Below, piece after piece: positions 1-54,059 of a DNA stretch of 54,059 bases. The notes beneath the pieces are model-generated. The model searched no databases and had not been told where the DNA came from. It saw only the letters and a list, made by a program, of their open reading frames with translations. Numbering within the stretch: position 1 is the stretch's first letter; the number at the start of each line of letters is the position of its first letter. Source of the DNA: Candidatus Gottesmanbacteria bacterium (lineage in GTDB: Bacteria; Patescibacteriota; Microgenomatia; UBA10105; UBA927). The position numbers were made by a program, and so were the translations under genes. Location of the stretch: assembly GCA_023245335.1 (NCBI GenBank), contig JAHFKK010000001.1, positions 1,164,053 through 1,218,111 on the forward strand. Reading direction: 5' to 3'.

Positions 1-1
1 G

Positions 2-1288
2 CTACTTTAAACGAAGCAGGGAGATAAGTTTTTCGTCCCGCGGCTTATTCCAGACCAGAGCCATATTGAGTGTCGATGTCTTGAAGTACCTCCTCACCAA
101 TTTATTTATGTCTTCTTTTGATACTGAATCTATCTTTTCGATATAGTCTTCAAGCGTCATAATCGGTTGATTGTAGATTTCCTGTCTCCCATACCATTCG
201 GTGAAAAATTCCGGATCCTCGCTACGGAATGCTACCACAGTCTTTAACCGTTTCTTGGCGATATTTACCTCATCCTCGGTCACTCCTTTATCTACGGCCT
301 TTGAAAGTTCCGTGACAATTGCGTTCGTCGCCTCTGTTACTTTGGCGGTCGCGACTCCGGCATAGATATCCCAATATCCGACATCAGCAAACGTAGAGCT
401 ATCAGAGCGGACATGATAGCAAAGCCCCCGCTTTTCCCGTACTTCTTTGAAAAGCCGTGACGTAAATCCGACCCCCATGAGGAGATTGAAAATATTCCAC
501 GCAAACCTGTCTTCACTGCCGCGAGCAAATGTCCGCAGACCGATGATAAGATGTGCCTGTTGGGCATCCGGCTTGGTCACCACTTCCAACTCTGGCTTTT
601 TTTGGGTGTCCCTAACAGCTTCAATGCCGCCCTCAACTTTTCCTTTTAGACCACCAAACCACTCCCGAGCCCGGTCCTCAAGCTCGTTTTCCTTGTCCTC
701 CACATTTCCGGCGACGATAATGACTGTTTTTTCCGGTTTATACCACGCGTCGTGATACGCCCGCAGTTCTTTAGCGGCGACGCTCTTGAGGCTTTTTACT
801 TCGCCGATTATGCGCATGCCGAGTTTTGTACCGGGATAGAGCATGTGATGAAACGTCTCCTCCACTTTGCCCGCCGGCTCATCTTCGCTTCGCTTCATTT
901 CCTCAAGTATCACGTCGCGCTCCTTATCGACCCAGCGCTCTTCTATACGCGGCAGAAGTGCGAGCTCTTTATTGATTTCCAGTCCCAACTCCCAGTCTTC
1001 CGCGAGCACCTTGTTGTGATAGTTGGTGATGTCGATGTCCGTATATGCATTCTGGAGCCCGCCGACGCGTTCGATGATCGTCACATCATCCATAGTCGGA
1101 TATTTCTTGGTCCCTTTAAATACCATGTGTTCCAAGAAATGACTAATACCGTTTATTTTGGTCGTCTCGTATCGGCTTCCGACACCGACCATGACTGCCG
1201 TAGCCACACTATTGACGCTCGGAACCGGAGCGAGGATGAGTCGCACGCCGTTTGATAGAAGAATCTTTTTATATGGCAACGATTTCAT
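2..1288 (-). CDS. M16 (insulinase/pitrilysin) family zinc peptidase
   Basis: HFLEHMVFKGT inverted zinc motif (HxxEH); SRLFKEVREKRGLCY C-terminal M16 motif; TAG stop at 2-4. Confidence 0.95.
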   Translation of the reverse strand: MKSLPYKKILLSNGVRLILAPVPSVNSVATAVMVGVGSRYETTKINGISHFLEHMVFKGTKKYPTMDDVTIIERVGGLQNAYTDIDITNYHNKVLAEDWELGLEINKELALLPRIEERWVDKERDVILEEMKRSEDEPAGKVEETFHHMLYPGTKLGMRIIGEVKSLKSVAAKELRAYHDAWYKPEKTVIIVAGNVEDKENELEDRAREWFGGLKGKVEGGIEAVRDTQKKPELEVVTKPDAQQAHLIIGLRTFARGSEDRFAWNIFNLLMGVGFTSRLFKEVREKRGLCYHVRSDSSTFADVGYWDIYAGVATAKVTEATNAIVTELSKAVDKGVTEDEVNIAKKRLKTVVAFRSEDPEFFTEWYGRQEIYNQPIMTLEDYIEKIDSVSKEDINKLVRRYFKTSTLNMALVWNKPRDEKLISLLRLK

Positions 1289-1508
1289 AGGACCTTATCT
1301 TACCAATGTGACAACAGATTTGCTAGTAGAAAAACTGCACTATTTTGATATAGATTATTATGCTTTCCCCTCCTTGACCAACCTCCCCCCCGTTAGTGTA
1401 TACATAAAAGCGTGAATGACACGTGTGTTGATTCACAATTTTATCCCTGATCGAGTTATCGGTTTCATATCGTATTAACGCGTTCCTGCCTATATATTCA
1501 TTGAATCA

Positions 1509-2393
1509 ATGGCCATAGAACGGTTGGATATCGTCAGTTCGTCGGCAGCCCGGCACGACGCATTTTCACAGCTCCTCCCTCACACGGATGTCCGCCTGGT
1601 CACACCCCGCTTCACCGAAGAACTCATCCAGCGCCCCCTGAACGTACAGCCCGCCGAATGGCCCATGGAGATGGCTGAACGCAAGGCTCTCCAGGATATA
1701 AGCGCCGTCATGGTCTTAGGTGTCGTAAATGATCTTTCCGGGCAGAATATGATCAAAGAAATCGGCAGCAAAAACGAAGGCAGGCATTTACGGATCTACT
1801 CCGATACCATCACTATTTCGTTTGCCGGCGAAACCTCAGACGAGACCCCGACAGTGCTTGAAAAACCGCGGGACTTGGTCTCATGGTTCCATGACAAAGA
1901 CAAGGGAGCCCTTGCCTCCTCCGGCAAAAACATCGAAATTTGCACCGGTATTACCGCAATCGACATGAAAAATCCCGATGCCCATCCTGCAACCGTTCTC
2001 GTACGGATTTTGTCAAAAATGCGCCCATACTCTATGGAGGACATTAATAAAATTATTGAGACCTACGGGCCCCAAGCGATCCTCACGACCGCCGGCGGCA
2101 TCTCCATCTGGAACGGAGGGACGAAGCTGTATGATGGGAGCGTGCCACTCCGCGTGTATCTTCAAACCGACCCACTCCAACAACCGGTGCTCGTAAATGA
2201 AATCCCGGATTGGCAAAATAAAGACACCGACGCACTCAAACGAGTTCTCTACGGCGCCGTCCCCGAAGCAATGGAGAGTTTAGTGCATAAACTGGATTCT
2301 CTCGCAGCCCAAAAAAAGATAATCCAGAGCATTCCCATAACTGTACGACAAGCAAAATCCACGAGTAACCAGGATTTGAAAAACGCAATTTAA
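1509..2393 (+). CDS. Divergent Maf-like nucleotide pyrophosphatase
   Basis: Maf motifs in the expected order: SSSAARH (SxSPRR), ERKA, SDT (ADT), VLEKP (ILGKP), CTGI, AGG. Confidence 0.6.
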   Translation: MAIERLDIVSSSAARHDAFSQLLPHTDVRLVTPRFTEELIQRPLNVQPAEWPMEMAERKALQDISAVMVLGVVNDLSGQNMIKEIGSKNEGRHLRIYSDTITISFAGETSDETPTVLEKPRDLVSWFHDKDKGALASSGKNIEICTGITAIDMKNPDAHPATVLVRILSKMRPYSMEDINKIIETYGPQAILTTAGGISIWNGGTKLYDGSVPLRVYLQTDPLQQPVLVNEIPDWQNKDTDALKRVLYGAVPEAMESLVHKLDSLAAQKKIIQSIPITVRQAKSTSNQDLKNAI

Positions 2394-2430
2394 ACTCCCC
2401 AAGCCATCCTGCGGTGAGGCTCTCATTTTT

Positions 2431-4479
2431 ATGAACAAAGAAACACAACCTATCGGCTTATTTGATGCACGACCGGGGCGCACTCCTTCCCGGGAACAAT
2501 GGGCGCTCTCGCTCACCGAACAACTCCGATCTCGTGACGCGCTCTATATCGTAGACGCACGTACGAAACCGCTTCCGGAATTTTTACAGGACAGACTCAC
2601 GAAACCGGACATAGAAGCATTTGATCAATATCTGCAAACGACCTTCGGCTCTGACTGGAAAAATCACATGAAAGGTAAGACATTTGTTATCGCATATACA
2701 AAATTCGGTCACGGGCACAAACATCAGGCGCTTGATATGGCAACGACACTAGCACAGGTAGCCGACGCGCGGGTTGTGCTGTTTGATCCCATGGACGCGC
2801 TTCCCGTCCGAGAACGCATGCTTATGGTCCACAAAAAAGATCTGCATAAGGCGATGCAATTCCGTGATCAGGAAATCCTAAACAAACTCAAAACGGAAAT
2901 CGAAAATCACAAGAACAGCCCTTGGTGGCAATCGTTTCATGACTTTATTCCATATGAGGAAGCATATCTGTTGGGAGAAATTGCGATGAAAAACCTTCCC
3001 GCACAATCGGAGACCGGCAACAACTATGCGGTCCAACATCCCTCCCGACTCACACAACTGTCTCAAAAAATTCTTACTGCCCATCCTATATTTTTTGGAC
3101 GGGCATTCAGTATAGCGGAAACCGAAGCGACAGAACGATCCGTCGCTGCGGCGACAAGCGCCATCGCGGCTCAGTACGGGGCTGATGCTATACTCGCTAC
3201 TCAAATCGATTCGATCCGCGCCATGACTCCGGACGTACTCCTCTGGCTCCCGAATAACCTGCATAAAGCAGCGCGTCACGCATTGCAAACGATTATCACG
3301 ATTACTCCGGATAACGGATATACCAAGCGCAAACCAGGAACGACCGATAACGGCCCATTAACGAAATCCGAAATTATAGAAGACATCGCTATAGCTTCCC
3401 CTCATGCGTTCACCCTGAGAAACACCGCTTCGTGGCTTCGTAGGGCGGTACATGTCGTCGCAGATGATGTAGTCGCAGAGCGATTCAGTTCGTATTGGGG
3501 TGTACCGAAGCGTGAATATTTTCCGTTCGGAACAGTTGCTGACACGATCTCACCACAACAATATATTGAAAAATGGTCCGGTCCGACTCGCCGAATACTC
3601 ATCGCTTCCAATGGCAACGGATCAAATATCCCTGATGCCGTACGCGCCATTCAGGAAATGGGCGCTTTGTCGCCTACGTGGCTTCAAGACCATCAATTAC
3701 ATCTTGATGTCTTCATTGCTGATCTTCCTACGAAGGTGCCCATGATACTTGAGGCAGCCCAACAAGCCGGCATGCAGGACCAAATAGAGATTATTGATTA
3801 CACCAAAGACTTTTTTGAAAAGCAGCGGTCGTTCTCTTATAGTTCGGATCCCAAAAAAAGAATCCATGTAGCATTTGGCGTGGGTGACGCCGCCGGCAGC
3901 GACCTCAAACAATTTATGCAACGGGCCGCTCATGTAGAAATCCGCTCTCCGGGAGAAAACGCTCTCACTGGGGCTAAAGTCGGGACATTAGAACTCTGTA
4001 CCCCGCCGGGCGGCCCGAACGAAGTGTATAATATGGCCTGGTCTGCCGGCGAAAAACTCGCGTACCCTATCAACTGGACGTCTGACACAAAAGCGCTGAC
4101 ATGGGAAACCATGGGGTTTACGGAATCAGAGATAGTCACAGATGGTTCTATGACACATAGCTTTCCCGATATGATGAAGTATCTTCTCAGGGATAACCGC
4201 ATGGAGACGATGGCGCGCGATGCATATCGACGCGTCAATAAACAGACGAACTACGCGATCATAGGCCTTCTGACGGGAGAAATCTTTCGCCGCAATAACC
4301 TCCCGACTCCCGACCGTGAGACGCTCAAACGATCTCTCTCACTATATATGCACAAACGTAACGCAGTACTCGACGAAGAGCTTACTATGGCGACACAGAG
4401 CCAACCACACGTCGTTTACTCCCACGATTCCCCCTCTTATCGCCTCTTCGGCGACCCGCCGACGAGGCGGGATACTTGA
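2431..4479 (+). CDS. GT-B glycosyltransferase, MGDG-synthase/GT28-like, 682 aa
   Basis: KFGHGHKHQA resembles the GxGH motif; RSPGENALT and PGGPNEVYN resemble TKPGGLT and PGQExxN. Confidence 0.55.
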   Translation: MNKETQPIGLFDARPGRTPSREQWALSLTEQLRSRDALYIVDARTKPLPEFLQDRLTKPDIEAFDQYLQTTFGSDWKNHMKGKTFVIAYTKFGHGHKHQALDMATTLAQVADARVVLFDPMDALPVRERMLMVHKKDLHKAMQFRDQEILNKLKTEIENHKNSPWWQSFHDFIPYEEAYLLGEIAMKNLPAQSETGNNYAVQHPSRLTQLSQKILTAHPIFFGRAFSIAETEATERSVAAATSAIAAQYGADAILATQIDSIRAMTPDVLLWLPNNLHKAARHALQTIITITPDNGYTKRKPGTTDNGPLTKSEIIEDIAIASPHAFTLRNTASWLRRAVHVVADDVVAERFSSYWGVPKREYFPFGTVADTISPQQYIEKWSGPTRRILIASNGNGSNIPDAVRAIQEMGALSPTWLQDHQLHLDVFIADLPTKVPMILEAAQQAGMQDQIEIIDYTKDFFEKQRSFSYSSDPKKRIHVAFGVGDAAGSDLKQFMQRAAHVEIRSPGENALTGAKVGTLELCTPPGGPNEVYNMAWSAGEKLAYPINWTSDTKALTWETMGFTESEIVTDGSMTHSFPDMMKYLLRDNRMETMARDAYRRVNKQTNYAIIGLLTGEIFRRNNLPTPDRETLKRSLSLYMHKRNAVLDEELTMATQSQPHVVYSHDSPSYRLFGDPPTRRDT

Positions 4480-4510
4480 CCGCTGACCCCTGATCCTTGA
4501 TACTGATTTT

Positions 4511-4885
4511 ATGAGCCCCGACGACATCCGAGAACAACTTGAAGCAACCATTGTGGACCTTATTAAAGCCAAAGTAGAAGCCGAAGAAATGACGGAGGAA
4601 CGGGCGCAGGGACTCGCACAAATGGTGTTGGACAAATTGAAGCCAGGCATGAGCCTTGAGGAACTTTATAGAGTACTGCCTCATTTGGACGATAACTTTA
4701 CTGAGATTTCCCACATCATCATTCCCTATTTGCGTGATTATGAAGAAGGGGTCACCCAAAAAGCGGCAGTTGAGGTACAACAACTCATCCATCAGGGGCA
4801 ATATAAAGAAGCTCAATCACTTGCCGACCGGGTCATCAAACAGGATGTCAAACTCGTATGGACAGGTTCTGCAAAACCCACATAG
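4511..4885 (+). CDS. Hypothetical acidic helical protein
   Basis: 124-aa ORF co-oriented with the operon, protein-like composition. Confidence 0.75.
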   Translation: MSPDDIREQLEATIVDLIKAKVEAEEMTEERAQGLAQMVLDKLKPGMSLEELYRVLPHLDDNFTEISHIIIPYLRDYEEGVTQKAAVEVQQLIHQGQYKEAQSLADRVIKQDVKLVWTGSAKPT

Positions 4886-4898
4886 GTTCAAATCTCTG

Positions 4899-4928
4899 TC
4901 CTGCGGAGCAGGATCTGGCTTCGCCAGA
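4899..4928 (-). repeat. 30-bp double-hairpin element, copy D
   Basis: Minus strand TCTGGC-GAA-GCCAGA-TCCTGC-TCC-GCAGGA; two perfect 6-bp stems. Confidence 0.8.
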
Positions 4929-5086
4929 GACAGGAAGCGCAAAACCGGATACATCTCGGCCTCAAAGTTAATTCTACAACCATATCATTCTCGATAAAAC
5001 TTGATACTTTTTAGCCTAGTTCGTTACATTATTATATAGTTTTGGCCTCCTTGACACATCTTACATAACTCCCGTAGTCTGGTTAT

Positions 5087-5425
5087 ATGGACGTTTCTCT
5101 GCCCGCCATCGATGCATTTGTCGAAGAACTCATGAAACAAAAATTCGGAGATTCACGCCCTGACGAAGCCACATTTACTGCTATTAAACGGGAATTAACC
5201 GAAAAACTTAACCAATACCTCACACTCCGGACCATAGAAATGATTTCGGATACGAACCCTGAAGCAATCACACAACTTTCTGATCTCATCAAAACCAATC
5301 CCACTCCAGAACAAGTGAATACGTTCATCGGTAACTACGTGAAAGAGCCGGACATACTCGTTGCCCAAATTTTTGCTGATTTTCGCTCGCTGTATCTTGG
5401 CGTAAAGCCAGAACAAAGCAATTAA
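5087..5425 (+). CDS. Hypothetical helical protein (DUF5663-like)
   Basis: 112-aa ORF ending 6 nt before the giant gene; family resemblance recalled, not searched. Confidence 0.7.
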   Translation: MDVSLPAIDAFVEELMKQKFGDSRPDEATFTAIKRELTEKLNQYLTLRTIEMISDTNPEAITQLSDLIKTNPTPEQVNTFIGNYVKEPDILVAQIFADFRSLYLGVKPEQSN

Positions 5426-5431
5426 TCGCCT

Positions 5432-8400
5432 ATGCCAGACCCGATACCAAACCAGGAAATACCCTCGTCATTGAATATCGTCGTGGGTGAAACACCGCTC
5501 TATCTCAAAACGCCACAAAAAATTGGCGGGCAAGAGGTCACTTCACTCATTATCCAGGCTACCGATAAACGAGGTGCCGCAGGAATTGATAGCTCTGTCT
5601 TACTTGTCAAGGAACCCAGCCGCAAAAAGGGCGAAGAAGGGGCTATCATCGATAAACCCGTTAATCATGTCGATCCCATGGATCAAATGGCTTGGGATAA
5701 AGTATCCGGCGTCCAGTGGACCGATGAGACAGGAGTTTCCCATATCATACCCAAAGAAGAATTGAGTTTAAATCAACCGGTACCCGATGCAGAAGAAATG
5801 ACAGGAACGGAACCAAAAGCAGAAGGCGCTGACGGCCTCTCTATGACAGCAAATGAAAAACAAACAGAGCCAGCTCAGCCTGTCGCCGGATCTCTATCGG
5901 AAGCACCAGTTCAGGAACCCCCCACAGAAAAACCGGCCGAAACAGTAGGATCGCAATTCGAAACTCAACAACCAGAAGTGATGCCGGAAGCAACTCCTCC
6001 CGTAGAACCTTTACCAAAGGTAACACCCGCCAAAGCCCGCGAGGTGCTCTCTTCGCTCACTGAGGATCCCAATACGATAACCATCGTTGGCCTCCGTGCG
6101 TACGAAACACGCGCTCTCGATCTTGCTGATCGGGCGATGCAACGCTTGGGAACACCACGGGTGACCGAACGCGCAGAATCGGCCAAAAACCTCTGGGACA
6201 AAACCAAAGATGTCGCAATGGGTCTCGAGCACGTACTCGTCGATACCGTCTGGAAGCAAAGTATCGGCGGCCTCTACTTCCATGAGCGTGCCCGGCAATA
6301 TTACCTGGGTATGATACGTGCCGCGGAAACGCCGTTTGCCGAACAATCCATACGGTTAGCAGAAGCCAGAGCTACCGACCGATATAACAAAAAACTTGCG
6401 GATGCCAATTTCCTTAGCCGCGTAGGCATGAGAGGAATTGAGGCATTACGGGACACGTTGGGTATGCGCACGGCCATCCAAAATATGGCGCTAGAAGAAA
6501 TCGGCGTCATGAAGACAAACGGAGAACTCCAGGGCGCTGAAACATTTGAACGCGAGGCAAAAGCAGTCCGTGTACGATTCGGCCAGGATTTCGACCGCGC
6601 GGATCAGTTCGTGCGCACCCAGCTCGGTGAAAAACTCGAGATACTGGATGCCACAAAAGAAGAACACAAACCATTGGTAGAAGGCATACAAGGATTACTC
6701 AAACAGTACGCAACAGGCGAGATAACTGACCGCGCTGAATTTGATAAACGAACAAAAGAATTCTTCAATGCGACCCTCAAAAATGTCCGGCCGGATATTT
6801 TCGCTGAGGCAGAATTATATAGTTCGAGTCTTTTTGATGCGGCAGAAACACTACGAAATAAAATGTCGCATGAGGCAGGACTTGCCAATATAGACGAAGC
6901 GTTATCCGGCATGCAGATCCGTCTTGGCCTGGGACAAATGGGTGAGGTCACAAGTCTTGAACCGACAGCTGTCGAACGTGGCGTTAGCCGAGTCCGCGAA
7001 GTGACTGACTGGCTGAACAAAAATAACGTCATCGTGCCGATGGTGTTTAACGAAGTCACGATTGGATCGGGTGTTGCCATTGCCCTGTCCGCAGTGAAGT
7101 TCCTGCAGACCGCGCCGTTCCGTGCTGTTGCTGGTATCACCGGACCATTAGGCAGTATCACCGGAGGCGCACTTGCGGGAGGCATATTTGCGGGATGGCG
7201 CGAATACGGACAACTGCAAAAAGATTACCTCACCCATCTACGCGAACGCGAAACAGGCACGCAATTTACCGAATCTATGAAACGACGTGCTTGGTTTGAG
7301 CGATTGAGTGTGAAACAGCGAAGCGCGAATGAAATGATGACCACCATGCAAAACGCGCTCTACGAGACTCTACCCGAAGGGAACATTGGAGACACGTTGA
7401 AAATAAATCTGACTGATGATGAACTCCGGACGACATTTGCGACCATCGCCGATCTGCAATCGCGCAAGGCAGTGAGCGAGACCGGTCCAAAAAGAATCGG
7501 TTTGATACAGTATTCCAGCCGTGAGGCGATAGAAAGTGAGCGAAGCGCTCTCGATATCGTCGCCAATAAGGCACTCACTGATCTTGACACCTACCTTTCC
7601 TCGCACGCAGATCAGGCGTCGAGTGTCCTGGGCGGCAACACATTCTCCGAATTTATGGTCAAGCTCACCACCAATCAAACACAGGTTTTGAAGCAAGGAG
7701 TCGGAGTCATCGACAGTTTCGACGATCCGGTCAAAGCGACGCTGGGCATTGTTTCCCAACATGCGCCGGAAATTGACCTCGTCAAACGCCGCTGGCCGTT
7801 TGCGGGACGGGAAACAACCGGAGAAGAAAAAGTGATGGGGATGGATGCAATACTTATGGAATTCAATAAAGAAGCCCGTTCAGAAGCCATCAAATATGGT
7901 GTCAGAGCCGGAGTCATCGGAGCGGGAGTCGGTGCGGTACTTCACCTTGGGGATCTTCATGCCGCCCCGGATGCTTCACATGTAGGAGGAGTAGCTTCCA
8001 CCGCATCAATCGGTCATGCAGGGAAAGAAATAGGAAATATCGCTTCTTCTTCGACCACGGTCCCGCCCGAGGGTCTAACGACCGCGGCACAGAAAGTCAT
8101 AGAAATCGGCCCACCCCATCAGGTGATGGTTGATGGAATTACCGGGGCCAACAACGAACCTTTGAGCGCGATGTTACCGCCCGGTTATAATTTCCAACAC
8201 CTCATAGTCGGAGGTCACATGGATAAGTGGGAGCTCATCGGACCGGATAAGCAAGTCATCCTAAACAATCTAAGCTTCAGTCCCGACGGGACACTTGCTA
8301 ATGCTACCGAAGTTCAACAACAACTCGCCGCCCATGGTTTATCAATGACAACAAACGCCTTGCCTGCCGAACAGATTGCAGGTGCGGCAGCAAGTGGATC

Positions 8401-11314
8401 TCATGAGATCGGACTGATTGCGGGACCTAAATTTACGATCACCGGCGACGAGCTTCCGAAGGGTGGATTATGGGATTACTTCCTGATACGCGCACGTGAT
8501 GCGAATGATCCGAACGGTCTTGCAACGACTAATCTGTTGAAAAATCTTTTCCGTCTCTATACGCACGACCATCAATCAGAAGTAATTAGCTCCACAGGAC
8601 ACCCCGGATACTTTGACGCGCCTGAACACCTGCGCGCGGCGACCTACGGCACTCTCGGGAAAGTCAACGAAGTCGATCTTACGAAGATCCCCAACGACGC
8701 ACAAATAAAATTGCCCGAATCAGTCTTTGGTCAGGACGCAATTAGTCGTATTCGAGACCTGAATACACAGGCAATCAAAGATTATCAGCATGTCCTCGCA
8801 AGCAACGCGAATGTCCATGGACCCGGACAGGCAATCAATGCGATGTATAACGATACCACTAATCCAAACTATAAAATGGAAGCGGTCATCCTCAGGCTTG
8901 GTTATCAGGGCCAGGACTCAGCGCTTCCGACCAAACCGGAAGATCTGAAGCTCGTCTACGACGCCCTACACGCGACCGTGCAGTCTGCGCAAGCCCCACC
9001 AGAGACAACAATGCATCAAGTCATAATTTCCGCGAGCACTCCTCCCGGAGCGGCTATTTCCGGAGCACTCGGCCACGACGCAAGCGGCGTAATGGATAAG
9101 CTTCACGCTGCTGCCGCTGAGACAACGCGAAACATTATCGATAAAGGTGAACGCGACGTGATAGCAAGTGCTGCCAAACAAAATATCTTCGACACGGCAA
9201 GTGCTTCCGCGCGTACGTTGGCAGAAAACGCCGCCCATGCCTTCGGCGCCATCCCACAATCTGAAATGCCCTGGTTCCCGATCTTCATCCCGTATCATGC
9301 GTCACTTGAAATGGCGCCGGTCGAAATCGTGAGCACACTTCCCAAATCCGAAAACATGCTCCTCTCCCCCTTCGGGATGGAAGATGCATTCCTTACGAAA
9401 GACGCGATAACGGCAAGACGTTCTCCTCGTCTTTCCGAAAACCCAGCGATACAACTCAAACAGAATGAGGAAATTTCCTGGTACCTCTCTCAATTACCAG
9501 AACAAGATACACAAACGCTTACTGAACTCCTTTCTCAGACGACGGGTAAACCCATATCTCCGGACGTCCGCGCGGTTGTTACTATGCCGACCATCGGCAT
9601 GACGACATCTGTCTACGATCGTTTGCAAAGTTATGTCGGCCAAACAAATGCCGATGGCTCACCGCTGAATCCGAAAAAGGTGGAATACGTGGTCTACGAC
9701 GTCGCGGTGACGAACCAAGTCACTCCGTCCGAAATTGCATCCGCAAAAGCTGATGTAGAACGATTCATGAAAGATCATCCCGAAGCACAGGTACTCTACC
9801 TGTCACGATCGTACGAACCGCCGGTACAAGCTGGTCGGATCAAACGGGACATGACCAATGTCGTGCTTTCCCGTATCGGAACACTGCCCGTCGACAGCCA
9901 GGATGTTTCGATCCTTTCTGATAATGGCGGCATCGCCGTTCAGCCCACATATCTTGCGAGCACGATTAGTATATTCGATGCCGAACCGGCTGTTGATCTG
10001 GTCACGGGTGAAAGCAAACTCGATCCCCAAGCATATAGTGAATTCCCCATGTTGTTTGCGCCGCATCATGCATTTGAGTTATTTGATGCATTAGTACGCC
10101 ACGGTGAATCCGGCCATGTGCCGGGCATCATTTCGGGAAACAATGCGGTCCGTGCCTCCACGCTTGCCGGCGTTGGCGGCTACAATAGTGCCACCCCAAT
10201 CGCAGAGGATCGCGAGCTTGCCTGGATGATACAAGCTGCCCGCGGAGATTCATCCGACACCATACGGACTATCCCGGCACTCACAACCACAGCCGATCCA
10301 ACGGAACTTTCCTACCGCATGCTCCAACATGTGGGACTTGCCGACAACAACGTCGCACGAACTGATAATGACACATACAAAACTCTCGGATGGAAAGACT
10401 TAGCACAAAAAGCCAACGAGGCCTATACCAAAGAACTATTTGAGGCGGATCTCAATAATCTCTATACGGGTATTTATCCGTCATTGAAGGCTTCTAATCC
10501 AGTCCGTTTTGATGCGTACTTCAAGCGGACCATGGATACACTCGGAATCCAATATGAAGTGACCGACGGCAAAATTCACCTTCTGGATACGACGACCCTT
10601 CCTGCAAATATGGCGGCAGAGCTCGATACGGAATCATTCGCAAAACAGGCAGCGACCGAAGTAGTCACTGCTACTCCGCCCGAACCGGCAACACCGCGCG
10701 AATCATTACAAAATCTTGCAGGCCCTGCGGAGAAGCCCGCTTCGCCAGAACAAACGCAAGAAACCATGGCGGCCTCCATTTCGTCCCCGGAAGTCCGAAC
10801 GAAAGGGACAGCCGTAACTCCAGAAACGACTGGCACCCCCCAACGAGCGGAAACACTTCCTGAGGGCGTAGAGGATAGGGTCAACTACATACTAAATAAA
10901 ACTAAAGAATCCACAGCTGCCGTAGATGTCACGACCGGAGAACTCATGGACTATCTGAAGTCAAGACTAGAAATGGCAGGAAATACCCGAATTACGGACG
11001 GAAAAATAATAATAGACGGCAATACGGTGACTCTTGCCGATATGAAGGCAAAATCATTTGTCGGCAATGTATTTTTCAACGGCAAAATGGTTACTGATCC
11101 CCAAAAAGGGCTGATCGTCGATATGAATACAATCCACTACGAGTTGCCGCTTCTCATGCGCCTATTTGAGGGCCGCATCAAAAACCAGCTTGGACACTTC
11201 AACGACACACTCCTCCTCCACATGAGTCAGCGCATCCCCACAACATGGAAAGCCGACCGCCTGGACATCGTCGGGGGGAAGATAGAAGTGAAATTCTCAA
11301 AGAATACAAAATAA
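5432..11314 (+). CDS. Giant 1960-aa protein with Gly-rich hydrophobic helices and a C-terminal GT2-like domain
   Basis: Long open frame; hydrophobic G-rich segments near 7030-7200 and 7895-7950; GT-A-like region near 9565-10330 (VVTMPT, VGGY...AEDRELA). Confidence 0.9.
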   Translation: MPDPIPNQEIPSSLNIVVGETPLYLKTPQKIGGQEVTSLIIQATDKRGAAGIDSSVLLVKEPSRKKGEEGAIIDKPVNHVDPMDQMAWDKVSGVQWTDETGVSHIIPKEELSLNQPVPDAEEMTGTEPKAEGADGLSMTANEKQTEPAQPVAGSLSEAPVQEPPTEKPAETVGSQFETQQPEVMPEATPPVEPLPKVTPAKAREVLSSLTEDPNTITIVGLRAYETRALDLADRAMQRLGTPRVTERAESAKNLWDKTKDVAMGLEHVLVDTVWKQSIGGLYFHERARQYYLGMIRAAETPFAEQSIRLAEARATDRYNKKLADANFLSRVGMRGIEALRDTLGMRTAIQNMALEEIGVMKTNGELQGAETFEREAKAVRVRFGQDFDRADQFVRTQLGEKLEILDATKEEHKPLVEGIQGLLKQYATGEITDRAEFDKRTKEFFNATLKNVRPDIFAEAELYSSSLFDAAETLRNKMSHEAGLANIDEALSGMQIRLGLGQMGEVTSLEPTAVERGVSRVREVTDWLNKNNVIVPMVFNEVTIGSGVAIALSAVKFLQTAPFRAVAGITGPLGSITGGALAGGIFAGWREYGQLQKDYLTHLRERETGTQFTESMKRRAWFERLSVKQRSANEMMTTMQNALYETLPEGNIGDTLKINLTDDELRTTFATIADLQSRKAVSETGPKRIGLIQYSSREAIESERSALDIVANKALTDLDTYLSSHADQASSVLGGNTFSEFMVKLTTNQTQVLKQGVGVIDSFDDPVKATLGIVSQHAPEIDLVKRRWPFAGRETTGEEKVMGMDAILMEFNKEARSEAIKYGVRAGVIGAGVGAVLHLGDLHAAPDASHVGGVASTASIGHAGKEIGNIASSSTTVPPEGLTTAAQKVIEIGPPHQVMVDGITGANNEPLSAMLPPGYNFQHLIVGGHMDKWELIGPDKQVILNNLSFSPDGTLANATEVQQQLAAHGLSMTTNALPAEQIAGAAASGSHEIGLIAGPKFTITGDELPKGGLWDYFLIRARDANDPNGLATTNLLKNLFRLYTHDHQSEVISSTGHPGYFDAPEHLRAATYGTLGKVNEVDLTKIPNDAQIKLPESVFGQDAISRIRDLNTQAIKDYQHVLASNANVHGPGQAINAMYNDTTNPNYKMEAVILRLGYQGQDSALPTKPEDLKLVYDALHATVQSAQAPPETTMHQVIISASTPPGAAISGALGHDASGVMDKLHAAAAETTRNIIDKGERDVIASAAKQNIFDTASASARTLAENAAHAFGAIPQSEMPWFPIFIPYHASLEMAPVEIVSTLPKSENMLLSPFGMEDAFLTKDAITARRSPRLSENPAIQLKQNEEISWYLSQLPEQDTQTLTELLSQTTGKPISPDVRAVVTMPTIGMTTSVYDRLQSYVGQTNADGSPLNPKKVEYVVYDVAVTNQVTPSEIASAKADVERFMKDHPEAQVLYLSRSYEPPVQAGRIKRDMTNVVLSRIGTLPVDSQDVSILSDNGGIAVQPTYLASTISIFDAEPAVDLVTGESKLDPQAYSEFPMLFAPHHAFELFDALVRHGESGHVPGIISGNNAVRASTLAGVGGYNSATPIAEDRELAWMIQAARGDSSDTIRTIPALTTTADPTELSYRMLQHVGLADNNVARTDNDTYKTLGWKDLAQKANEAYTKELFEADLNNLYTGIYPSLKASNPVRFDAYFKRTMDTLGIQYEVTDGKIHLLDTTTLPANMAAELDTESFAKQAATEVVTATPPEPATPRESLQNLAGPAEKPASPEQTQETMAASISSPEVRTKGTAVTPETTGTPQRAETLPEGVEDRVNYILNKTKESTAAVDVTTGELMDYLKSRLEMAGNTRITDGKIIIDGNTVTLADMKAKSFVGNVFFNGKMVTDPQKGLIVDMNTIHYELPLLMRLFEGRIKNQLGHFNDTLLLHMSQRIPTTWKADRLDIVGGKIEVKFSKNTK

Positions 11315-11327
11315 GAGGAGGACATTA

Positions 11328-11732
11328 CTACTCTGACGACACGTCTGTGTCCACCGCACATACATCTATTCCGCTATAAAGTTTACCGTCATGCTTAAAT
11401 CTATCCGTACTAGTTGTTGGCCTAAGCCCTAAAGCTCCACCAACGAGAATCTGTATTCTACGCGTTCGGACAGTATTGTCATCGGGATCAGGACGATCTC
11501 TTTCTTCAACATAATCACTGGAACCTCTCGCAATATATGGTCCGCTCGTTCTTGCTTTATCACTGCTAAATTCAAGTACGCCATCTCCGTTTACCGTAAT
11601 CCTTCCATTCGTTCGTGCTCTCCCTTTTGTGATAATCGGTAATCGAAGAAGCGGATTTACTTCCACTGTTTTTGATCCTCCTGGTTCCAGTGAAGGGTTA
11701 CCAAACAAGCTAACTTCAATTTTTTTTGCCAT
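11328..11732 (-). CDS. Hypothetical protein
   Basis: 134-aa ORF filling the gap between two + strand genes. Confidence 0.6.
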   Translation of the reverse strand: MAKKIEVSLFGNPSLEPGGSKTVEVNPLLRLPIITKGRARTNGRITVNGDGVLEFSSDKARTSGPYIARGSSDYVEERDRPDPDDNTVRTRRIQILVGGALGLRPTTSTDRFKHDGKLYSGIDVCAVDTDVSSE

Positions 11733-11840
11733 AAAATATTGCTTTCGTCGATCCTACCGTATACAACACAAATATTCAAGAATAATTTAGCGTGAGATAT
11801 TTGCTTCCTATAGGCCTATCTGATATACTCCGGCCTCACC

Positions 11841-13673
11841 ATGACCGCAGTACAGGAAGCCCGAAAAGCCCAAACGAGTATTCATCTAGAGCCGGTACAA
11901 CATACGCAGGAGACGCTCTCTCAATGGGTCGGTTGGATGAATAACCCGGAAGTCCGCAAATGGATGTACGATGACCTCCCCAGTTCCCCTGAAGACATCA
12001 ACCGTTGGCTCTATAGCGCAACGAGTGATCCCCGCCGACACTACTTCGCCATCACGACCGAAGGGAAACAGATCGGTTTTGTGAGCCTAAGGCAGGACCA
12101 CGAACCCGAGAATACCGGCGAGATCGGCATCGTCATCGGGGCGACAGAGTATCAGGGACGCGGCATCGGGAAACAAGCCGTCGATGCAATGATGGATTAC
12201 GCGAAAAATTCCGTCCATCTTACCTCAGTACGGGCTATGATCAGACCGGATAATGAAAAAAGTATCCGGCTATTTACCGTTGCCGGATTTATCCGGACCG
12301 GAGAAGCAACCATACAGGGCACCCATATGCTGCGCTTCGACAAACGTCTGGACGTAATCGAAAATCGTTCATCACCCAAAGAAGAGGCGAAAGCGCTATT
12401 TACCGAAATAGGCTTAGTCCGTCCCACAGGACAGGAACTGGGCGAGGTTGCCATCGAATTCTCCCGGCAGCTCAAAAACGGCGGCAAGAAAAATGACGAG
12501 ACCTCAAGTCTCATGATGATCGATACATTACTCTCTCCTCCGGACCCCGAGCGCCTCAAAAATGAAATCGGTAAGCACGTGCTTATCGTTGAATATGGAG
12601 GGACCAAAGTGCGCGCGGCAATCGGAGAACTCGGTCCGGACGGCCAACCAACGATCGCCAAAAACCCGGAAACAGGTGTGATACAAAAAATCGAAGGAGA
12701 ATTTTCTACCTTACGGTTTGACTCCCCCGATGCGTTTTTTGGCGAGTTATTCCGCGTTATCGACACGTCACCAATACGCATTCTTCCCAAAACCATGCCC
12801 GACACGTTCGGACTCATCTGGTCGTATGTCGGCTATGCAGAACGAACACCAAATGGAGTGGATGTGCATACGAAAGAAGGATTATCAAAAGGAATTATCG
12901 TCCGCGACATGAATACCGTTTCGGTAGGTTCTGCCCTATGGGAAGCTATACGTACGCGCTACTACCCCGATGCACCATCTCAAATGCCGCATCGATTGGT
13001 CGTCCTCAATGACACCCCGGCTGTTCTTTTCTCGCATGTCCCGGAGCACAAAGGCGTCAATCAAATCGGTTTAGTCGATGGGACGGGATTTAATATCGCC
13101 ATACACGTAAACGGCAAAGCGTATAATCTGGAGGCAGGATTCTTTAACCTCCCCCTTCTCCCTGCCTATGCCGAATCGGTAGATCGAGCATATGAAAATT
13201 CCGGTAGAAATTTCGCAGAAAAACAATCATCCGGCAAATATGTGGGAGACCAATTCGACGCCATTGTCACACTCATGCTGGAACGCGGTATCATCAAAGG
13301 CACCAAAACAGAAAAACTGGATGGCCGGGATATGGACATGCTCCTTCAAGGAAACGCGGATGCGCTTTCTCATACGTTAGGTCGCGCACTCACCAATGAC
13401 GAACTTACTGCTGTTGCGGATTGTGCCGTACGCCTTCGGGATCGGGCGGCGCTTATCATTGGAACACTGATTGGTACCATTATCCGAACCTATAGAGATG
13501 GATTCGATCCATCTGTCAATATACCCGTCGAAGGATCATTTTTCCTAAAAACTCCGGGGCTTTCTGAAATTGCCGCCATGATAGCTGTCGCCGTTGGAGG
13601 CAAACCCGTGACTTTTTTACCGGGTGAGAATTTGGGTATCAAAGGCGCCGTTGCCGCAGCCCAAAGCATGTAA
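11841..13673 (+). CDS. RimJ/RimL-type GNAT acetyltransferase fused to a hexokinase (Hexokinase_1/2 fold)
   Basis: GNAT: QGRGIGK acetyl-CoA motif, N..SIRLF..AGF. Hexokinase: EYGGTKVR, LNDT, GTGFN, NLEAG, EKQSSGKYVG. Confidence 0.85.
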   Translation: MTAVQEARKAQTSIHLEPVQHTQETLSQWVGWMNNPEVRKWMYDDLPSSPEDINRWLYSATSDPRRHYFAITTEGKQIGFVSLRQDHEPENTGEIGIVIGATEYQGRGIGKQAVDAMMDYAKNSVHLTSVRAMIRPDNEKSIRLFTVAGFIRTGEATIQGTHMLRFDKRLDVIENRSSPKEEAKALFTEIGLVRPTGQELGEVAIEFSRQLKNGGKKNDETSSLMMIDTLLSPPDPERLKNEIGKHVLIVEYGGTKVRAAIGELGPDGQPTIAKNPETGVIQKIEGEFSTLRFDSPDAFFGELFRVIDTSPIRILPKTMPDTFGLIWSYVGYAERTPNGVDVHTKEGLSKGIIVRDMNTVSVGSALWEAIRTRYYPDAPSQMPHRLVVLNDTPAVLFSHVPEHKGVNQIGLVDGTGFNIAIHVNGKAYNLEAGFFNLPLLPAYAESVDRAYENSGRNFAEKQSSGKYVGDQFDAIVTLMLERGIIKGTKTEKLDGRDMDMLLQGNADALSHTLGRALTNDELTAVADCAVRLRDRAALIIGTLIGTIIRTYRDGFDPSVNIPVEGSFFLKTPGLSEIAAMIAVAVGGKPVTFLPGENLGIKGAVAAAQSM

Positions 13674-13690
13674 ATACTTCAGGGAGCCGT

Positions 13691-13719
13691 TTGCGTAATA
13701 CTATCTTATAGTGTATACT
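13691..13719 (+). promoter_or_regulatory. Sigma70-type promoter of the sortase gene
   Basis: TTGCGT-N17-TATACT, ending 14 nt before the ATG. Confidence 0.55.
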
Positions 13720-13733
13720 TCCACATCAATATT

Positions 13734-14615
13734 ATGAAGTCATCTGGCATCATTTACTACTACGAATGGCACCACTTCGGTTCTAAAAGTGCCCCTCCCG
13801 CGAGCAGGCACCCGTCATCCCACGCACGAGGGGGCGTCGGACAGACTCTGGGCTTCGGCCTCATAGCGCTTGCCCTGGGAGGGCTCCTGGGGCCCCTTAC
13901 GCCTTTTATACGCCTCGAGGCTGGCTATCGCCTCGTCCAGGCTCACGCAGCCATAAATGTCGCCGTGGAGAATCTCGACAAACAGGCGATCATCCTCATC
14001 CAAAAGGAATCCTTAGCCGCGGGGAAGCTTATCCCTGGGCTCTCGGCTCTTGCTCATAGCCTCTCAGGCCTTTTAAAGCCCAAAACGCCACGCTTGGCAA
14101 CAAACGCCAAAACCGTACTTTTTACCCCGCTTACCGCGCCTGACGGCTCGGTAATTACGCCTGTAGACACCAATTTTGGCCTCATTATTCCCAAAATTGG
14201 TATAAATGCCAATGTGATCCCTGCCGTCGACCCAACCAATCCCGGAGAATACGAAAAGGCGCTGCTAGAAGGAGTTGCGCACGCCTCCACCAGCTACTTT
14301 CCTGACCAAAACGGTACGGTGTATCTATTCTCACACTCGACAAGCTACGATTGGTTCGTGAAGGACCTGAATGCGGTCTTTTATCTGGTCAAAAACCTGG
14401 ATACCGGGGACACCGTCGTCCTTATGTATAAAGGGAAGGAATATACGTATAGGATCACGGAAAAGAAAGTTGTCTCGCCTGAAGCTGTTTCGTACCTGGT
14501 ACCGCACGCGGGAGCACGAAATCTCATCCTCCAGACCTGCTGGCCACCGGGATCGACAAGTGAAAGGCTACTTATATTCGCTGATCTCATAAGTGATGGT
14601 AGTCAAAGTATCTAA
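13734..14615 (+). CDS. Sortase
   Basis: N-terminal TM anchor; catalytic His (LFSHS), Cys (LQTCWP), Arg (ERL). Confidence 0.9.
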   Translation: MKSSGIIYYYEWHHFGSKSAPPASRHPSSHARGGVGQTLGFGLIALALGGLLGPLTPFIRLEAGYRLVQAHAAINVAVENLDKQAIILIQKESLAAGKLIPGLSALAHSLSGLLKPKTPRLATNAKTVLFTPLTAPDGSVITPVDTNFGLIIPKIGINANVIPAVDPTNPGEYEKALLEGVAHASTSYFPDQNGTVYLFSHSTSYDWFVKDLNAVFYLVKNLDTGDTVVLMYKGKEYTYRITEKKVVSPEAVSYLVPHAGARNLILQTCWPPGSTSERLLIFADLISDGSQSI

Positions 14616-14636
14616 CATAAGCATGTCCTATAACGC

Positions 14637-14665
14637 TTGACATGAAAAAAACTTTGTGATATAGT
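14637..14665 (+). promoter_or_regulatory. Sigma70 promoter
   Basis: TTGACA-N17-TATAGT with TGn extended -10. Confidence 0.7.
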
Positions 14666-14703
14666 CCACAAACTCGTTTAGCAAGTGTCGCTATCTATAT
14701 CAT

Positions 14704-15378
14704 ATGAAATCACTAAAAACGATTACCAGCGCTTTTGTCTTTAGCTCTCTCTTTTTGCTCGTTGCTGCGACTCCGGTTGCTGCCGATGGGACCTGCACCA
14801 ATCAATATGGTGCAACCGTCGATTGTCCGACTTCAAACATCGTTATCAATAAAACGGTTCGGTTCCCGACCAACGTCAATCTCTTTGTCGAAAATCTGAC
14901 GAGCAATGATCCGGCATACTCCCCCAAAGATGAGGTCGAGTATGATGTCGCAGTCTCTAACACCAGTAACGTCAATTTCCCAACCGTGACCGTCATTGAC
15001 GTATTCCCTTCCCAAGAAACGTTTGTCTCCGGACCGGGAACCTACGAAGCCACCTCCAACAAACTGACCTACGAAATTTCCAACCTCGCAGCCGGCACGA
15101 CCGTGCATAACCGCATACTCGTGCGAGTCAAAGACGCGAGCGTCTTCCCGGCTAATCAGGATATAACCTGTGACATAGTCAACACAGCAAACGCGACTGG
15201 TCCGGGCGGACAATCAGATCGGGATACATCCAGTATGTGTGTACAGACCAAAGTACTTGGAGCTACGACCCTGCCGGTTGCTGGTTTCGATGACTGGATG
15301 GTCGCCCTTCCCTTTGCTGCCTCCGGGATCGCAGGCTTAGGTCTTATCATCAGAAAGAATCGGAGGAAGATTTCCTGA
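14704..15378 (+). CDS. Secreted DUF11-like domain protein with a sortase sorting signal
   Basis: Signal peptide; VEYDVAVSNT...TVIDVFP DUF11-like repeat; LPVAG + hydrophobic stretch + RKNRRK tail. Confidence 0.85.
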   Translation: MKSLKTITSAFVFSSLFLLVAATPVAADGTCTNQYGATVDCPTSNIVINKTVRFPTNVNLFVENLTSNDPAYSPKDEVEYDVAVSNTSNVNFPTVTVIDVFPSQETFVSGPGTYEATSNKLTYEISNLAAGTTVHNRILVRVKDASVFPANQDITCDIVNTANATGPGGQSDRDTSSMCVQTKVLGATTLPVAGFDDWMVALPFAASGIAGLGLIIRKNRRKIS

Positions 15379-15449
15379 AGCTAATCACATCAGGAATACA
15401 CCTTCTGCCGGAGGCATAATAAATAAAGAGTACAATAGTAAGTTGAGAT

Positions 15450-15476
15450 AACCGGCAAGGGGGTGCCGGTTTTTTG
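15450..15476 (+). terminator. Rho-independent terminator
   Basis: AACCGGCA-N6-TGCCGGTT followed by a T-tract, about 70 nt after the stop. Confidence 0.75.
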
Positions 15477-15478
15477 AT

Positions 15479-16490
15479 GGCTGCTTAACGAGTATCCGAG
15501 TGTAGCAGCCGATCAATCCGGCGAGAAGCGCTCTTTGCGCCGTGTACGAATAAGTACCAGCCTCGCCGGATAGGCGGGACTGAAAAGGCGCAAAGCAAGC
15601 TCTGACGGATTGGTGGTTTTTGTTGAAATATCAACCTAAATAAGTATAGTTAGCACTTTTAAATATAGACTGATAAATATCAATATGTATCTTCGGAAAT
15701 GAGTCCCGCCCTGTCTTACGGCAGGAAGGCGGGCGGGATTCGTTTCTGGAGGTAACTCTCCGGATACGGATGATTTGTAGGAAGAACAAATGCGTTCTCG
15801 CTCTATCAACTTCATCCGTAGCACTTTAACAAGGCATACAGGGGAACAGTTTCTGACCCGATTCACATCGGGACAGAAATACTGTCGCCTGTCCTCTTGA
15901 GGACAGGGAAACGACACATGTTGTGTTGCTTCCCGCGTTCATACAGTGGACAGGAACTTAGTTTGCAGCAATGCGGACTAACGATTCTCATATTCCGGCG
16001 CCTTTCGCCCGTCCCTACATATCATTGCGGTATTAAGGGGCGTCGAAACGGACCGTTGGGACATGAAGATCATCTCTCAATAATATAGTTAGAAGCGTCA
16101 GCCAAAGGCTGATCGGCCTCTGACCGAGAACTGCGGACTATACGGACGTGCTTACTCCTCTTTGATGTCGTCTCTTACGGCGACCCGCCGTTGAGGCGGG
16201 AGTGTGTTTCATTTCCCCACTTATGTACAGAATATAGATTCTGTATGTATTGGGGAAATGAAATAAGAATATATTAAGAAATTTTGGGGGAAATTAAGAA
16301 GAAAAATAACGCGTCTTTGGGGGAAAATCTTGGGGGATTTCGAAAAAGCATGCGAACGGCATGTTTTGCGACGCAAAATATCCAGATTGTTTGTTTTATT
16401 TAAACAATAATCCGGATTATACCCGAAACACCACTCCCCTCCCGACTTGGGAGACCTGGGGGTGTTAAATAAAATCGTCCCGCACCAACG
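15479..16490 (+). ncRNA. Candidate large structured ncRNA(s) or structured leader, family unknown
   Basis: More than 12 stems of 6-14 bp, GNRA loops (GTAA, GCAA), + strand G-U pairs, a pseudoknot; no credible ORF. Confidence 0.45.
16098..16127 (+). repeat. 30-bp double-hairpin element, copy A
   Basis: TCAGCC-AAA-GGCTGA-TCGGCC-TCT-GACCGA. Confidence 0.75.
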
Positions 16491-16546
16491 GGATGAAATT
16501 CATCATGCCGCCGGCAAAAAAAACCGACGGAAGAGGAGAAAAGGCA

Positions 16547-16924
16547 ATGCGTAATAGAATTGGCACGACCCGCATCTTTGCGGCCCTTGCTCTACTGCTG
16601 GTCGTTTTGACAGCAGCGTGCGGACCAAATCCGGTGGCTAATCAAGCGGCAGCTTATGCCGATACAATCAGGGTTAAAGCGACGCCGGAGGTCTCCTGCA
16701 CTTTTGCTGAGGGGCAAACATACAATTTCGAATCGCGCGATGGGAATCCCGTCGTAGCAACAGAAGCTCTGTGCTCCGGAAAGGGACAGTGCAAGTCTCT
16801 CGAACTAGGAAGTCAGTTCACTGTTCTGATAGAGAAGCTGAACTTCCTATACAACTCATTTTGGGTCCGATCTAACGGGGTAATATATGAGGTCGACCTG
16901 AATGACGTCAAATGCGTGCCCTAG
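16547..16924 (+). CDS. Predicted lipoprotein
   Basis: AGGAG SD 9 nt before ATG 16547; basic N-terminus, hydrophobic core and LTAA-C lipobox; Cys pairs. Confidence 0.8.
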   Translation: MRNRIGTTRIFAALALLLVVLTAACGPNPVANQAAAYADTIRVKATPEVSCTFAEGQTYNFESRDGNPVVATEALCSGKGQCKSLELGSQFTVLIEKLNFLYNSFWVRSNGVIYEVDLNDVKCVP

Positions 16925-16933
16925 GAGGGAGCC

Positions 16934-17083
16934 ATGGGTATTTTTAGACTGTTTGGCGAAATGCTAAAAGATATTCCACGATGGTTCTGGATTGCTTTGG
17001 CGATCATCACAGCCATCCTAGTCGATTATCACTGGATTGAGATTTACCAGTGGCTCCAGAACTTGGCGGCGGAATTGTCGTAG
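16934..17083 (+). CDS. 49-aa single-pass membrane protein (not in the ORF track)
   Basis: AGGAGG SD; MGIFRLFGEMLKDIPRWFWIALAIITAILVDYHWIEIYQWLQNLAAELS*. Confidence 0.7.
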   Translation: MGIFRLFGEMLKDIPRWFWIALAIITAILVDYHWIEIYQWLQNLAAELS

Positions 17084-17242
17084 TTAGTCTAATCGACGCT
17101 TTTACAGGCCGGTTAGAAAACCATCCCAAAAGGAGGTGGTTACAGCCAATTTGTTCGTTGCACGTCGTCGTTAATCAACCCGGCCTCTCAAGAGGAAGGG
17201 ACTATTTCACATACTGTTGCCCATAAGGCACAGGAGGAAGTG

Positions 17243-18367
17243 ATGAACACAGGAATGAACCATCAGCGCACGAACCGTCGCACGCCAAAAACAGGGAAGA
17301 TGTCAGCCGCTGTTCCAGCGAGTATCATAATTTTGATCGTGCTCTTTGGAATCTGTGGCGCAACGTGGGGGATCTTGAGTGTGTTACGGCCCCAACAGCC
17401 GGTAGTCGCTGCGGCACCGATGCAAGTGAGCATACAGCAACAGATTGATGATGCTCATGCAACGCAGACCGCACAGATGCAAATCGCACAGGCGATCTTA
17501 GGTTCACCGACACCGACGGCACCCGCTGCTATGGCTAGCCCGACGAACGGTCCCGCCACTCAGGCGCCGACCAACACGTTGGTACCCGTTACAGCCACGA
17601 CTGGTGCGGTGGTAGTTAATACTCCGGCTTCTGCTGGGGCATCTGCTACGCCGTACTTGTTCGTCGACCCGGCAATTACACCGGCAGTCGGAACCACGAC
17701 TGGTTTCTGCCCGACGAGACGTCAAGTTGACGACTCGATTTTCGGCAAAAACGCTGACGGCTCGAGCAAGGACATCGTCGTCCAGGTCTCAAGTGAACCC
17801 GGGGGCTGGCAAGTCAACACCGGAAATCAGGCTAACTTCTATGACATCACGCTTCCTAGGGATGTCGGCCTGATTGCAACCGTCCATCAACCCGGACACG
17901 ATCAGGCACAGGAGTTTATCGGTGACGGCAAGCAATACCAGGCATTCCGCGGAACCTTCCGCTTTGCCGGCTGCTACCTTGCGTCGGACGATATGAACCA
18001 GCCTGATGCGGCCGTGAGGATCCTAGTCAAGGAGAACTACAATGGTACATTCCAAGACTGGATGATCGGCCACCGGATTCAGGATTGGACATTCGGCGTC
18101 ATACCCGGCAACTTTACCTGCCCTGCAGGTGTTTGCCCGACGGCCAATGTCACCGGCGGCGCTCCCGCATCATGCCCGCAATTTGCTGGCCACGATATGA
18201 CACCCGGATCTGACGGCGCTCCGTACTGCAAGTACAAAGGCACCGTACTGACCGGCACTGTTCCATCCGGCTGGAAAGCCGAATATTGGAACGGCTCAGC
18301 CGTTGTATATGCGAATGCTGGAGACAGCATCAAAGCTGGAGAGGTCACATATCGACCTGTCCAATAA
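17243..18367 (+). CDS. Membrane-anchored protein with a Thr/Pro/Ala-rich linker and Cys-containing extracellular domain
   Basis: AGGAGG SD 5 nt before ATG; N-terminal TM; PTPTAP-like linker. Confidence 0.85.
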   Translation: MNTGMNHQRTNRRTPKTGKMSAAVPASIIILIVLFGICGATWGILSVLRPQQPVVAAAPMQVSIQQQIDDAHATQTAQMQIAQAILGSPTPTAPAAMASPTNGPATQAPTNTLVPVTATTGAVVVNTPASAGASATPYLFVDPAITPAVGTTTGFCPTRRQVDDSIFGKNADGSSKDIVVQVSSEPGGWQVNTGNQANFYDITLPRDVGLIATVHQPGHDQAQEFIGDGKQYQAFRGTFRFAGCYLASDDMNQPDAAVRILVKENYNGTFQDWMIGHRIQDWTFGVIPGNFTCPAGVCPTANVTGGAPASCPQFAGHDMTPGSDGAPYCKYKGTVLTGTVPSGWKAEYWNGSAVVYANAGDSIKAGEVTYRPVQ

Positions 18368-18372
18368 GTTCT

Positions 18373-18577
18373 ACCCCATGGGGGCTGACCGTCGTGAGAC
18401 AGGACAGCCTCCATGCTATGGGGAAATTTTTATTTTGAGAGACATCTCTGTATGCACTTGTCACACGCGTGACGATTTTAGTTTGAGCCCTCTTTTGGGC
18501 TTAAACCTTTGGTTTATCCAATGATCGTCACGTGTGTATTTTCCAGGAAAGGATTGAAAAATCGTTTCCTGAAAAAT
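18373..18577 (+). promoter_or_regulatory. Structured intergenic or leader element (three hairpins) before the GT operon
   Basis: 11-bp, 14+10-bp and 7+4-bp stems; GTGA and GAAA tetraloops. Confidence 0.45.
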
Positions 18578-19372
18578 ATGTATAAACTCACTCTTATCAT
18601 ACCGTTTTATAACGAAACAGACCGTATTCAGGTCTGTCTAAACGCGCTGACTACATGGCGTGTTCCTCGCGGTGTTGTTTTAGAACAGGTGATATTCGTT
18701 GATGACGGAAGTAAAGACACTAGTCCTACTGTCGTTAAGCGTCATATTCCCGACCTCAAACGACACCTGCATACACAAGTGAAACTTATTTCCTATCGCC
18801 ATAACCGCGGCAAAGGATACGCCATAGCCAGAGGTATGCGGGAGTCCGACAGTGAATACAGCGTCTTTTTGGATGCCGATATAGCGACACCGCTATCTGA
18901 ATTGACCAAGATGCTTCCTGCAATGCGTCAGGGAACCGATATCATCGTGGGCACCCGGAAAAACGGTCATTCTACCGTCGGCGTACACCAACCTCTTTTC
19001 CGAGAACTCATGGGCCATGGATTTACCTTTTTGGCAAACAGCTTATTCCGGACGCGAGTCACGGACTTTACGTGCGGATTTAAAGCATTCTCCCGTCGCG
19101 CCAAAGACGCCATATTCCCCTACCTTATTTCCCACCGATGGGGATTTGACGTGGAAGCGATATTCGTGGGTAAACAACGTGGTATGAGCCTGCAAGAAGT
19201 TCCGGTCCGCTGGGATGATCAACGCGGCTCCAAAGTACAACTCTCAAAAGATATCGTACGCACAGGCTTTGAGTTGATACAGGTGCTTTTTGCATACACC
19301 ATTAAGCCCATGTCTCTATCAATTAAACCGGTAGCGGTGGTCCTGGATACGATTAAAACGTACGTTTTGTAA
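18578..19372 (+). CDS. GT2 polyprenol-phosphate glycosyltransferase (DPG/DPM-synthase-like)
   Basis: IIPFYNE, VDDGSKD, NRGKG, DAD, GSR-like GTR, DFTCGFK, WGFDVE. Confidence 0.92.
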   Translation: MYKLTLIIPFYNETDRIQVCLNALTTWRVPRGVVLEQVIFVDDGSKDTSPTVVKRHIPDLKRHLHTQVKLISYRHNRGKGYAIARGMRESDSEYSVFLDADIATPLSELTKMLPAMRQGTDIIVGTRKNGHSTVGVHQPLFRELMGHGFTFLANSLFRTRVTDFTCGFKAFSRRAKDAIFPYLISHRWGFDVEAIFVGKQRGMSLQEVPVRWDDQRGSKVQLSKDIVRTGFELIQVLFAYTIKPMSLSIKPVAVVLDTIKTYVL

Positions 19373-19376
19373 TCCT

Positions 19377-20657
19377 ATGAAACACAAAACATATTCACTG
19401 CTTGTCATATCAAGCTTCCCTCATAAGAACGAAACCCATGGCCAGGCAACGGTGGGAGTCGCTTCCTATACCAAAAATGTTCTGGCCTCTCTTCTCTCCT
19501 ACGCCAACAAGCACCGTAAACACGTCAAAATAAACGTCTTCGCTGAGCAACTTGATAACTCACCCCGAGCGTATGTTGACCATGGGATAACCGTACAGCG
19601 CCTATGGAAAAGAAACAATATCATTCCATTTCTTAAACTTATCCGCAAATGCATGCTTACACCCGCCGACACAACCCTTATAAGTTTTGAGTTCGCTATG
19701 TTTGGAGATCCGTGGACACTTATCCCATTTCTCCTCCTTCTCGCGACACTTCGCATCTCAAAGAGGCGCGTCGTCGTCGCTCTCCATCAGGTCGTAGAGG
19801 ATATTACCCAATTGTCCGGACATTTGGACCTGTCGGGTCGTTCCGTATGGTCCGATGCAACAAGCGTCGCTCTTGCCTTGTTTTATCAGATATTAGTGAG
19901 ACTAACGACGAAAGTGGTTGTGTTTGAAGACTCTCTGAAGTCCTATCTCGTCAAATTGACCAACCACGAGAACGTTGACGTCATCCCGCACGGGGTCGAA
20001 AACGTACCATCGGTTTCTCAGCAAACCGCCCGTAAGCGCCTACACCTCACCAAACGTTTTACCATTCTTTGTTTCGGATATATCGCCTGGTATAAAGGGA
20101 CAGACTGGGTTGTGAACTACATACATCAATACGCAAAGCGTCTGCATACTCCGATCCGCCTCATTATCGCAGGGGGGCCGAATCCGAATCGCGTTGGTCT
20201 TTCCTTTTACCGCAGGTACCTGCATCACATAAAACAACAGGCACTGCAAAGCGAAGACAGTGTTGTCGTAACCGGATACGTGCCGGAAAAAGACATTAAG
20301 ACATATTTTTCAGTAAGTGACGTCGTTGTTTTTCCGTATCGGATCATGATGAGCGCGAGCGGCCCGCTGGCTCTCACACAAGCCTATGGCAAACCCTATC
20401 TTCTCTCAACGGCATTAGCGCCAACGCTTGAAGCGGCTGACGCCACCCGGCAAATGGAAAATCTCGCACTATCTGAACGTCAGCTGACGTTTACCCTCAA
20501 TGAAACGGATTTGATACATCAAATCAAATTGCTCCAAACGAACCGCAAGCTTCGTACCCGGCTGGCGAAATTTTCGCGGAATATAGGACTATCTCGACGC
20601 CTTACCAACATAAACAGTATATGGTGGGATGAGCTCATGGAGGAAGACTACTTATGA
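19377..20657 (+). CDS. GT4-family glycosyltransferase
   Basis: VIPHG, FGYIAWYKG, SDVVVFPY...SASGPL..T.AYGKP. Confidence 0.85.
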   Translation: MKHKTYSLLVISSFPHKNETHGQATVGVASYTKNVLASLLSYANKHRKHVKINVFAEQLDNSPRAYVDHGITVQRLWKRNNIIPFLKLIRKCMLTPADTTLISFEFAMFGDPWTLIPFLLLLATLRISKRRVVVALHQVVEDITQLSGHLDLSGRSVWSDATSVALALFYQILVRLTTKVVVFEDSLKSYLVKLTNHENVDVIPHGVENVPSVSQQTARKRLHLTKRFTILCFGYIAWYKGTDWVVNYIHQYAKRLHTPIRLIIAGGPNPNRVGLSFYRRYLHHIKQQALQSEDSVVVTGYVPEKDIKTYFSVSDVVVFPYRIMMSASGPLALTQAYGKPYLLSTALAPTLEAADATRQMENLALSERQLTFTLNETDLIHQIKLLQTNRKLRTRLAKFSRNIGLSRRLTNINSIWWDELMEEDYL

Positions 20658-23584
20658 AACGCCTCACTCATATACTTCCTATCGTACTCCTCGCGCTTGT
20701 GTGGCTTATTGTCGTGGTGACAAACATGCATCCCAACACATGGTTATCAGGTTGGGACAACCTACACCCTGAATTCAACTTTCCGCTCAATATCAGCCGG
20801 TCAATATTCGCCGTGTGGCAGGAGTATCAGGGCCTCGGACTGTTGGGTGGGATGGGCCACGCGGCAGCTTTACCCCGGGAACTCATCTTGTGGATTTGGT
20901 CTCTGGTTATCCCTACGCAATATATCCGCTACGCCTGGACGTTTGCCATGCTCCTCGCCGGAATACTAGGCACGTACACACTCATATGGCACATTCTTGA
21001 CCGTATCAAAACTCCGTGGATTCGCGCGTTTGCAGCCTCGGCAGGAGCGCTATATTTTCTATTTAATCTCGCGACGGTACAGACGTTCTTTGCTCCGTTT
21101 GAAGCGTTTGTCACCCATTACGGCTTCCTTCCATGGTTATTGTGGAGTGACCTTCTGGTGTTGGAGAAACCGTCGAAACGCAGGACCATCCTGACGAGTT
21201 TTCTGCATACCATCGGAGCAACCCAAGCGTATATCCCGACGCTCTTTGTCGTCTATGGCATACTCCTTGGAACACTTTGCATAGATAAAATGATGAGGCT
21301 TGGTCGTGAATGGTTCATGATATTCAAACGCATTATCCTACTCGCGTTCATCATATTCTGTACTAATGCCTATTGGATGGGTCCATTTGGATTTTTTACC
21401 TTCACCCAAAGTCAGGTAACCGTGAATGCAAAAATCAATCAGATGGCGACCGATCAAATATATCAGCGTAATCAAGAATACGGAACCGTGTGGGATACGC
21501 TTATGCTTCGAAACTTTTGGTATTCCAATACCGACTACAATCCGCAAACCAGTCAAATGGAATATATGCTATCTGATTGGACTAAGTTGGATCATAATTC
21601 ATCGGTGACCGTGGCAAGAGTCATTACCATCGCTCTCATCCTCTCTGCGGCCGTGTACGCAATTACTGTGCCCTCATTGAGGGTTTGGGTGTATATAACA
21701 CTTTTGGGATTCACATTTGTTGCCTCGGGCACTCCGCCTTTCTCATGGCTTGATACAGCACTCAGAGATCACGTTCCGCTTCTCAAACAATTTTTCCGAT
21801 TCCCGTTTACAAAATGGAGCATTGCACTTGCTTTAGGATATGGCGTCCTTCTCGGCATTGCGGTGTCGCATCTCTTGTCATGGCTAAAAACGCGTTCGTG
21901 GATACAAATTGCAATTGCAGTGCTTTGTATCGGAGCACCCGTCGTAGGCGCCATCGGCATACTACAAGGCCACCTCATATCATCGCGCGTAGAGATAAAG
22001 ATCCCGCAGGAGTACTTTCAAACGTTTGACTACTTCAAAACGCAACCTCAAGGTCGTATCGCGCTCTTACCTCAACCTTCCTACTGGGACTGGAAATATT
22101 ATGCATGGGGAGAACTTGGATCTGGATTTCCCTGGTATGGCATACAACAGCCGGTCCTTGACCGTGCATTCGACGTATGGAGCAGCCAAGACGAAAATTA
22201 CTACTGGGAATTATCCTACGCCATATATCAAAAGAACCCAACCGTCCTTGCGGACGTGTTACATAAATATAATGTTCGATATATTATGATCGATTCTTCC
22301 CTTGTGCTTACAAGCAACGACCGGGCATTATTTATCGATGACACAGAAGCTTTATTGGCACAAATACCTGAATATCGTATTGACCAAAAATATGGGCATA
22401 TTACTATATATGTGCAAACATCCCCCACCGACCAATCGTTTGTACAGCTAACTCATGATCTCCCGGTAGTTAGTCCCCACTATTCGTGGACAGATAACGA
22501 CATGGCCTATCAGCTATTCGGCGATTACCGAACGCCGAATAACCCGATATCCAATACGGGGATCGTATTCCCCTACCGATCTCTGTTTACGAAGCGAGCC
22601 GTTGATGAACGGGATTTTCATGTCAATCAAACGAATGAAAATATCACCATATCATCTACGAATCCGATTGATTCCGATCTGATAACCCTTAGCCTGAAAA
22701 CAAATCTTGATTATACGTCGTCGGACCACCCGGAAGATCTCTCTCCTGCTAACTTTAAGGCTTGCGGGCTTCTGTCGACCGGCCAAATCCAGGCAACACC
22801 CATGACACAGGGGCTTACACTGAAAAGCCTTGAAGAACCGGGTTGTTTAAGCTTTGGTATATCGGAACTTCTCCATAATCAGGCATATCTTGTGGCTGTC
22901 GAATCGCGTCATGACTCAGGCAGGCAGCTCATGATCTCATTTATCAATCAAACTGCGAAACACGTCGAGCTGGAGGCATATCTCCCAGACAAATCAACGT
23001 GGGAAACAACCTATTTCATACTCCCTCCCCTTGCCTCAGACGGTCAGGGATATACCGTGTATCTTACCAACGAAAGTATTGGGAACGTCATAACGGTAAA
23101 CGACATCAAAAACATCAGTTTTTATACGTTTCCTTATCAACAAATGGTCTCTTTTCACCTTCCTGAAACAAATACGGCTCCCTCGAAACTAAACGACAAC
23201 CCAACAGCTTCGATCATATCGGTGAGCCACCCAAATCCGTCATATTATGAGGTGATTGCACATGTCGACGGACAGCCAACGACACTTCTACTTTCCCAAT
23301 CATATGATCCGAGCTGGAGAGCTTATGAAGTGCCCTGTGCCGGGAACCGAATAGTATGCCAAATCTCAAAGACATTTCCCTTCGTGTTCGGAAAAGAACT
23401 ATCGACGCACACGGAGATAAACAACTGGGAAAACGGATGGGTTCTGGATGGCTCCTCCATTGGTAACCCCGACATCGTCATTTTCTATCTTCCCCAGCTT
23501 TTGGAGTATGCAGGATTCGGTTGTTTCGCGGTTTTACTCGGATTCATTATTTGGAAAAGGCCGCAAGGACAGGATAATTCTTAA
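20654..23584 (+). CDS. Large polytopic membrane protein, GT-C/YfhO-AftD-like
   Basis: About 12 hydrophobic segments, FFRFPFTKW motif, large extracellular domain, LSQSYDPSW and NGW motifs, C-terminal TM; 4-bp overlap with the GT4 gene. Confidence 0.75.
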   Translation: MKRLTHILPIVLLALVWLIVVVTNMHPNTWLSGWDNLHPEFNFPLNISRSIFAVWQEYQGLGLLGGMGHAAALPRELILWIWSLVIPTQYIRYAWTFAMLLAGILGTYTLIWHILDRIKTPWIRAFAASAGALYFLFNLATVQTFFAPFEAFVTHYGFLPWLLWSDLLVLEKPSKRRTILTSFLHTIGATQAYIPTLFVVYGILLGTLCIDKMMRLGREWFMIFKRIILLAFIIFCTNAYWMGPFGFFTFTQSQVTVNAKINQMATDQIYQRNQEYGTVWDTLMLRNFWYSNTDYNPQTSQMEYMLSDWTKLDHNSSVTVARVITIALILSAAVYAITVPSLRVWVYITLLGFTFVASGTPPFSWLDTALRDHVPLLKQFFRFPFTKWSIALALGYGVLLGIAVSHLLSWLKTRSWIQIAIAVLCIGAPVVGAIGILQGHLISSRVEIKIPQEYFQTFDYFKTQPQGRIALLPQPSYWDWKYYAWGELGSGFPWYGIQQPVLDRAFDVWSSQDENYYWELSYAIYQKNPTVLADVLHKYNVRYIMIDSSLVLTSNDRALFIDDTEALLAQIPEYRIDQKYGHITIYVQTSPTDQSFVQLTHDLPVVSPHYSWTDNDMAYQLFGDYRTPNNPISNTGIVFPYRSLFTKRAVDERDFHVNQTNENITISSTNPIDSDLITLSLKTNLDYTSSDHPEDLSPANFKACGLLSTGQIQATPMTQGLTLKSLEEPGCLSFGISELLHNQAYLVAVESRHDSGRQLMISFINQTAKHVELEAYLPDKSTWETTYFILPPLASDGQGYTVYLTNESIGNVITVNDIKNISFYTFPYQQMVSFHLPETNTAPSKLNDNPTASIISVSHPNPSYYEVIAHVDGQPTTLLLSQSYDPSWRAYEVPCAGNRIVCQISKTFPFVFGKELSTHTEINNWENGWVLDGSSIGNPDIVIFYLPQLLEYAGFGCFAVLLGFIIWKRPQGQDNS

Positions 23585-23612
23585 TTCTCCTGATGCATTT
23601 AGCAATTAATCA

Positions 23613-23640
23613 TTTAGATTGCTAACGTTAGCAATCTAAA
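23613..23640. repeat. Perfect 28-bp palindrome
   Basis: TTTAGATTGCTAAC|GTTAGCAATCTAAA, no spacer. Confidence 0.9.
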
Positions 23641-23673
23641 AATAAGACTGATAATTCTTAATCGTTTAGCCCG

Positions 23674-23916
23674 TCAAAACGAGTTTTTTCCGTGGTGAGA
23701 TAATTTCCTTCGGCGGTCATTCAGCGCTTTAACCGGTCCGGATTCGCCGATCAGGACTTGATTCTGCCCCAGTTCGGACTTCGGCTTCTCATCCCGACTC
23801 GCATTGGCTTTCGCGTTCGCGGCAAGCGCTTCTTCTTCGATTGACGACGAAGGGACTCCCGGATGTGGAACGGTTGTATTCTCTGGAACTTCAGTTGCGT
23901 TCTTATGTTCTCCCAT
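23674..23916 (-). CDS. Hypothetical protein
   Basis: 80-aa ORF in a run of minus-strand genes. Confidence 0.5.
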   Translation of the reverse strand: MGEHKNATEVPENTTVPHPGVPSSSIEEEALAANAKANASRDEKPKSELGQNQVLIGESGPVKALNDRRRKLSHHGKNSF

Positions 23917-23934
23917 ATGGTATGGATAGTTTCA

Positions 23935-24279
23935 CTAAAAGGTAATCCGGTGATGTTGCCGACCGACCGGCCGCATGCGAGTAGTTGGCTCCGACCAGTG
24001 AGACACGGTCCCCACTGAAACCGGCTCCCCTTCTTTCATCCTCGTAAGTGTCTCTTCCGATATCCCCGGCGGGTCTCCAAACTGTAGAAGAGCTTCTACT
24101 TCTATCGGCGTATACGTTGCTGCTCTGCCCGGAAAAGGAGCCCCGATGTTGTTGGGGGCCATCGAGGAGTTGAGTTCGGGTAATGCGGTGGGTTGCCGCT
24201 CATCCATGGGAAAAAAGAGGGGGTACGACCAGCCACCAATACAATCGGATTTGAAAAACCATGGAGTACTAGTATGCAA
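23935..24279 (-). CDS. Hypothetical protein (true start may be the internal MDERQ)
   Basis: ORF in a minus-strand run. Confidence 0.45.
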   Translation of the reverse strand: MHTSTPWFFKSDCIGGWSYPLFFPMDERQPTALPELNSSMAPNNIGAPFPGRAATYTPIEVEALLQFGDPPGISEETLTRMKEGEPVSVGTVSHWSEPTTRMRPVGRQHHRITF

Positions 24280-24311
24280 AAATCGGTGTCCAGATGCAAG
24301 GGGTACGCGAC

Positions 24312-25922
24312 TTATGATTCCTTCTTCGTTTCCGGCTCGCGGGCGTGGGATGGATTCGTGCGTTCCGCTTCCCTAGCTTTGCGCTTTAACTCCTGGCGGG
24401 CATGCTTGGCGTTTGTCTGGATTGTCCGGTTCATACTATCTAGAATCCGGTCTTGCGGCGGCAGAATTACTGGTTTGGTCGACACATCGATGTGTACCTC
24501 CTTTATCTGCTGACCGAAATTTGGGGACAGATTGCTCTTTTGCTTAGCTTTCTGTGACGCTCTCTTTTCTAAAAACAATGCTTTATCCCGAATCGACTGT
24601 GACTGTCGTGCGTCATCTTCTTCATTCCGCGCAGCGATCCCCTCTAATGAAGTAGTTGCTGTACGGGGAGATTCTTTCAAGCGTCGCCTCAGGGGAAGAA
24701 TCCCTTTTTGAGTGGCTTGTCCAAAATCTTTTTGCTCTTCAAAGATGTCCGGTAATTGTTGTTTGAGACGCATGATGACCCGCTCTGCTTTTGATACAGG
24801 GAGATATTCTGACGCGAGAAACTCCTGCAATCCCTGTGCGGTAGCGCGGGGCAACCCGGGAAATCCTTCCCGTTCCAATTGGTCCAAAAACGCCTGACGC
24901 GCCTCTGGACGCTTTACGAAATTGGGCATAGCGTGATCTACCCAAACCTCTGCAACCCGACGCATAAGGCCGCGGCGATTCTTCTGGGAAAGGGCGCCTC
25001 TGTCTTGCGACAACACCCGTACTGCAGCACGCATCGCTTCATAAGCTTCCAGGGGGGGCGGCGTAGTATGCATTTTTTCCAACACAAAGTTAAACCCCGG
25101 CGATTCTTTCGGCGAAACAGCTCCATCCGATATTTTTGGCCCAATAGAAGAAATATCGGGGTGTAAATCCGCACGCATGAGTCCGGTGATATGCTTCGCG
25201 CGACCGAGCGGTACGTCAGAAGCCCGTAATATGCGCTTCATCCCGGGCGCATCGGCCTGAACCCAAAGATCATACAGTTTGGCGCCGTCAGCCGCACGAG
25301 ATCCCCAATGATGCTTTTTCGACGCATCAGCATGAGCACGGATGAATAGTTGTTTCATTCCGTTCCCAAGGTCTGTCCGGGAAGCGTCATCGCTCACGCG
25401 TGTAATGTCCCTGAATAAAGGGCTGTAGTCCGGATTATGTACGTTTGCCATGATGGTAGACAGTATGGCGGTAAGCCCCGCAATTTCTATAGGTTTCGCC
25501 CCGGTCCTGTCAGTAACCGCACCCCCAACACTGGTCAAGTATTGTGCAAGTTGTTTCGGCGGCTTCGGCAAGTCCACTTCAATGCGCTTCAGGTTACGGT
25601 CGGCTAAAGTTGTTTTCAACAATTCCAGTAATTTCTGTCCGGCGACGGCTGCACCAAATACTTCCGCTGTCGTGACTCCCACTGCGGCGTACGTCGCCGC
25701 CTCTTCAATTCCGACATGATGATCTATAAGCCACTGCCTTTGTTTGGAATTGAGTTTGGGAGCTACTTTTTCTACAGCTTCGAGTATCCTTCTTTTCCAA
25801 GCGCCGGGCCCCTGACTCTCTATTACTTTCTTCGTGCCATCCCACGCGCCATACAACACCTGTTTCACCCCGGTGTGCAAGGGTTCCCGATACGGCATTA
25901 CTGCTGGTGCGCTTTCTATCAT
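24312..25922 (-). CDS. Hypothetical 536-aa protein
   Basis: Long ORF; one Ala/Gly-rich hydrophobic stretch; charged C-terminus. Confidence 0.8.
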   Translation of the reverse strand: MIESAPAVMPYREPLHTGVKQVLYGAWDGTKKVIESQGPGAWKRRILEAVEKVAPKLNSKQRQWLIDHHVGIEEAATYAAVGVTTAEVFGAAVAGQKLLELLKTTLADRNLKRIEVDLPKPPKQLAQYLTSVGGAVTDRTGAKPIEIAGLTAILSTIMANVHNPDYSPLFRDITRVSDDASRTDLGNGMKQLFIRAHADASKKHHWGSRAADGAKLYDLWVQADAPGMKRILRASDVPLGRAKHITGLMRADLHPDISSIGPKISDGAVSPKESPGFNFVLEKMHTTPPPLEAYEAMRAAVRVLSQDRGALSQKNRRGLMRRVAEVWVDHAMPNFVKRPEARQAFLDQLEREGFPGLPRATAQGLQEFLASEYLPVSKAERVIMRLKQQLPDIFEEQKDFGQATQKGILPLRRRLKESPRTATTSLEGIAARNEEDDARQSQSIRDKALFLEKRASQKAKQKSNLSPNFGQQIKEVHIDVSTKPVILPPQDRILDSMNRTIQTNAKHARQELKRKAREAERTNPSHAREPETKKES

Positions 25923-25926
25923 ACGT

Positions 25927-25964
25927 TTCTTTTGTCAACTTTCCCAATTGGGAAAATTAACAAA
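25927..25964. repeat. Palindromic site 1 downstream of the PaaX/Cas2-like gene
   Basis: 34-bp palindrome at 25931-25964 (15/17 pairs) with perfect core TTTCCCAATTGGGAAA; 25927-25956 matches 26629-26658 at 27/30. Confidence 0.9.
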
Positions 25965-26013
25965 TTAATTTATTTTCCCTTCACCAAAATATATTTATAT
26001 ATATCTTTATATA

Positions 26014-26592
26014 TCATAATTTAAATATTTTCCTGAGATCCTCGTCGTTCTCCAAAGAGCATATAGTCGCAATCTTCACAAAATGCGGGATACCATATAC
26101 TTCCCGTAAAAATTGAATCTGCTTGTCGCAGGGATACGGATACACGTACACACTCTTTTGCATTTGATAAAAGCCTATCGATTTGAGGTGATCGCGAAAG
26201 GCGGCGCGGACATGTTCTTCACCGGATGGGATATCAAATATCACCATGCGCCACATACCATCCCAATGCGTTTGCGTCGGCACTTCCAGGTCATGCACAT
26301 CATACCGAAGTATTTCTGTTTTACCACGATCGGAAAGCGTCACGGCATAACCGCCGCGAGACTCCGTCACCTGTGCATATCCATGTCTCCAAAGTCGAGT
26401 CAATTGGCGATTTACTGAAGAAGGATAATAGACCTCCCAATCCGGCCCCATGTGGCTGAGCGGATGACGAAATTTAATGTGAAACGTGTCAATAACTTCA
26501 ATGGCCAATGAGGCTCCAGACTGGAGAAGCAACAACAATATTTCTTTCGTTATATGCTCATGCGGCTTGGATAGTTCACGATGTCTTGCCAT
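26014..26592 (-). CDS. PaaX-like regulator: winged HTH + Cas2-like domain
   Basis: LTRLWRHGY...TLSDRG wing; WDGMWRMVIFDIP...R..L...GF...QKSVYV. Confidence 0.85.
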   Translation of the reverse strand: MARHRELSKPHEHITKEILLLLLQSGASLAIEVIDTFHIKFRHPLSHMGPDWEVYYPSSVNRQLTRLWRHGYAQVTESRGGYAVTLSDRGKTEILRYDVHDLEVPTQTHWDGMWRMVIFDIPSGEEHVRAAFRDHLKSIGFYQMQKSVYVYPYPCDKQIQFLREVYGIPHFVKIATICSLENDEDLRKIFKL

Positions 26593-26610
26593 ACATTCCC
26601 TGCTCTCTAT

Positions 26611-26640
26611 ATTTTATGTGCTTCAGAATTCTTTTGTCAA
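26611..26640 (-). promoter_or_regulatory. Promoter of the PaaX-like gene
   Basis: Minus strand TTGACA-N18-TAAAAT; the -35 lies inside palindromic site 2. Confidence 0.6.
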
Positions 26641-26672
26641 TTCTACCAATTGGGAAAAATTACAAAAGAATT
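26627..26672. repeat. Palindromic site 2 upstream of the PaaX/Cas2-like gene
   Basis: 46-bp palindrome (19/23 pairs) centred on CCAA|TTGG. Confidence 0.9.
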
Positions 26673-26725
26673 TGTGTCTTCATATGACTTGACGCGGACA
26701 CCGTGTATCTGCCTATACTGGATAT

Positions 26726-27607
26726 ATGGAACCCGCACCCATCAAAGCCGAGATGCCCCCGAAGCTCGCCCCCGAAGCCAAACCCTCAGCTCCCGTTCCA
26801 GCCAAAGAGCAACCCGTACCGTCAGAAAAATCAGCAACTTCGGCCGATGCTACTACCCCACGCGGTCAACTGGAAGCGATTGCCAAAGGCACACCCGTCA
26901 AAGAAGCGACCGCGCAAAAAGCAGAAACCGTGGCACTACCCGACCGAGAAAAGGTAGACGCGATACTCTCTGAAGCAAATACCCTCCTTCTAGATCTCCG
27001 AGATATGCGGTTCCTTCTCACGGCCGTCGCAAGCCAGGCGGCGGACACACCGCTCGGTAATGAGATGCGCCTCGATACGCTGCGGATTATCGGAAAGATG
27101 AGTAATGCCGATATGCCTCCGGAAGCGGTTATGAAGCTCGACGCATTACAAAAACAGGTAACCGAACTGAAGCTCCCTGACCCCGCACCGGAAAAAAGTG
27201 CGCTTCTTCCCATTATAGAAGTGTATAATCAAGCTCATCCGGATAAAGCGGTACCCGCGGAAGTTATTGATCAAATCAAATCCGGAAGCCGTGAAGCTTC
27301 TACTACCGTAGCCCAATTCCTCCAAACGAATCCCGACTTAGCCCAGCCGGTTTGGAAAGAATTGACCGGTGTAGAAGGATTTACCGGTTTACATCTCACC
27401 CCGACGAACGTACTGGAACTTGCAAAATTACCTGCTTCACCGGAAAATGTGGCTAAAGCGAAAGAGATGTTCGGCACAATCCAAAAAATGTCACCCGCAC
27501 AGCAGGAAAGCCTCAAGGATTATCTGGTTCCCCGGGCTATGTTTGGAGCTATGCTCCTTATGGCTGTCATCCAAATCGGCACCGGCCAAGGTGACGGCGG
27601 ACATTAA
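26726..27607 (+). CDS. Hypothetical protein with C-terminal TM
   Basis: 293-aa ORF; TATACT 6 nt before ATG; C-terminal hydrophobic helix. Confidence 0.8.
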   Translation: MEPAPIKAEMPPKLAPEAKPSAPVPAKEQPVPSEKSATSADATTPRGQLEAIAKGTPVKEATAQKAETVALPDREKVDAILSEANTLLLDLRDMRFLLTAVASQAADTPLGNEMRLDTLRIIGKMSNADMPPEAVMKLDALQKQVTELKLPDPAPEKSALLPIIEVYNQAHPDKAVPAEVIDQIKSGSREASTTVAQFLQTNPDLAQPVWKELTGVEGFTGLHLTPTNVLELAKLPASPENVAKAKEMFGTIQKMSPAQQESLKDYLVPRAMFGAMLLMAVIQIGTGQGDGGH

Positions 27608-27617
27608 AGAAAAGAAT

Positions 27618-27953
27618 CTAGTGTTCTTTACGAAGAAATAACGAAGGCCGTATAGATATACCATAACAGTCCCTGCGGCCAATCAATGGAAGAATCGGCC
27701 TGAGACTCACGGAAAATACTCTTCCGTTCTCCATATACACGGACGATTCCCATTCCCGTTGATTATTCTTCCAAAGGCCATACGTTACTTCATGTTCATC
27801 TCCTTCGCCTAATACAAAATCGACACGCGTTCCCCCTTCATCAGGCCACTCCAACTCGCAATGATTATTTCGGTGAGTCGTGGCTACGCGCAATTCATAG
27901 CCTGTTAGGTAACGAGGTAATTCCAGATGAACACTTCGTATTATTCCCGCCAT
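27618..27953 (-). CDS. Hypothetical protein
   Basis: ATG 27953 preceded by TATAAC 9 nt upstream; this start avoids overlap with the neighbour. Confidence 0.55.
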   Translation of the reverse strand: MAGIIRSVHLELPRYLTGYELRVATTHRNNHCELEWPDEGGTRVDFVLGEGDEHEVTYGLWKNNQREWESSVYMENGRVFSVSLRPILPLIGRRDCYGISIRPSLFLRKEH

Positions 27954-28034
27954 ATAGGCCACGTTATACCCGATCATGAATTGTTTTGTCAAACGGATCT
28001 TGTAACGAAACTGAAAATAAGGAATACTGCATCT

Positions 28035-28784
28035 ATGGGCATCGCCATACTTATTCTTGCGTTAGAACTTGTTATCCTATGGCTCCTCTCCCGCAGGATG
28101 ACCCAAAATATATATACTGCGATATTTTTACTCACTACGTCGAGACCTGTCGCAATAAGTTTTCTTTCTATACTTCTTTTCCCGGGTACAGTCATTCATG
28201 AATTAGCACATCTATTTACCGCAGAAATATTAGGCGTTCGCACGAGCGGGCTGACATTGGTTCCTGAAGGAATTGAAAACAAAGACGTCCGAACAGGCAG
28301 CGTTTCCATAGCCCAATCCGACCCTATCCGCCGATCGGTCATAGGGCTCGCCCCCATATTTGTCGGGCTGAGTACGCTTGGCCTCATCTCCTATTTCCTC
28401 CCCGGAGTGTGGCATCAGGTGGGCCTAGATGCGGCAAATGGGATCCTCTTCTCTCACATATCTATTTACTACTTTCTTTTTGCTGTTTACTCACTCTTTG
28501 CTGTTTCCAACACTATGTTCTCCTCTCCCGAAGATATGGAAGGATTTTGGCCGGTTGCCCTCGTTCTCACGCTTATCGCCGTCGCCGCCTACATTGTCGG
28601 TATCCGTATAAGCCTCACGGATCCTGTTCTTACGAACATCCAATCGTTTTTCACTGCGATGGCGACCAATGTGGGATGGGTTGCAGGACTCAATGTCCTG
28701 CTGTTTCTCCTGTCAAAGCTTATGATTGCGGGAGTGGAAAAACTCACAAAACGGCACCTCGTACCCAAAGGGCAATTACGATAG
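28035..28784 (+). CDS. M50-like membrane zinc metalloprotease
   Basis: PGTVIHELAH, GLAP, N...S..D motif, multiple TMs. Confidence 0.8.
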   Translation: MGIAILILALELVILWLLSRRMTQNIYTAIFLLTTSRPVAISFLSILLFPGTVIHELAHLFTAEILGVRTSGLTLVPEGIENKDVRTGSVSIAQSDPIRRSVIGLAPIFVGLSTLGLISYFLPGVWHQVGLDAANGILFSHISIYYFLFAVYSLFAVSNTMFSSPEDMEGFWPVALVLTLIAVAAYIVGIRISLTDPVLTNIQSFFTAMATNVGWVAGLNVLLFLLSKLMIAGVEKLTKRHLVPKGQLR

Positions 28785-28810
28785 AACTTCTATCCTCTAT
28801 AGACCGGCAA

Positions 28811-29395
28811 TCACCGACGAACCGTGTCCGCATCATGATCAACGGCTACCGCTACCGACTTCTCACGCACAAACGCCTCCCAATCTATTGACCTCGATTT
28901 GCCGGTAACTTGTGCAATTGCTATCGCTTTAGTTCTTCTCACGCGTTCCCGTATTGTGATGGGGGCCCTTGCGACGGCGCTATTTAACCATACCGCATCA
29001 TTTGGATATATTGAGCTTTCTTCCCGAAGTGTCAGGCTTGTGCCGGGATTCGCTTCTAAAAATTTCCTGAGAAGCACTGCGGCTGTACCTTCCACAACGC
29101 CTATCTGATACATATTTCTGCCGGCAACAATCTGGAACCCGCGGGGAATCCGCATACGGAAAGCCCCGCGCATGAGGGAACCGAGTGTTTCCCCAGTTAG
29201 TGTCATGTCATCGGGAAAATTCTTGAATTCATCACGCCGAAAAACCATAATACCCCTCTGAATCTGAATGCCTGGAAGTAAACCCTCCGGTTGTGATGGG
29301 TTATGCTTCCACGGAAATGCGTACCGATAATCGCCTAACGGATATTCAAACCCGTGCTCATTACGTGAAACAATGCCGGCTTCGATATAGGACAT
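28811..29395 (-). CDS. Hypothetical protein
   Basis: 194-aa ORF. Confidence 0.65.
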   Translation of the reverse strand: MSYIEAGIVSRNEHGFEYPLGDYRYAFPWKHNPSQPEGLLPGIQIQRGIMVFRRDEFKNFPDDMTLTGETLGSLMRGAFRMRIPRGFQIVAGRNMYQIGVVEGTAAVLLRKFLEANPGTSLTLREESSIYPNDAVWLNSAVARAPITIRERVRRTKAIAIAQVTGKSRSIDWEAFVREKSVAVAVDHDADTVRR

Positions 29396-29495
29396 ACGAG
29401 GGTATTATTATACTATAGGTTGTATATAAGTCCTATACCCGTTTAAGAACGGCGAAAAAAGCAGACTGGGGTATCTCTACGCTTCCTATCCGCTT

Positions 29496-29525
29496 TCGGC
29501 CAAAGGCCAATCCGCCTCTGGCGGA
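29496..29525 (+). repeat. 30-bp double-hairpin element, copy B (just past the lepA stop)
   Basis: TCGGCC-AAA-GGCCAA-TCCGCC-TCT-GGCGGA. Confidence 0.75.
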
Positions 29526-29532
29526 CATCTTG

Positions 29533-31380
29533 CTATGATCCACGCTTTAACACCTGAAAAAATGCGGACTGGGGTATTTCAACACGGCCTACTAACTTCA
29601 TTCGCGCTTTTCCCTTTTTCTGTGCCTCCAGGAGCTTGTCTTTCCGCGTCCGATCTCCGCCGTAAAGCTTCTTCGTCACGTCTTTACGGAACGCTTTCAC
29701 GTCAGCTCGAGCAATCACCTGACCCCCGATAGCCGCCTGTATGGGGATTTCAAACTGCTGGCGTGGGATGACCGCAGCTAAACGCTCGACCAGTTCGCGA
29801 CTGCGGACAATCGAAGCATCGCGGGTGATAAGAAACGACAACGCGTCGACCTTTTCTTTATTCACGAGAAGGTCGACTTTCACTACTTCCACATCCTGCC
29901 AGTCAAAAAACTCATAGTCCAGGCTGGCATACCCTTCCGTTACACTCTTCAGCCGGTCAAAAAAATCGACGATCATTTCCGAAAGCGGGATCATGTACAC
30001 AAAATGCGCCTGGTCACCGACGTATGTAAGGTCCATATAGACTCCCCGCTTCTCTTGAGCGAGCTGCATGATGGCACCTGTATATTTTTTGGGGCTATAG
30101 ATATCGACATTCATGATAGGCTCTTTGACCGAGGCTACCTGGGACGGATCCGGATACTCCTCGGCAGACTGGATACTCACGGTTGCCCGTCCGTCTTCAT
30201 AGGACAAAAGCTGTGTCTGTGTAAAGCCCAGCTTGCCATACTCGACGCCGGAAGCCAGTGTTAGCCGATACTCCACGCTCGGGCTGGTTGCGATCATCGT
30301 AAGCCCAAATTCCCGTAATATGCGCTCCTGAACCACTTCTGCGTGCAAAAGTCCCAAAAATCCGCAGTGGAACCCGTTTCCCAAAGCCATAGAGGAGATC
30401 GGACGGAAGGTGAAAGCGCTGTCGCTAAGACGTAGTTTCTCAACGGCTTCGCGCGAATCCTGATATTCATCGGCAGCCAAAGGAAATAGTCCCAAAAATA
30501 CCATGGACTTGGGCTCCTTATACCCCGGCAACCGATCGACCGGGCTATTGCCGATCGTCATGGTATCTCCGACTTTGGCAAGCCGCACGTCCTTAAGTCC
30601 TGTCGCGATATATCCCACTTCTCCGGTCCGCAACTCTTGCCCATGGACCATCTGCGGCATGAAGTATCCGACTTCTATGGGATTAATTTCTGTTTTTGAT
30701 GCGAGAAAATTAAGCCGAAGTAGTGGATCATACCGTATACTACCATCTACTATACGTACAAAAACTACCACACCCTTGTGTGTATCGTATTGCGAAGAAA
30801 ATATGAGCGCGCGTAGCGGTTTATCGTGATCACCGGCCGGCGCAGGAACCTTGGTGACAATTGCCTCCAATACTTTATCGACATTTTTGCCGGTCTTTGC
30901 AGATATTTCTATCATTTCTTCATCGGTGAATCCAAGCGATCGCAATTCCGTCTTCGTTTCTTCTATGCGTGCCGCAGGCATATCGGTTTTATTGATAAGG
31001 GGAATGACCGCAAGATTATGCTGGCGGGCCTGATGAAGATTTGCGAGTGTCTGCGCCTGTACACCCTGTGTGCTGTCTACCACGAGAAGCGCGCCCTCGC
31101 ATGCCGCCAAAGACCTGCTCACTTCATAGCCGAAGTCGACATGTCCGGGAGTATCGATAAGGTTCAGGATATAATCCTTCCAGTGCATACGGACGGGCGC
31201 GAGCTTGATGGTGATCCCGCGTTCCTGCTCGATGGGATTGCTGTCCAGGAGCTGTGCATGCATATCGCGCTGAGCGACCGTGTGGGTCATCTCGAGCAGC
31301 CGATCGGCAAGCGTCGACTTCCCGTGATCGATATGGGCGATGATGGCGAAATTCCTGATGTGGGATTGGCCCGAAGTCAT
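29533..31380 (-). CDS. lepA: Elongation factor 4
   Basis: IRNFAIIAHIDHGKSTLADR, DTPGHVDF, NKTD, GFHCGFLGLLH, KLYGGD.TRK.KLLE.QKKGK. Confidence 0.98.
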   Translation of the reverse strand: MTSGQSHIRNFAIIAHIDHGKSTLADRLLEMTHTVAQRDMHAQLLDSNPIEQERGITIKLAPVRMHWKDYILNLIDTPGHVDFGYEVSRSLAACEGALLVVDSTQGVQAQTLANLHQARQHNLAVIPLINKTDMPAARIEETKTELRSLGFTDEEMIEISAKTGKNVDKVLEAIVTKVPAPAGDHDKPLRALIFSSQYDTHKGVVVFVRIVDGSIRYDPLLRLNFLASKTEINPIEVGYFMPQMVHGQELRTGEVGYIATGLKDVRLAKVGDTMTIGNSPVDRLPGYKEPKSMVFLGLFPLAADEYQDSREAVEKLRLSDSAFTFRPISSMALGNGFHCGFLGLLHAEVVQERILREFGLTMIATSPSVEYRLTLASGVEYGKLGFTQTQLLSYEDGRATVSIQSAEEYPDPSQVASVKEPIMNVDIYSPKKYTGAIMQLAQEKRGVYMDLTYVGDQAHFVYMIPLSEMIVDFFDRLKSVTEGYASLDYEFFDWQDVEVVKVDLLVNKEKVDALSFLITRDASIVRSRELVERLAAVIPRQQFEIPIQAAIGGQVIARADVKAFRKDVTKKLYGGDRTRKDKLLEAQKKGKARMKLVGRVEIPQSAFFQVLKRGS

Positions 31381-32201
31381 GCAGGTATTCTATCAGATAT
31401 TCCCGCCTTCTGCGCTTCACTACGCCAATGCACAAAGGCCGGATGAACGGGTATATTCGGAGATGTCAGACTTCGATGTATATTCCCCCGCAGTAAATTC
31501 GCGGCAACGTCCAAGGTCTGCTGTTGTAACTTCACGCTAAAAATATCATCAAACGGCCAAAGCACTCCAATCGGTAACGCTAAATCCCCATCAATCAATC
31601 TCCCTGCATGCTTGGTGTCTAAAAGGAGTTGTTTCTTACGGAATCCGTCGGGAGAAAAACTGCTGCTCCGACTTACTGCAATATGCAGCCGCGGGTGTAC
31701 CATACCACCGCCAAACTCATGCGTCGGTGAATCGTGGAGGGTAAATTCCCCACCAAATTGTATAGGATGAGGACCATCAAATAGCCATGTAGCGTGCTGA
31801 CGATGGAGCGTCATATTTTCCGGATCATCCGGGTCAGGACCAACGACCGTATTGAGTTCGAGCGTTTGCGGCATATCAGGGTTACCCCCGAATCGATGTA
31901 ATATTTTTTTCGGCAGATTTATCGGTCCCAATGCTTTAATCGTATCGGTTCTGTGAATCCGTCCTGTTTCAATATTTACTCCGGCGGTTTGAACCAATGA
32001 TACGTCTGGGGCTAATACTTTCATCCGCCCAAGTTCGATAGTATGCTGACCCCAAAACGTCGTCCACGCATCCTCAGGGGAAATTTTTTCAAAAAATGAC
32101 CGAAAGGCGGTGAGTCGACGCAGACCCTCATCTTGCACGTTTGGATAGGGATGATGGGACTTGACCGCATCCATATAGCGCTGAAGATCAACACGTGCCA
32201 T
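31377..32201 (-). CDS. Hypothetical protein, overlapping the lepA start by 4 bp
   Basis: 274-aa ORF with ATGA overlap. Confidence 0.75.
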   Translation of the reverse strand: MARVDLQRYMDAVKSHHPYPNVQDEGLRRLTAFRSFFEKISPEDAWTTFWGQHTIELGRMKVLAPDVSLVQTAGVNIETGRIHRTDTIKALGPINLPKKILHRFGGNPDMPQTLELNTVVGPDPDDPENMTLHRQHATWLFDGPHPIQFGGEFTLHDSPTHEFGGGMVHPRLHIAVSRSSSFSPDGFRKKQLLLDTKHAGRLIDGDLALPIGVLWPFDDIFSVKLQQQTLDVAANLLRGNIHRSLTSPNIPVHPAFVHWRSEAQKAGISDRIPA

Positions 32202-32251
32202 ATCCCCAGCCTATAGATATACGCTCACCATTGTCAAACCCATGCTCCCCT

Positions 32252-32770
32252 TTATGGCTCGTGCAGAGCGGGATGGATAGGATCACCGGGGTTTGCTATG
32301 GTTTCATCCACGAGCTGTCGGGCAGAAATGCTCATTTCCGACATCAGACTTCCGCGGAGCGTAAACCCGAATAGTTCACGCAGCCGACTCAATAGTCCGG
32401 TCGTTTTTCGGCCGGTCGAAAGGCTCGCCGGAGCCTCATCGGCGCCGGTGTAGTAAAAATCCCAATGGGTTAGCCTCAACCTATCCGGCATTGCCTGCGC
32501 GTCCGTCGGAATATAAAAGGAGATTTTTGCCGAACGCATATCACTACGGAAAGACAGCTTATCTTCGACCTGATATGTGCCGCCATAGATCAATAGACCA
32601 ACCGTAGACGTCAATCTATGTGTTCTATCCGATAATGATTTATTGACTCTTCCTCCCCGAACGACTTCCCCATGATTCACTTGAGAAAGCGTTGTCAAAA
32701 ATTGAAGTGTAACGTTCTTTGCCCGATCAACGCCATGCAACCGCCTCGAAATAATCTTTCCGGACAACAC
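32252..32770 (-). CDS. Hypothetical protein
   Basis: 172-aa ORF, start uncertain. Confidence 0.6.
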   Translation of the reverse strand: MLSGKIISRRLHGVDRAKNVTLQFLTTLSQVNHGEVVRGGRVNKSLSDRTHRLTSTVGLLIYGGTYQVEDKLSFRSDMRSAKISFYIPTDAQAMPDRLRLTHWDFYYTGADEAPASLSTGRKTTGLLSRLRELFGFTLRGSLMSEMSISARQLVDETIANPGDPIHPALHEP

Positions 32771-32832
32771 ATCTTCCAGTGGTCCCGTAATCGTGTCCTG
32801 TCGGTCAATGGAGGCCGTACCTATTTTAATAT

Positions 32833-33093
32833 TTACGTGTTGTACGAGACTCTTCCCTCCTGGGAATTGTCGTGACCTTCTGAAAATCCAACCGTTATTA
32901 TCGGGACTCGCCCAGGTCCACCCTTCTTGGGGGGGGCGCTTTGAACGAACGGATCCATGATGCGAAGCCGTTCACCAATCGCGTCTCTCCGTGGGGCGGA
33001 ACCGTGCGCGCGAACTATCTCTTCCTGATAACGATCGAGATTTACCATGGAAATACTCTTCGGGGCAGATGATAATGGTGTATAGTACACCAT
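32833..33093 (-). CDS. Hypothetical protein
   Basis: 86-aa ORF in a minus-strand run. Confidence 0.45.
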   Translation of the reverse strand: MVYYTPLSSAPKSISMVNLDRYQEEIVRAHGSAPRRDAIGERLRIMDPFVQSAPPKKGGPGRVPIITVGFSEGHDNSQEGRVSYNT

Positions 33094-33161
33094 TTACCCT
33101 GGCCGGAGAAATAGGAATCCCTAGAAGAATAAATATGATGATGCGTGAGCCTGATTTGATC

Positions 33162-33536
33162 CTACGGTTTTGGATGTATGACTTTCCCCCCACGCGTTCT
33201 CGTCTCGCCGGAGGGACTGACACCCCCACTTGTCACTTCATGTAATCGATCTTCTGCTTCCTCACGGGTTTTCTTTTTTCTTTTTCGTAGTTTCTCTTTC
33301 TTTTTCAAAACATCAATGGCACGTTTTGTAAGCGGATCGGTTGTCGCCGGAGCGTCATCAAACAAACTAATGATGTCTTTCAGCGTCCTAGGTTTCTTTT
33401 TTAACGCCGTTGGCGGTACTTCAGACTTAATTTCAACAGCAGGATGAGGAGTAACTGTTGGGATTGATTTTTTTCTCGCCATCTCCAAAGGCGCACTACC
33501 TCTTCTTACTGGTTCAACGTCCATCCTTCGTATCAT
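33162..33536 (-). CDS. Hypothetical basic protein
   Basis: AGGAG SD; Lys-rich 124 aa. Confidence 0.6.
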   Translation of the reverse strand: MIRRMDVEPVRRGSAPLEMARKKSIPTVTPHPAVEIKSEVPPTALKKKPRTLKDIISLFDDAPATTDPLTKRAIDVLKKKEKLRKRKKKTREEAEDRLHEVTSGGVSPSGETRTRGGKVIHPKP

Positions 33537-33561
33537 ATAATTTTCTCCTATATATAAACTA

Positions 33562-33891
33562 CTATCTTCGGGCCTGTTTGGGAAGTGAATAATCAGCTTT
33601 CAGAGTAGCAAAATTTGGTACACTCGCTTCCAGCTTATCATTTTCTCCAAATGTGCCCCGCAACGCAGCCACCTTCTTATTGATCACAACGCTAACACCC
33701 GAATCAGCCCGATACAGCCCACAAGTGGGACTATCTTCAAGCTCAAGGAGTAAATCACTCCCATGACTATCTATCCCCAATGCTATAGAACCGGATTCCT
33801 TACCCGGTGTTCGTATATTAAGGGTGGTATGAAAACCTTCTACTAATTTACTAATCACTGAATAATGCTGCCCCCGGGCTTTTATCGTCAT
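33562..33891 (-). CDS. Hypothetical protein
   Basis: TACAAT 9 nt before ATG; 109 aa. Confidence 0.6.
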   Translation of the reverse strand: MTIKARGQHYSVISKLVEGFHTTLNIRTPGKESGSIALGIDSHGSDLLLELEDSPTCGLYRADSGVSVVINKKVAALRGTFGENDKLEASVPNFATLKADYSLPKQARR

Positions 33892-33937
33892 AAGATGGAT
33901 ATTGTACCAAAATCTAACCTATAGTCAATCGGCCGCA

Positions 33938-34750
33938 CTAATTATGAGCAACCACATTTGCCATCGCTCCTACTTCGACCGTACTGAAGGCAGCTTTTGC
34001 TGTACGCAAGTGACGGGTATCGTTAAGAAGTTCATAAAACTCCTGGCGTCCCTCTGCGCTGAACTCCCGACGATTGATAAGAGTGCTGGACCACTCTATA
34101 TTGCGGTTTGCAGGTACAACGAGAAGCTGGGTAAAATTCGGCGATATAGTAAGAAGCTGTTTATCCGGAGCGAGTGTCGCTCTGGCACGCGCGACTTCCA
34201 CTAACCCGTGCGATGCGGGATCAGGCAACGTATTTACTACTTCGGCTAGCGCCTTTACCCCGCGGGCAAACCCCGTCTCGGAAAGCTGTTGGAAACTGCG
34301 CTCGTTGAGGAGTCCCAACTTGGACTCTCCCACTCCCTCTATCACGACGCCGTCTTCTTTTTCGACGATCAGGAAGGCCATATCCGGATTCCGGTGATAC
34401 CCAAGCTCTTTGCCGAGGTTAAATGCATCCGGATTGTGCGCCAAGGCCAGGAGTTCCTTCTCCAGCGGAGTACGCTCACCGAATTCCGGGTCAGCCTGAA
34501 TGAGCATCTCAAAGAGCTTACCCCGAAGCTGTTTGCCTGCGCCCGTACCCGAACCTTTAGATGCTTCTGCAATTTCGCTACGGAAGTTCGCCCAGTCAAT
34601 TCGGTCAAATACGAGCCTCTGGCGCTCACGATTAGGCACGTAGCCTTTCTCCACCGTAGAAGTATTGAGCGCTTCCCATAATTTTTCACGAACCGGGGTA
34701 ATTATAGACTCTTTTTGAGGCAAGTTAATTTCGCGTTCAATAGTAACCAT
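33938..34750 (-). CDS. Putative PD-(D/E)XK nuclease-fold protein
   Basis: GKLFE...NPDMAF...GVGESKLG...QQL motif order. Confidence 0.55.
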   Translation of the reverse strand: MVTIEREINLPQKESIITPVREKLWEALNTSTVEKGYVPNRERQRLVFDRIDWANFRSEIAEASKGSGTGAGKQLRGKLFEMLIQADPEFGERTPLEKELLALAHNPDAFNLGKELGYHRNPDMAFLIVEKEDGVVIEGVGESKLGLLNERSFQQLSETGFARGVKALAEVVNTLPDPASHGLVEVARARATLAPDKQLLTISPNFTQLLVVPANRNIEWSSTLINRREFSAEGRQEFYELLNDTRHLRTAKAAFSTVEVGAMANVVAHN

Positions 34751-34800
34751 AGTATCCGATAGTATATACTAAATGCTTCTCTGATGCACTCCGCAGCCTT

Positions 34801-35202
34801 GTGATAATCTCTAATATGGCTTATAATTCATATTCTATAAATAACAAGCTGGAGCAACTAATTAAGGTGCTTTTCCGTCTCAACAACAAGCATGGGTCTG
34901 AAAGGGACAGAAAATATGCCAAACGTTACGGTGGAACGATTTTCAGGAACGGACAGTTAACGGTTGATGAACGTGTTGTGGCAGATAAACTACACCTTCC
35001 ACTGGAGGAAACGAAAACCGCGTTAGGATCAGAGCCAATACTTTTCGCTAAACCACCTACTTACGCAGGTGAAACGGGAAATGTCGTCCGCAATAAGGGC
35101 AACGAGAATAATAATGGCAGTGGTGTGAAAGGCAGGCTCTCTCTACGGCGTTCAACGGGAAAAGATTTAGGCAGAGAACAAAATGGCCCGATGGAGCATT
35201 GA
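34801..35202 (+). CDS. Hypothetical protein (possible HTH)
   Basis: 133-aa ORF; start may be the ATG at 34816. Confidence 0.55.
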   Translation: MIISNMAYNSYSINNKLEQLIKVLFRLNNKHGSERDRKYAKRYGGTIFRNGQLTVDERVVADKLHLPLEETKTALGSEPILFAKPPTYAGETGNVVRNKGNENNNGSGVKGRLSLRRSTGKDLGREQNGPMEH

Positions 35203-35537
35203 ATAATATGTTGGAATTTTTAACTGGTTTAATCATTAGGAAAACCCATCAGGGAGACACAAAGGTGTCCACGATTGTTACCAGATTACCTCGCGGCAAG
35301 CACGTCCCGATAGAATTGATTGCCAAAGCTGCAAATGTAACGCCTGAATATGCACAACGGATTATTAACCAACACACAGGCATACAGACTGACGGTACCG
35401 AAATCTGGACATCGGATCGCCCAGTAAGAATAGATCCATCACATCTTAAGCGCGGCCAAGGAATAAAGATAGACTCAAATCCACCGGGCAGCAGGCAATC
35501 TGCACCCACAAGAAATACGACGCTCTTTGACCAATAA
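35199..35537 (+). CDS. Hypothetical protein (possible wHTH)
   Basis: PIELIAKAANVTPEYAQRII HTH-like pattern; overlaps the upstream ORF. Confidence 0.55.
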   Translation: MNNMLEFLTGLIIRKTHQGDTKVSTIVTRLPRGKHVPIELIAKAANVTPEYAQRIINQHTGIQTDGTEIWTSDRPVRIDPSHLKRGQGIKIDSNPPGSRQSAPTRNTTLFDQ

Positions 35538-35581
35538 GCGTACACATTCGTATGACCTCAAACAACTTCCTGTCACCATAC

Positions 35582-35884
35582 TCAGACAGTCCAAATTTTG
35601 AGTCTGGAATCCCAAAATACGCTGCTACCGCATCCTCTACACTGAGCGATGATCGCACAATTTAAACCGGTAAAGTCAACGTTCTCCGGATCACCCCCGC
35701 TGCATTGGGTCTTCGCCACTACCACCCTACGCGACCCACGAAATGATACTCCGCCGGCGACACGGTCAAGTGATATGACGTCCGGAACCTTATGAGGATC
35801 CACACGCCGCAATCGTGCAACGCTCAATTCGTTGATACCACCACTATCAGTTCCGCGATCGTTCCGTTCCCATGATATTTTCAT
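35582..35884 (-). CDS. Hypothetical Cys-containing protein
   Basis: 100 aa, CxxC near the C-terminus. Confidence 0.5.
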   Translation of the reverse strand: MKISWERNDRGTDSGGINELSVARLRRVDPHKVPDVISLDRVAGGVSFRGSRRVVVAKTQCSGGDPENVDFTGLNCAIIAQCRGCGSSVFWDSRLKIWTV

Positions 35885-36038
35885 ATAAGAAATTTATATT
35901 GTATATATTTACGAAAAGTAATCAAGCGTGATATCTAAATCCTTTTAAGTATTTTGAAGATTATATGCAATCATTCTATAACATAAAATGTCATTGTAAT
36001 TTGCATTACAGGTCTATTTTCCGCTATAATCTGTGCCT

Positions 36039-37034
36039 ATGGCAATTTCCGCCGAACGCACACCGACGCTCCGATCACCAAAATCATTTGACTCACTTCT
36101 CCGCAGTGTCCCGGAGGCCGTAAGTTTTGCTAAATTAGAAGCCGAAACTTCAGAAATGGCCAAAACTCCAGAAGGGAAATTTACCCTCGCATATCTTTTG
36201 GCCGCACGCAACATCCTCAAACCCGTCCTAACCGATACACTCATCAACAACGATCTGTTGCAACCCGTCGGGGGCTACGAGTACAATCCGCAACGGACTA
36301 TAGACGACGTAGGAACCGCAATTGCATTCAAGTTAGCCCAAGAAACCCCGGACTTACCGAATTTCTGGATCAGAAGCGAAGAAGATGCCCGCTGGCAACC
36401 AGCTAAGCGAAACGATGCACATTGGCCCGATGCCAGTCTTTTTGCAGTACTCGATCCTATGGATATGACAGTCGGCATACCCAAAGGAAACCGCGTTCAG
36501 ACAACCGGAATAGCTATCTATGATAAAAAGGGTGACATCAAAAGCATCGGTATCATGAGTTTAGTTGATGACGGAATGCTCTTCATCGAAAACAACCACA
36601 AGCCCTACGTCTACAGCCATACAGCCAGCGAAAAGGTAAACACAAATGAATCAAGCGGGCCCATCCAGATTGCGACGCTTACCCGGAGAATGCACGCTTT
36701 ACGAAACTTACCGATATTTGCCGAAGGAAATGGCGCCTGGACGCAGGATTGCGCGAGCGGCTACGCTGTGCTTTCACTCCTGGATCACAAAGTAGACACC
36801 ATCCTCGACCCAACAAAGGGCCAGCCATGGTATGAATACGTTATCTGGGGCAAAGCCGCAGAACTTGCCGGACTCACGGTAACAGATCCCACTGGCCATC
36901 CAATTGATACCGCACACATCATGCGGGAAGCAATTACCAAAAATCCGGATGAATCATACCGTATCCCCGTGGTCATGAGTAGAACTCCAGAAATACAGCA
37001 AAGAGTATTATCGCTTCTGAGTTCCCAAAAGTAA
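36039..37034 (+). CDS. Divergent inositol-monophosphatase/FIG-superfamily phosphatase
   Basis: RSEE and LDPMDMT (DPIDGT-like); TATAAT 8 nt before ATG 36039. Confidence 0.7.
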   Translation: MAISAERTPTLRSPKSFDSLLRSVPEAVSFAKLEAETSEMAKTPEGKFTLAYLLAARNILKPVLTDTLINNDLLQPVGGYEYNPQRTIDDVGTAIAFKLAQETPDLPNFWIRSEEDARWQPAKRNDAHWPDASLFAVLDPMDMTVGIPKGNRVQTTGIAIYDKKGDIKSIGIMSLVDDGMLFIENNHKPYVYSHTASEKVNTNESSGPIQIATLTRRMHALRNLPIFAEGNGAWTQDCASGYAVLSLLDHKVDTILDPTKGQPWYEYVIWGKAAELAGLTVTDPTGHPIDTAHIMREAITKNPDESYRIPVVMSRTPEIQQRVLSLLSSQK

Positions 37035-37198
37035 CAAATATAACTTGGGTGGTTGACTCAGAGAAAATTACAGGACTACAATCAGATATGTGCTAGGTAA
37101 GACGCCTCCTCAAGGCATAGCTTAACGTAGCAAATACTGTTTTTTTTGGCCAAATCCGATCCCGTTGTGACTGCATTACTTCGGAATCGTTCATAGAT

Positions 37199-38407
37199 AT
37201 GCTCTACTTTGCTGAGCTCGCGGGCAAACCCGTGGTTTCATCGGATGGCGCAAGTATCGGCCGTTTGCACGACTTCTATTTTTTGGCAGCCGATCAGCCG
37301 CTAATTACGAAGCTAAGCGTGACGAGTCCCGTAGGCCCGCTCTATATTCCCATCACGAGCGTCAAAACGATTAATGGAACGATCATCCTGTCCCCTGACC
37401 ACGAATCCGTGGAACCCACGGAACAAGAGCTCTCCATCCGCAACCATCTTCTGGATCTCCAAATCATCGACATAAAAGGGAACAAAGTCGTACGGGTAAA
37501 CGACGTCGTCATCCAACAAAAGCCGTACTATGTCATCGCGGGCGTCGATGTCGGGGTCCTTGGTATCGCCCGTTGGTTTAACGTAGAACAGTCGCTCAAT
37601 AAGCTTCTCGCAAGATTCGGTAAAACCGTGACATCGGATTTCTTAAGCTGGGACGATGTCCAGCCGATCGAACTTTCCCGGGGCAAGGTCATGCTCAAAC
37701 GGGAAGAAACCAAGCTGACCCGACTGGCTCCCGAAGACCTTGCCGACCACCTCGAACGCCTCTCTCTCAAAAACCTTACCAAAATCCTTGACCTACTCCC
37801 CAGTACCTACGAAGCCGACGTTATCCAAAACCTGAATGTCGGGCGCCAACGGGATCTTCTCCGGAACATCAAACCCGAAAAAGCCGCAAATATACTTGCC
37901 CGTATCGATCCTGACGAAGCGGCAGACATACTCCTCACCCTTTCGGAACGGCGAAGGAAACTCATTCTCCCCTTTTTGCCTCCCGAAGCCAAAACGCCCA
38001 TCGATTATCTGGTGTCTCTATCCAAAACCGACATCGGCGACCTCGCCACCAACGAATATGCCACGGCTGATCCCGAAGAGCTTGCCGGAAAAGTCAAAAC
38101 GCGACTCAAAATCGAAGCTGCCAAGCTCTCACAACTCTCCTACATCTATGTGATGAACAAAAAAAAAGAACTGGTGGGCGTCTTTAACCTTCAAGAACTT
38201 TTACAACAGGATAACGATGCCCCGGTCTACAAATTCATGACTCCCAACGTCGTCGTCATATCGCTCACGACCCCCAAAGAAATTGCGCTCAAAAAAATGA
38301 TCAAATACAAACTCTATGCACTCCCGCTTCTCAATGACAAACGGGAAATATTGGGTATCGTAACCATCGATGACCTGCTGGAGACCATGGAGAGAAGACT
38401 AATCTAA
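37199..38407 (+). CDS. PRC-barrel + MgtE intracellular N + CBS-pair protein
   Basis: N-terminal PRC barrels (DIKGNKVVRVND), DLADHLE/DEAADIL MgtE-N repeats, LPLL...LGIVTIDDL CBS. Confidence 0.9.
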   Translation: MLYFAELAGKPVVSSDGASIGRLHDFYFLAADQPLITKLSVTSPVGPLYIPITSVKTINGTIILSPDHESVEPTEQELSIRNHLLDLQIIDIKGNKVVRVNDVVIQQKPYYVIAGVDVGVLGIARWFNVEQSLNKLLARFGKTVTSDFLSWDDVQPIELSRGKVMLKREETKLTRLAPEDLADHLERLSLKNLTKILDLLPSTYEADVIQNLNVGRQRDLLRNIKPEKAANILARIDPDEAADILLTLSERRRKLILPFLPPEAKTPIDYLVSLSKTDIGDLATNEYATADPEELAGKVKTRLKIEAAKLSQLSYIYVMNKKKELVGVFNLQELLQQDNDAPVYKFMTPNVVVISLTTPKEIALKKMIKYKLYALPLLNDKREILGIVTIDDLLETMERRLI

Positions 38408-38408
38408 T

Positions 38409-39662
38409 ATGATTCAAATCATATTGCACTATATCAAACGCAAGTGGGCAAGACTCTTCATCATACTTGCCATCATAGGCCCCGGACTTATCACGGCATT
38501 TGCCGACAATGATGCCGCCGGCGTATCTGTGTATTCGGCATCAGCCGCAACATTCGGCTACCAGATCCTTATCATCACTATCCCCATGACCATACTACTC
38601 GCGCTCACCCAGGAAATCGGGGCACGGATCGGGATAGTCGCAGATAAAGGCCTCGGAGACCTCATCCGCGAGCAATATGGTGTACGGACCGCTATCACTA
38701 TGTTTATCCTCCTTTTTATCGTCAACTTTACCGTGGTCGTCCTTGATCTTGCCGGCATCAAATCTGCATTAGCGCTTTTTGGCCTCTCTCCGATATTTAT
38801 ACCGATCATTGTCGGGTTACTTTTCCTGTTTATCGTCATGGTGCAATACAAAACAACCGAACGATTCTTTCTCTTCACAATAGGATTTTATCTCGTCTAT
38901 ATGCTATCTGCCGTCCTGGCTAAACCGGATTGGGGACTCGCCCTGCGTAGCATGGTCATCCCCACTGGCCCATTCACGCCCCGATTCATCTATACCGCAA
39001 TCGCCGTCGTCGGTACGACAATCACCGCGTGGGGACAATTTTTCATAAGCTCAACCGTCAAAGACAAACATCTCACCGTCGAACACATCCGGTACAACCG
39101 CTGGGAAGTGTACTTCGGTGCGTTTCTCACGGATTTATTTTCGTTTTTCATGATGATCGCCGTCATCGCAACTCTTTTCATCCACGGCATCCAGATAAAC
39201 GGCGCCGCAGAAGCGTCTATCGCGATCCGACCATTTGCGGGAAACCTGGCGGGTGTGCTTTTTGGCGTCGGACTGTTTGTGGCGGGACTCTTCGGATGCA
39301 TCATCGTACCACTCTCGACCTCCTATGCATTCTCGGAATTTTTCGGCTATCCGGGGAGCCTCAATGAGGATTTTCACAAAAGCAGACTGTTTTATACAAT
39401 ACTTCTCATCCAACTGGCCGCGGGCACGCTTATCATTCTATTTCCTGCGGTCACGCTGTTTTCGATAACCGTCATCGGCAACTTCGTAAACGGCGCCGTA
39501 CTACCGGTCATATTTTACTTCCTATATAAATTTGTGAATAACGAACGCATCATGGGGGAACATAGGAACAGTAAGCTGCAAAATGTCCTCCTGGTGAGTG
39601 CCGGGGTATTTATCACGATCGCTTCCCTATTCAGCGTCGCGGGACAACTACTCCATTGGTGA
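38409..39662 (+). CDS. Nramp-family divalent metal transporter
   Basis: GPGLITAFADNDAAG, QEIGARIG, GTTITAW motifs; about 11 TMs. Confidence 0.9.
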   Translation: MIQIILHYIKRKWARLFIILAIIGPGLITAFADNDAAGVSVYSASAATFGYQILIITIPMTILLALTQEIGARIGIVADKGLGDLIREQYGVRTAITMFILLFIVNFTVVVLDLAGIKSALALFGLSPIFIPIIVGLLFLFIVMVQYKTTERFFLFTIGFYLVYMLSAVLAKPDWGLALRSMVIPTGPFTPRFIYTAIAVVGTTITAWGQFFISSTVKDKHLTVEHIRYNRWEVYFGAFLTDLFSFFMMIAVIATLFIHGIQINGAAEASIAIRPFAGNLAGVLFGVGLFVAGLFGCIIVPLSTSYAFSEFFGYPGSLNEDFHKSRLFYTILLIQLAAGTLIILFPAVTLFSITVIGNFVNGAVLPVIFYFLYKFVNNERIMGEHRNSKLQNVLLVSAGVFITIASLFSVAGQLLHW

Positions 39663-39668
39663 TACAGA

Positions 39669-40043
39669 TTACGCCAATTTATCTCCCATTTCGTGCACTG
39701 CCGTCACCATATCCACAGGAGTCGGAGGAGTTGCAGGGCGAATTTTCTCTAACAACTTGAAGCTCTCCCCTAGTCCTGCCCGCTCCATTACATCTCCCCA
39801 ACCCTCTACCGGAATACTTTTATCCGCCAGCATAGACGTGAAGAACCGTCTCTGATTTTTTCTAAATTTACGTGACGCGGCCACCATATCAGGAATATTT
39901 CCTGTCGCCGGATTGAGCAACAGGCTTTCAAACTTGGCGTATGCGGCTTTGGTCCTGGGAGTCATTGCTTCTAACGAAAAGTTATTAAGTCGCCTTGCCC
40001 GAACTTCAAGCCGCTTCTTTTTTGCTTCTTCTATCGCATTCAT
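39669..40043 (-). CDS. Hypothetical protein
   Basis: ORF; ATG 40043 preferred over the track start at 40076. Confidence 0.6.
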   Translation of the reverse strand: MNAIEEAKKKRLEVRARRLNNFSLEAMTPRTKAAYAKFESLLLNPATGNIPDMVAASRKFRKNQRRFFTSMLADKSIPVEGWGDVMERAGLGESFKLLEKIRPATPPTPVDMVTAVHEMGDKLA

Positions 40044-40131
40044 ACTATATCCCTTCCTGCTGCGGATTATACGCAAGCCCTAAATATATTGCCTGTATAA
40101 AATATTACAAATCATTCCAACACAATATTTA

Positions 40132-40470
40132 CTAGTCAAGCCGCTCAATATAGTCATCCCAGGCTGTCTGGATATGCCGCCTTCCGTCTCTTGCCATTGA
40201 AGCACGCAAATCTTTTTCCATATTCTCTGTCCAGGGACCGGGATGCTTCTTCAGGTAGGAAGCGGCGGATAGCGCAGATTCCACTCTTGCCGGATCATCC
40301 AGGGCTAAGGTCATGTCAATAAATTGAGAGAGCCGATCCACAATTCGATCATTGCCCACGATTTGACGAAATATTTTGGATCTCGTCTCCCCGTTTTTTG
40401 CCGCGAGTAATGAGTTAAGTGCCGAGCGCATCTCAACTTCATTAATTTCTTTTTCAGATTTTATGCCCAT
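40132..40470 (-). CDS. Hypothetical protein
   Basis: AAGGAGGT SD 9 nt before ATG 40470, right after the V-ATPase D stop. Confidence 0.7.
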   Translation of the reverse strand: MGIKSEKEINEVEMRSALNSLLAAKNGETRSKIFRQIVGNDRIVDRLSQFIDMTLALDDPARVESALSAASYLKKHPGPWTENMEKDLRASMARDGRRHIQTAWDDYIERLD

Positions 40471-40488
40471 GTGATTTGTCACCTCCTT

Positions 40489-41133
40489 TCAATTACCGGA
40501 CAAAATAGTGTGTTTGCTTCCTTGATGTCGTTTAAAAAACATCTGCCGCACTAATGACTCTTGCTCATCCAAACTCAACGCATCATTAATACGGGTGACC
40601 GTCGCTTGTAATTCTGGAATGCACACATTCTCCATAGCATTTACCCTTCTATTTGTACTAATGACTGCCTTTGCCATCCGTTCCACGCCTAACCGCTCAA
40701 CCATCTGAGGGACGCGGGATAAGAGGTCCTCAAACGCCCGCCGCGCCGCATCTATAGCGATCGTGTCACTGCCGGGACTGTACGACGGCAAACCGCGGGG
40801 TATATGTACCCGGCCGACAACAGGCACAGTGACTCCTAAGACATGGTTTACTTGTATTTCCACTCCGCCATTTTTGGGCACTCCCAACGCTGCCGCCTCT
40901 ACGCCTGTCCTTCCAGCCAAAAGTATTGCCGCGGAAAGCTTCCGATACGCGTCGACAAAAAGTCCGGGTTCTTCCTGACTGTATTGGACGGCGGCACGTA
41001 CTTCTGGCCTCATACGCTGTATGAGCCCGTCACGCTTCTGTTTCAGAATCCCGACGCCTGACTCGGCATTTTTGAGATCCCCCATCGTTTTATATAAATT
41101 GATACGGGTCAACGCTTCGTTTTTATTTGCCAT
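40489..41133 (-). CDS. ntpD: V/A-type ATPase subunit D homolog (orphan)
   Basis: TRINL, LKQKRDGL, RRVNAME..CIPEL, E.E...R; 214 aa. Confidence 0.85.
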   Translation of the reverse strand: MANKNEALTRINLYKTMGDLKNAESGVGILKQKRDGLIQRMRPEVRAAVQYSQEEPGLFVDAYRKLSAAILLAGRTGVEAAALGVPKNGGVEIQVNHVLGVTVPVVGRVHIPRGLPSYSPGSDTIAIDAARRAFEDLLSRVPQMVERLGVERMAKAVISTNRRVNAMENVCIPELQATVTRINDALSLDEQESLVRQMFFKRHQGSKHTILSGN

Positions 41134-41741
41134 AGGTTATGTTCCCGTCTCACGCATCGGGAGCAGAAACACCGGTCTTTCGGAATTATTTTTTCCAAAA
41201 CTGAACGTTTCTGCGGAAGTATCACGGTATCCAGCCACGGGTTGTCCGACGTTGCGATGATTTCTGACGAAGTTTTCGACGGCATAGGCACACCATGGTG
41301 TTCCCGGGCCCACTTGGCCTCGCGGGAACGCGCCCTCAAATACCGCAGCGAATCTTCCGTGTCTTCACGGCGTATACCTGTTGCCATGATCTCTTCTAAT
41401 TGTTTCCGATCGGAGGATACCAATACCGGCCCGACATAGCTGTCCTCCGGTTTGGCACCCGACCAAGCCGACCGCACGCCTTCAGGCAATGCATGGACAA
41501 TCCCGCGTGCGACACTCTGTTGACGAAAGTTAAACCTCCCGGGCTGCAGGATGTAGTCGTCGTTTACTTTACGAATAGGCTCCCATGGACTTATCAATTC
41601 CCCATCCTCATAGATTCTCACTTTCCGCATTTGCGCGAGATCCCGCTTTCCGGTCGGGGTCTTCGCGAACTGATCGGCTTCCCATTCCCTTCGATCCAGA
41701 AGGTCTGACATCGTTTCATTTTCTATCTGAGGTGTACTCAT
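41109..41741 (-). CDS. Hypothetical protein
   Basis: 210-aa ORF overlapping the D-subunit start. Confidence 0.7.
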   Translation of the reverse strand: MSTPQIENETMSDLLDRREWEADQFAKTPTGKRDLAQMRKVRIYEDGELISPWEPIRKVNDDYILQPGRFNFRQQSVARGIVHALPEGVRSAWSGAKPEDSYVGPVLVSSDRKQLEEIMATGIRREDTEDSLRYLRARSREAKWAREHHGVPMPSKTSSEIIATSDNPWLDTVILPQKRSVLEKIIPKDRCFCSRCVRREHNLWQIKTKR

Positions 41742-41764
41742 AAAAAAACTCCAAGCCTATATAC

Positions 41765-41992
41765 CTAAACCGTGAAATGCGGCAGGCGGGTCGACAAAAT
41801 AAACTCTGGGATAGCAAAAATTCTTTGATAATATGCAGGCTGTATAGGTAAAACGTCTATAAATGGATCCCACAAGGCGGATATTTCATTTCGGAGAAAC
41901 GCTTCTACTTGGTAGGACCGCACCTGTCTGTCGATTTCACAAGCGACTGTTTCTTCATCATCCCAACGCGGCTTACGCTCACGATAGTTCAT
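41765..41992 (-). CDS. Hypothetical protein
   Basis: 75-aa ORF. Confidence 0.5.
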   Translation of the reverse strand: MNYRERKPRWDDEETVACEIDRQVRSYQVEAFLRNEISALWDPFIDVLPIQPAYYQRIFAIPEFILSTRLPHFTV

Positions 41993-42182
41993 GATGGTTA
42001 AATTTGAGGAAATAATTTCTTTGCCATCCTAAGAATACGGGCCGTCAGAATAAGTCGCAATACGACTCAAGTATGCATGAGTTTTTTGTATAGGGGCGTA
42101 CAGAAATTAGATATGTAACTGCGATGTATCAGAAAAGGATCCTGTTATTTCGCTTCGCATTTTTTTGGGATCGAATGATGAT

Positions 42183-42488
42183 TCAGACAGCCCGGCCGGA
42201 TGCTGAACTATGAAGTTCTATTGGATTCGTACTACCAAATCCGGAAAGCCGGGGATCATTGTGATCATAGGCTGAACCGTGTTTACGAAACAGGCTCAAC
42301 CCATACCATGCGGTCTGGGTAAGCTGCCAATATTCATGGGAGCTTTGGAATAACTCTATCGCAGTTGTTTTGTCTCGCCGGAGCATCGCAACATTTGCTC
42401 TCCCCAATTCTCCAACTGACTGCAACAACGCATTTCTGACGACATATGCCCAGATATCTCCCTCGGTAAAGCTGCCTTTTGACGACAT
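42183..42488 (-). CDS. Hypothetical protein
   Basis: Minus strand TTGACA-N17-TACACT (42498-42526) 9 nt before ATG 42488. Confidence 0.65.
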   Translation of the reverse strand: MSSKGSFTEGDIWAYVVRNALLQSVGELGRANVAMLRRDKTTAIELFQSSHEYWQLTQTAWYGLSLFRKHGSAYDHNDPRLSGFGSTNPIELHSSASGRAV

Positions 42489-42543
42489 AAGAACGCGAGT
42501 GTACAAAAAGGGAGGAATTTTGTCAAAAAGGATTTATGTGAGA

Positions 42544-44454
42544 CTACATCCGCTCGACCGTAGAAATCCCTAGGAAATAGAGGCCGTTGTGGAGGACCTG
42601 GGCTGTTGCCGCCGTGAGCGTCAAACGCCATCCCTTGGCTTCCTGTGCGTCTAGAATAGGGTGCTTCTGATAAAAAAGGTTAAACGCCTGCGCGAGCTGA
42701 AATAAATACGTACAGAGGACATTTGGTGCAAGTTCCGTGGCCGCTTGCGCGACATATTGCGGGAAGAAACTAATAAGCCGGGACAACTCGTGTTCTTCGG
42801 CATTTAGTTTTACCTCTCCACGCATGGGATCGGCACGAGAACCTTCCGCTTTTCGCAAAACGCTTTTACAGCGTGTGTAGGTATAGAGGAGATACGGCCC
42901 GGAATCGCCGTCGAAGGAAAGTGATTTATCAAAATCAAATGCTATATCGGAGGGCAAAGAGACCCGCAACATCCAGTACTTAAGGGCAGCAACAGCAACT
43001 TTTTCTGCAATCTCGGCTTTTTGATCATCGGAATAGTCAAAATCCTGAATTTTTTTGGTCACTGCATCCTTCAACCGATCCATGAGTCCGATGACTGTCA
43101 CGACATTCCCAAAACGGCTGCTCATCTTGCCTTCGGGAAGGTTCACCATGCCGGTGAATATCGGCTGTGTCACTTTGCCGAGCTTGGGGTTGATTTCAGT
43201 GAGTGCCGCGACCAAAACGGCGAAGTATTCTTTAATTTCTTTCCCGACAACGATAATCGACTCGTCATACGGGAAGTCCTTATATTTAGTTGGGGCTAGT
43301 CCTAATTCCTTTGCCTCATACGTCGGCAAGTTATGTTTATTGATAAATACCCGGGTATGAAGACCCACCTTTTCACCCCGAAAGACCACAGCTCCCTCAC
43401 TTCTTTCAAAGGCTTTACCGATATTATCTATAACATACTGGTACCCGACTTCCCCCACCATGCTCTCCGGATAATATCCGTCAAATTTAGTTCCCAATCG
43501 CTTATAGATCGTTTCAAAATACTCAAGGCTCCATTTCCGCCCGGTGACGTATAAATCATAGGCGCTAAGAACTTCCTGGTCGGTCACTTTGCTTTCGGTG
43601 TTGTAGTTAATCGCGGCTTTCCTCCCCTCCTTTTCCCACATTTTTTGGGCTACCACATACAAAACTGTATTAAGCCTGCCTATTTCCGCCTTCGCGTCAT
43701 CGCTTTTTTCAAACTCTTGCGTCCCCAGCGCATATCCCTGACCCATGTAGTTGACCCGTTCAATAAGAGGTTTCTTTTCGAGATCCGACAGAGAAATATG
43801 ATCCTCGGACATTTTCTTCTGCAATCCCCACACGGACTTTGCGACATGCGTCCCTACATCACCGAAGTAATCGGCCCGCCAAACGACTGCCCCACTTGCC
43901 TCTTTGAGCCGTGCTAACGCTTCGCCTGTGACATTGGAAATGAGGTGGCCGATATGAAATTCCTTAAAAGGATTGGGGTCCGTGTACTCTATGACAATTT
44001 TCTTCGCAGAAACTTTATCGGTTTTGGCTGTACCATAGCGCTCCGCATCTTTTATCACCGAGACGACTTGAGTGCTTAAGGCGGATTCGGTCAAAAACAC
44101 ATTGATGAACCCTGGAGGAGCTATTTCTACCCGGTCAATAGAAGACCATATATTGTCTATATCCTGTAATGAATCAATTACACCCTTTTCATCTGCACCT
44201 TTTTGATGTTGTTTGCTCATCTTCTGATCCTGATTATTGTGGTCAAATTTCAATTTTCGCTTATCCAGCGCTTCTTTGACCTGTAGTGCGATTTCCATCG
44301 GTGACTTTTTCAGTTGTTTTGAAAGTCTCATTGCCACGTTGGTGGTGTACTCTCCGTGTTGGGGATCTCCGGAAATAGTGACATGAGGAGTGACATCTAT
44401 CACTCCCATATGGGATATTATTTCTTGTAATAGTTTCTGCAGCGAATTATTCAT
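42544..44454 (-). CDS. argS: Arginyl-tRNA synthetase
   Basis: GEYTTNVAM, APPGFIN, EYTDPNP.K.FHIGH, KMSSR, GPYLLY. Confidence 0.97.
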   Translation of the reverse strand: MNNSLQKLLQEIISHMGVIDVTPHVTISGDPQHGEYTTNVAMRLSKQLKKSPMEIALQVKEALDKRKLKFDHNNQDQKMSKQHQKGADEKGVIDSLQDIDNIWSSIDRVEIAPPGFINVFLTESALSTQVVSVIKDAERYGTAKTDKVSAKKIVIEYTDPNPFKEFHIGHLISNVTGEALARLKEASGAVVWRADYFGDVGTHVAKSVWGLQKKMSEDHISLSDLEKKPLIERVNYMGQGYALGTQEFEKSDDAKAEIGRLNTVLYVVAQKMWEKEGRKAAINYNTESKVTDQEVLSAYDLYVTGRKWSLEYFETIYKRLGTKFDGYYPESMVGEVGYQYVIDNIGKAFERSEGAVVFRGEKVGLHTRVFINKHNLPTYEAKELGLAPTKYKDFPYDESIIVVGKEIKEYFAVLVAALTEINPKLGKVTQPIFTGMVNLPEGKMSSRFGNVVTVIGLMDRLKDAVTKKIQDFDYSDDQKAEIAEKVAVAALKYWMLRVSLPSDIAFDFDKSLSFDGDSGPYLLYTYTRCKSVLRKAEGSRADPMRGEVKLNAEEHELSRLISFFPQYVAQAATELAPNVLCTYLFQLAQAFNLFYQKHPILDAQEAKGWRLTLTAATAQVLHNGLYFLGISTVERM

Positions 44455-44469
44455 GGTTTTTACCTGCCT

Positions 44470-44715
44470 TCAACTCTTCGAGCTAAATAGAGGCATCACT
44501 CTTTCAACGACTTCCTGGATCCGAAAGGATAGATGATGCACGCCAGGCTTAATATTCGAGATAGTGACACCGTCTTCCGTTCTTCCCACAGTGCAGCCAT
44601 TTTCCGCACAAACTTCCCCTACTACATATAATGACATTGCTGAGGATCCGAGCCACTTCCGCCTCACTGATATTGTGTACCCCGGAAGCGTAAGCCATTT
44701 GTGCTCGTGTGACAT
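44470..44715 (-). CDS. Hypothetical small protein
   Basis: 81 aa, stop 15 nt before the argS start; HxH and CxxxxC. Confidence 0.55.
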   Translation of the reverse strand: MSHEHKWLTLPGYTISVRRKWLGSSAMSLYVVGEVCAENGCTVGRTEDGVTISNIKPGVHHLSFRIQEVVERVMPLFSSKS

Positions 44716-44884
44716 ATGCTACTGCAACTTAGATTTCTCTTCCAAATTATAGTACCTCCCGATACCCATCACAATGAGTCGAAACATACGTCCACTTTTC
44801 GGTTATAAATCGAATTCGGATTCCTCATCCGTTCAAATATTTCATTACGCATCTGATACGTAATATATCGTATATACACATTTG

Positions 44885-45143
44885 CTAAAACGTTTTTTTA
44901 AACGCTCCAAGCATACGCCAGCGACGCGGAGCTTTGGGATGATCCTTATAAAATCCCTGAACTGCGGCCTCTCTCATGAGCTTATCTGCTTCCAAAGAGG
45001 CATGCTCCTTACTCATTCCCCGTTTCATAAGCGCTTCAGCAACAACTTCATCGTCAGGATTGTAATTGTTGAGGTCGTTTCAACTCCGGGACGTGTCGGA
45101 GTAAGAATGTTAACACAACGTTTTCTTCACTCTCTTTGGCCAT
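44885..45143 (-). pseudogene. 85-aa hypothetical gene with a single extra base
   Basis: AGGAGG SD + ATG 45143; deleting one A at 45078-45080 gives MAKESEENVVLTFLLRHVPELNDLNNYNPDDEVVAEALMKRG...KKTF*. Confidence 0.6.
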
Positions 45144-45612
45144 ATGGCCTCCTTTCTGGTCCGAGGACCAAATAAATACGTAAAAATTAATCCGCAAAAA
45201 CTGCCATAAAAAATCCCCTTGAAACTCTCCCGGTAAAGACCGAGAGAATTCCAAAGGGACGTTTCGCGGAACGAACTGTGAACTTTTAACTTGTGACAAC
45301 TAACCAGAAAGTTACCTGTCAATTGTTAAATGTCAATTTGTTCGCGCCTACTGTGCGTGGTGCCACCCTGGTTTCAGAAAAGTATGTGTATAAAACAAAA
45401 ATCTTCCGTATATCCTTGACGGAAGATTACTTTTCCCTCAAATATGCTTCCTACTTATCCGACTTTCGTCGAGATTTTCTTCGGAAACCGGCTCCCCATC
45501 TCGAATGGATCATCGCCTCAACTATTCACTTGTCAGATTAATTAATTTACTACAGGATCTATTTCTTGTCAAGACGTCAAAAAACGGCACAGGGTGGTAT
45601 ACTCCCCGTCGT

Positions 45613-46041
45613 ATGCCGAGATCCATAGAACCGAATCCAATTCCCGGCCTTATTAGGGAACTGATAACCCCGGAAGACCTCGAAGGCGGGACGCTTCTGG
45701 CGCCAACATTACCAGACAGAAAATATTTGTCTCTTTCCTGTGCAGGCGGAGAGCGCGTATCAGTCATACAACAATTATGCAGAATAATCACAAAAAAGGC
45801 CCCATATGAACGTCGCATTACGGCGTTATTAGTCAGCATCGGTTCCGTAACGGAGGCTCATGCCTTTCGACAAAATGAGGCGATATCGCCGGAAAACTTC
45901 CTGACGATAGCTTGTGAGCATGCGGGGTGTGATGGCGGAAAACGCTGCGCAATTCTGCGTCAGAAAGCGGACAAAATACAAACCAGGACTGATATGGGCA
46001 CACAAATCTGGGAGAAAAGACAAAAAAATAAGGGAAAATAA
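45613..46041 (+). CDS. Hypothetical Cys-containing protein
   Basis: TGgTATACT 9 nt before ATG 45613. Confidence 0.6.
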   Translation: MPRSIEPNPIPGLIRELITPEDLEGGTLLAPTLPDRKYLSLSCAGGERVSVIQQLCRIITKKAPYERRITALLVSIGSVTEAHAFRQNEAISPENFLTIACEHAGCDGGKRCAILRQKADKIQTRTDMGTQIWEKRQKNKGK

Positions 46042-46048
46042 TCCCAAA

Positions 46049-46933
46049 TCATTCCGCTGTTATAACCTGCCAATTTTTTCCGTCACTTACAACATGGATA
46101 TCTCCTGACTGATCTGTCCTTAGCACTTGAGTCTTGCGGTCTGCTAAAAGCTTGAGCGCTTCAGGTGCCGGGTGACCAAAGGAATTCTTTCCGACAGAAA
46201 TGACGGCTACCTTGGGGTGTATCCAATCCAAAAGGGCTGTATTCATCCCTGTTTTACTCCCATGATGTGGCACCTTTAGCAATTCAACATCTTTATCTGC
46301 TAATGGCTCCCCAATATAATTTCCGGATACTGACGTATCCGAGTCCCCCGGGAAAAACGCATCAAACGAACCATAGCGAAGCCAAAAGACCACACAATCC
46401 TCATTCACGCTCTCTGTGGCAGCCCCAAGGATATTCTGATCCCTGTCCATCGCTATTTGGGCTTCTGATGGCCATACAACGGCTAATTTTGCCTTCCCGA
46501 TAGTGATACGCTCATTGGCTGTCACCAGCTTCTCCGGTATCTTTTTTTCGACCACAATCGATTTGAGCTTCTTATCGGTATCGGTAGACTTATCTATATT
46601 GCTTCGGACAAAGTATCCGACATGGTATCTCTGAAATACAGAAACGAGGCCACCGGCATGATCCCTTTCTGGGTGCGAAAGGACAACAAGATCAAGATTC
46701 CGATCCCAAAACGGCATGTGCTTTCCGAGGCATTGAAGGACAGAATCATTAGGTCCGCCATCGACCAACATGTCCCGTCCGTCAGGAAACCGGATGTATA
46801 TGGCATCCCCCTGTCCGACATCACAGTAGACAATGTGGAGTTTTCCGTCCGGAAATGACCATAAGAAACTAAAGACTAGAATTAGGCCTGTAGTAATCCC
46901 CGCTAATAGGTAACCTACGCGAAGTTTTAGCAT
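46049..46933 (-). CDS. ComEC/Rec2 metallo-beta-lactamase domain protein
   Basis: DVGQGDA, LVDGG, SHPERDHAGG, KVPHHGS, AVISVG.N.FGHP, RTD..G. Confidence 0.93.
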   Translation of the reverse strand: MLKLRVGYLLAGITTGLILVFSFLWSFPDGKLHIVYCDVGQGDAIYIRFPDGRDMLVDGGPNDSVLQCLGKHMPFWDRNLDLVVLSHPERDHAGGLVSVFQRYHVGYFVRSNIDKSTDTDKKLKSIVVEKKIPEKLVTANERITIGKAKLAVVWPSEAQIAMDRDQNILGAATESVNEDCVVFWLRYGSFDAFFPGDSDTSVSGNYIGEPLADKDVELLKVPHHGSKTGMNTALLDWIHPKVAVISVGKNSFGHPAPEALKLLADRKTQVLRTDQSGDIHVVSDGKNWQVITAE

Positions 46934-47087
46934 ACACACGAAATTTTTGCTTTGATAAATGAACACTCATTGCACGTCATCATACATTTCCGGAATTAAG
47001 CGTGAATCTACTCTATACCTATAGAATGTAAATGACGGTCCAATATTCCTTATGGTATCAGCCTCAACCATATCGTGTTTGATACAG

Positions 47088-47978
47088 TTAAAATCCTAAA
47101 CTCGCAAACGGCAACCGGCTCATGATTTGGATCGTCCGAATAAGGTATTCTAGAAAGAGCCAGTCTATCCATGCCACCGCTTGTCCCGCGTATAACACAA
47201 AAAATCCGAGCAAAACAGTCACCCAACCTGCCAACGTCACTGGCGATATAACCCAACCGATTGCTAAATTGGTTAACGGAGAGACAAGGGATAACCGATG
47301 AAAATACAACATCGTCAACGGTATAGTAAATACTTGTGCAGCAAGGGTAAGACGCACGTTTTCTTTCATGAGAGACCATACCGGTGACGCCACCTTCCCC
47401 ACAATATTGTTCACCCAAAACACATAAGGACGTTGAAAAGAATTCTGCAAATCCGCCGCGGCGGCGAATGTTTTGTTTGCATCTTTGCGTTGACCACTAA
47501 ACAAAATAATTCCGAGGGTCGCTAGCGCAGAAAGCTGGAAAGAAATTTCAAAAAGCCAATTAAAGTGAATAATGAGCATAATGCCTACCGTGAGTAGTAA
47601 TGTGAGAAACGCCCAGTATTGACGCCCAAAAAGAACGGCTATAAGGCTCAAACTCCCCATAATGGCGGCCCGGATAATGCTCGATGCCGGACCTACAAAC
47701 CATACGAACCAGATGATGAGAAGAAGCGTTAATGCCGTTGCAACGCGCTTCCCGACGACCGGAAGGAGCATCTTCCCTACAAGATCTTCCATGATGGTAA
47801 TATTCATGCCGGATAAAGCGATAATGTGGAGCGTACCACTGGTCACTAATGCATCATAAAAATCCCCAGATAAGGAAGTTTTTGTGCCAAAAAGCAAGCC
47901 GGCAAGTAAACCCGCATGCGGCTCGGGGAGAAGCTGATTGATGATAGACGTCAGTCCGGAAACGGTAAACGGAACCAT
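47088..47978 (-). CDS. comEC: ComEC membrane (Competence) domain protein
   Basis: GTLHIIALSGMN, SIIRAAIM, SFQLSALAT, AQVFTIPL. Confidence 0.93.
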   Translation of the reverse strand: MVPFTVSGLTSIINQLLPEPHAGLLAGLLFGTKTSLSGDFYDALVTSGTLHIIALSGMNITIMEDLVGKMLLPVVGKRVATALTLLLIIWFVWFVGPASSIIRAAIMGSLSLIAVLFGRQYWAFLTLLLTVGIMLIIHFNWLFEISFQLSALATLGIILFSGQRKDANKTFAAAADLQNSFQRPYVFWVNNIVGKVASPVWSLMKENVRLTLAAQVFTIPLTMLYFHRLSLVSPLTNLAIGWVISPVTLAGWVTVLLGFFVLYAGQAVAWIDWLFLEYLIRTIQIMSRLPFASLGF

Positions 47979-47980
47979 AT

Positions 47981-48631
47981 CTATAGGACAAGCTGGTCTT
48001 TTATCTTAGTAAATAGCGCCTGACCTATGACCTTTTTCTCAACCAGCTCATCGAGTCTCATATATGGTCGCCCGGAAATAATCTTCCCGGCCGTTACCGG
48101 ACCCACTCCGGAAAGTGATTCAAGTTCAGATTGAGTCGCTGCGTTGATATTGACAACCCCTGCCGGTGCAATACTTCCGGATGATCCCGCCGAAGAAGGT
48201 TGACCAGTAGCTACGGCCTCATCACCAAGAGCTGGAATATAGAGTTTGGCGCCGTCGGAAAGCTTGGCAGCACGATTAAGTAAACGCGAAATAGCGGCAA
48301 TGTCGGCGCGTTTCGATAATCCCCCCGCAGCCGTTATACCATTATCCACCCGACTTCCCGCAGGTAAACGATAGACACCGGGCCTTATAACCGCTCCTTC
48401 GACGTCAACCGTAAGCATCTGCACCTCGGAACTTCCCGTCGCTTCCGTCGTAATTCCGGAGATTGGTGAACCCGAAGAAAATATGATCGGCGTAGAAGAC
48501 TGATACGATTTGATAAATATCGTTACAGATAGACCTACAAAAATCAGACTGATGAATCCGAGAATAATTGGCGCATGATACACTCGCCAGAGCATTTCTG
48601 GAGTGATGACACGATCATCATCCTCTACCAT
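47981..48631 (-). CDS. comEA: ComEA DNA receptor (TM, SLBB, HhH)
   Basis: VDVEGAV..PGVY.L..GSRV, VNINAAT..EL..L.GVGP..A..II. Confidence 0.95.
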   Translation of the reverse strand: MVEDDDRVITPEMLWRVYHAPIILGFISLIFVGLSVTIFIKSYQSSTPIIFSSGSPISGITTEATGSSEVQMLTVDVEGAVIRPGVYRLPAGSRVDNGITAAGGLSKRADIAAISRLLNRAAKLSDGAKLYIPALGDEAVATGQPSSAGSSGSIAPAGVVNINAATQSELESLSGVGPVTAGKIISGRPYMRLDELVEKKVIGQALFTKIKDQLVL

Positions 48632-48704
48632 ATATAAACATTAGAGCACGGGAAGAATAAAAATTCTGTAGGATAGGATACGTCTAGAAATACAGAACAA
48701 ATTC

Positions 48705-51281
48705 CTAAATGACAAAGTTGATTACCTTACCCCGGACGAAAATAACTTTCCGTATTTTTGATTCGCCAAGAAATTTCTGTACTTTTTCCGATAATCGGGC
48801 TTTAGCCTCAACTTTTTCCTGCGAACTTACGCTTTCTATATCTATCTGCATCGAATCCCGAAGCTTACCGTTAACTTGAATGACAACGGTCACTGTATCC
48901 TCGACAAGATAGTGTTTATCATACCCGGGCCATGCTTGTTGATGTATGGACCAAAGCTGTCCAGACGCTTCGCGTCGAGAATCCGCGGCTTTGAGCCGGG
49001 ACCAGAGCTCTTCGGTGAGATGTGGCGCATAGGGCGCCAATACAAGCAGAAATGTTTTTAGCAATTCAGGACTTAAGGTGCCATTTTCATCGGCAACCAG
49101 GTTAGTAAACTCCATCATGGCTGCAAGCGCGGTATTGTAGTGACGGCTCTCCGTGTCCTCTCCTACCTTCTTTACCAACTTATGTATTGCTTTGATACAT
49201 TTGTCAGAATCCTTGCTATGAGTGCCAGGTTCTAAGGAGATTGTCGCCATGCGCCAAATGCGTCCGACCCATCGCGACATGCCTTCCATGGCGGAATCAC
49301 GAAAATCTCCACCATCAGAAAAGGGTCCCATGAACATAAGATACATCCGAAGGGCATCTGTTCCGTATAGTTTGATATACTCATCAGGATTAACTACGTT
49401 GCCTTTACTCTTACTCATCTTCGCGCCGTCTTTAATAACCAGTCCATGCGCATAAAATTCCGGAAACGGCTCTTCCCAGCCCGAGGCTGGTCCGCCTTTG
49501 GCGGAAAAATCGAAATATCCCCAGTCACGTAAACACATCCAGACGAATCTGCTGTACATGAGATGAAGCACGGAATGTTCAGCTCCCCCGGTATACATCG
49601 TGACCGGTAACCAGTTTTTCGTGATCTTCGGATCAAACGGTTGCGTATCCGCAGTCTTGGAATTGACAGAGGGATAGCGTAAAAAGTACCACGAACTATC
49701 TAAAAATGTATCAGAAACGTCTGTCTCACGGACGGCCTTACTACCACAACCGGGGCATATTGTTTCATAAAATTCTTTATGCTTCGCAAGAGGTGCGATA
49801 CCATCATCTCCGGGTTTGTAGTCTTTAATATTTGGTAATTCTACCGGCAAATCTTTCTCAAGCACTGCATACCATCCCGGCATATCATGACGCTCCCCTT
49901 TACCATTCTTCTCGCACAAAACGCAATGAATCATGGGAATGGGCGGACCCCAGTACCGCTGCCGGGAGATAAGCCAGTCTCGCAAATGATACATCGTCAC
50001 GCGCTTGCCCCAGCCCTTTTTCTCCAAATGATCCATCATAAGACCTATCGACCGTTTGATATCAATACCGTCCAAGAAGCCCGAATTGATCATTTTACCT
50101 TCATCTTCCTGCACTTGTTCAGGCTTGGTGATAGGACTCGTATCTCCGTCTGCCCCGACAACAACTCGCTGTACAGGAATTTTCATGACTTCCGCAAACT
50201 CAAAGTCTCGCATATCGTGACCAGGCACACCGACCACAGCCCCGGTCCCGAACTCCATAACCACAAAATCCGTCACATAAAGCGGCATTTTATATCCTGT
50301 AAGTTGATTGACACAGTACAATCCTGTCGCTACTCCCGTCTTTTTCCGACCCCGCGCTATCCGATCCTCATGCGAAGCTTTTTTAGTTTTTTCTACGTAG
50401 CGGCCTACTACAGCAGCCTGATCTTTTTTTATCACCGCTTGTATCTGACTGATAAAGGGATGCTCAGGTGCTAAAACGACGAATGTAGCACCGAAGTTGG
50501 TATCCGGTCTTGTAGTAAAGCACGTTATCTCTCCTATTCGCTTTCCTTTTTCATCAACGACCGGATAAGTGATATTTATCCCCTCTTTTTTCCCGATCCA
50601 GTTCCGTTGAGCGATCAAAACCTTTTCTGACCATTTCAGGCTCGATATATTTTCCAGCAGTTTTCCCGCATATGCGGTAATTCTAAAGAACCATTGTTCT
50701 AGTGCTTTCTTTTCTACTAAATTCCCGCAACGTTCACACTTCCCATCTATAACCTGCTCATCTGCCAGTACCGTCTTATCTGCAGGACACCAGTTGACTT
50801 CTGCTTTGGACCTATATGCCAATCCATGTCTGAACATCTGGACGAATAGCCACTGGGTCCACCTATAGTAGTCAGGGTCGTACGTTTGAACCGTGCGCTT
50901 CCAGTCATACATACATCCGATCATATGGAGCTGCCGGTAGAAATTTTCCTCGCTGCGCTTTGCCTGCTCCAATGGATGCGTCCCAACCTTCAGTGCATAA
51001 TTCTCACTATGTATGCCAAATCCATCAAGTCCTATGGGCTCAAAAACATCATATCCCTGCATCCGTTTATACCTCCCGTAGATATCTGTACCGGTAAACG
51101 CATACATATTCCCCACATGTAACCCTTCCGCTGAAGGGTACGGGAACATCATAAGGTTATAAAATGGCTTTCTGACAGTCTCCATATCCAATGTGTTGAG
51201 ACTCTTATCGTGCCAAATTTCCCGCCATTTAGCCTCAACTTTCTCGTGAAGATAGGAATTTTTTTGCGCTGTATCGCTCAT
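48705..51281 (-). CDS. leuS: Leucyl-tRNA synthetase
   Basis: MFPYPS..GLHVGN, WLISRQRYWG.PIP, YTGG.EH, KMSKSKGN, VIQVNGKLR. Confidence 0.98.
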   Translation of the reverse strand: MSDTAQKNSYLHEKVEAKWREIWHDKSLNTLDMETVRKPFYNLMMFPYPSAEGLHVGNMYAFTGTDIYGRYKRMQGYDVFEPIGLDGFGIHSENYALKVGTHPLEQAKRSEENFYRQLHMIGCMYDWKRTVQTYDPDYYRWTQWLFVQMFRHGLAYRSKAEVNWCPADKTVLADEQVIDGKCERCGNLVEKKALEQWFFRITAYAGKLLENISSLKWSEKVLIAQRNWIGKKEGINITYPVVDEKGKRIGEITCFTTRPDTNFGATFVVLAPEHPFISQIQAVIKKDQAAVVGRYVEKTKKASHEDRIARGRKKTGVATGLYCVNQLTGYKMPLYVTDFVVMEFGTGAVVGVPGHDMRDFEFAEVMKIPVQRVVVGADGDTSPITKPEQVQEDEGKMINSGFLDGIDIKRSIGLMMDHLEKKGWGKRVTMYHLRDWLISRQRYWGPPIPMIHCVLCEKNGKGERHDMPGWYAVLEKDLPVELPNIKDYKPGDDGIAPLAKHKEFYETICPGCGSKAVRETDVSDTFLDSSWYFLRYPSVNSKTADTQPFDPKITKNWLPVTMYTGGAEHSVLHLMYSRFVWMCLRDWGYFDFSAKGGPASGWEEPFPEFYAHGLVIKDGAKMSKSKGNVVNPDEYIKLYGTDALRMYLMFMGPFSDGGDFRDSAMEGMSRWVGRIWRMATISLEPGTHSKDSDKCIKAIHKLVKKVGEDTESRHYNTALAAMMEFTNLVADENGTLSPELLKTFLLVLAPYAPHLTEELWSRLKAADSRREASGQLWSIHQQAWPGYDKHYLVEDTVTVVIQVNGKLRDSMQIDIESVSSQEKVEAKARLSEKVQKFLGESKIRKVIFVRGKVINFVI
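48964..48998 (-). repeat. Twin short hairpins inside an apparent leuS insertion
   Basis: Minus strand CGGCT-CAA-AGCCG ... GACGC-GAA-GCGTC encoding part of RLKAADSRREASG. Confidence 0.5.
49476..49505 (-). repeat. 30-bp double-hairpin element, copy C, in-frame in leuS
   Basis: TCCGCC-AAA-GGCGGA-CCAGCC-TCG-GGCTGG = SAKGGPASGW, exactly codon-aligned. Confidence 0.85.
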
Positions 51282-51948
51282 ACTTTACTCAAGTATACCT
51301 AATACGGACTATATTTCAAGAGAGAACACGGGGACAGCGTAAACCCTTCATTCAGGACGGACAAATGCGTAAATAGGCCGCCAGAATAACTACTTACATA
51401 ACAAATGCTTACGCTCGCCGAGTGCCAATTTGTCGATACCAAAATAGTTTCATAAGACTATTCCTTTATAGGCCGATATGACGGGCCACAAAATTATTAG
51501 CACCGGTCAATAATATCTGCTAAAAGAATAAATATCTTCTCTCTCGTGGGTATTTGGCTGGTTTTTACCATAAGGATATCGAATATAACCTTTCCCAACC
51601 TCGATGTGAAACTATCATCATATTCTTTTACCCACCAATAACTATAAGATTAAGAGCAATATTACTATAGGTATAAACGATTGAAAGCCGATTCTACGGC
51701 TCCAAATGATTACCGCATATTTGTTACAGAAGTTGTACTTCGAGCAATGTTTTCAACAAATTAAAATCAATTATTATTGATTGATAGTAATGTTTGATAT
51801 ATTTATTGAAGCTAAGTATTTCTTGCGGTAATTAGTGAAATATACCTATTTCTGCACATTTAACTCAAAAAACACTTTTATAGTTCTAGTACCTAACTAT
51901 ATCAACAGCCTCTTGACAGCCTTATTAGTAATTGTATTAACTATAACT

Positions 51949-54059
<2,111 letters not shown>

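Follow-up and report, generated by a model that had tools for sequence, protein, structure and literature searches.

Two-fold symmetric 30-bp double hairpins in Patescibacteria, a probable family of non-autonomous insertion elements

Known short palindromic elements

REP sequences and REPINs are short G+C-rich palindromes of 20-40 bp that function as inverted pairs of hairpins, with a 'clover' fold possible; they are dispersed, non-autonomous and often located directly downstream of genes, and some families lie in frame within genes for DNA repair or replication, uvrA, uvrB and polA among them (Di Nocera et al. 2013, PMC3733652; Bertels & Rainey 2011, PMC3116915). Intragenic REPs are tagged with GTAG or CGTC (PMC3733652). 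We describe an element that resembles them in these respects, including the kinds of host gene, but has no unpaired GTAG or CGTC tag; such a tag was found within 8 nt at 14/142 sites among the matches listed, which is not above chance. Its hairpins, with 6-bp stems and 3-nt loops, abut without a spacer in a total of 30 bp, compared to roughly 70-110 bp for a REPIN. About one third of its copies are intragenic, its flanks are a symmetric TTY^RAA, and its hosts are Patescibacteria. Four copies lie in the window (the whole 54,059-nucleotide stretch analyzed here), whose host genome is Gottesmanbacteria-like. The window contains no transposase-like gene, in agreement with the earlier note, which had placed the mobilizer outside it. 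A search for RAYT homologues found none in the window and none in 8,293 ORFs from the fetched loci. The REP/RAYT analogy drawn in that note therefore fails on the tag, the RAYT and the intragenic third of the copies.

Among the Rickettsia palindromic elements (RPEs), RPE-1 is roughly 100-150 bp long. As described in PMC3733652, RPEs resemble our element in being in-frame palindromic repeats in ORFs of a reduced-genome bacterium, tolerated as added peptide segments in proteins that remain functional. RPE-4 and RPE-6 are counted there among the CGTC-tagged REPs. RPEs are not known outside Rickettsia, whereas our element is 30 bp, untagged and spread across many Patescibacteria classes.

The double-hairpin elements (DHEs) of Allomyces mitochondrial DNA (Paquin, Laforest & Lang 2000, cited in PMC2800124) and related mitochondrial G+C-rich hairpin clusters are similar in setting two G+C-rich stem-loops side by side against an A+T-richer background genome, in being conserved mainly in structure, in being present or absent between relatives, and in lacking flanking duplications (PMC2800124). 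Our element differs in its fixed length of 30 bp, its defined TTY^RAA target and its location in bacterial chromosomes, and the likeness is one of architecture, not of compared sequence. DHEs are organellar (fungal mitochondria), vary in length, and insert in intergenic DNA, rRNA genes and protein genes.

Small dispersed repeats (SDRs) of heterocystous cyanobacteria, described by Elhai et al. (2008; cited in PMC3116915), are reportedly mobile-looking, shorter than about 30 nt, inserted precisely relative to orthologous sequences and in some cases hairpin-forming. Our element is likewise tiny and precisely inserted. No mobilizer is known for them. SDRs are not known to consist of two abutting hairpins or to be noted for lying in frame in essential genes, and their sequences and hosts are different. 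IS200/IS605 elements insert asymmetrically, on the 3' side of a single defined tetra- or pentanucleotide, whereas here both flanks are specified, and symmetrically. Their recognition of hairpin ends on single-stranded DNA and their duplication-free insertion are nevertheless comparable to what we propose here, as is the non-autonomous nature of MITEs and of the palindrome-associated elements derived from IS200/IS605 (PATEs), which depend on a transposase acting in trans. MITEs measure 70-300 bp, carry terminal inverted repeats and duplicate their target (PMC3733652); our element makes no target duplication.

Copies in the window and spread of the family

The element consists of two abutting 6-bp G+C-rich stems, each closed by C-G around a 3-nt loop, and its length is in every case divisible by three. 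One loop is purine-rich and the other pyrimidine-rich. On both strands the purine-rich loop is in the 5' hairpin and the pyrimidine-rich loop in the 3' hairpin, so the element is two-fold symmetric and any strand label is arbitrary; those given previously (+, +, -, -) are uninformative, and we assign none. The earlier note had reported the four double hairpins at the positions given below, with sequences exactly as written here, and had described them as conserved in shape, not sequence. This is too strong, as there is a clear family consensus, TCCGCC-NRA-GGCGGA-YCNGCC-TYN-GGCNGR, part of which was imposed by the search pattern itself.

Copy D (4899..4928; TCTGGC GAA GCCAGA TCCTGC TCC GCAGGA, as read on the - strand) has all 12/12 pairs Watson-Crick, with a GGC/GCC stem subtype, and is intergenic, 14 nt after the stop codon of ORF 4511-4885(+). 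Copy A (16098..16127; TCAGCC AAA GGCTGA TCGGCC TCT GACCGA) forms 11/12 pairs in a 1.1-kb ORF-free region (15379-16492), where its flanks form a 6-bp stem, TATAGT/ACTATA, around it. Copy B (29496..29525; TCGGCC AAA GGCCAA TCCGCC TCT GGCGGA), also with 11/12 pairs, is intergenic between ORF 28811-29395(-), upstream of which it lies, and lepA (29533-31380, -), whose stop codon it follows by 8 nt. The single C-A mismatch in each of copies A and B is a G-T pair on the opposite strand. Copy C (49476..49505; TCCGCC AAA GGCGGA CCAGCC TCG GGCTGG, as read on the - strand) has 12/12 Watson-Crick pairs and lies in frame in leuS, encoding SAKGGPASGW. These placements, namely two copies after stop codons, one within a flanking stem and one in frame in a gene, are those noted previously.

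Chance does not account for these copies. No perfect double hairpin arose in 60 dinucleotide shuffles of the window, and loci with at least 11/12 pairs numbered five in the window compared to about 0.2 per shuffle on average; the fifth, at 16349-16378, is unrelated in sequence to the four copies. A covariance model trained on 130 copies from other genomes, with the window copies left out, matched exactly the four copies at 34-54 bits (E 1e-6 to about 1e-11): 37.4 bits for copy D (E 1.6e-7), 39.2 for A (5.8e-8), 39.9 for B (3.8e-8) and 53.5 for C (2e-11). Matches ranking after these reached at most 14 bits. One is a putative variant with 5-nt loops at 4440..4471 (TCGCC TCTTC GGCGA CCCGCC GACGA GGCGGG; 14 bits, E 0.07), at the 3' end of ORF 2431-4479. 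A second copy of this variant at 16165..16203 (..GGCGA CCCGCC GTTGA GGCGGG; 11.9 bits, E 0.2), 40 nt downstream of copy A, has GGCGACCCGCCG..GAGGCGGGA in common with it.

A pattern scan of GTDB genomes found at least 120 loci. Among the matches listed, about half carry a Patescibacteria label, and 99/124 sites have 12/12 pairs even though the pattern left six pairs free (chance 1/512); in a viral scan, none of 51 non-element pattern matches exceeded 9/12 pairs. The family is widespread in Patescibacteria, with further copies in contigs labeled as several other phyla and some labeled as viral, although many MAG contigs carry unreliable taxon labels and the cross-phylum spread may be overstated. 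Additional copies in the other loci occur at about one strong copy per 79 kb, compared to four copies per 54 kb in the window. Strong and decayed extra copies are about equal in number, which could reflect selection on structure rather than recent insertion.

Copies were found in intergenic DNA, in coding genes and in tRNA fragments, the last being pseudogene or att-like fragments rather than functional tRNAs. Among the matches listed, 45/136 sites, about a third, are in ORFs that run on for 70 codons or more, free of stops, to both sides of the element. Host genes include uvrA, uvrB, mfd, polA, dnaG, pheT, aspS, hisS, cca and tgt. Frame 0 is read in 38/47 coding copies among the matches listed, and this usual frame yields Ser-Ala-x-Gly-Gly-Ser/Pro-Ala-x-Gly-Gly/Trp. 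An internal stop is present in 1/48 frames spanning the element among those matches, compared to an 11% background, and the TCAGCC..GGCTGA variants, whose frame 0 contains TGA, occur in ORFs only in other frames.

Filled and empty sites in leuS

The host gene of copy C, leuS (48705..51281, - strand), encodes an 858-aa leucyl-tRNA synthetase (LeuRS). The insert is placed between the helix that follows HLMYSRF and the EEPF motif, with KMSKS downstream, and solved LeuRS structures are without these 10 residues. The LeuRS peptide across the insert reads GGPASGWEEPFPEFYAHGLVIK.

Orthologous sites either contain the element as a precise 30-bp block or lack it altogether. An insert of exactly 10 aa (30 nt) occupies one codon junction in 10/120 LeuRS orthologues, and the junction is empty in 110/120. 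The 5' target half, TTT (Phe codon, 49506..49508, -), and the 3' half, GAA (Glu codon, 49473..49475, -), are unchanged in empty alleles: the filled allele reads GATTTT^E^GAAGAG (E, element), compared to GATTTT^GAAGAA in an empty one and GATTTT^GAAGAR in empty alleles generally, so there is no target duplication. Carriers are dispersed on the gene tree, requiring 9-10 Fitch parsimony steps, equal to random tips, over 200 bootstrap NJ trees, and the closest relative of every carrier (73-83% identity) is empty. The proposal of a dispersed mobile element is thus partly supported, by exact presence/absence and patchy distribution; of the empty sites and target duplications that the earlier note had suggested looking for at orthologous loci, the former were found, whereas the latter gave way to symmetric TTY^RAA flanks.

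Base pairing is upheld by compensatory differences between copies, as claimed previously. In 11 distinct LeuRS inserts selected solely by their position, pairing holds in 97% of cells and both sides differ at 6/12 pairs, which 0/500 shuffles matched, in lineages whose synonymous sites are saturated. Pairing persists while the insert peptides differ (SAKGG, SGEAG, PASGW, PRSAW, SRFAG), and third codon positions are fixed within the insert but vary freely in the flanking codons. In an unbiased positional sample of metagenome contigs, chosen solely by the LeuRS flanks plus any 30 nt, the double hairpin was present in 13/13.

Carriers also differ upstream of the insert. A Trp codon (TGG, 49539..49541, -) 12 alignment columns upstream is present in 9/10 carriers and 0/110 empty LeuRS, which have Thr, and further insert-linked changes, Cys and Tyr/Arg/Phe, reach up to 12 columns upstream. 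This pattern is not predicted by simple insertion in trans and points to short-tract recombination of the filled allele or to repeated compensation. Over the 39 nt that separate the Trp codon from the insert, no synonymous haplotype common to carriers was found. Of the roughly five TTYRA sites that fall on codon boundaries in leuS, a single one is ever filled.

The flanks follow the same rule elsewhere. Among the matches listed, 100/132 sites have T at -2, 104/132 have A at +2, and 81/136 have both, as expected under independence. TTY and RAA already exist in empty sites, and no target-site duplication was found at the insertions examined. The element may have a regulatory role, the alternative offered in the earlier note. 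The T-run before the element and A-run after it correspond to a reversed intrinsic terminator, and a T-run is on the terminator-proper side in only 21/142 sites among the matches listed.

Origin and consequences of the insertions

We favor, with a probability of about 0.6, the interpretation that the four copies belong to a family of 30-bp two-fold symmetric, non-autonomous insertion elements, similar to REPs, RPEs and DHEs and mobilized in trans. An unlikely explanation, though the foremost of the others, is templated insertion without a dedicated transposase, in which replication or repair stalls at a hairpin or close to one and the nascent strand switches template to another copy through TTY microhomology, copies 30 nt and returns at RAA; ectopic gene conversion is a variant. 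Either process would confine new copies to TTY^RAA and leave no duplication, so the apparent target would be the flanks of existing copies. The lack of duplication, the presence of both half-sites in empty alleles and the failure to find a transposase in the window, or a RAYT there or in the fetched loci, are all consistent with this, and a route other than DNA transposition has been proposed for the Allomyces elements, also free of flanking duplications (PMC2800124, citing Paquin et al. 2000). However, three nucleotides of microhomology per side is very short, and neither the near-identical consensus in very distant lineages and virus-labeled contigs nor the Trp-linked LeuRS residues are accounted for. 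Slightly less probable is that the hairpin pair is a selected recognition site rather than a parasite, with filled alleles spread by short-tract homologous recombination. It could be a DNA-uptake or recombination signal in naturally competent bacteria bearing ComEA and ComEC, or a protein-binding or RNA-stability hairpin. Compensatory pairing at one orthologous site across saturated lineages, the scarcity of decayed copies, the position of two of the three intergenic window copies directly after gene ends, and comEA and comEC adjoining leuS in the window and in relatives argue for such selection, and the insert and upstream residues travel together despite their scatter on the tree, as recombining allele classes would. 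Against it, copies originate as 30-nt insertions rather than by point mutation, their density is low where known uptake sequences are far denser, the flanks are those of a reversed terminator, carriers lack a shared synonymous haplotype beside the insert, and invading many essential genes of unrelated kinds is behavior more often associated with selfish DNA.

Two further explanations carry little weight. That the element is a mini-intron or a translational bypass, removed or skipped in expression with host proteins unaffected, is disfavored and very improbable. Ribosomes of yeast mitochondria do bypass GC-rich hairpin inserts, and some copies are within tRNA-like sequences, but these are pseudogene or att-like fragments, and an invariable multiple of three, the avoidance of in-frame stops in long ORFs and the exclusion of TGA-giving variants from frame 0 all speak against removal or skipping. 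The least credible is coincidence at the protein level, with an ordinary lineage-specific LeuRS loop whose Ser, Ala and Gly codons happen to form hairpins, and unrelated intergenic look-alikes. TCC-GCC (Ser-Ala) is the reverse complement of GGC-GGA (Gly-Gly), which can make SAxGG peptides appear palindromic. This explanation is refuted by the shuffles, the covariance-model matches, family-wide pairing and compensatory changes; three of the four window copies are non-coding, and in LeuRS it is the peptides that vary, together with the third positions of flanking codons only.

If mobilization in trans is correct, the element would be selfish DNA inserted, now or recently, by an enzyme encoded outside the window. 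That element and target are both two-fold symmetric hints at an activity that works as a dimer at TTY^RAA, or else at one that recognizes the hairpins folded in single-stranded DNA. The element may be recognized by its structure, as the earlier note inferred. Neither a transposition intermediate nor within-population polymorphism was seen in the public runs with the genome, which hold DNA contigs only. Copies probably persist in genes because 30 nt is divisible by three, stops are absent from the usual frame, and a Gly/Ser/Ala loop is harmless in surface loops, while intergenic copies near gene ends may have a secondary role as RNA 3'-end hairpins. The element enters essential genes, such as that for leucyl-tRNA synthetase, in frame, and is read there as ten extra amino acids.

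Copies in the window and their relatives

A mechanical scan of the window for the 6-3-6/6-3-6 architecture, a 30-nt element made of two abutting hairpins, recovered the four copies claimed in the earlier note, with identical sequences at all four positions. Copies C (49476-49505) and D (4899-4928) have 12 of 12 Watson-Crick pairs, and copies A (16098-16127) and B (29496-29525) have 11 of 12. Double hairpins exceed the shuffled expectation at the scale of the window, as the earlier note would predict: no perfect 12/12 locus arose in 60 dinucleotide-preserving shuffles, and five loci with at least 11 pairs were observed versus a mean of about 0.2 per shuffle. The fifth of these, at 16349-16378, is unrelated in sequence to the four copies. 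A covariance model trained on 130 copies from other genomes, with the window copies excluded, found exactly A to D in the window at 34-54 bits (E-values of 1e-6 to 2e-11), everything else scoring 14 bits or less. The predicted single-strand fold of B, C, and D is the double hairpin; in copy A the second stem is damaged and a 6-bp flanking stem encloses the element. Fold z-scores of 70-nt windows around the copies are modest (-1 to -2.8), and therefore the case is built on covariation and distribution rather than on energy.

Two features of the original description need revision. The strand labels given to the copies (+, +, -, -) are uninformative because the element is two-fold symmetric, with a purine-rich loop in the 5' hairpin and a pyrimidine-rich loop in the 3' hairpin on both strands. 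The second 15-nt hairpin is approximately the reverse complement of the first; among the matches listed, 8 of 142 copies are perfect 30-nt palindromes, and both hairpins have the same stems in 49 of 142. The element had also been described as conserved in shape and not in sequence; a sequence consensus exists besides the shape.

The settings of the copies are those reported previously: two after stop codons, one in a stem loop, and one in frame. Copies D and B follow stop codons, D that of the ORF at 4511-4885 after 14 nt and B that of lepA after 8 nt. Copy A falls within a 1.1-kb stretch that has no credible ORF (15379-16492). Copy C lies in the reading frame of leuS (48705-51281, - strand), the gene for leucyl-tRNA synthetase (LeuRS), where it encodes SAKGGPASGW; the closest relatives of this LeuRS are from Patescibacteria, with names such as Gottesmanbacteria. 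Several other explanations of these sites were set aside. The copies are not part of a known RNA family, given that the window had no Rfam match at the gathering threshold and nothing above noise came from scans at E ≤ 1 of the window end and the surroundings of copy A. ARAGORN detected no tRNA or tmRNA in the window with the element present or deleted in silico, which argues against copy D as part of either, despite the resemblance of its flank GGTTCAAATC to a T-loop. A longer flank common to B and C (GACTGGGGTAT) is at chance level (2 matches versus 1.4 expected).

The stretch that contains copy A, without an Rfam match of its own, has four more pairs of abutting hairpins (15872-15907, 16165-16203, 16349-16378, and 16392-16420), and could either encode a structured RNA or be a place where hairpin elements accumulate. 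Regardless of sequence, pairs of adjacent hairpins are more numerous in the window than in shuffles (9 versus 1.7). Weaker double hairpins with 5-nt loops at 16165-16203 and at 4440-4471, in the last codons of the ORF at 2431-4479, have GGCGACCCGCCG..GAGGCGGGA in common and possibly represent a second, related subfamily. In a low-depth contig of a related organism from one groundwater run, 95 bases including copy D (4880-4974) are replaced by 31 unrelated bases, with the flanking genes retained. A 1,960-residue ORF (5432-11314, + strand) has no Pfam domain, and the long ORFs at 2431-4479, 20654-23584, and 24312-25922 have no family match either. A 192-residue protein with a PaaX central/Cas2-like domain is encoded at 26014-26592 (- strand); no CRISPR array or further cas gene was noticed beside it in the window.

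Scanning one genome per GTDB species with the pattern TCNGSCNRAGSCNGAYCNNSCTYNGSNNGR yielded at least 120 loci. Because the pattern leaves six of the 12 pairs free to mismatch, full pairing is expected by chance in 1/512 of matches; it was found in 99 of 124 sites among the GTDB matches listed. The same pattern gave 61 matches in IMG/VR, of which 51 are in one conserved phage gene with at most 9 of 12 pairs and serve as a negative control. The other 10 are genuine double hairpins and have the usual flanks. These bona fide copies on virus-labelled contigs (L137, L139, L147, L161, L167, L168, L177, L178, L179, and L182) may belong to phages of the candidate phyla radiation (CPR) or to misassigned cellular contigs. 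By record title, 56 of 120 loci among the matches listed belong to Patescibacteria of many classes, including Saccharibacteria, Kaiser-, Lipton-, Moran-, Giovannoni-, Magasanik-, Doudna-, Gottesman-, and Daviesbacteria. Other listed loci include Omnitrophota, Ignavibacteria, Planctomycetota, Bacteroidota (among them an isolate of Marivirga), PVC groups, Chloroflexota, and loosely labelled MAGs, whose labels are too unreliable for true cross-phylum spread to be claimed locus by locus. Full-text literature searches gave no description of such an element in Patescibacteria, which is absence of evidence only.

The doublet is the canonical form: loci chosen by the double-hairpin pattern have 106 perfect pairs and few genuine singles, and triples are absent from them. 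A modular organization in singles and triples was rejected, as most apparent singles are doublets in which one arm has decayed. Across 709 kb of loci, model scores are bimodal: about 100 sites reach at least 33 bits, and about 12 score 14-28 bits. Outside the locus selection, strong and weak copies are similar in number and there is about one extra strong copy per 79 kb; the window, with four in 54 kb, is comparatively copy-rich. Where copies in other genomes have tRNA-like flanks, these are pseudo-tRNA or att-like fragments. For example, in an Ignavibacterium MAG (L073, 7843-7872) the element lies within the T-loop sequence GGTTC/GAATCC (the slash marks the junction) of a 3' fragment of tRNA-Ser. 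The intact tRNA lies about 50 nt upstream of this duplicated fragment, which resembles the att-type duplication that an integrated element leaves behind.

Filled and empty alleles of leuS

In an alignment of the best 120 LeuRS relatives, 10 proteins (carriers) have a 10-residue insert at the position of copy C and 110 have a clean gap; the latter include proteins 75-76% identical to the window LeuRS. In all six carriers whose DNA was compared, this codon junction is occupied by a 30-nt double hairpin of 6-3-6/6-3-6 form, and the stems differ with pairing kept (GCC with GGC versus GGC with GCC; CAGCC with GGCTG versus CACGC with GCGTG versus CCCGC with GCGGG). Filled alleles read GATTTT/element/GAAGAG, and three empty alleles read GATTTT/GAAGAA, GATTTT/GAGGAG, and CATTTC/GAAGAG. 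Empty orthologous sites, which would be expected of a mobile element, were thus found: filled and empty alleles differ by exactly 30 nt, and the TTY and GAR triplets are already present in the empties. Target duplications, the other expected trace, were not. None is seen in the LeuRS alleles, and direct repeats at the junctions are absent from 127 of 142 sites among the matches listed.

A metagenome scan that used only the LeuRS flanks and 30 free bases as its query gave 13 contigs, all with a double hairpin of 11-12 of 12 pairs. Among 11 distinct inserts picked by position alone, standard pairs occupy 97% of pair cells and six of 12 pairs changed on both sides. The observed covariation was reached by none of 500 shuffles, and sliding the partners abolishes pairing. 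The compensatory stem changes first noted in the window copies are borne out on these LeuRS inserts. Contigs from three DNA groundwater runs that hold the region include no reported clean 30-nt joint, and related contigs in these runs end exactly at the edge of copy C (49475).

The insert follows the helix that comes after the HLLY motif and precedes the strand ahead of KMSKS; other bacterial LeuRS have their leucine-specific domain in this region. In alignment, solved LeuRS structures are without the inserted segment, which a translated peptide such as GGPASGWEEPFPEFYAHGLVIK would span. Eight further TTYRA sites are present in leuS, four of them at codon boundaries, and only the copy C site was ever occupied. 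Upstream of leuS, a large + strand ORF has collagen-like Gly-X-Y triplet repeats (periods 9, 27, 45, and 81; G+C 0.58) from about 53080 to 54059 and past the window end. Relatives have giant genes of 2,454 to more than 6,000 residues in the same place, and metagenome contigs contain many repeat-length variants of the region. In three related loci, a 176- to 183-residue protein whose only recognized domain is a phage-integrase N-terminal SAM-like domain lies upstream of leuS and adjoins the giant gene (L001, 4205-4756; L005, 8800-9330; L129, 1834-2364). No listed ORF of the window is like it.

Carriers are scattered in the LeuRS tree. In a neighbour-joining tree from which 30 residues upstream to 40 downstream of the insert had been removed, the ten carriers take 10 parsimony steps (9-10 in all 200 bootstrap replicates), which equals ten random tips, and the nearest relative of every carrier (73-83% identity) is empty. 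A single-clade origin is ruled out by these bootstraps, as far as distance trees can tell. The scatter would mean repeated gain at one codon junction or repeated allele replacement via recombination, a phylogenetic reading that rests on distance trees. Precise loss from a site without flanking direct repeats seems unlikely.

The insert is accompanied by particular residues nearby. Trp occurs 12 alignment columns upstream of it in nine of ten carriers and in all four new metagenome alleles (window codon 49539-49541), compared with Thr in 110 of 110 empties and one carrier (P0055) of the protein set. Over the whole protein, the only columns that discriminate carriers are -12 (Trp), -10 (Cys), and -3 (Phe), with -8 (Tyr or Arg for Lys) behaving alike; empties have Thr, Ala, Lys, and Leu at -12, -10, -8, and -3. 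No synonymous haplotype is common to carriers over the 39 nt from the Trp codon to the insert. Plain trans-insertion does not predict these linked residues. They could reflect a short insert-bearing tract that recombines between lineages, convergent compensatory changes in the adjoining helix after insertion, or the only background that tolerates the insert.

Target, host genes, and known systems

Among the matches listed, the sequence at the element's edges is biased on both sides, with T at -2 in 100 of 132 sites, T or C at -1 in 103, A or G at +1 in 107, and A at +2 in 104; the consensus is TTT before the element and RAA after it. Both flanks are specified, and they are statistically independent (of 136 sites listed, 81 have both T at -2 and A at +2, 21 only T, 25 only A, and 9 neither). 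This differs from the asymmetric, one-sided target of the IS200/IS605 type. We found no flank complementarity beyond three bases. Insertion at the centre of longer palindromes appeared anecdotally (L025, L049, L093, and copy A) and was rejected after flank complementarity was scored at distances of 4-12 (2.32 pairs versus 2.33 in controls). The layout is not that of an intrinsic terminator: on both strands a T-run precedes the hairpins and an A-run follows them, and a run of at least four T on the terminator-proper side was found in 21 of 142 sites among the matches listed.

Many copies lie inside genes. Among the matches listed, 45 of 136 sites are in ORFs that extend 70 or more codons without a stop to each side. 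A stop occurs within the element in one of 48 such spanning frames, versus 11% of all site-frames, and the frame reading S-A-x-G-G-S/P-A-x-G-G/W is used in 38 of 47. Variants of the form TCAGCC..GGCTGA, which have TGA in the usual frame, occur in ORFs in other frames only. Stop avoidance and frame use fit an insert that is translated and selection against disruptive copies, and argue against removal of the insert at the RNA level. The usual frame is also expected because TTY/RAA at a codon boundary gives Phe-Lys or Phe-Glu, junctions that are probably common in these A+T-rich proteomes. Host genes include uvrB, mfd (two copies), pheT (two), dnaG, class II ribonucleotide reductase, uvrA, polA, aspS, hisS, the CCA-adding enzyme gene, tgt, and Fe-hydrogenase; these identities were read from sequence, and a profile search confirmed some, not all.

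The earlier note had named REP and Rickettsia palindromic elements (RPEs) as analogues, and both comparisons hold in part. REP- and REPIN-type units are tagged by an unpaired GTAG or CGTC tetranucleotide at one end, and uvrA, uvrB, polA, and other genes for replication and repair hold many intragenic tagged REPs (PMC3733652). A REPIN is a doublet of REPs that is able to fold into a clover and whose movement is attributed to RAYT dimers (PMC3116915). REP/REPIN, and the intragenic tagged REPs in particular, are functionally closest to the element, which is likewise an imperfect palindrome and an inverted hairpin doublet. The analogy fails in that GTAG, CTAC, CGTC, or GACG occurs within 8 nt of the element end in 14 of 142 sites among the matches listed, at or below the chance estimate, and in that the element is not predominantly extragenic, with the intragenic share and housekeeping hosts described here. 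No RAYT was found in the limited sequence available, and one may lie elsewhere in the genomes. The likeness to RPEs is in-frame insertion into functional ORFs, with extra residues whose translation is suggested by leuS copy C, the LeuRS orthologues, stop avoidance, and frame bias. RPEs are longer and Rickettsia-specific, whereas this element is 30 bp long, occurs in Patescibacteria, and lacks the CGTC tag of the RPE-4/6 type.

Allomyces double-hairpin elements (DHEs), according to PMC2800124 citing Paquin et al. 2000, have no flanking duplications. DHEs and the element described here have in common adjacent G+C-rich stem-loops, structure-based conservation, presence or absence between relatives, and the lack of target-site duplication. 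DHEs are organellar and are likened here by description, not sequence; because the host in our case is a bacterial chromosome, the relation is one of analogy, not membership. Small dispersed repeats of cyanobacteria (cited in PMC3116915) are reportedly a bacterial precedent for mobile-looking repeats under 30 nt. MITEs, at 70-300 bp with terminal inverted repeats and duplications, differ from a 30-bp unit without duplication. By analogy, the element appears to work like a palindromic insertion element of the REP/RPE/DHE type and is a member of none of these families. It is unusual in its fixed 30 bp, abutting hairpins, and symmetric TTY/RAA target without duplication, as well as in its prevalence in essential genes of CPR bacteria and in the recurrent, scattered occupancy of one LeuRS junction with a residue signature.

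Nature of the element and its consequences

We favor, at a probability of roughly 60%, the view that the element is inserted, selfish, and non-autonomous. This view is based on the exact insert at orthologous sites, the short, defined target, and the lack of duplication, together with a structure kept through compensatory variation, occupancy of any tolerant sequence, and wide spread. We are much less confident about any one mechanism of insertion. Because element and target are both symmetric, three routes can be proposed: a dimeric enzyme might act on duplex DNA at TTY^RAA, two folded hairpins might be recognized on single-stranded DNA, or no dedicated enzyme may be needed if template switching or ectopic conversion from existing copies proceeds via TTY/RAA microhomology. 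Consistent with the earlier suggestion that a mobilizer lies outside the window, Pfam searches of its approximately 40 ORFs found no transposase, recombinase, or HUH protein. A phmmer search with E. coli RayT, an insensitive single-sequence query whose best match was a membrane protein, gave nothing below E 0.1 among 8,293 six-frame ORFs from the window and the fetched loci (about 8 kb per genome).

In the alternative that we keep alive, the hairpin pair would be a signal under selection, and short-tract recombination would spread it among naturally competent hosts. The residues linked to the insert in LeuRS would suit such a signal, as would the small number of decayed copies; the low copy density and the origin of copies as insertions speak against it. 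A bolder proposal, which we consider rather doubtful, is that the element represents a new class of mobile DNA and the smallest known transposable unit, a 30-bp hairpin pair inserted bluntly at TTY^RAA by a dimeric enzyme without duplication. Such an enzyme, structure- or sequence-specific, would act by cut-and-paste or copying. The element would cross phylum boundaries, possibly on phages, and would repeatedly colonize essential genes of Patescibacteria at the same codon; in a variant, it would drive its own spread via natural transformation and short-tract recombination. The proposed mechanism matches none of RAYT/IS200 (asymmetric), DDE transposases (duplications), or integrases.

If the family reaches as far as these scans, whose counts are lower bounds, would indicate, then 10-residue inserts derived from selfish DNA and not from protein evolution would be present in thousands of Patescibacteria proteins, among them aminoacyl-tRNA synthetases, UvrABC, Mfd, PolA, and DnaG. 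This would have consequences for annotation, for alignment-based phylogeny of CPR marker genes, and for structure prediction. With this element, the REP/RPE/DHE phenomenon would reach into the candidate phyla radiation and take in an exceptionally small unit whose length is fixed, and the element's symmetric target without duplication points to an insertion mechanism yet to be identified. The LeuRS junction could serve as a test case that separates insertion, compensation, and recombination in uncultivated bacteria, and the element, which is easily scored, could provide a marker for population-level studies of CPR genomes.

Follow-up and report, generated by a model that had tools for sequence, protein, structure and literature searches.

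Evidence for a new family of large structured RNA ahead of a surface operon in Candidatus Gottesmanbacteria

Introduction

Few bacterial RNAs are both large and rich in conserved helices, and those described so far, i.e., RNase P RNA, group I and II introns, OLE, GOLLD, ROOL and HEARO/omega RNA, are catalytic, guide proteins or adopt unusual architectures. CPR bacteria (Patescibacteria) have tiny genomes with little spare DNA. OLE, GOLLD, ROOL, HEARO and raiA RNAs, whose functions are unknown or little understood, are several hundred nucleotides long, combine many covariation-supported helices with conserved junction and loop nucleotides, GNRA-type loops and a narrow phylogenetic range, and were discovered by comparing long intergenic regions. 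The RNA described here is alike in each of these respects and fulfils the criteria of the OLE/GOLLD/ROOL class (>400 nt, many supported helices, conserved junctions). The resemblance is one of kind only, without homology in sequence or structure and without a match to the respective Rfam models. It differs from these RNAs by a modular, multi-copy pair of 5′ hairpins (M1/P2) that heads different RNA bodies, and by its fixed place after a sortase/pilin-like gene pair in CPR bacteria.

Regulatory leaders offer a second point of comparison. HK022 put RNA, the Bacillus EAR element and the leaders of polysaccharide operons carry a two-stem-loop module right after the promoter, followed by terminator-like hairpins and a cell-surface or glycosyltransferase operon, and attenuators rely on mutually exclusive helices. 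Our locus shares all of these features, but the likeness to put and EAR is one of layout (two hairpins at +1 before terminator-like hairpins) and no data on RNA polymerase activity support it. There is no homology to put or EAR (no EAR match in Rfam), the body of the RNA is about five times larger, and some M1 copies lack a gene in the same orientation after them. A search of the literature returned no description of such an RNA in CPR bacteria.

Results and discussion

A gene-free region with conserved RNA structure

The window, i.e., the whole stretch of DNA that was analysed, comprises 54,059 nt of Candidatus Gottesmanbacteria contig JAHFKK010000001.1 (positions 1,164,053-1,218,111, forward strand). 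About 1 kb between the end of the CLIPPER gene (15378) and the start of the next gene (16493, or 16547 under an alternative gene call) is without genes. A tRNA/tmRNA scan returned none, no similarity to phage DNA was detected, and contigs from other samples, inspected for population variation, were identical to the window. Upstream, the region is bordered by the following feature, which is also present 3′ of the CLIPPER gene in the related loci L020, L010, L008 and L012:

15450..15477, + strand: intrinsic terminator (stem 15450-15471, then a T-run) belonging to the CLIPPER gene, which codes for a sortase substrate

Beyond this terminator the region is composite, consisting of a 139-nt insertion, a promoter, an RNA of approximately 580 nt, G-tract repeats and a stretch just upstream of a lipoprotein gene. 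The operon downstream of the RNA encodes GT2, GT1 and surface proteins.

Folding of the region is exceptionally stable. Across 15450-16500, z-scores in 150-nt windows ranged from -4 to -8 against a background mean of about -0.3 (sd 1.4), and the mean z for 15440-16350 was -4.7 relative to dinucleotide shuffles, whereas the remainder of the 54 kb averaged about -0.3. Among 719 windows scanned, those with z ≤ -4 concentrate in 15450-16500, 18001-18675 and three further spots; two other gene-poor gaps (23584-24312 and 51281-52995) had mean z near 0, with no excess folding. The minimum free energy of 15440-16500 was -430.9 kcal/mol on the plus strand and -372.6 kcal/mol on the minus strand.

Homologs of the RNA follow the sortase-CLIPPER gene pair in L003, L097, L098, L099, L101, L102, L103 and L023, and more distant forms occur in L006, L008, L009, L010, L020 and L021. 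The RNA is conserved with extensive compensatory change in at least 10 other Gottesmanbacteria loci. An alignment of seven species yielded 92 consensus pairs in 11 helices (90.5% paired), 41 of which show compensatory (double) changes, against 17.6 ± 2.7 in shuffles (0/500 as high). Sliding the pairing partner by 1-3 columns reduced the paired fraction to 36-50%. Since G-U outnumbers A-C by 83 to 14 among the consensus-pair cells, the selected molecule appears to be a plus-strand RNA, and some G-U pairs are kept as G-U across homologs. We show that the ~1-kb region holds significant, strand-specific conserved RNA structure. On transcription, the metatranscriptomes of both source studies are uninformative, the organism being absent from them.

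An initial annotation, made from the sequence alone, had described about 1 kb of non-coding DNA packed with RNA-like structure, with mismatches resolving as G-U on the plus strand only. Both claims held, the former by the absence of genes and by z-scores far below those of shuffles, the latter by the G-U excess; two of the checks it had proposed, folding against dinucleotide shuffles and covariation among homologs, were both strongly positive.

Promoter and 5′ module

The putative promoter and the two hairpins that follow it are arranged as follows:

15650..15677, + strand: predicted sigma-70-like promoter, -35 TTAGCA (15650-55), 16-nt spacer, -10 GATAAA (15672-77)
15687..15755, + strand: M1, long hairpin at the 5′ end of the RNA, base YCGGAARYGAG.../...CUCRYUYCYGG, tip with ACGGCAGG
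15745..15764, + strand: P2, small hairpin CUGGAGG-UAAC-UCUCCGG, recognized by sequence inspection

The promoter is kept immediately 5′ of M1 in six loci, in the form TTAGCA-N16 followed by GATAAT, GATAAA or GCTAAA in L020, L098, L099, L103 and L003 (10712). Transcription is predicted to start at about 15684-15688, a position that has not been mapped. A TTGAC ahead of M1 was considered as a -35 element and rejected, no -10 lying at proper spacing.

M1 is supported by covariation on its own (14 pairs, 88% paired, 7 with double changes) and as helix 1 of the seven-species alignment (23 pairs, 96.9% paired, 11 compensatory). A covariance model built from nine loci recovered M1 in six new loci, always with a better score on the plus strand; these six are the loci with sequence downstream of the gene, L104 ending too soon. 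In each copy for which both strands were listed, the plus strand exceeded the minus strand by at least 5 bits, usually by ~20-45. About 20 of the 22 M1 copies are accompanied by P2, whose pairs are of many types, and the M1/P2 module occurs in multiple copies in Gottesmanbacteria genomes. The 5′ strand of P2 is also the 3′ base of M1 (shared CYGG), and its 3′ strand repeats the 5′ strand of M1; because M1 and P2 share a strand, only one base can be closed at a time. Thus M1/P2 fulfils the attenuator-type criterion of mutually exclusive helices conserved across homologs.

M1-led units do not always stand ahead of a gene in the same orientation. In L010 and L024 they face small ORFs on the opposite strand, including a HicA toxin gene, which argues that these units are not leaders.

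The RNA body and its 3′ part

The RNA is predicted to extend over approximately 580 nt of the plus strand, from about 15686 to 16263, both ends being predictions. Beyond the 5′ module we recognize at least seven supported helices, together with invariant blocks and a long 3′ hairpin; the list also gives the G-tract repeats and the stretch ahead of the lipoprotein gene:

15765..15820, + strand: M2 domain, closing stem 15765-73/15812-20, inner hairpin 15780-87/15794-15801
15824..15843, + strand: near-invariant block CUUUAACAAGGCAUACAGGG, 18/20 positions identical in 7/7 sequences
15838..15892, + strand: M3, multi-segment hairpin, ACAGG/CCUGU base, UUUCUG/CAGAA middle, variable tip
15888..15957, + strand: M4 region, hairpin CCUGUCC-UCUUGA-GGACAGG (15888-15907), hairpin 15906-15934, second GGACAGG 15950-56
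15959..15980, + strand: M5, hairpin with GCAA (GNRA) loop; helix 9, 9 pairs, 6 compensatory, 93.9% paired
15983..16072, + strand: M6, long irregular hairpin domain, containing conserved GCGCCUUUCGCC and GGGGCGUCGAAACGG
16066..16084, + strand: conserved single-stranded motif GAUCAUCUCUCAAUAAUAU, also in L098, L099, L103, L102 and L003
16085..16183, + strand: variable segment with local hairpins, poorly conserved
16184..16200, + strand: GC-rich terminator-like hairpin CCCGCC-GUUGA-GGCGGG, then a U-rich tail
16207..16263, + strand: long 3′ hairpin of 25 bp, U-rich 5′ arm, CCCC, UGUACAGAA, loop, UUCUGUAUG, GGGG, A-rich 3′ arm
16250..16340, + strand: four (U/A)GGGG(G)AAAU repeats, purine-rich and C-poor, each copying the 3′ arm of the long hairpin
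16346..16546, + strand: stretch just upstream of the lipoprotein gene, hairpins 16346-76, 16380-16426, 16430-70 and 16477-93
16447-16475, + strand: promoter-like TTGGGA-17-TAAAAT, with an RBS and ATG at 16547

Six of the eight pairs of the M2 inner hairpin (helix 3) proved compensatory, as did 7/26 pairs of M3 (three sequences), which also contains helices 5 and 6 of the seven-species alignment, and eight of the 26 pairs of M6 (window, L098 and L099). By inspection, the M2 closing stem is formed by other complementary sequences in L003, L099 and L102. Within M4, the CCUGUCC at 15888 has three possible pairing partners, and L003, L098 and L103 carry a hairpin of ~50 nt inserted into the first loop (helices 7 and 8). 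The near-invariant block bears a single substitution each in L103 and L102, and its YUUAACA core is retained even in the distant subfamily B. Considered as an internal promoter, the block was rejected for lack of a -10 at proper spacing; a pattern scan of IMG/VR gave only chance matches in which the motif was not continued, and a screen for mRNA targets of the invariant blocks inside the window gave no outlier. A related copy of the single-stranded motif lies ~30 nt ahead of the lipoprotein start codon in L021.

Toward the 3′ end, the 16184-16200 hairpin is the same in L099, has a twin at window 4449-4472, and is replaced in L003 by a similar GC-rich hairpin. Terminator-like hairpins of this kind occur in the window, L099 and L103; none adjoins M1/P2, and their U-tracts are weak. 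The long 3′ hairpin (helices 10 and 11, 16 pairs) shows compensatory changes, e.g., in L097, and retains U-G or G-U in 3-6 of 7 sequences at three positions. It includes the palindrome TGTACA. No U-tract follows this last conserved hairpin, where the sequence is instead G/A-rich, and neither a canonical terminator nor a C-rich Rho-loading stretch was found between the RNA and the next gene. Three to five G-tracts stand at the equivalent place in L098, L099, L102, L103, L097 and L003, and the stretch 16346-16546 is conserved with L103 only.

The variable segment raises the possibility that the region is decayed coding sequence that folds well by chance. In support, 16095-16186 is similar to a portion of a genuine L013 ORF (QPKADWPLAD against QPKADRPLTE), and 16176-16205 resembles the C-terminus of window ORF 2431-4479 (FGDPPTRRD against YGDPPLRRE). 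These matches are, however, short, and their E-values of 0.005-0.18, from a very small search space, are weak; they fall in two separate reading frames and do not extend beyond 16095-16205, and the same element is non-coding in L012. Moreover, no ORF is conserved across homologs, and compensatory pair changes are not expected of decaying coding DNA. We therefore regard a pseudogene origin as highly improbable.

Comparison with known RNA families

None of the 4227 covariance models of Rfam 15 matched the window at the gathering threshold, and relaxing the filters and accepting E ≤ 10 added nothing but noise from miRNA-type hairpins, with scores far short of threshold. The RNA in 12 homologous loci likewise gave no match, and that of L099 only noise at a relaxed threshold. 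This upholds the initial annotation, which had failed to match the region to RNase P, tmRNA, SRP or a riboswitch by eye.

A very divergent housekeeping RNA (RNase P, SRP, 6S or tmRNA) or a group II intron could have been missed by Rfam, and resemblances to RNase P RNA are all that speaks for it. RNase P RNA is a single-copy molecule whose hallmark is the long-range P4 between CR-I (GAGGAAAGUCC) and CR-V. As a matter of general knowledge, GGAAAUGAGUCCCG recalls the CR-I sequence GGAAAGUCC, ACGGCAGGAA occurs also in Bacillus subtilis RNase P RNA, and GACAGAAAUAC recalls the ACAGAA of CR-IV; each of these likenesses is superficial. The two RNAs are alike in short sequences only (GGAAA..GUCC, ACGGCAGGAA, ACAGAAA) and differ in architecture: the GGAAA..GUCC strand pairs locally within M1, no long-range P4 was found, the 5′ module is multi-copy per genome, and no RNase P covariance model matched. 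Group II introns are recognized by domain V/VI, D1-D4, a GUGYG 5′ end and an intron-encoded protein; neither Intron_gpII nor group-II-D1D4 matched at E ≤ 10, and no reverse-transcriptase ORF was present. With no match at E ≤ 10 under relaxed filters in window or homologs, no tag ORF and no intron-encoded protein, this explanation is very doubtful.

Like the CsrB/RsmZ-type sponges, the RNA carries repeated CAGGRAA-like motifs at hairpins (3-4 in 421 nt, 0.37 expected), and AUACAGGGA fits the known CsrA SELEX consensus RUACARGGA. It differs from the sponges in that most of the motifs are base-paired, on the 3′ side of a hairpin, rather than presenting GGA in a loop, and in that they number only 3-4. 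A tblastn search found no CsrA in the window or in 38 related loci, a small part of any genome, and no Hfq gene was found in the window and related loci examined, again a very small sample.

Taken together, we consider it very probable that the locus encodes a plus-strand structured RNA of a new family, so far known only from Candidatus Gottesmanbacteria. Transcription should start from the sigma-70-type promoter at ~15686, and M1/P2, M2-M6 with their invariant single-stranded blocks, the terminator-like hairpin and the 25-bp 3′ hairpin would fold in this order during synthesis, each of the G-tract repeats being a possible substitute for the 3′ arm of the long hairpin.

Element A and the possibility of selection on DNA

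The 139-nt insertion between the terminator and the promoter contains a second structured element:

15478..15616, + strand: window-specific insertion of 139 nt, hairpin 15479-15510 plus element A
15506..15613, + strand: element A, small three-helix structured element (covariance model R1, 55 bits)
15516-21/15605-10, + strand: P1 of element A, pairing both ends of the element
15528-41/15587-15600, + strand: P2 of element A
15544-47/15554-57, + strand: P3 of element A, with a GAAUAA loop
15559-15582, + strand: extra hairpin inside element A, in the window only

The insertion is bordered by TTTTTG repeats (15472-77 and 15617-22) and is missing at the orthologous site in all four relatives compared (L020, L098, L099 and L103), its flanks running contiguously in L020. 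Elsewhere the R1 model scored 74-89 bits in L010, L021, L024, L006 (minus strand) and L101, where the element sits at the M4 first-loop position of the large RNA. Its 20 pairs (90.8% paired) include seven with double changes, a number reached in 0/500 shuffles, and four copies have tandem G-A in the internal helices, where the window copy has Watson-Crick pairs instead. Element A is unrelated to the ~580-nt RNA and, in relatives, is found at other sites and in other orientations; both RNA families have so far been found only in Candidatus Gottesmanbacteria.

Element A resembles MITE-like repeats (ERIC, RUP, Correia, REP) in its size of ~80-140 nt, its pairing ends, its presence or absence at orthologous sites, the short flanking repeats, and its occurrence in both orientations and inside other transcripts. 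It differs by the RNA-type covariation of its internal helices and by the lack of a known matching transposase, and its six known copies stand one per locus, in different species rather than in one genome. The flanking repeats, TTTTTG in the window and AGCACYTT in L006, are both short, and one is of low complexity. Scanning IMG/VR with the element A pattern gave only chance matches, without continuation of the motif.

These observations bear on the view that selection acts on DNA, i.e., that the region consists of palindromic operators or cruciforms plus MITE- or REP-like debris in a variable intergenic hot spot. In its favour, element A is insertion-like (absent in four relatives, short repeats, either orientation) and its P1 pairs the ends like terminal inverted repeats; relatives' intergenic islands carry toxin-antitoxin genes and small ORFs, and the long hairpin contains TGTACA. 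Against it stand the 83:14 ratio of G-U to A-C, with some G-U conserved as such, and the preference of covariance models for the plus strand, usually by ~20-45 bits. In addition, the helices are irregular, branched, variable in length and compensatory, unlike protein-binding palindromes, and element A exchanges tandem G-A for Watson-Crick pairs. Selection on DNA alone is thus unlikely.

The individual stems that the initial annotation had listed by eye fared unequally. Those at 15698-711/15731-44 (M1, with covariation), 15838-92 (M3), 15958-81 with its GCAA loop (M5) and 16207-63 (with conserved G-U pairs) held, and GAG-GTAA-CTC at 15749-58 corresponds to P2, found at that place in ~20/22 M1 copies. 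The stem 15765-73/15812-20 held in place, its sequence differing in L003, L099 and L102; 15906-34 was partly supported, and 16184-200 recurs in L099, with a similar GC-rich hairpin in L003. The stem 15479-85/15504-10 is confined to the window, 16084-90/16136-42 is not kept in L003, the nearest relative examined closely over that part, and the perfect 10-bp stem 15516-25/15562-71 failed, conflicting with the covariation-supported P1 of element A. The overall suggestion of a large uncharacterised non-coding RNA, or a set of structured RNAs, before a lipoprotein/surface operon is supported and refined to a composite region, transcription being inferred.

Leader or stand-alone RNA

What the RNA does is less certain. 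Our preferred reading, inferred without transcript data and in our judgement slightly less likely right than wrong, is that it forms a cis-acting leader of ~860 nt, or a processed RNA, of the downstream surface/glycosylation operon. This reading rests on the absence of a canonical terminator or C-rich Rho-loading stretch before the next gene. The M1/P2 strand-exchange module may bind a factor or set the accessibility of the 5′ end, and would in this way govern whether the 16184-16263 hairpins are read through, confer stability or undergo RNase III-type processing. Attenuation, or processive antitermination of the put/EAR kind, would be the mechanism. A stable processed RNA may remain from the structured 5′ part.

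In favour of the leader model, all full-length homologs carry the RNA in the orientation of the next gene, and the short form in L021 is followed by a hairpin with a U-tail, an RBS and a lipoprotein gene ~100 nt on. The exclusive yet conserved M1/P2, the terminator-like hairpins, the lack of a final U-tract and the surface/GT2/GT1 operon downstream are also in line with it. Against the model, there is no RNA-seq evidence, and the start site and 3′ end are merely predicted. The gene after the RNA is mostly non-homologous among relatives, and the stretch just ahead of it is shared with L103 only; the far better conserved RNA is therefore not tied to one regulated gene. The promoter-like sequence at 16447-16475 could drive the lipoprotein gene alone, the M1 units of L010 and L024 are not leaders, and more than 10 helices with invariant junctions exceed known attenuators in elaboration.

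The main alternative, somewhat less likely in our judgement, is a stand-alone, trans-acting or structural large non-coding RNA (an OLE/ROOL/GOLLD-like RNP or RNA-only scaffold, or a protein sponge) that has its own promoter, ends or is processed at the 16184-16263 hairpins and acts independently of its neighbours. It is supported by the conserved promoter and 3′ hairpins, by a length of ~580 nt comprising at least 10 helices, loops of the GNRA and GNRNA types and unpaired invariant blocks, and by a conservation much better than that of the following gene. The multi-copy M1-led units, some of which have no co-oriented gene after them, and the recurrent CAGGRAA on hairpin 3′ sides also favour it. 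However, the conserved unit ends without a canonical terminator, genes for CsrA and Hfq were absent from the very small sequence sample, the invariant blocks have no outstanding mRNA target in the window, and the short form in L021 resembles a plain leader.

Implications

A bolder reading, possible though less likely than not, is that the locus represents a new class of large RNA specific to CPR (Gottesmanbacteria) genomes, with M1/P2 as a generic cis element and element A as a mobile domain. If so, the M2-M6 body would adopt a well-defined tertiary or quaternary architecture or assemble into an RNP that has a biochemical function of its own; M1/P2 would be a put-like antitermination element or a gate at the RNA 5′ end, heading leader, antisense and non-coding transcripts in reduced genomes; and element A would be an RNA domain able to insert into such RNAs. 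Caught as an insertion, element A is relevant to the movement and recruitment of structured RNA domains.

For study of these questions the locus supplies a predicted promoter, a multi-copy strand-exchange module, two covariance models and homologs from more than 15 loci. An RNA of ~0.6 kb under purifying selection that is better conserved than the neighbouring protein genes, in genomes this small, implies an important function, perhaps in controlling the cell surface and episymbiosis.

Structured RNA region

No credible ORF was found between the gene encoding a CLIPPER-domain sortase substrate and the lipoprotein gene that follows, so the gene-free stretch reported in the initial annotation held.

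Features of the RNA region (window positions; RNA elements on the + strand)
14704-15378: CLIPPER gene, upstream of the RNA region
15450-15477: terminator of the CLIPPER gene
15478-15616: insertion bounded by TTTTTG repeats
15506-15613: element A, a small structured element with three helices, P1, P2 and P3 (GAAUA(A) loop in P3)
15650-15677: predicted promoter, TTAGCA-N16-GATAAA, about 7 nt 5' of the M1 base
15687-15755: M1, a long hairpin, conserved at its base and variable at its tip, which often carries ACGGCAGG
15745-15764: P2, using the same CYGG strand as the M1 base; its 3' strand repeats the M1 5' strand
Body, 5' to 3': M2, near-invariant block, M3, M4, M5, M6, conserved motif
15824-43: near-invariant block CUUUAACAAGGCAUACAGGG
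M4: hairpins with repeated CCUGUCC/GGACAGG strands
M5: hairpin with a GCAA loop
16066-84: conserved motif GAUCAUCUCUCAAUAAUAU
16085-16183: variable segment
16184-16200: GC-rich terminator-like hairpin
16207-63: 25-bp hairpin
16346-16546: stretch immediately 5' of the lipoprotein gene, common only to the window and the related locus L103
16493 (16547 by the other gene call): start of the lipoprotein gene

The minimum free energy of 15440-16500 was -430.9 kcal/mol on the + strand versus -372.6 on the - strand. The annotation had proposed folding against dinucleotide shuffles; when this was done across the whole window (20 shuffles for each 150-nt segment), mean z over 15440-16350 was -4.7 on + and -4.0 on - (12 segments), far below the roughly -0.3 of the rest of the 54 kb. 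Windows with z ≤ -4 clustered only here, at 18001-18675 and in three small spots. The gene-poor gaps 23584-24312 and 51281-52995, which hold no ORF ≥ 100 aa (the latter is low in GC, 0.37 at 51-52 kb), had mean z near 0, indicating that non-coding status alone is insufficient for the fold signal.

Homologues and covariation

Two groundwater metagenome assemblies contain identical copies of the locus. Loci retrieved via the adjacent sortase assign the organism to Candidatus Gottesmanbacteria, within the CPR/Patescibacteria. For comparison we used loci from relatives (L numbers), 38 fetched via the sortase and 7 more via closer CLIPPER homologues (70-79% amino-acid identity). Full-length homologues of 15618-16280 lie immediately 3' of the same sortase and CLIPPER gene pair in L098, L099 and L103, a shortened version occurs in L102, the homologous region of L003 and L097 is located beyond an extra gene block, and L101 and L023 have partial versions only. 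The more distant L006, L008, L009, L010, L020 and L021 retain the 5' hairpin together with a YUUAACA motif, but their bodies differ. No ORF conserved across homologues of the region was found.

On A12, a seven-sequence alignment of the region, the RNAalifold consensus has 92 pairs, 40 with compensatory changes, and 90.5% of cells are paired. Two-sided changes occur in 41 pairs, versus 17.6±2.7 with 3' partners shuffled, and none of 500 shuffles reached as many. Sliding the partners by 1-3 columns dropped pairing to 36-50%. M6 adds 26 further pairs, 8 of them compensatory, among the three closest sequences.

Consensus pairs include 83 G-U versus 14 A-C cells, several G-U pairs of the long 3' hairpin are kept as G-U among homologues, and the + strand outscores the - strand in both covariance models (margin at least 5 bits, mostly about 20-45). 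The annotation's argument for an RNA rather than DNA cruciforms therefore stands, and explanations at the DNA level or as a pseudogene are, taken jointly, unlikely. A coding-sequence origin was also rejected: the protein-like matches, which stay unexplained, are weak, fall in two frames and are confined to the variable 16095-16205.

Predicted promoter and 5' module

The predicted promoter is conserved in L020, L098, L099, L103 and the second unit of L003. M1 pairing in nine loci comprises 14 pairs (88% paired, 7 double-change), and a model built from those loci found M1 in six of seven later-fetched ones; the seventh, L104, gave no match and has almost no sequence 3' of the gene. Since this model also picked up additional copies in L003, L010 (three), L012, L021, L024, L097, L099 and L101, M1 is a multi-copy 5' module heading different RNA bodies. 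About 20 of the 22 M1 copies have a P2, with many pair types, and we infer from sequence that the M1/P2 arrangement has the layout of a strand-exchange switch, an activity that has not been shown. Overall, we show a conserved RNA structure of many helices on the + strand, together with a promoter-like element that is also conserved and a 5' module whose two conformations exclude each other. Its transcription and ends are inferred only, and no activity is established; the organism is missing from the metatranscriptomes searched.

Two M1 hairpins occur in several genomes: in tandem in L099 (3401-3593), and in L003 (10741-10815, 13571-13707) and L097 (6868-6936, 8649-8751) at the head of two distinct RNAs with a few genes between them. 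The window joins the promoter of a first-type unit to the body of a second-type unit, suggesting inter-unit deletion or recombination.

Element A and the 139-nt insertion

The insertion is absent from L020, where its flanks are contiguous, and from L098, L099 and L103. Element A follows an M1 hairpin in L010 and L024, lies at another place in L021, sits on the minus strand within the RNA in L006 and substitutes for the M4 hairpin loop in L101. Its 20 pairs are 90.8% paired, with 7 double-change pairs (0/500 shuffles), and where four copies have a tandem G-A, the window copy has G-C and C-G. The perfect 10-bp stem 15516-25/15562-71 in the annotation failed as conserved pairing, for it draws on a hairpin specific to the window and is incompatible with the conserved element A fold.

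Comparison with known families

The annotation had proposed an Rfam cmscan as a challenge to novelty; no family matched in the window or in 12 homologous loci, leaving the novelty in place. No tRNA or tmRNA was detected in the scan, no phage similarity was found, and a literature search found no description of such an RNA. Likeness to RNase P RNA was only superficial. With the large ornate bacterial ncRNAs the RNA shares its general type but no homology. On all available tests it represents a new RNA family, accompanied by a second new small element (element A). The large uncharacterised ncRNA of the annotation held as a family without an Rfam match, its transcription being inferred.

Variable and repeated segments

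Part of the variable segment (16095-16205) resembles coding sequence in L013 (16204-16289, -; QPKADWPLAD) and non-coding sequence in L012 (2122-2190). The GC hairpin CGGCGACCCGCCGnnGAGGCGGGA recurs in L099 and at the extreme end of window ORF 2431-4479 (FGDPPTRRDT*; 4443-4472). These resemblances could stem from a decayed gene or from a hairpin element held in common; their origin is unexplained. L023 (2093-2310) has a tandem duplication of the M4 hairpin unit (AAAUACUAGUACCUGUGCUGGAAAAUUCCUAUUUUUCAGUGCAGGGAA) and two further degenerate copies; the loop sequence GAAUUCCUAUU, with its palindrome GAAUUC, occurs in all of them. Four GGGG(G)AAAU repeats lie 3' of the 25-bp hairpin (three to five in homologues), and each could stand in for its 3' arm.

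Other features of the window and its relatives

A second strongly structured intergenic stretch, 18368-18520 (wider 18226-18675), lies between the genes for a 375-aa secreted protein and GT2; its window z falls to -9.7, 18340-18560 folds at -85.9 kcal/mol (z -6.2), and a long hairpin within it, at about 18462-18535, is near-perfect. Isolated windows with z ≤ -4 are 25651-25800 (+), 42226-42375 (-) and 45151-45375 (-), the last within a 1-kb gene-poor gap (44454-45505). Two copies of a 44-nt palindromic AT-rich element with centre CCAATTGG(G), 82-84% alike, flank ORF 26014-26592 (25927-25970, 26627-26672) and might be paired operator sites or divergent promoters. A 610-aa fusion (11841-13673) joins an N-terminal GNAT acetyltransferase to a C-terminal hexokinase-like domain; L097-L104 instead encode the acetyltransferase on its own, in a gene of about 180 aa at the matching position. 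At 52800-54059 (GC 0.64), 9-nt-periodic repeats encode a collagen-like Gly-X-Y protein (+) cut by the window end.

After the sortase-CLIPPER pair, relatives carry islands that also hold small opposite-strand genes (L010 9715-11846; L006 9750-10260; L024 6290-6570; L039 1580-2030; L012 2250-2770; L101 3042-4600). Among them are genes for coiled-coil proteins of about 70-120 aa beginning MITDADIKK, whose TTGACA-N17-TAGAGT promoters are near-leaderless; others encode Cys-rich proteins (about 60-75 aa) or HicA toxins. In L010, L006 and L024 the small genes alternate with or adjoin M1-led RNA units.

Leader or stand-alone RNA

Our preferred reading, inferred without transcript data and held at slightly less than even odds, is that the RNA would act in cis as a long leader for the surface/glycosyltransferase operon 3' of it. 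In its support, G/A-rich sequence and no U-tract follows the last conserved hairpin, the RNA points toward the next gene in all full-length homologues, terminator-like hairpins lie within it, and in L021 a short form leads to a hairpin with a U-tail and, about 100 nt on, a lipoprotein gene. We also count in its favour that the M1/P2 pair lies at the predicted +1, as in put-type antitermination RNAs.

The main rival, which we rank somewhat below the leader and hold to be less likely than not, is a large ncRNA that stands alone and serves as an RNP or RNA scaffold or, through its CAGGRAA hairpins, as a sponge. It is favoured by the points that count against a leader: the gene 3' of the RNA is not conserved among relatives, a further promoter-like site, distinct from that of the RNA, is present at 16447-75, small ORFs on the opposite strand, among them a HicA gene, are convergent with some of the M1 units of L010 and L024, and the body is far more elaborate than known attenuators. 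The two readings are not mutually exclusive: RNase III-type cleavage of the long hairpin could free a stable RNA from a leader. The family would matter because large RNAs of this type are uncommon and have more than once led to new biochemistry, and because CPR bacteria have small, densely packed genomes.

Follow-up and report, generated by a model that had tools for sequence, protein, structure and literature searches.

A small gene in the genome of a groundwater Candidatus Gottesmanbacteria bacterium is bracketed by two copies of a long palindrome, and the same layout, with a palindrome private to each paralog, recurs among related loci of other Patescibacteria. The palindromes are quite probably the cognate operator pair of the PaaX-like repressor that the gene encodes, serving autoregulation and, at the 3' end of the gene, control, looping, or insulation. 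From the comparisons below, we infer that the protein binds these sites and represses rather than activates; any looping is likewise an inference. Patescibacteria (CPR bacteria) are hard to cultivate and have few recognisable regulators, and to our knowledge their transcriptional regulation is poorly characterised. Literature searches on PaaX with Cas2 or Patescibacteria, Cas2-like winged helices, and CPR regulators returned no account of the family. The locus and its 79 relatives make the assignment of protein to operator directly testable in a family that numbers thousands of clusters.

Within the window—the whole 54,059-nt stretch of DNA analysed here—positions 25927–25956 and 26629–26658 are identical at 27 of 30 letters with an offset of 702 bp, as a preliminary description made from the letters alone had reported, and the match extends over 45 nt (25927–25971 against 26629–26673, 84% identity). 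Dinucleotide shuffles gave 0 comparable matches, with none expected by chance, which rules out a chance origin. The window contains two copies only, and a single ORF lies between them (26014..26592, minus strand, 192 aa), again as first described. The long palindromes centred on CCAA/TTGG were also recovered, each ~45 bp, with their centres (25947/8 and 26649/50) 702 bp apart. The gene-distal (downstream) candidate operator (25927..25971, assigned to neither strand) is a 45-nt repeat copy with a 34-bp palindromic core (25931–25964; 17-nt arms, 15/17 paired); the gene-proximal (upstream) candidate operator (26627..26672, likewise without strand) is a 46-bp palindrome with 23-nt arms, 19/23 paired, centred at 26649/26650. 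Calling the two copies co-oriented, as had been done, means little: their inverted alignment (82% over 44 nt) is about as good as the direct one (84% over 45 nt). The distal palindrome (centre 25947/25948) stands 66 nt past the regulator's stop codon and directly before a gene of 536 aa (24312..25922, minus strand), which is conserved as the regulator's partner and is its putative target. In the proximal palindrome, the minus-strand arm TTGACA is the −35 of the regulator promoter, and the plus-strand arm TTACAA faces a divergent gene of 293 aa (26726..27607, plus strand), a conserved partner that shares the upstream operator region.

What kind of protein does the enclosed gene encode? It had been read as a winged helix-turn-helix (wHTH) joined to a Cas2-like domain in the manner of PaaX, and both profiles and structure bear this out. 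Pfam PaaX_M (PF20803) matches at 71.5 bits (cut-off 24, E = 6.3e-20) and Cas2 (PF09827) at 26.8 bits (cut-off 23.8, E = 6.2e-6). The N-terminal wHTH has its recognition helix at about residues 57–69 and its wing at 73–86; a Cas2-like ferredoxin domain occupies residues 114–189 at the C-terminal end. The AF2 model (pLDDT 81) has helices at 16–24, 57–69, and 88–100 and wing strands at 73–78 and 81–86, and its best Foldseek matches are PaaX of E. coli W (8a39, an alignment of 186 columns), Rv0674 (3kfw), and then multiple Cas2 structures. PaaX (TIGR02277; PF07848 + PF20803 + PF08223), the best structural match, likewise has a wHTH and a Cas2-like central dimerisation domain, but it is ~305–316 aa long and carries a phenylacetyl-CoA effector domain. 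In the 192-aa protein, Pfam finds no PaaX_C effector domain, and the Cas2-like domain is directly followed by the end of the chain at residue 192; we therefore call it mini-PaaX. Its match to TIGR02277 is partial (residues 60–182 on model positions 37–156) and reaches 28.1 bits against an equivalog cut-off of 264.55. Analogous in design are the Lrp/AsnC regulators, which combine a wHTH with a small ferredoxin-like alpha/beta oligomerisation domain and are local, autoregulated, and present as many paralogs; mini-PaaX, however, has no sequence match to AsnC/RAM, and its second domain is Cas2-like.

That second domain is homologous to Cas2 (Cas2/VapD), with FDxP on beta1 and the Asp as in type II-A Cas2. 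Its FDIP motif aligns to the FDLP/FDMP of Cas2, and D120, which corresponds to the catalytic Asp of Cas2, does not vary among 32 sequences; with this residue retained, mini-PaaX may have nuclease activity. Unlike Cas2, the domain is fused to a wHTH and has neither cas1 nor a CRISPR array, and the database name "CRISPR-associated endonuclease Cas2" given to some relatives is a misnomer here, a recurrent misannotation of family genes that the present assignment corrects. Scans of the 54-kb window found no CRISPR array, tRNA, or Rfam match, which agrees with the earlier statement on CRISPR arrays, and neither paa nor cas domains occur in the 12 neighbouring ORFs scanned (17.2–34.8 kb), so the absence of paa genes also holds over that span. 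A CRISPR-like unit was rejected for want of an array, cas1, and an Rfam match; a phage or defence origin is likewise unsupported (no PHROG match, only the Cas2 domain found by PADLOC, and no family relatives on IMG/VR viral contigs).

How would such a protein act on its sites? The promoter-like element of the regulator (26611..26640, minus strand; TTGACA-N18-TAAAAT, 11/12) has its −35 inside the operator arm, as had been claimed, and the operator centre falls at about −45. The downstream copy had been said to lack a −10 at normal spacing, which is true of its TTGACA arm only, for the distal operator holds another promoter-like element (25918..25947, minus strand; TTGGGA-N18-TATGAT, 9/12) that reads into the 536-aa gene. 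Judged by its position, this element would put the true start of that gene at M9 (ATG at 25898). Across the family, −10-like hexamers peak 30–35 nt from the upstream palindrome centre (17/44 loci), and thus the upstream site sits over the −35. A dimer of mini-PaaX would occupy each 34–46-bp palindrome, with one wHTH domain reading each outer arm TTGACAAA, at a spacing of about 27 bp, and the core CCAATTGG between them probably contacted or bent. Binding at the proximal site, on the −35, would result in negative autoregulation and, as the site faces the 293-aa gene, probably in co-regulation of that gene. At the distal site, over the promoter/5' region of the 536-aa gene, the bound protein could repress this gene, block read-through, or form a loop with the proximal site, three effects that are not separable by the present evidence.

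E. coli PaaX binds to TGATTC-N27-GAATCA, a long, split palindrome; it autoregulates by repressing its promoter, and at the Px and Pz promoters it is in competition with RNA polymerase (PMC9493321). The palindromes of the window, at 34–46 bp and over a −35, appear compatible with operators of the PaaX type. Mini-PaaX differs from PaaX in that no paa genes lie near it, its operators bracket its own gene, and there are several paralogs per genome.

Is the arrangement conserved among orthologs? Both sites are kept in six orthologous loci, whose regulators are 49–63% identical, with the downstream site past the stop codon. In L001, L109–111, L112–113, and L114 (regulators 57–63% identical), both sites follow the consensus TTTGTNA-N5-CCAATTGG-N5-TTGACAAA. 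The upstream site is present in all orthologous loci checked (L001, L096, and L109–L114), and L002 has a degenerate copy. Homologs of the 536-aa gene follow the regulator in L001, L109, L112, and L114 (blastp 1e-13 to 1e-26), and homologs of the 293-aa gene diverge from it in L001, L109, and L112 (49–54% identity, 1e-77 to 1e-114), a comparison confined to loci that reach far enough upstream. L096 has both sites, 655 bp apart, among other neighbours; across the family, relatives were found at 30–63% identity.

How general is the layout? The mini-PaaX family is specific to Patescibacteria, and clustering at 50% identity divides it into 5,136 clusters. In 51 of 79 related Patescibacteria loci, the flanks match each other significantly, in the form of a paralog-specific 30–48-bp palindrome, compared with 0/79 in a mismatched-locus control; shuffles reached a maximum score of 12. 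The preliminary description had proposed checking whether each paralog has a palindrome pair of its own, and this is what the loci show; the specificity determinant must, therefore, be linked to each gene. A single assembly has several paralogs, each with a different palindrome. In the family layout, the upstream copy overlaps the promoter of the gene at its −35, and the second copy lies 8–157 nt past the stop codon in 33 of the 34 loci having one, with none elsewhere within ±3 kb. Operators at both ends of the gene that cover the starts of neighbouring genes, one of the two readings first offered, fit all of this comparative evidence, including the contrast of 51/79 with 0/79. The suggested covariation between HTH and site fared less clearly: in partial Mantel tests, site distance was significantly related to the HTH (partial r = 0.14), but the Cas2-like part gave a similar, likewise significant value (0.165), so the tests are uninformative as to an HTH-specific signal, which is not separable from phylogeny. 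Orphan copies of the motif also stand away from the gene in unrelated contexts (L082/L105, L104, and a second contig of similar depth in the window's own metagenome), a pattern expected of a DNA-binding protein that acts in trans. The third copy recorded in the metagenome contigs is on a 14.3-kb contig of run X2. One orphan single site has genes for a GIY-YIG protein and a serine recombinase beside it.

Why is there a second site? It is possible, if somewhat doubtful, that the sites mainly serve the regulator gene itself, a dimer at each end taking part in a ~700-bp repression loop or acting as a roadblock against read-through from both sides, the neighbours being secondary; this would refine the operator-pair explanation rather than oppose it. 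The distal site lies a median of 43 nt from the regulator's stop and 88 nt (IQR 69–184) from the next gene start, and because it follows the stop more tightly than the start, it is not simply the next gene's operator. It is present even where the next gene is convergent (L048, with thrS 29 nt away; L040, ndk; L075, an M50 peptidase; L053; and L070), and L096 retains both sites beside other neighbours. The centre-to-centre distance is confined to 584–817 bp and is weakly phased with the DNA helix (uncorrected Rayleigh p~0.04 at 10.5 bp). Such looping, however, needs putative tetramers of mini-PaaX, and the phasing is marginal. Moreover, the window's orthologous group conserves the downstream gene and its distal site overlaps promoter-like elements, and many loci have a promoter-like −10, a tRNA, or a gene after the distal site. 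Orientation does not discriminate: the next gene is co-oriented in ~72%, about the share to be expected from ordinary gene order (an estimate rather than a computed value). A precedent is lambda CI, whose gene lies between OR and OL, both bound by CI, with one overlapping CI's own promoter. There, in a phage, the operators are tripartite and 2.4 kb apart and octamer looping is proven, whereas mini-PaaX has single long palindromes ~0.7 kb apart on a chromosome, and its looping is putative.

Could the 702-bp unit instead be mobile? The second reading first offered was an excisable or mobile cassette. Its flanking palindromes would be the substrate either of mini-PaaX, via the Cas2-like domain, or of host recombination; we consider this reading very improbable. 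It would account for a site–gene–site unit found in many contexts before unrelated housekeeping genes (uppS, infB, ileS, dnaX, alaS, rsmA, tpiA, rplU, gyrB, and tRNAs), for multiple paralogs in an assembly, for orphan sites such as the one beside the recombinase gene, and for the invariant Cas2 catalytic Asp. The polarity of the copies, however, is not constant (16 loci favour the direct alignment and 15 the inverted one, with ties in 13), which led us to reject target-site duplications and terminal inverted repeats, with the caveat that a perfect palindrome decaying independently would lose polarity too. There are no recent copies, since the paralogs of one assembly differ in their palindromes. 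Positions are conserved among species at ileS (L023/24/27), infB (L055/57/58), and tRNA-Gln (L009/19/29/35), as is the window's three-gene module in L001, L109, L112, and L114. Pfam, NCBIfam, PADLOC, and PHROG profiles find only the wHTH and the Cas2-like domain in mini-PaaX, with no recombinase or transposase domain, and IMG/VR has no member of the family. No excision joints occurred in the contigs from three metagenome runs, a weak test because contigs drop rare forms. Variable polarity and stable synteny, together with these negative results, speak against mobility. A further comparison is the REPtron, in which a single-copy RAYT gene is flanked by cognate palindromes, with its own repeat type for each paralog. 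RAYTs are homologs of HUH/Y1 transposases and REPs number tens to hundreds of scattered copies; mini-PaaX, by contrast, is a wHTH regulator, and the window has two flanking copies only.

The palindromes might also function as RNA hairpins that terminate or stabilise the regulator mRNA and the upstream transcript at their 3' ends, with the protein uninvolved. We judge this highly unlikely. Both copies do fold as long mRNA-strand hairpins (−18.3 and −14.2 kcal/mol), and the distal copy is very probably transcribed; it is the more perfect palindrome in 19 loci versus 11, a difference that is not significant. Yet a T tract (at least 5 T in the next 8 nt) follows only 2 of 44 distal sites, on which ground intrinsic terminators were rejected, and no terminator-like call was made at either palindrome in the window. 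The upstream copy, because it overlaps the −35, would lie outside the gene's own transcript. A generic hairpin also leaves unexplained why the copies match within each locus and differ between paralogs, and likewise why the arm sequence follows the type of recognition helix. RNA runs belonging to the same study contained not one of the 31-letter words sampled from the region.

Paired operators of a PaaX-like repressor thus remain our preferred explanation. A bolder generalisation, which we think rather unlikely, is that the bracket defines the architecture of a very large family in Patescibacteria: a self-insulating cassette, with a private palindrome at both ends, that loops or roadblocks its own gene, typically stands before essential genes (aaRS genes, infB, gyrB, dnaX, and tRNAs), and is inherited and spread as a unit, possibly being a selfish element, since domesticated, that retains a DNA-active Cas2-like domain with an intact catalytic Asp. 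The layout raises the question of why the second operator is tied to the regulator's stop and why the cassettes stand before essential housekeeping genes. With two copies of its own 30–48-bp site at each gene, and sites that differ between paralogs, the family amounts to a natural library of candidate regulator/operator pairs, from which a recognition code might be worked out and parts for synthetic biology drawn.

As for the neighbouring genes, Pfam, NCBIfam, PADLOC, and PHROG profiles gave no family match for the 536-aa protein and no significant one for the 293-aa protein. The latter has a Pro/Ala-rich N-terminus and a hydrophobic C-terminal stretch. The sole repeat arrays in the window are coding triplet repeats at 53–54 kb.

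How closely do the two palindromes that bracket the mini-PaaX gene resemble each other? The copies at 25927-25971 and 26629-26673 are 84% identical over 45 nt. The preliminary description reported a 30-nt core with 27/30 positions equal, a start-to-start spacing of 702 bp and one enclosed gene, all of which were borne out. Dinucleotide-preserving shuffles of the window gave no comparable repeat match, and the degenerate pattern TTGTNAA-N5-CCAATTGG-N5-TTNACAA occurs at two places only in the 54 kb—the two copies of the pair. Both are palindromic about CCAA|TTGG, and the 15/17 and 19/23 paired positions described before were recovered. Owing to this symmetry, inverted (82%) and direct (84%) alignments of the pair are almost equally good, and calling the copies "co-oriented" names no meaningful property. 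The single ORF between them (26014..26592, minus strand) encodes the 192-aa mini-PaaX. The copy at 26629 lies upstream of it and is common to the divergent 293-aa gene (26726..27607, plus strand); the copy at 25927 lies 66 nt past the mini-PaaX stop, immediately ahead of the co-oriented 536-aa gene (24312..25922, minus strand). A consensus scan found the regulator promoter as proposed, TTGACA-N18-TAAAAT (11/12), and TTGGGA-N18-TATGAT (9/12) within the distal copy. This second match would shift the start of the 536-aa gene to its ninth codon, and the ATG there, at 25898, may be the true start; only ~10 nt separate the operator arm from the first ATG (25922), which overlaps a -10-like TATGAT. 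The stretch from the mini-PaaX stop to the distal operator (25972-26013) is AT-rich, alternating TATATA, with overlapping palindromes at 25989-26012 and a weak promoter-like match on the minus strand, ATGATA-N18-TATATT; such a promoter would put the distal operator just downstream of the transcription start.

What kind of protein lies between the sites? Pfam assigns residues 108-181 to PaaX_M (PF20803; 6e-20) and Cas2 (6e-6), and residues 60-182 align with positions 37-156 of the NCBIfam PaaX equivalog model, at 28 bits versus a cut-off of 264. An AlphaFold2 model (32 homologs, pLDDT 81) has a winged HTH—helix 16-24, beta hairpin 29-44, recognition helix 57-69, wing 73-86 and helix 88-100—followed by a beta-alpha-beta-beta-alpha-beta domain; in structure comparison it best matches E. 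coli W PaaX (8a39) and the PaaX-like Rv0674 (3kfw), with many Cas2 structures next. The chain ends where the PaaX effector domain would start, hence the name mini-PaaX. The protein probably works like PaaX, yet it is not a PaaX equivalog: effector domain, equivalog score and paa linkage (12 neighboring ORFs, 17.2-34.8 kb) were each checked, and it lacks all three. Similarly, it contains a domain homologous to Cas2 yet is not a CRISPR component, and the database name "CRISPR-associated endonuclease Cas2" on its relatives is misleading. The Cas2-like part keeps an FDIP motif, aligned with FDLP/FDMP of type II-A Cas2, and D120, W110, D111, W114, R115, Q145, S147 and C155 are invariant in the 32 homologs. 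The FDIP Asp is the one that is catalytic in Cas2 (within residues 114-150 of the 26014-26592 product); the domain may be a dimerisation module only, or a nuclease still.

E. coli PaaX, which recognizes TGATTC-N27-GAATCA, acts as a repressor of its own promoter by blocking the access of RNA polymerase (PMC9493321). By analogy, a 34-46-bp palindrome over the -35 box would be the expected target of a PaaX-type dimer. The best-supported reading, which we consider likely, is that the encoded mini-PaaX dimer has its cognate operators in both palindromes; that the protein binds them, and with which sign, we infer. The proximal operator (26627-26672), over the -35, would mediate negative autoregulation and probably control the divergent 293-aa gene too. 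The distal operator overlies the 5' region of the 536-aa gene, which is conserved, and would repress that gene; alternatively, it could stop read-through into it or pair with the proximal site. Taken on its own, the window locus looks like an ordinary autoregulated repressor. Lrp/AsnC regulators have a similar design and lambda CI, between OL and OR, a similar layout, by analogy only.

Is the arrangement conserved? At least 512 mini-PaaX relatives emerged when GTDB, sampled at one genome per species, was scanned with a sequence pattern, essentially all from Patescibacteria MAGs; some relatives' records carry the automatic labels "Gammaproteobacteria" or "Saccharibacteria." Both sites are present in the following orthologous loci: L001 (63% protein identity), with 293-aa and 536-aa homologs as neighbors; L109-L111 (P0003; 60%) and L112-L113 (P0006; 59%), with 536-aa homologs throughout and the 293-aa homolog in L109 and L112; L114 (P0005; 57%), with a 536-aa homolog and a contig end before the 293-aa position; and L003 (49%), with the inner core altered to GTGCAATTGCAC. 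In the metagenomic locus L096 the sites are 655 bp apart and the neighbors differ (a 308-aa divergent gene and a 310-aa LmbE-like gene downstream). The orthologous sites share the consensus TTTGTNA-N5-CCAATTGG-N5-TTGACAAA, and a perfect TTGACAAA is the promoter-proximal arm in every upstream copy, as would be expected if this arm served both as -35 box and as part of the operator. The 536-aa protein and its orthologs (349-1033 aa) are fast-evolving, and Pfam, NCBIfam, PADLOC and PHROGs gave no family match for them. In the window (29533-31380) as in L112 (1-823), lepA is located ~3 kb away from the regulator module; the wider neighborhood is therefore syntenic.

Does the layout extend across the family? 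Clustered at 50% identity, the family amounts to 5,136 clusters (E<=1e-3; 2,899 at 1e-10), and almost all of the best 150 of the 5,136 are 180-240 aa long. We compared 300 nt before the start with 300 nt after the stop, ungapped, at 79 loci whose flanks were usable (their proteins share 30-63% identity with the mini-PaaX of the window). Flanks matched significantly at 51/79 loci versus 0/79 mismatched-locus controls; shuffled flanks never scored above 12. What the flanks have in common is a palindrome of 30-48 bp, usually with a GC-NNNN-GC type center (CGATCG, GCTATAGC, GCACGTGC or CAATTG), that differs from paralog to paralog, even within one assembly. RNA hairpins or terminators are an improbable account of the palindromes: T tracts are missing, the proximal copy overlies a promoter, and a generic hairpin leaves private, within-locus matched sequences unexplained. 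Across the family, -10-like hexamers cluster 30-35 nt from the upstream palindrome center (17/44 loci), so that this site falls on the -35, at about -45. By eye, half-site positions 10-17 from the center follow recognition-helix type: T(T/G)ACAAAT with YYPSS..RLWRKG, ATTGCTG/ATTGTTA with SLNRAI.SLY.SKLVSTKDN, and TTTGTGAT with GYLRQSL.RLE.QKL. In a formal partial Mantel test the HTH signal was not separable from the remainder of the protein; of the earlier expectation, the private palindrome pair per paralog was borne out. RAYT/REP likewise combine a gene with its own palindromes on both flanks, again only an analogy. The open-access literature searched yielded no description of the family or its bracketing sites.

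Scanning each locus and its ±3 kb with its own upstream palindrome gave a second copy in 34 loci, 33 of them 8-157 nt past the regulator stop and nowhere else. Family-wide, the two centers are 584-817 bp apart (median 682). Beyond the distal site lie varied genes, most of them essential (uppS, infB, ileS, dnaX, alaS, rsmA/ksgA, tpiA, rplU, gyrB, PIF1 helicase; tRNA-Gln, tRNA-Val, tRNA-Ser), with position kept across species within orthologous groups (ileS, L023/24/27; infB, L055/57/58; tRNA-Gln, L009/19/29/35). This paralog-specific site-gene-site architecture ahead of essential CPR genes was unexpected and is well supported by the controls, and it is directly testable. The distal site lies a median of 43 nt (IQR 20-58) from the regulator stop and, more loosely, 88 nt (IQR 69-184) from the next co-oriented start; it is also kept where a verifiably convergent gene comes next (thrS in L048, only 29 nt away; ndk in L040; M50 peptidase in L075). 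A stop-linked distal site is the one feature unexplained by an ordinary "regulator plus next-gene operator" model; a loop or insulator intrinsic to the unit, which would refine the operator reading, is a tentative possibility. In a Yonathbacteria locus (L023, 3601-6447) the IleRS after the cassette has a histidine-phosphatase domain (His_Phos_1) inserted at residues 528-692.

Could the unit instead be a mobile cassette, as had also been proposed? Motif TTTGTCAA..CCAATTGG..TTGACAAA also occurs in metagenomes with no mini-PaaX gene nearby. L082 (7082-7113) and L105 (1839-1870) share an identical context, 2 nt past the stop codon of a gene for a secreted-looking 584/607-aa protein and ahead of GIY-YIG and large serine recombinase genes; L104 (1346-1377) lies inside a 478-aa membrane-protein ORF. 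The samples holding these orphans hold the full cassette too. The window's own groundwater metagenome has a third copy on another contig (14,282 nt, run X2; also a 251-nt contig of X3), matching distal positions 25930-25970 over 41 nt with 4 mismatches, at similar depth (13.7 versus 12.6) and with unrelated flanks (GCGGTAAAGCTAGAATATTTTCTGGAATTA ... ATGGGAAGAGTTTTTGACGCGACGGGGGAA). Such sites in trans would fit a DNA-binding regulator of a small regulon; alternatively, they could be scars of cassette loss. Mobility is nevertheless very unlikely: the copies have no fixed polarity (direct better 16, inverted better 15, equal 13), synteny is stable, a recombinase is absent, assembled contigs of three metagenome runs held no excision joints (a weak test), and IMG/VR viral contigs contain no family members. 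The operator half of the preliminary interpretation, by comparison, is supported by repeat, fold, conservation and family layout. In locus L028 (3434-4858), tRNA-Ser comes next after the distal palindrome, and then, on the other strand, a truncated gene for a serine recombinase; an element inserted at the tRNA may have its edge here.

Elsewhere in the window, most genes at 27.9-34.8 kb lack a Pfam family. Dense, GGN-rich periodic repeats of 9, 18, 27, 45, 54 and 81 nt (TRF scores up to 267) fill 53079-54059 and continue past the window end; the region looks like a gene for a collagen-like Gly-X-Y repeat protein.

Follow-up and report, generated by a model that had tools for sequence, protein, structure and literature searches.

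The insert in the LeuRS gene

Leucyl-tRNA synthetase (LeuRS) is an essential enzyme, and its gene in a Candidatus Gottesmanbacteria bacterium carries 30 nucleotides that form two palindromes shortly before the codons for the KMSKS motif. Where did this segment come from, and how is it accommodated by the protein? The window, the whole stretch of 54,059 nucleotides that was analysed, contains the following features at this locus:

48705 to 51281, minus strand: LeuRS gene, 858 aa, the sole LeuRS of the genome, assigned by similarity to 1h3n and by Pfam domains
49476 to 49505, minus strand: copy C, the 30-nt double-hairpin element, recognised by its sequence, its fold and its lack in 14 of 17 same-genus LeuRS genes
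49491 to 49505, minus strand: hairpin 1, TCCGCC-AAA-GGCGGA, a perfect 6-bp stem with a 3-nt loop
49476 to 49490, minus strand: hairpin 2, CCAGCC-TCG-GGCTGG, a perfect 6-bp stem with a 3-nt loop
49407 to 49421, minus strand: KMSKS motif, residues 621-625, recognised in the sequence; the insert ends 18 residues before it
49512 to 49541, minus strand: codons W581, C583 and F590 in and after helix 569-586, within the genus common to the three carriers only

On the minus strand, copy C reads TCC GCC AAA GGC GGA CCA GCC TCG GGC TGG. The second hairpin follows the first directly, at a distance of 0 bp. The predicted codon alignment was confirmed in the 858-aa ORF: the element covers exactly 10 codons and reads SAKGGPASGW, residues 593-602. 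With up to three mismatches, the 30-mer has one match in the window and none in 100 shuffles. In the whole 1.55-Mb genome, where uniform composition would give about 0.09 perfect double 6-3-6 hairpins, there are five, all of the family of copy C. The predicted RNA fold of the element has -18.7 kcal/mol (z -3.3), a value equalled by 0 of 200 shuffles.

The host is a groundwater bacterium with a 98% complete genome and a single LeuRS gene. The protein is a class Ia synthetase: it aligns to solved LeuRS continuously over residues 10-858, with a phmmer E-value of 1.6e-192 to the Thermus thermophilus enzyme (1h3n). Precomputed Pfam domains of the protein (P0001) are PF00133, PF13603, PF08264 and PF09334, representing the catalytic, CP1 editing and anticodon-binding parts. 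The HIGH-type motif is HVGN at residue 55. Retention of these domains, of HVGN and of KMSKS in the only LeuRS of a nearly complete genome suggests that the hairpin is tolerated in an essential enzyme, as the original prediction had proposed. In the AF2 model, the insert lies within a coil (residues 587-607; pLDDT below 50 at 595-599). This coil follows helix 569-586, the last one of the catalytic fold, and precedes the strand leading to the KMSKS loop; KMSKS itself sits in a low-confidence loop (614-628). We infer that the junction is a permissive surface loop, to which the insert adds a surface loop of 10 residues. Judging by the open frame, the 10 residues are presumably translated, and they may be tolerated because of the permissive nature of this loop.

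Filled and empty sites in LeuRS

Within the genus, the site is filled in 3 of 17 LeuRS genes and empty in 14. The empty genes read WGY[LIV][DNS][FWV]/[DE]EPF (a slash marks the junction), for example WGYLDF/EEPF. Removal of the insert from the window protein was expected to restore a normal LeuRS, and the resulting GYFDF/EEPF indeed matches the 14 same-genus genes as well as PDB 5ah5_A, in which LHDLGYIEF and DEPF are separated from each other by a gap of exactly 10 residues in the alignment. In insert-less relatives the codons TTT and GAA are adjacent, and the insert lies precisely at their junction. The gene gained exactly 30 bp and no target sequence was duplicated.

Sequencing runs contained both states. 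Logan contigs of the runs X1 (record 1) and X2 (record 9), possibly from the same sample as the window's assembly, spanned positions 49250-49707 with 0 differences. A 509-nt contig of run X3 had 97% identity over 49250-49472 and then ran on without the insert. Uncovered stretches, X4 joints with less than 95% likeness (other organisms) and RNA runs (at most 9% of words) were left out of this comparison. A scan of metagenome contigs for insert-bearing LeuRS DNA yielded one carrier among 36 parsed loci (80 loci, 44 unparsed).

More distant enzymes also bear inserts at this site, in many lineages. An insert of some kind was present in 32 of 112 parsed LeuRS relatives, and sister-family LeuRS had decayed inserts at the identical site. 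The peptides are very diverse (SAKGGPASGW, SGEAGSRFAG and others), while pairing of the DNA is retained. A same-length, non-palindromic segment in close orthologues had been named as evidence against a hairpin insertion. It was absent from the same genus; same-length, mostly non-palindromic segments were found only in the distant family f2 of the same order (57-59% identity).

The three carriers do not form a clade. In a tree made by a 'quick' method with SH-aLRT support only, G004 is nested among non-carriers (SH-aLRT 100) and three changes are forced. W581, C583 and F590 are the only positions of the gene that the three carriers have in common and that are absent from other genus members. 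The trio has four private nucleotide sites, all in codons -12 and -10 relative to the insert, and the private changes shared by the carriers are confined to the 12 codons upstream of it. At helix position 581, tryptophan is present in 30 of 32 insert-bearing LeuRS, in contrast to threonine in 76 of 80 insert-less ones. The tryptophan ending the insert is kept in 26 of 32. The W/C/F flank common to the carriers could reflect co-adaptation rather than co-transfer, since the helix tryptophan also accompanies different insert types. At the level of sequence, the frequency of inserts among relatives, the Trp/Thr association and the decayed sister-family inserts support the proposed route to new peptide loops.

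A dispersed family of double hairpins

Two further copies, A and B, had been listed in the window, and both were found together with a fourth:

4899 to 4928, no strand given: family copy TCCTGC-GGA-GCAGGA/TCTGGC-TTC-GCCAGA, 39.1 bits, 14 nt past the stop codon of a gene
16098 to 16127, no strand given: family copy A, TCAGCC-AAA-GGCTGA/TCGGCC-TCT-GACCGA, 45.6 bits, intergenic
29496 to 29525, no strand given: family copy B, TCGGCC-AAA-GGCCAA/TCCGCC-TCT-GGCGGA, 44.6 bits, 8 nt past the lepA stop codon

The genome holds eight family copies, three of them in frame within genes. The covariance model R1 recovered at 33 bits or more exactly the eight training copies from this genome, and the next match scored 23.7. 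The family consensus is TCNNNC-ARA-GNNNGA/TCNNNC-TYN-GNNNGA. In-frame copies were found in genes for LeuRS, a Xer-like integrase, an LCP protein, DnaJ and a ThrRS-like protein. In the Xer-like gene, 30 nt are located between GTG and AAA in G000, G016, G006 and G012, partially in G014, and the site is empty in others. The LCP gene has 30 nt between AAG and AAA in G000 and G002 and is empty in 14 genomes. All three filled/empty comparisons (LeuRS, Xer and LCP) thus gave a gain of 30 bp and no duplication. These presence/absence differences support the view that copy C is one of a dispersed hairpin repeat.

The family extends far beyond the genus. R1 matches were present in 24 of 31 class relatives, with up to 79 strand-matches (G020) and up to about 40 copies, and, in a sample of 151 genomes of the phylum, in 37. 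Species genomes of GTDB, scanned with an exact pattern, contained at least 120 loci in many phyla. Six positions are left free by the pattern; in 93 of the 122 copies listed all of them pair, against a chance of 1/4096 for each copy. Strand-matches numbered 73 in a Planctomycetales genome, 48 in an Ignavibacteriota genome, 46 in Prosthecochloris and 11 in the isolate Marivirga, and Planctomycetes, Chlorobi and Ignavibacteria genomes contain tens of copies. The genomes are mostly metagenome bins.

Flanks of 121 sampled copies had a T at -2 in 96 and an A at +2 in 88, so that the usual context is a T-rich 5' flank and a 3' flank of RAA. The near-symmetry of the element precludes an assignment of the orientation of insertion. 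About a third of the copies (42 of 121) lie inside ORFs of at least 200 aa, in phases of 31/7/4. The commonest phase, with 31 copies, is SAxGGSAxGG and yields small flexible residues, Ser-Ala-x-Gly-Gly/Arg twice. Another phase reads PPKADQPLAE. Intergenic placement among 125 copies was tandem in 42, convergent in 8 and divergent in 5 cases; a terminator-like placement was rejected for lack of a convergent-gene bias.

An Rfam scan of four copy-bearing loci gave no family for the element and only a tRNA match with an E-value up to 1. In-frame palindromic repeats are known as such. Literature searches found analogues but no description of this untagged cross-phylum double hairpin; the exact string matched unrelated primers only.

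The stems are well preserved. Where different species carry a copy at one gene position, the stem sequences diverge and the stems still pair. Hairpin 1 of the G002 LeuRS is TCGGCC-AAA-GGCCGA, a compensatory pair change that turns glycine into arginine. Hairpin 2 of LeuRS varies in the loop only (TTG in G002, TCT in G004). Six in-frame inserts, found by protein homology and not by the hairpin scan, had 97.2% paired cells, compared with 22-49% in slid controls, and both sides had changed in 7 of 12 pairs. The LeuRS copy of G004 is identical in 30 of 30 positions to two copies in its DnaJ gene. Gene conversion and re-insertion fit these identical copies and the stem differences at one gene position equally well.

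Origin and maintenance of the element

Copy C is probably a small non-coding, dispersed palindromic mobile element, similar to REP dimers or RPEs, that is translated and tolerated in the protein, which has partly accommodated it. No mobilising enzyme was found. G000 has a Y1_Tnp gene (C12:905587-905880), and six Y1 loci that were searched had no R1 match above 12.8 bits. Among 31 genomes, which are related and non-independent, 20 had both the element and a Y1 gene, 4 the element only, 4 Y1 only and 3 neither; Y1_Tnp presence does not clearly track element presence. Phage records had no blastn match to the element and only 10 IMG/VR contigs hold the pattern, so phages are no evident carrier. 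Small GIY-YIG genes were rejected, being near only 3 of 125 copies. The low copy number in this genome counts against mobility, and no transposition event was observed.

REP-type repeats are rarely so alike in different phyla, and the near-identity of the sequence may point to a conserved function in the host rather than to mobility. In one such view the double hairpin would be a nucleic-acid signal under selection. It might act in the mRNA, by slowing ribosomes or blocking RNases, or be the DNA site of a conserved protein, and its spread would be recruitment for function and not selfish mobility. Such a role, which is compatible with a mobile origin, seems unlikely. It agrees with the conservation across phyla, with pairing that survives two-sided changes at one gene position, with the acceptance of Gly-to-Arg in G002 to the benefit of the stem and with the location of copy B and the copy at 4899-4928 just behind stop codons. 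Yet most close relatives manage without the element at each site, neither an Rfam family (four loci) nor a terminator-like bias (125 copies) was detected, and stems would also be preserved by self-templated correction of quasi-palindromes or by gene conversion, as possibly in G004. Selection for the peptide, with an adaptive LeuRS loop and incidental palindromy of the DNA, would explain the terminal and helix tryptophans in 26 and 30 of 32 carriers and the inserts in many lineages. As an origin it is contradicted by the 30-mers in intergenic positions and in the unrelated DnaJ, ThrRS-like, Xer and LCP proteins, and by peptides that vary widely while the DNA stays paired, and it is very improbable.

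Hairpin 'byp' elements are skipped by the ribosome in a yeast mitochondrion. A similar bypass of copy C, or its removal from the RNA, is hardly credible. In its favour are the stable hairpin pair within a coding region and 3 of the 121 sampled copies in which a stop codon inside the element is flanked on either side by at least 60 open codons. Ribosomal bypass or read-through was rejected with only these three cases; the insert length is in all cases divisible by three, long ORFs stay open through 42 of the 121 copies, the phase bias is not required by bypassing, and the protein flank co-varies with the insert. Nothing speaks for an assembly or sequencing artefact, which is considered already refuted: three species genomes and one more metagenome contig carry the insert with differences specific to the lineage, two independent run assemblies contain it, and the element occurs in an isolate genome.

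For a mobile element, the following course is proposed. It would arrive by hairpin- or single-strand-dependent insertion at a T-rich/RAA site, possibly via a HUH/Y1-type enzyme. Once in place, the hairpins may persist through gene conversion among copies, through self-templated repair or through selection on structure. LeuRS would then adapt by the Thr-to-Trp exchange in the preceding helix and a conserved tryptophan at the insert end, and the insert-bearing segment may spread among related species by short-tract homologous recombination. Tentatively, the LeuRS insert may be one visible case of a hitherto undescribed family of mobile elements that spans phyla, each element a minimal double hairpin of 30 bp. 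These elements would enter T-rich/RAA sites without target duplication and keep their palindromy by concerted evolution. Again and again, essential proteins of Patescibacteria, Planctomycetes, Chlorobi, Ignavibacteria, Bacteroidota and others would receive from them the same type of 10-residue loop, made of Ser/Ala/Gly or reading PPKADQPLAE, with some loops fixed and built into the fold. If true, the near-identity across phyla would mean that a trans-acting enzyme is widely shared or that transfer between phyla is common in communities of groundwater and sediment.

The insertion of palindromic repeats in frame is a documented, though rare, way in which proteins acquire new loops. The LeuRS series is traceable from the empty site via the perfect element, compensatory drift and nested insertions to decayed remnants and changes in the neighbouring helix, and its stages are seen in many uncultivated lineages. 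With 30 bp and neither a known tag nor a partner enzyme, the element is a tractable case for the study of the smallest mobile DNAs and of protein innovation. Metagenome annotations contain a class of odd Ser/Ala/Gly inserts 10 residues long, as well as spurious small ORFs, which the element also explains.

Comparison with known systems

Intragenic REPs and REP dimers are described as GC-rich dispersed palindromes of 20-40 bp with GTAG/CGTC tags, frequently arranged as pairs with 1-2 bp in between (O. terrae, Wolbachia); genes of known proteins, tRNA synthetases among them, contain some in frame, which are considered neutral in loops (Di Nocera et al. 2013, PMC3733652). The element is likewise short, GC-rich, palindromic, dispersed, dimeric and sometimes in frame. 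It differs by the lack of a GTAG/CGTC tag in 10 of 10 aligned copies, with a consensus that begins with TC and ends with GA, and by the direct contact of its hairpins. The genome has eight copies compared with hundreds for the REPs of that account, about a third of element copies are intragenic, and no flanked RAYT gene was found at the six Y1 loci. Its sequence is shared across phyla, whereas the REP families described there are lineage-specific.

Rickettsia palindromic elements (RPE), reported by Ogata et al. in 2000 and 2002 and cited in PMC3733652, are also in frame in genes for functional proteins and are said to add surface peptide segments. RPE-1 has about 100-150 bp and is not known outside Rickettsia. 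The element is similarly palindromic and in frame in genes for functional proteins, but has only 30 bp and occurs in Patescibacteria and other phyla; this distinction is based on descriptions of size and lineage. Unlike MITEs, which combine terminal inverted repeats with a target-site duplication, it had no such duplication in the three filled/empty comparisons.

Double-hairpin elements (DHEs) of Allomyces, RHEs of sponges and GC clusters of yeast mitochondria are short, GC-rich, dispersed elements with two stem-loops. Mitochondrial double-hairpin elements differ in presence and absence, and their structure is conserved with variable stems. The element resembles them in its GC content, two stem-loops, dispersal, patchy presence and variable stems. 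The mitochondrial elements differ in being organellar, variable in length and mostly non-coding or in variable regions of rRNA; we know of no sequence relation between the two. Transposition of the IS200/IS605 HUH type, including its miniature derivatives, proceeds without target duplication, with hairpin ends and insertion beside a short specific sequence. The element may resemble it: it is made of hairpins, shows no target duplication and lies in a T-rich/RAA context, with an orientation that its near-symmetry leaves unassigned. No linked transposase was found at six Y1 loci, Y1 genes and the element occur together in 20 of 31 related genomes, and 30 nt is to our knowledge shorter than the minimal IS200/IS605 ends. 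On the protein side, the closest comparison is 5AH5, a LeuRS without the leucine-specific domain. It has the same motifs and the local sequence GY(I/F)(E/D)F followed by (D/E)EPF, whereas the window LeuRS has 10 extra residues at this junction and Trp and Cys in the preceding helix.

Double hairpin in leucyl-tRNA synthetase

The insert in leucyl-tRNA synthetase (LeuRS) is real. It consists of two abutting hairpins, each with a perfect 6-bp stem and a 3-nt loop, and reads TCC GCC AAA GGC GGA CCA GCC TCG GGC TGG.

Features of the LeuRS locus (window coordinates)
48705-51281 (-): 858-aa ORF, LeuRS
49476-49505 (-): 30-nt element, codon-aligned, encoding SAKGGPASGW at residues 593-602

A codon-aligned palindrome in LeuRS just before KMSKS had been predicted originally, and this is borne out: KMSKS is located C-terminal of the insert at residues 621-625. 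The ORF was identified by phmmer (E 1.6e-192 vs. Thermus thermophilus LeuRS 1h3n) and has the Pfam domains PF00133, PF13603, PF08264 and PF09334. It is the single LeuRS-level match in its genome (98% estimated completeness); four further matches with 27-43% identity are paralogous synthetases. Independent Logan contigs of two groundwater runs, which may derive from the sample that yielded the window itself, spanned the site with zero differences. Chance is ruled out for the 30-mer because it had no match in 100 shuffles, the genome has five perfect double 6-3-6 hairpins, all of the same kind, where 0.09 would be expected, and the RNA fold reaches -18.7 kcal/mol (z -3.3).

In the alignment with the solved LeuRS 5AH5 (LHDLGYIEF----------DEPF), the gap is exactly 10 residues. 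An AlphaFold2 model based on 20 orthologues (mean pLDDT 82.7) predicted a helix (569-586), a coil with the insert (587-607), a strand (608-611) and the KMSKS loop; insert residues 595-599 had a pLDDT below 50. The alignment with T. thermophilus LeuRS ends at residue 590 and resumes at 619, with 28 residues in between against 72 in T. thermophilus. Therefore, the window LeuRS lacks the segment known as the leucine-specific domain.

Insertion into empty sites

Of the 18 species genomes in the genus, 17 have a LeuRS region that could be located. The alignment with close relatives, proposed originally as a check, revealed nothing at the site in 14 of these, which read WGY[LIV]xx followed by [DE]EPF, on DNA level mostly GAT TTT followed by GAA GAG. 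In genomes G002 and G004, the 10 codons of the window LeuRS are likewise present. Insertion was defined by filled and empty sites of three genes within the genus. In all three, exactly 30 bp were gained and the target was not duplicated.

Filled and empty sites in the genus (G000, the window's own genome; other G numbers, relatives)
LeuRS, between TTT and GAA: filled in G000, G002 and G004; empty in 14 of 17
Xer-like integrase, between GTG and AAA: filled in G000, G016, G006 and G012, partial in G014; empty in 12 of 17 aligned rows
LCP protein, between AAG and AAA: filled in G000 and G002; empty in 14

Eight copies in the own genome were detected by scanning it and by a covariance model (trained on 10 copies, 12 base pairs), with no further match above 24 bits. 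Of these copies, three lie within genes and are codon-aligned. The pattern common to copies is TC...C-ARA-G...GA directly followed by TC...C-TYN-G...GA; stems vary with matching two-sided changes. The original reading, a putatively selfish hairpin tolerated in an essential enzyme as a route to new peptide loops, is supported.

Element copies in the window and in genes of the own genome
4899: window copy
16098: window copy A of the original prediction
29496: window copy B of the original prediction, 8 nt past the lepA stop
49476: window copy C, in LeuRS, SAKGGPASGW
Xer-like integrase: in-gene copy, SAGGRSASGG
LCP-family protein: in-gene copy, SREAGSAAGR

Other repeats were also observed. The single hairpin TCCGCC-CAA-GGCGGA occurs at 119010 and again, 1,045 nt away, at 120055 of contig C12 of the own genome; the two share similar flanks (...gactatatctt upstream) and may be part of another repeat. 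In the window, a repeat search found a pair of 44-45-nt AT-rich repeats 702 nt apart (25927-25970 and 26627-26673), each with CCAATTGG; the two are 82-84% alike whether compared directly or as inverted repeats. A 741-aa open frame at 51835-54057 (+) extends past the window end. By eye, its N-terminus resembles an integrase SAM-like domain; according to the repeat search, this part is followed by a collagen-like Gly-X-Y repeat, which is very long.

Maintenance of the hairpins

Hairpins are maintained in the element copies. The pairing percentage of the first copy set is circular because a hairpin scan had chosen the set. Pairing was tested on six in-frame inserts reached by protein homology instead of by hairpin scanning (LeuRS of G002, G004 and G085, Xer of G016 and G006, LCP of G002). 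In these, 70 of 72 cells pair (slid controls 22-49%), and both sides changed in 7 of 12 pairs. The G002 LeuRS copy differs from that of the window by C3G and G13C, preserving the stem and replacing Gly by Arg. Stems at one gene position can differ strongly: the Xer site has TCGGCC/TCCGCC, TCTGGC/TCCCGC or TCCCGC/TCCGAC. The three SAKGGPASGW copies of G004 are all identical. This pattern would be equally expected from selection on structure, gene conversion between copies, re-insertion at a hot spot or self-templated quasi-palindrome correction.

History of the LeuRS insert

In a maximum likelihood tree ('quick' search, 19 sequences, 846 columns, insert columns removed), the three insert carriers do not form a clade. 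G004 is nested with G006, G012, G007 and G001 at 100 SH-aLRT, and three changes are required by the starred branches. Across the entire gene, the three carriers share only four private nucleotide sites, all of them upstream of the insert in codon -12, encoding Trp, and codon -10, encoding Cys; the median of all 816 trios is 0. Phe at codon -3 is private to the trio at residue level. By sliding identity, the stretch in which the carriers are closer to each other than to their neighbours in the tree is limited to about codons -20 to +10. A contig of another sequencing run matched 49250-49472 with 97% and then continued into an insert-less allele, the upstream part of which is about 77% like the window (hand count, 30 letters).

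Among the best 120 database relatives of LeuRS, 112 were parsed. The insert was absent in 80 and present in 32, with exactly 10 additional residues in 25 of the 32. The helix position is Trp in 30 of 32 carriers vs. Thr in 76 of 80 non-carriers, and Trp terminates the insert in 26 of 32, counts that overstate independence because the proteins are related. In a sister family of the same order, Trp or Tyr accompanies unrelated-looking inserts of 10-11 residues; three of four lack a fold signal (z -0.7 to +1.4), and one retains a CAGCC-A6-GGCTG hairpin (z -4.0).

The simplest account of these sequences is an old insertion allele that probably decayed in some lineages. Elsewhere, it may have been refreshed or exchanged through short-tract recombination, and the LeuRS protein may have adapted to its insert. 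The alternative is independent insertions, followed by parallel co-adaptation. Directly downstream of LeuRS, two genes at 47088-48631 (-) look by eye like ComEC and ComEA competence proteins; DNA uptake by these putative proteins would fit the recombination reading.

Placement in genes and reading phase

Among the matches listed, 121 cross-phylum copies were analysed, and 42 lie inside ORFs of 200 aa or more, flanked by 30 or more codons on either side. Their phases are SAxGG-SAxGG (31), PPKADQPLAE (7) and LRQRRIRLRRK (4). The 5' flanks of the 121 copies have T at -3 in 63, at -2 in 96 and at -1 in 74; the 3' flanks have A (69) or G (35) at +1, A at +2 in 88 and A at +3 in 62. This TTT-RAA context may partly explain the phase bias: a reading as NTT followed by TRA is a stop codon, so that phase would be impossible inside genes.

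Further genes carry the element. A DnaJ of G004 (record L036, 1003-1956 (-)) has two identical SAKGGPASGW copies in the Gly/Phe-rich region, and a ThrRS-like ORF of G004 (L383) has SSKGRSASGR directly after GFYYDFDF. Nested inserts occur among LeuRS relatives, namely SSKGRP-RPEADQPVAE-ASGW and, in G075, a form of 20 residues. The G020 LeuRS (L029/L089) has an RPKADPPLAE copy elsewhere, between query residues 461 and 467.

The open frame of this G020 LeuRS is about 1,000-1,060 aa long and contains several inserts. At the junction that holds the insert in the window LeuRS, it has one of about 45 residues with SGVANAPQNDVILANEVRPES, a sequence that looks like a different translated repeat. A Gly-rich G020 protein with SAKGGPASGW (L085) resembles the Gly/Phe-rich region of DnaJ. 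Lineage-specific LeuRS inserts at other sites were seen in G003 (L014; about 13 residues within IIRQAHDGEPSRTTRAARSGQ), G016 (L011; RKEKSVKRGDSGPAKQDHASH), G012 (L016; LVKLDLLDQ) and G023 (L026; NPSFAKASEGR near the N-terminus).

Distribution and candidate movers

The covariance model matched in 24 of 31 class relatives. In the phylum, 151 genomes were sampled, and 37 had matches. The sources of the relatives' LeuRS proteins label them Patescibacteria, Gottesmanbacteria, Woesebacteria or Beckwithbacteria. In the GTDB species collection, an exact 24-letter pattern matched at least 120 loci. Record titles among the matches listed cover many Patescibacteria groups, Omnitrophota, Planctomycetes, Verrucomicrobiota, Ignavibacteria, Bacteroidota including the isolate Marivirga aurantiaca, Prosthecochloris, Gammaproteobacteria, Myxococcota and others. 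All six pattern-free positions are paired in 93 of 122 copies among the matches listed, an unbiased sign of true family membership. Whole-genome strand-matches, roughly twice the copy number, were 73 in a Planctomycetales genome, 46 in Prosthecochloris, 48 in an Ignavibacteriota genome and 11 in Marivirga. In one groundwater run, summed contig depth rose from about 100 to 5,000-8,000 solely over 49471-49521, 50-80 times the flanks; therefore, the element is very abundant across organisms of that community. Many contigs with unrelated flanks stop at 49476 and at 49505-49509. Together with the depth jump, these ends mark the element borders independently.

Of 31 relatives, 24 have Y1_Tnp (IS200/RAYT-type) genes, with 1-7 apiece. 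No element copy was seen in six Y1 loci, and across the 31 genomes, which are related and so not independent, Y1 presence does not clearly track the element (both in 20, element only in 4, Y1 only in 4, neither in 3). The own genome has a 225-aa Y1_Tnp-family ORF (35 bits) at 905429-906106 of contig C12 (L221, 1342-2019 +). Small GIY-YIG genes near element copies had no link to it, Rfam had no family for it at the scanned copy-carrying loci, and phage records and IMG/VR contigs gave no phage signal. HUH-type single-strand transposition is similar in its duplication-free, precise insertion beside a T-run and in its hairpin ends, a resemblance rather than a result.

Comparison with known palindromic elements

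Double-hairpin GC elements are known from mitochondria, for example of Allomyces. In-frame palindromic repeats are established as Rickettsia RPEs and intragenic GTAG/CGTC REPs; some of these REPs sit in tRNA synthetase genes, and REP dimers are spaced 1-2 bp apart (PMC3733652). The part of the literature that was searched contained no description of this 30-bp double-hairpin element. It differs from the known systems in several ways: it has no tag, zero spacing between the hairpins and a total length of 30 bp. It is low in copy number with a large intragenic share, and near-identical in sequence across phyla. In-frame insertion of a palindrome is a known kind of event. The family of elements, like its breadth, appears to be new.
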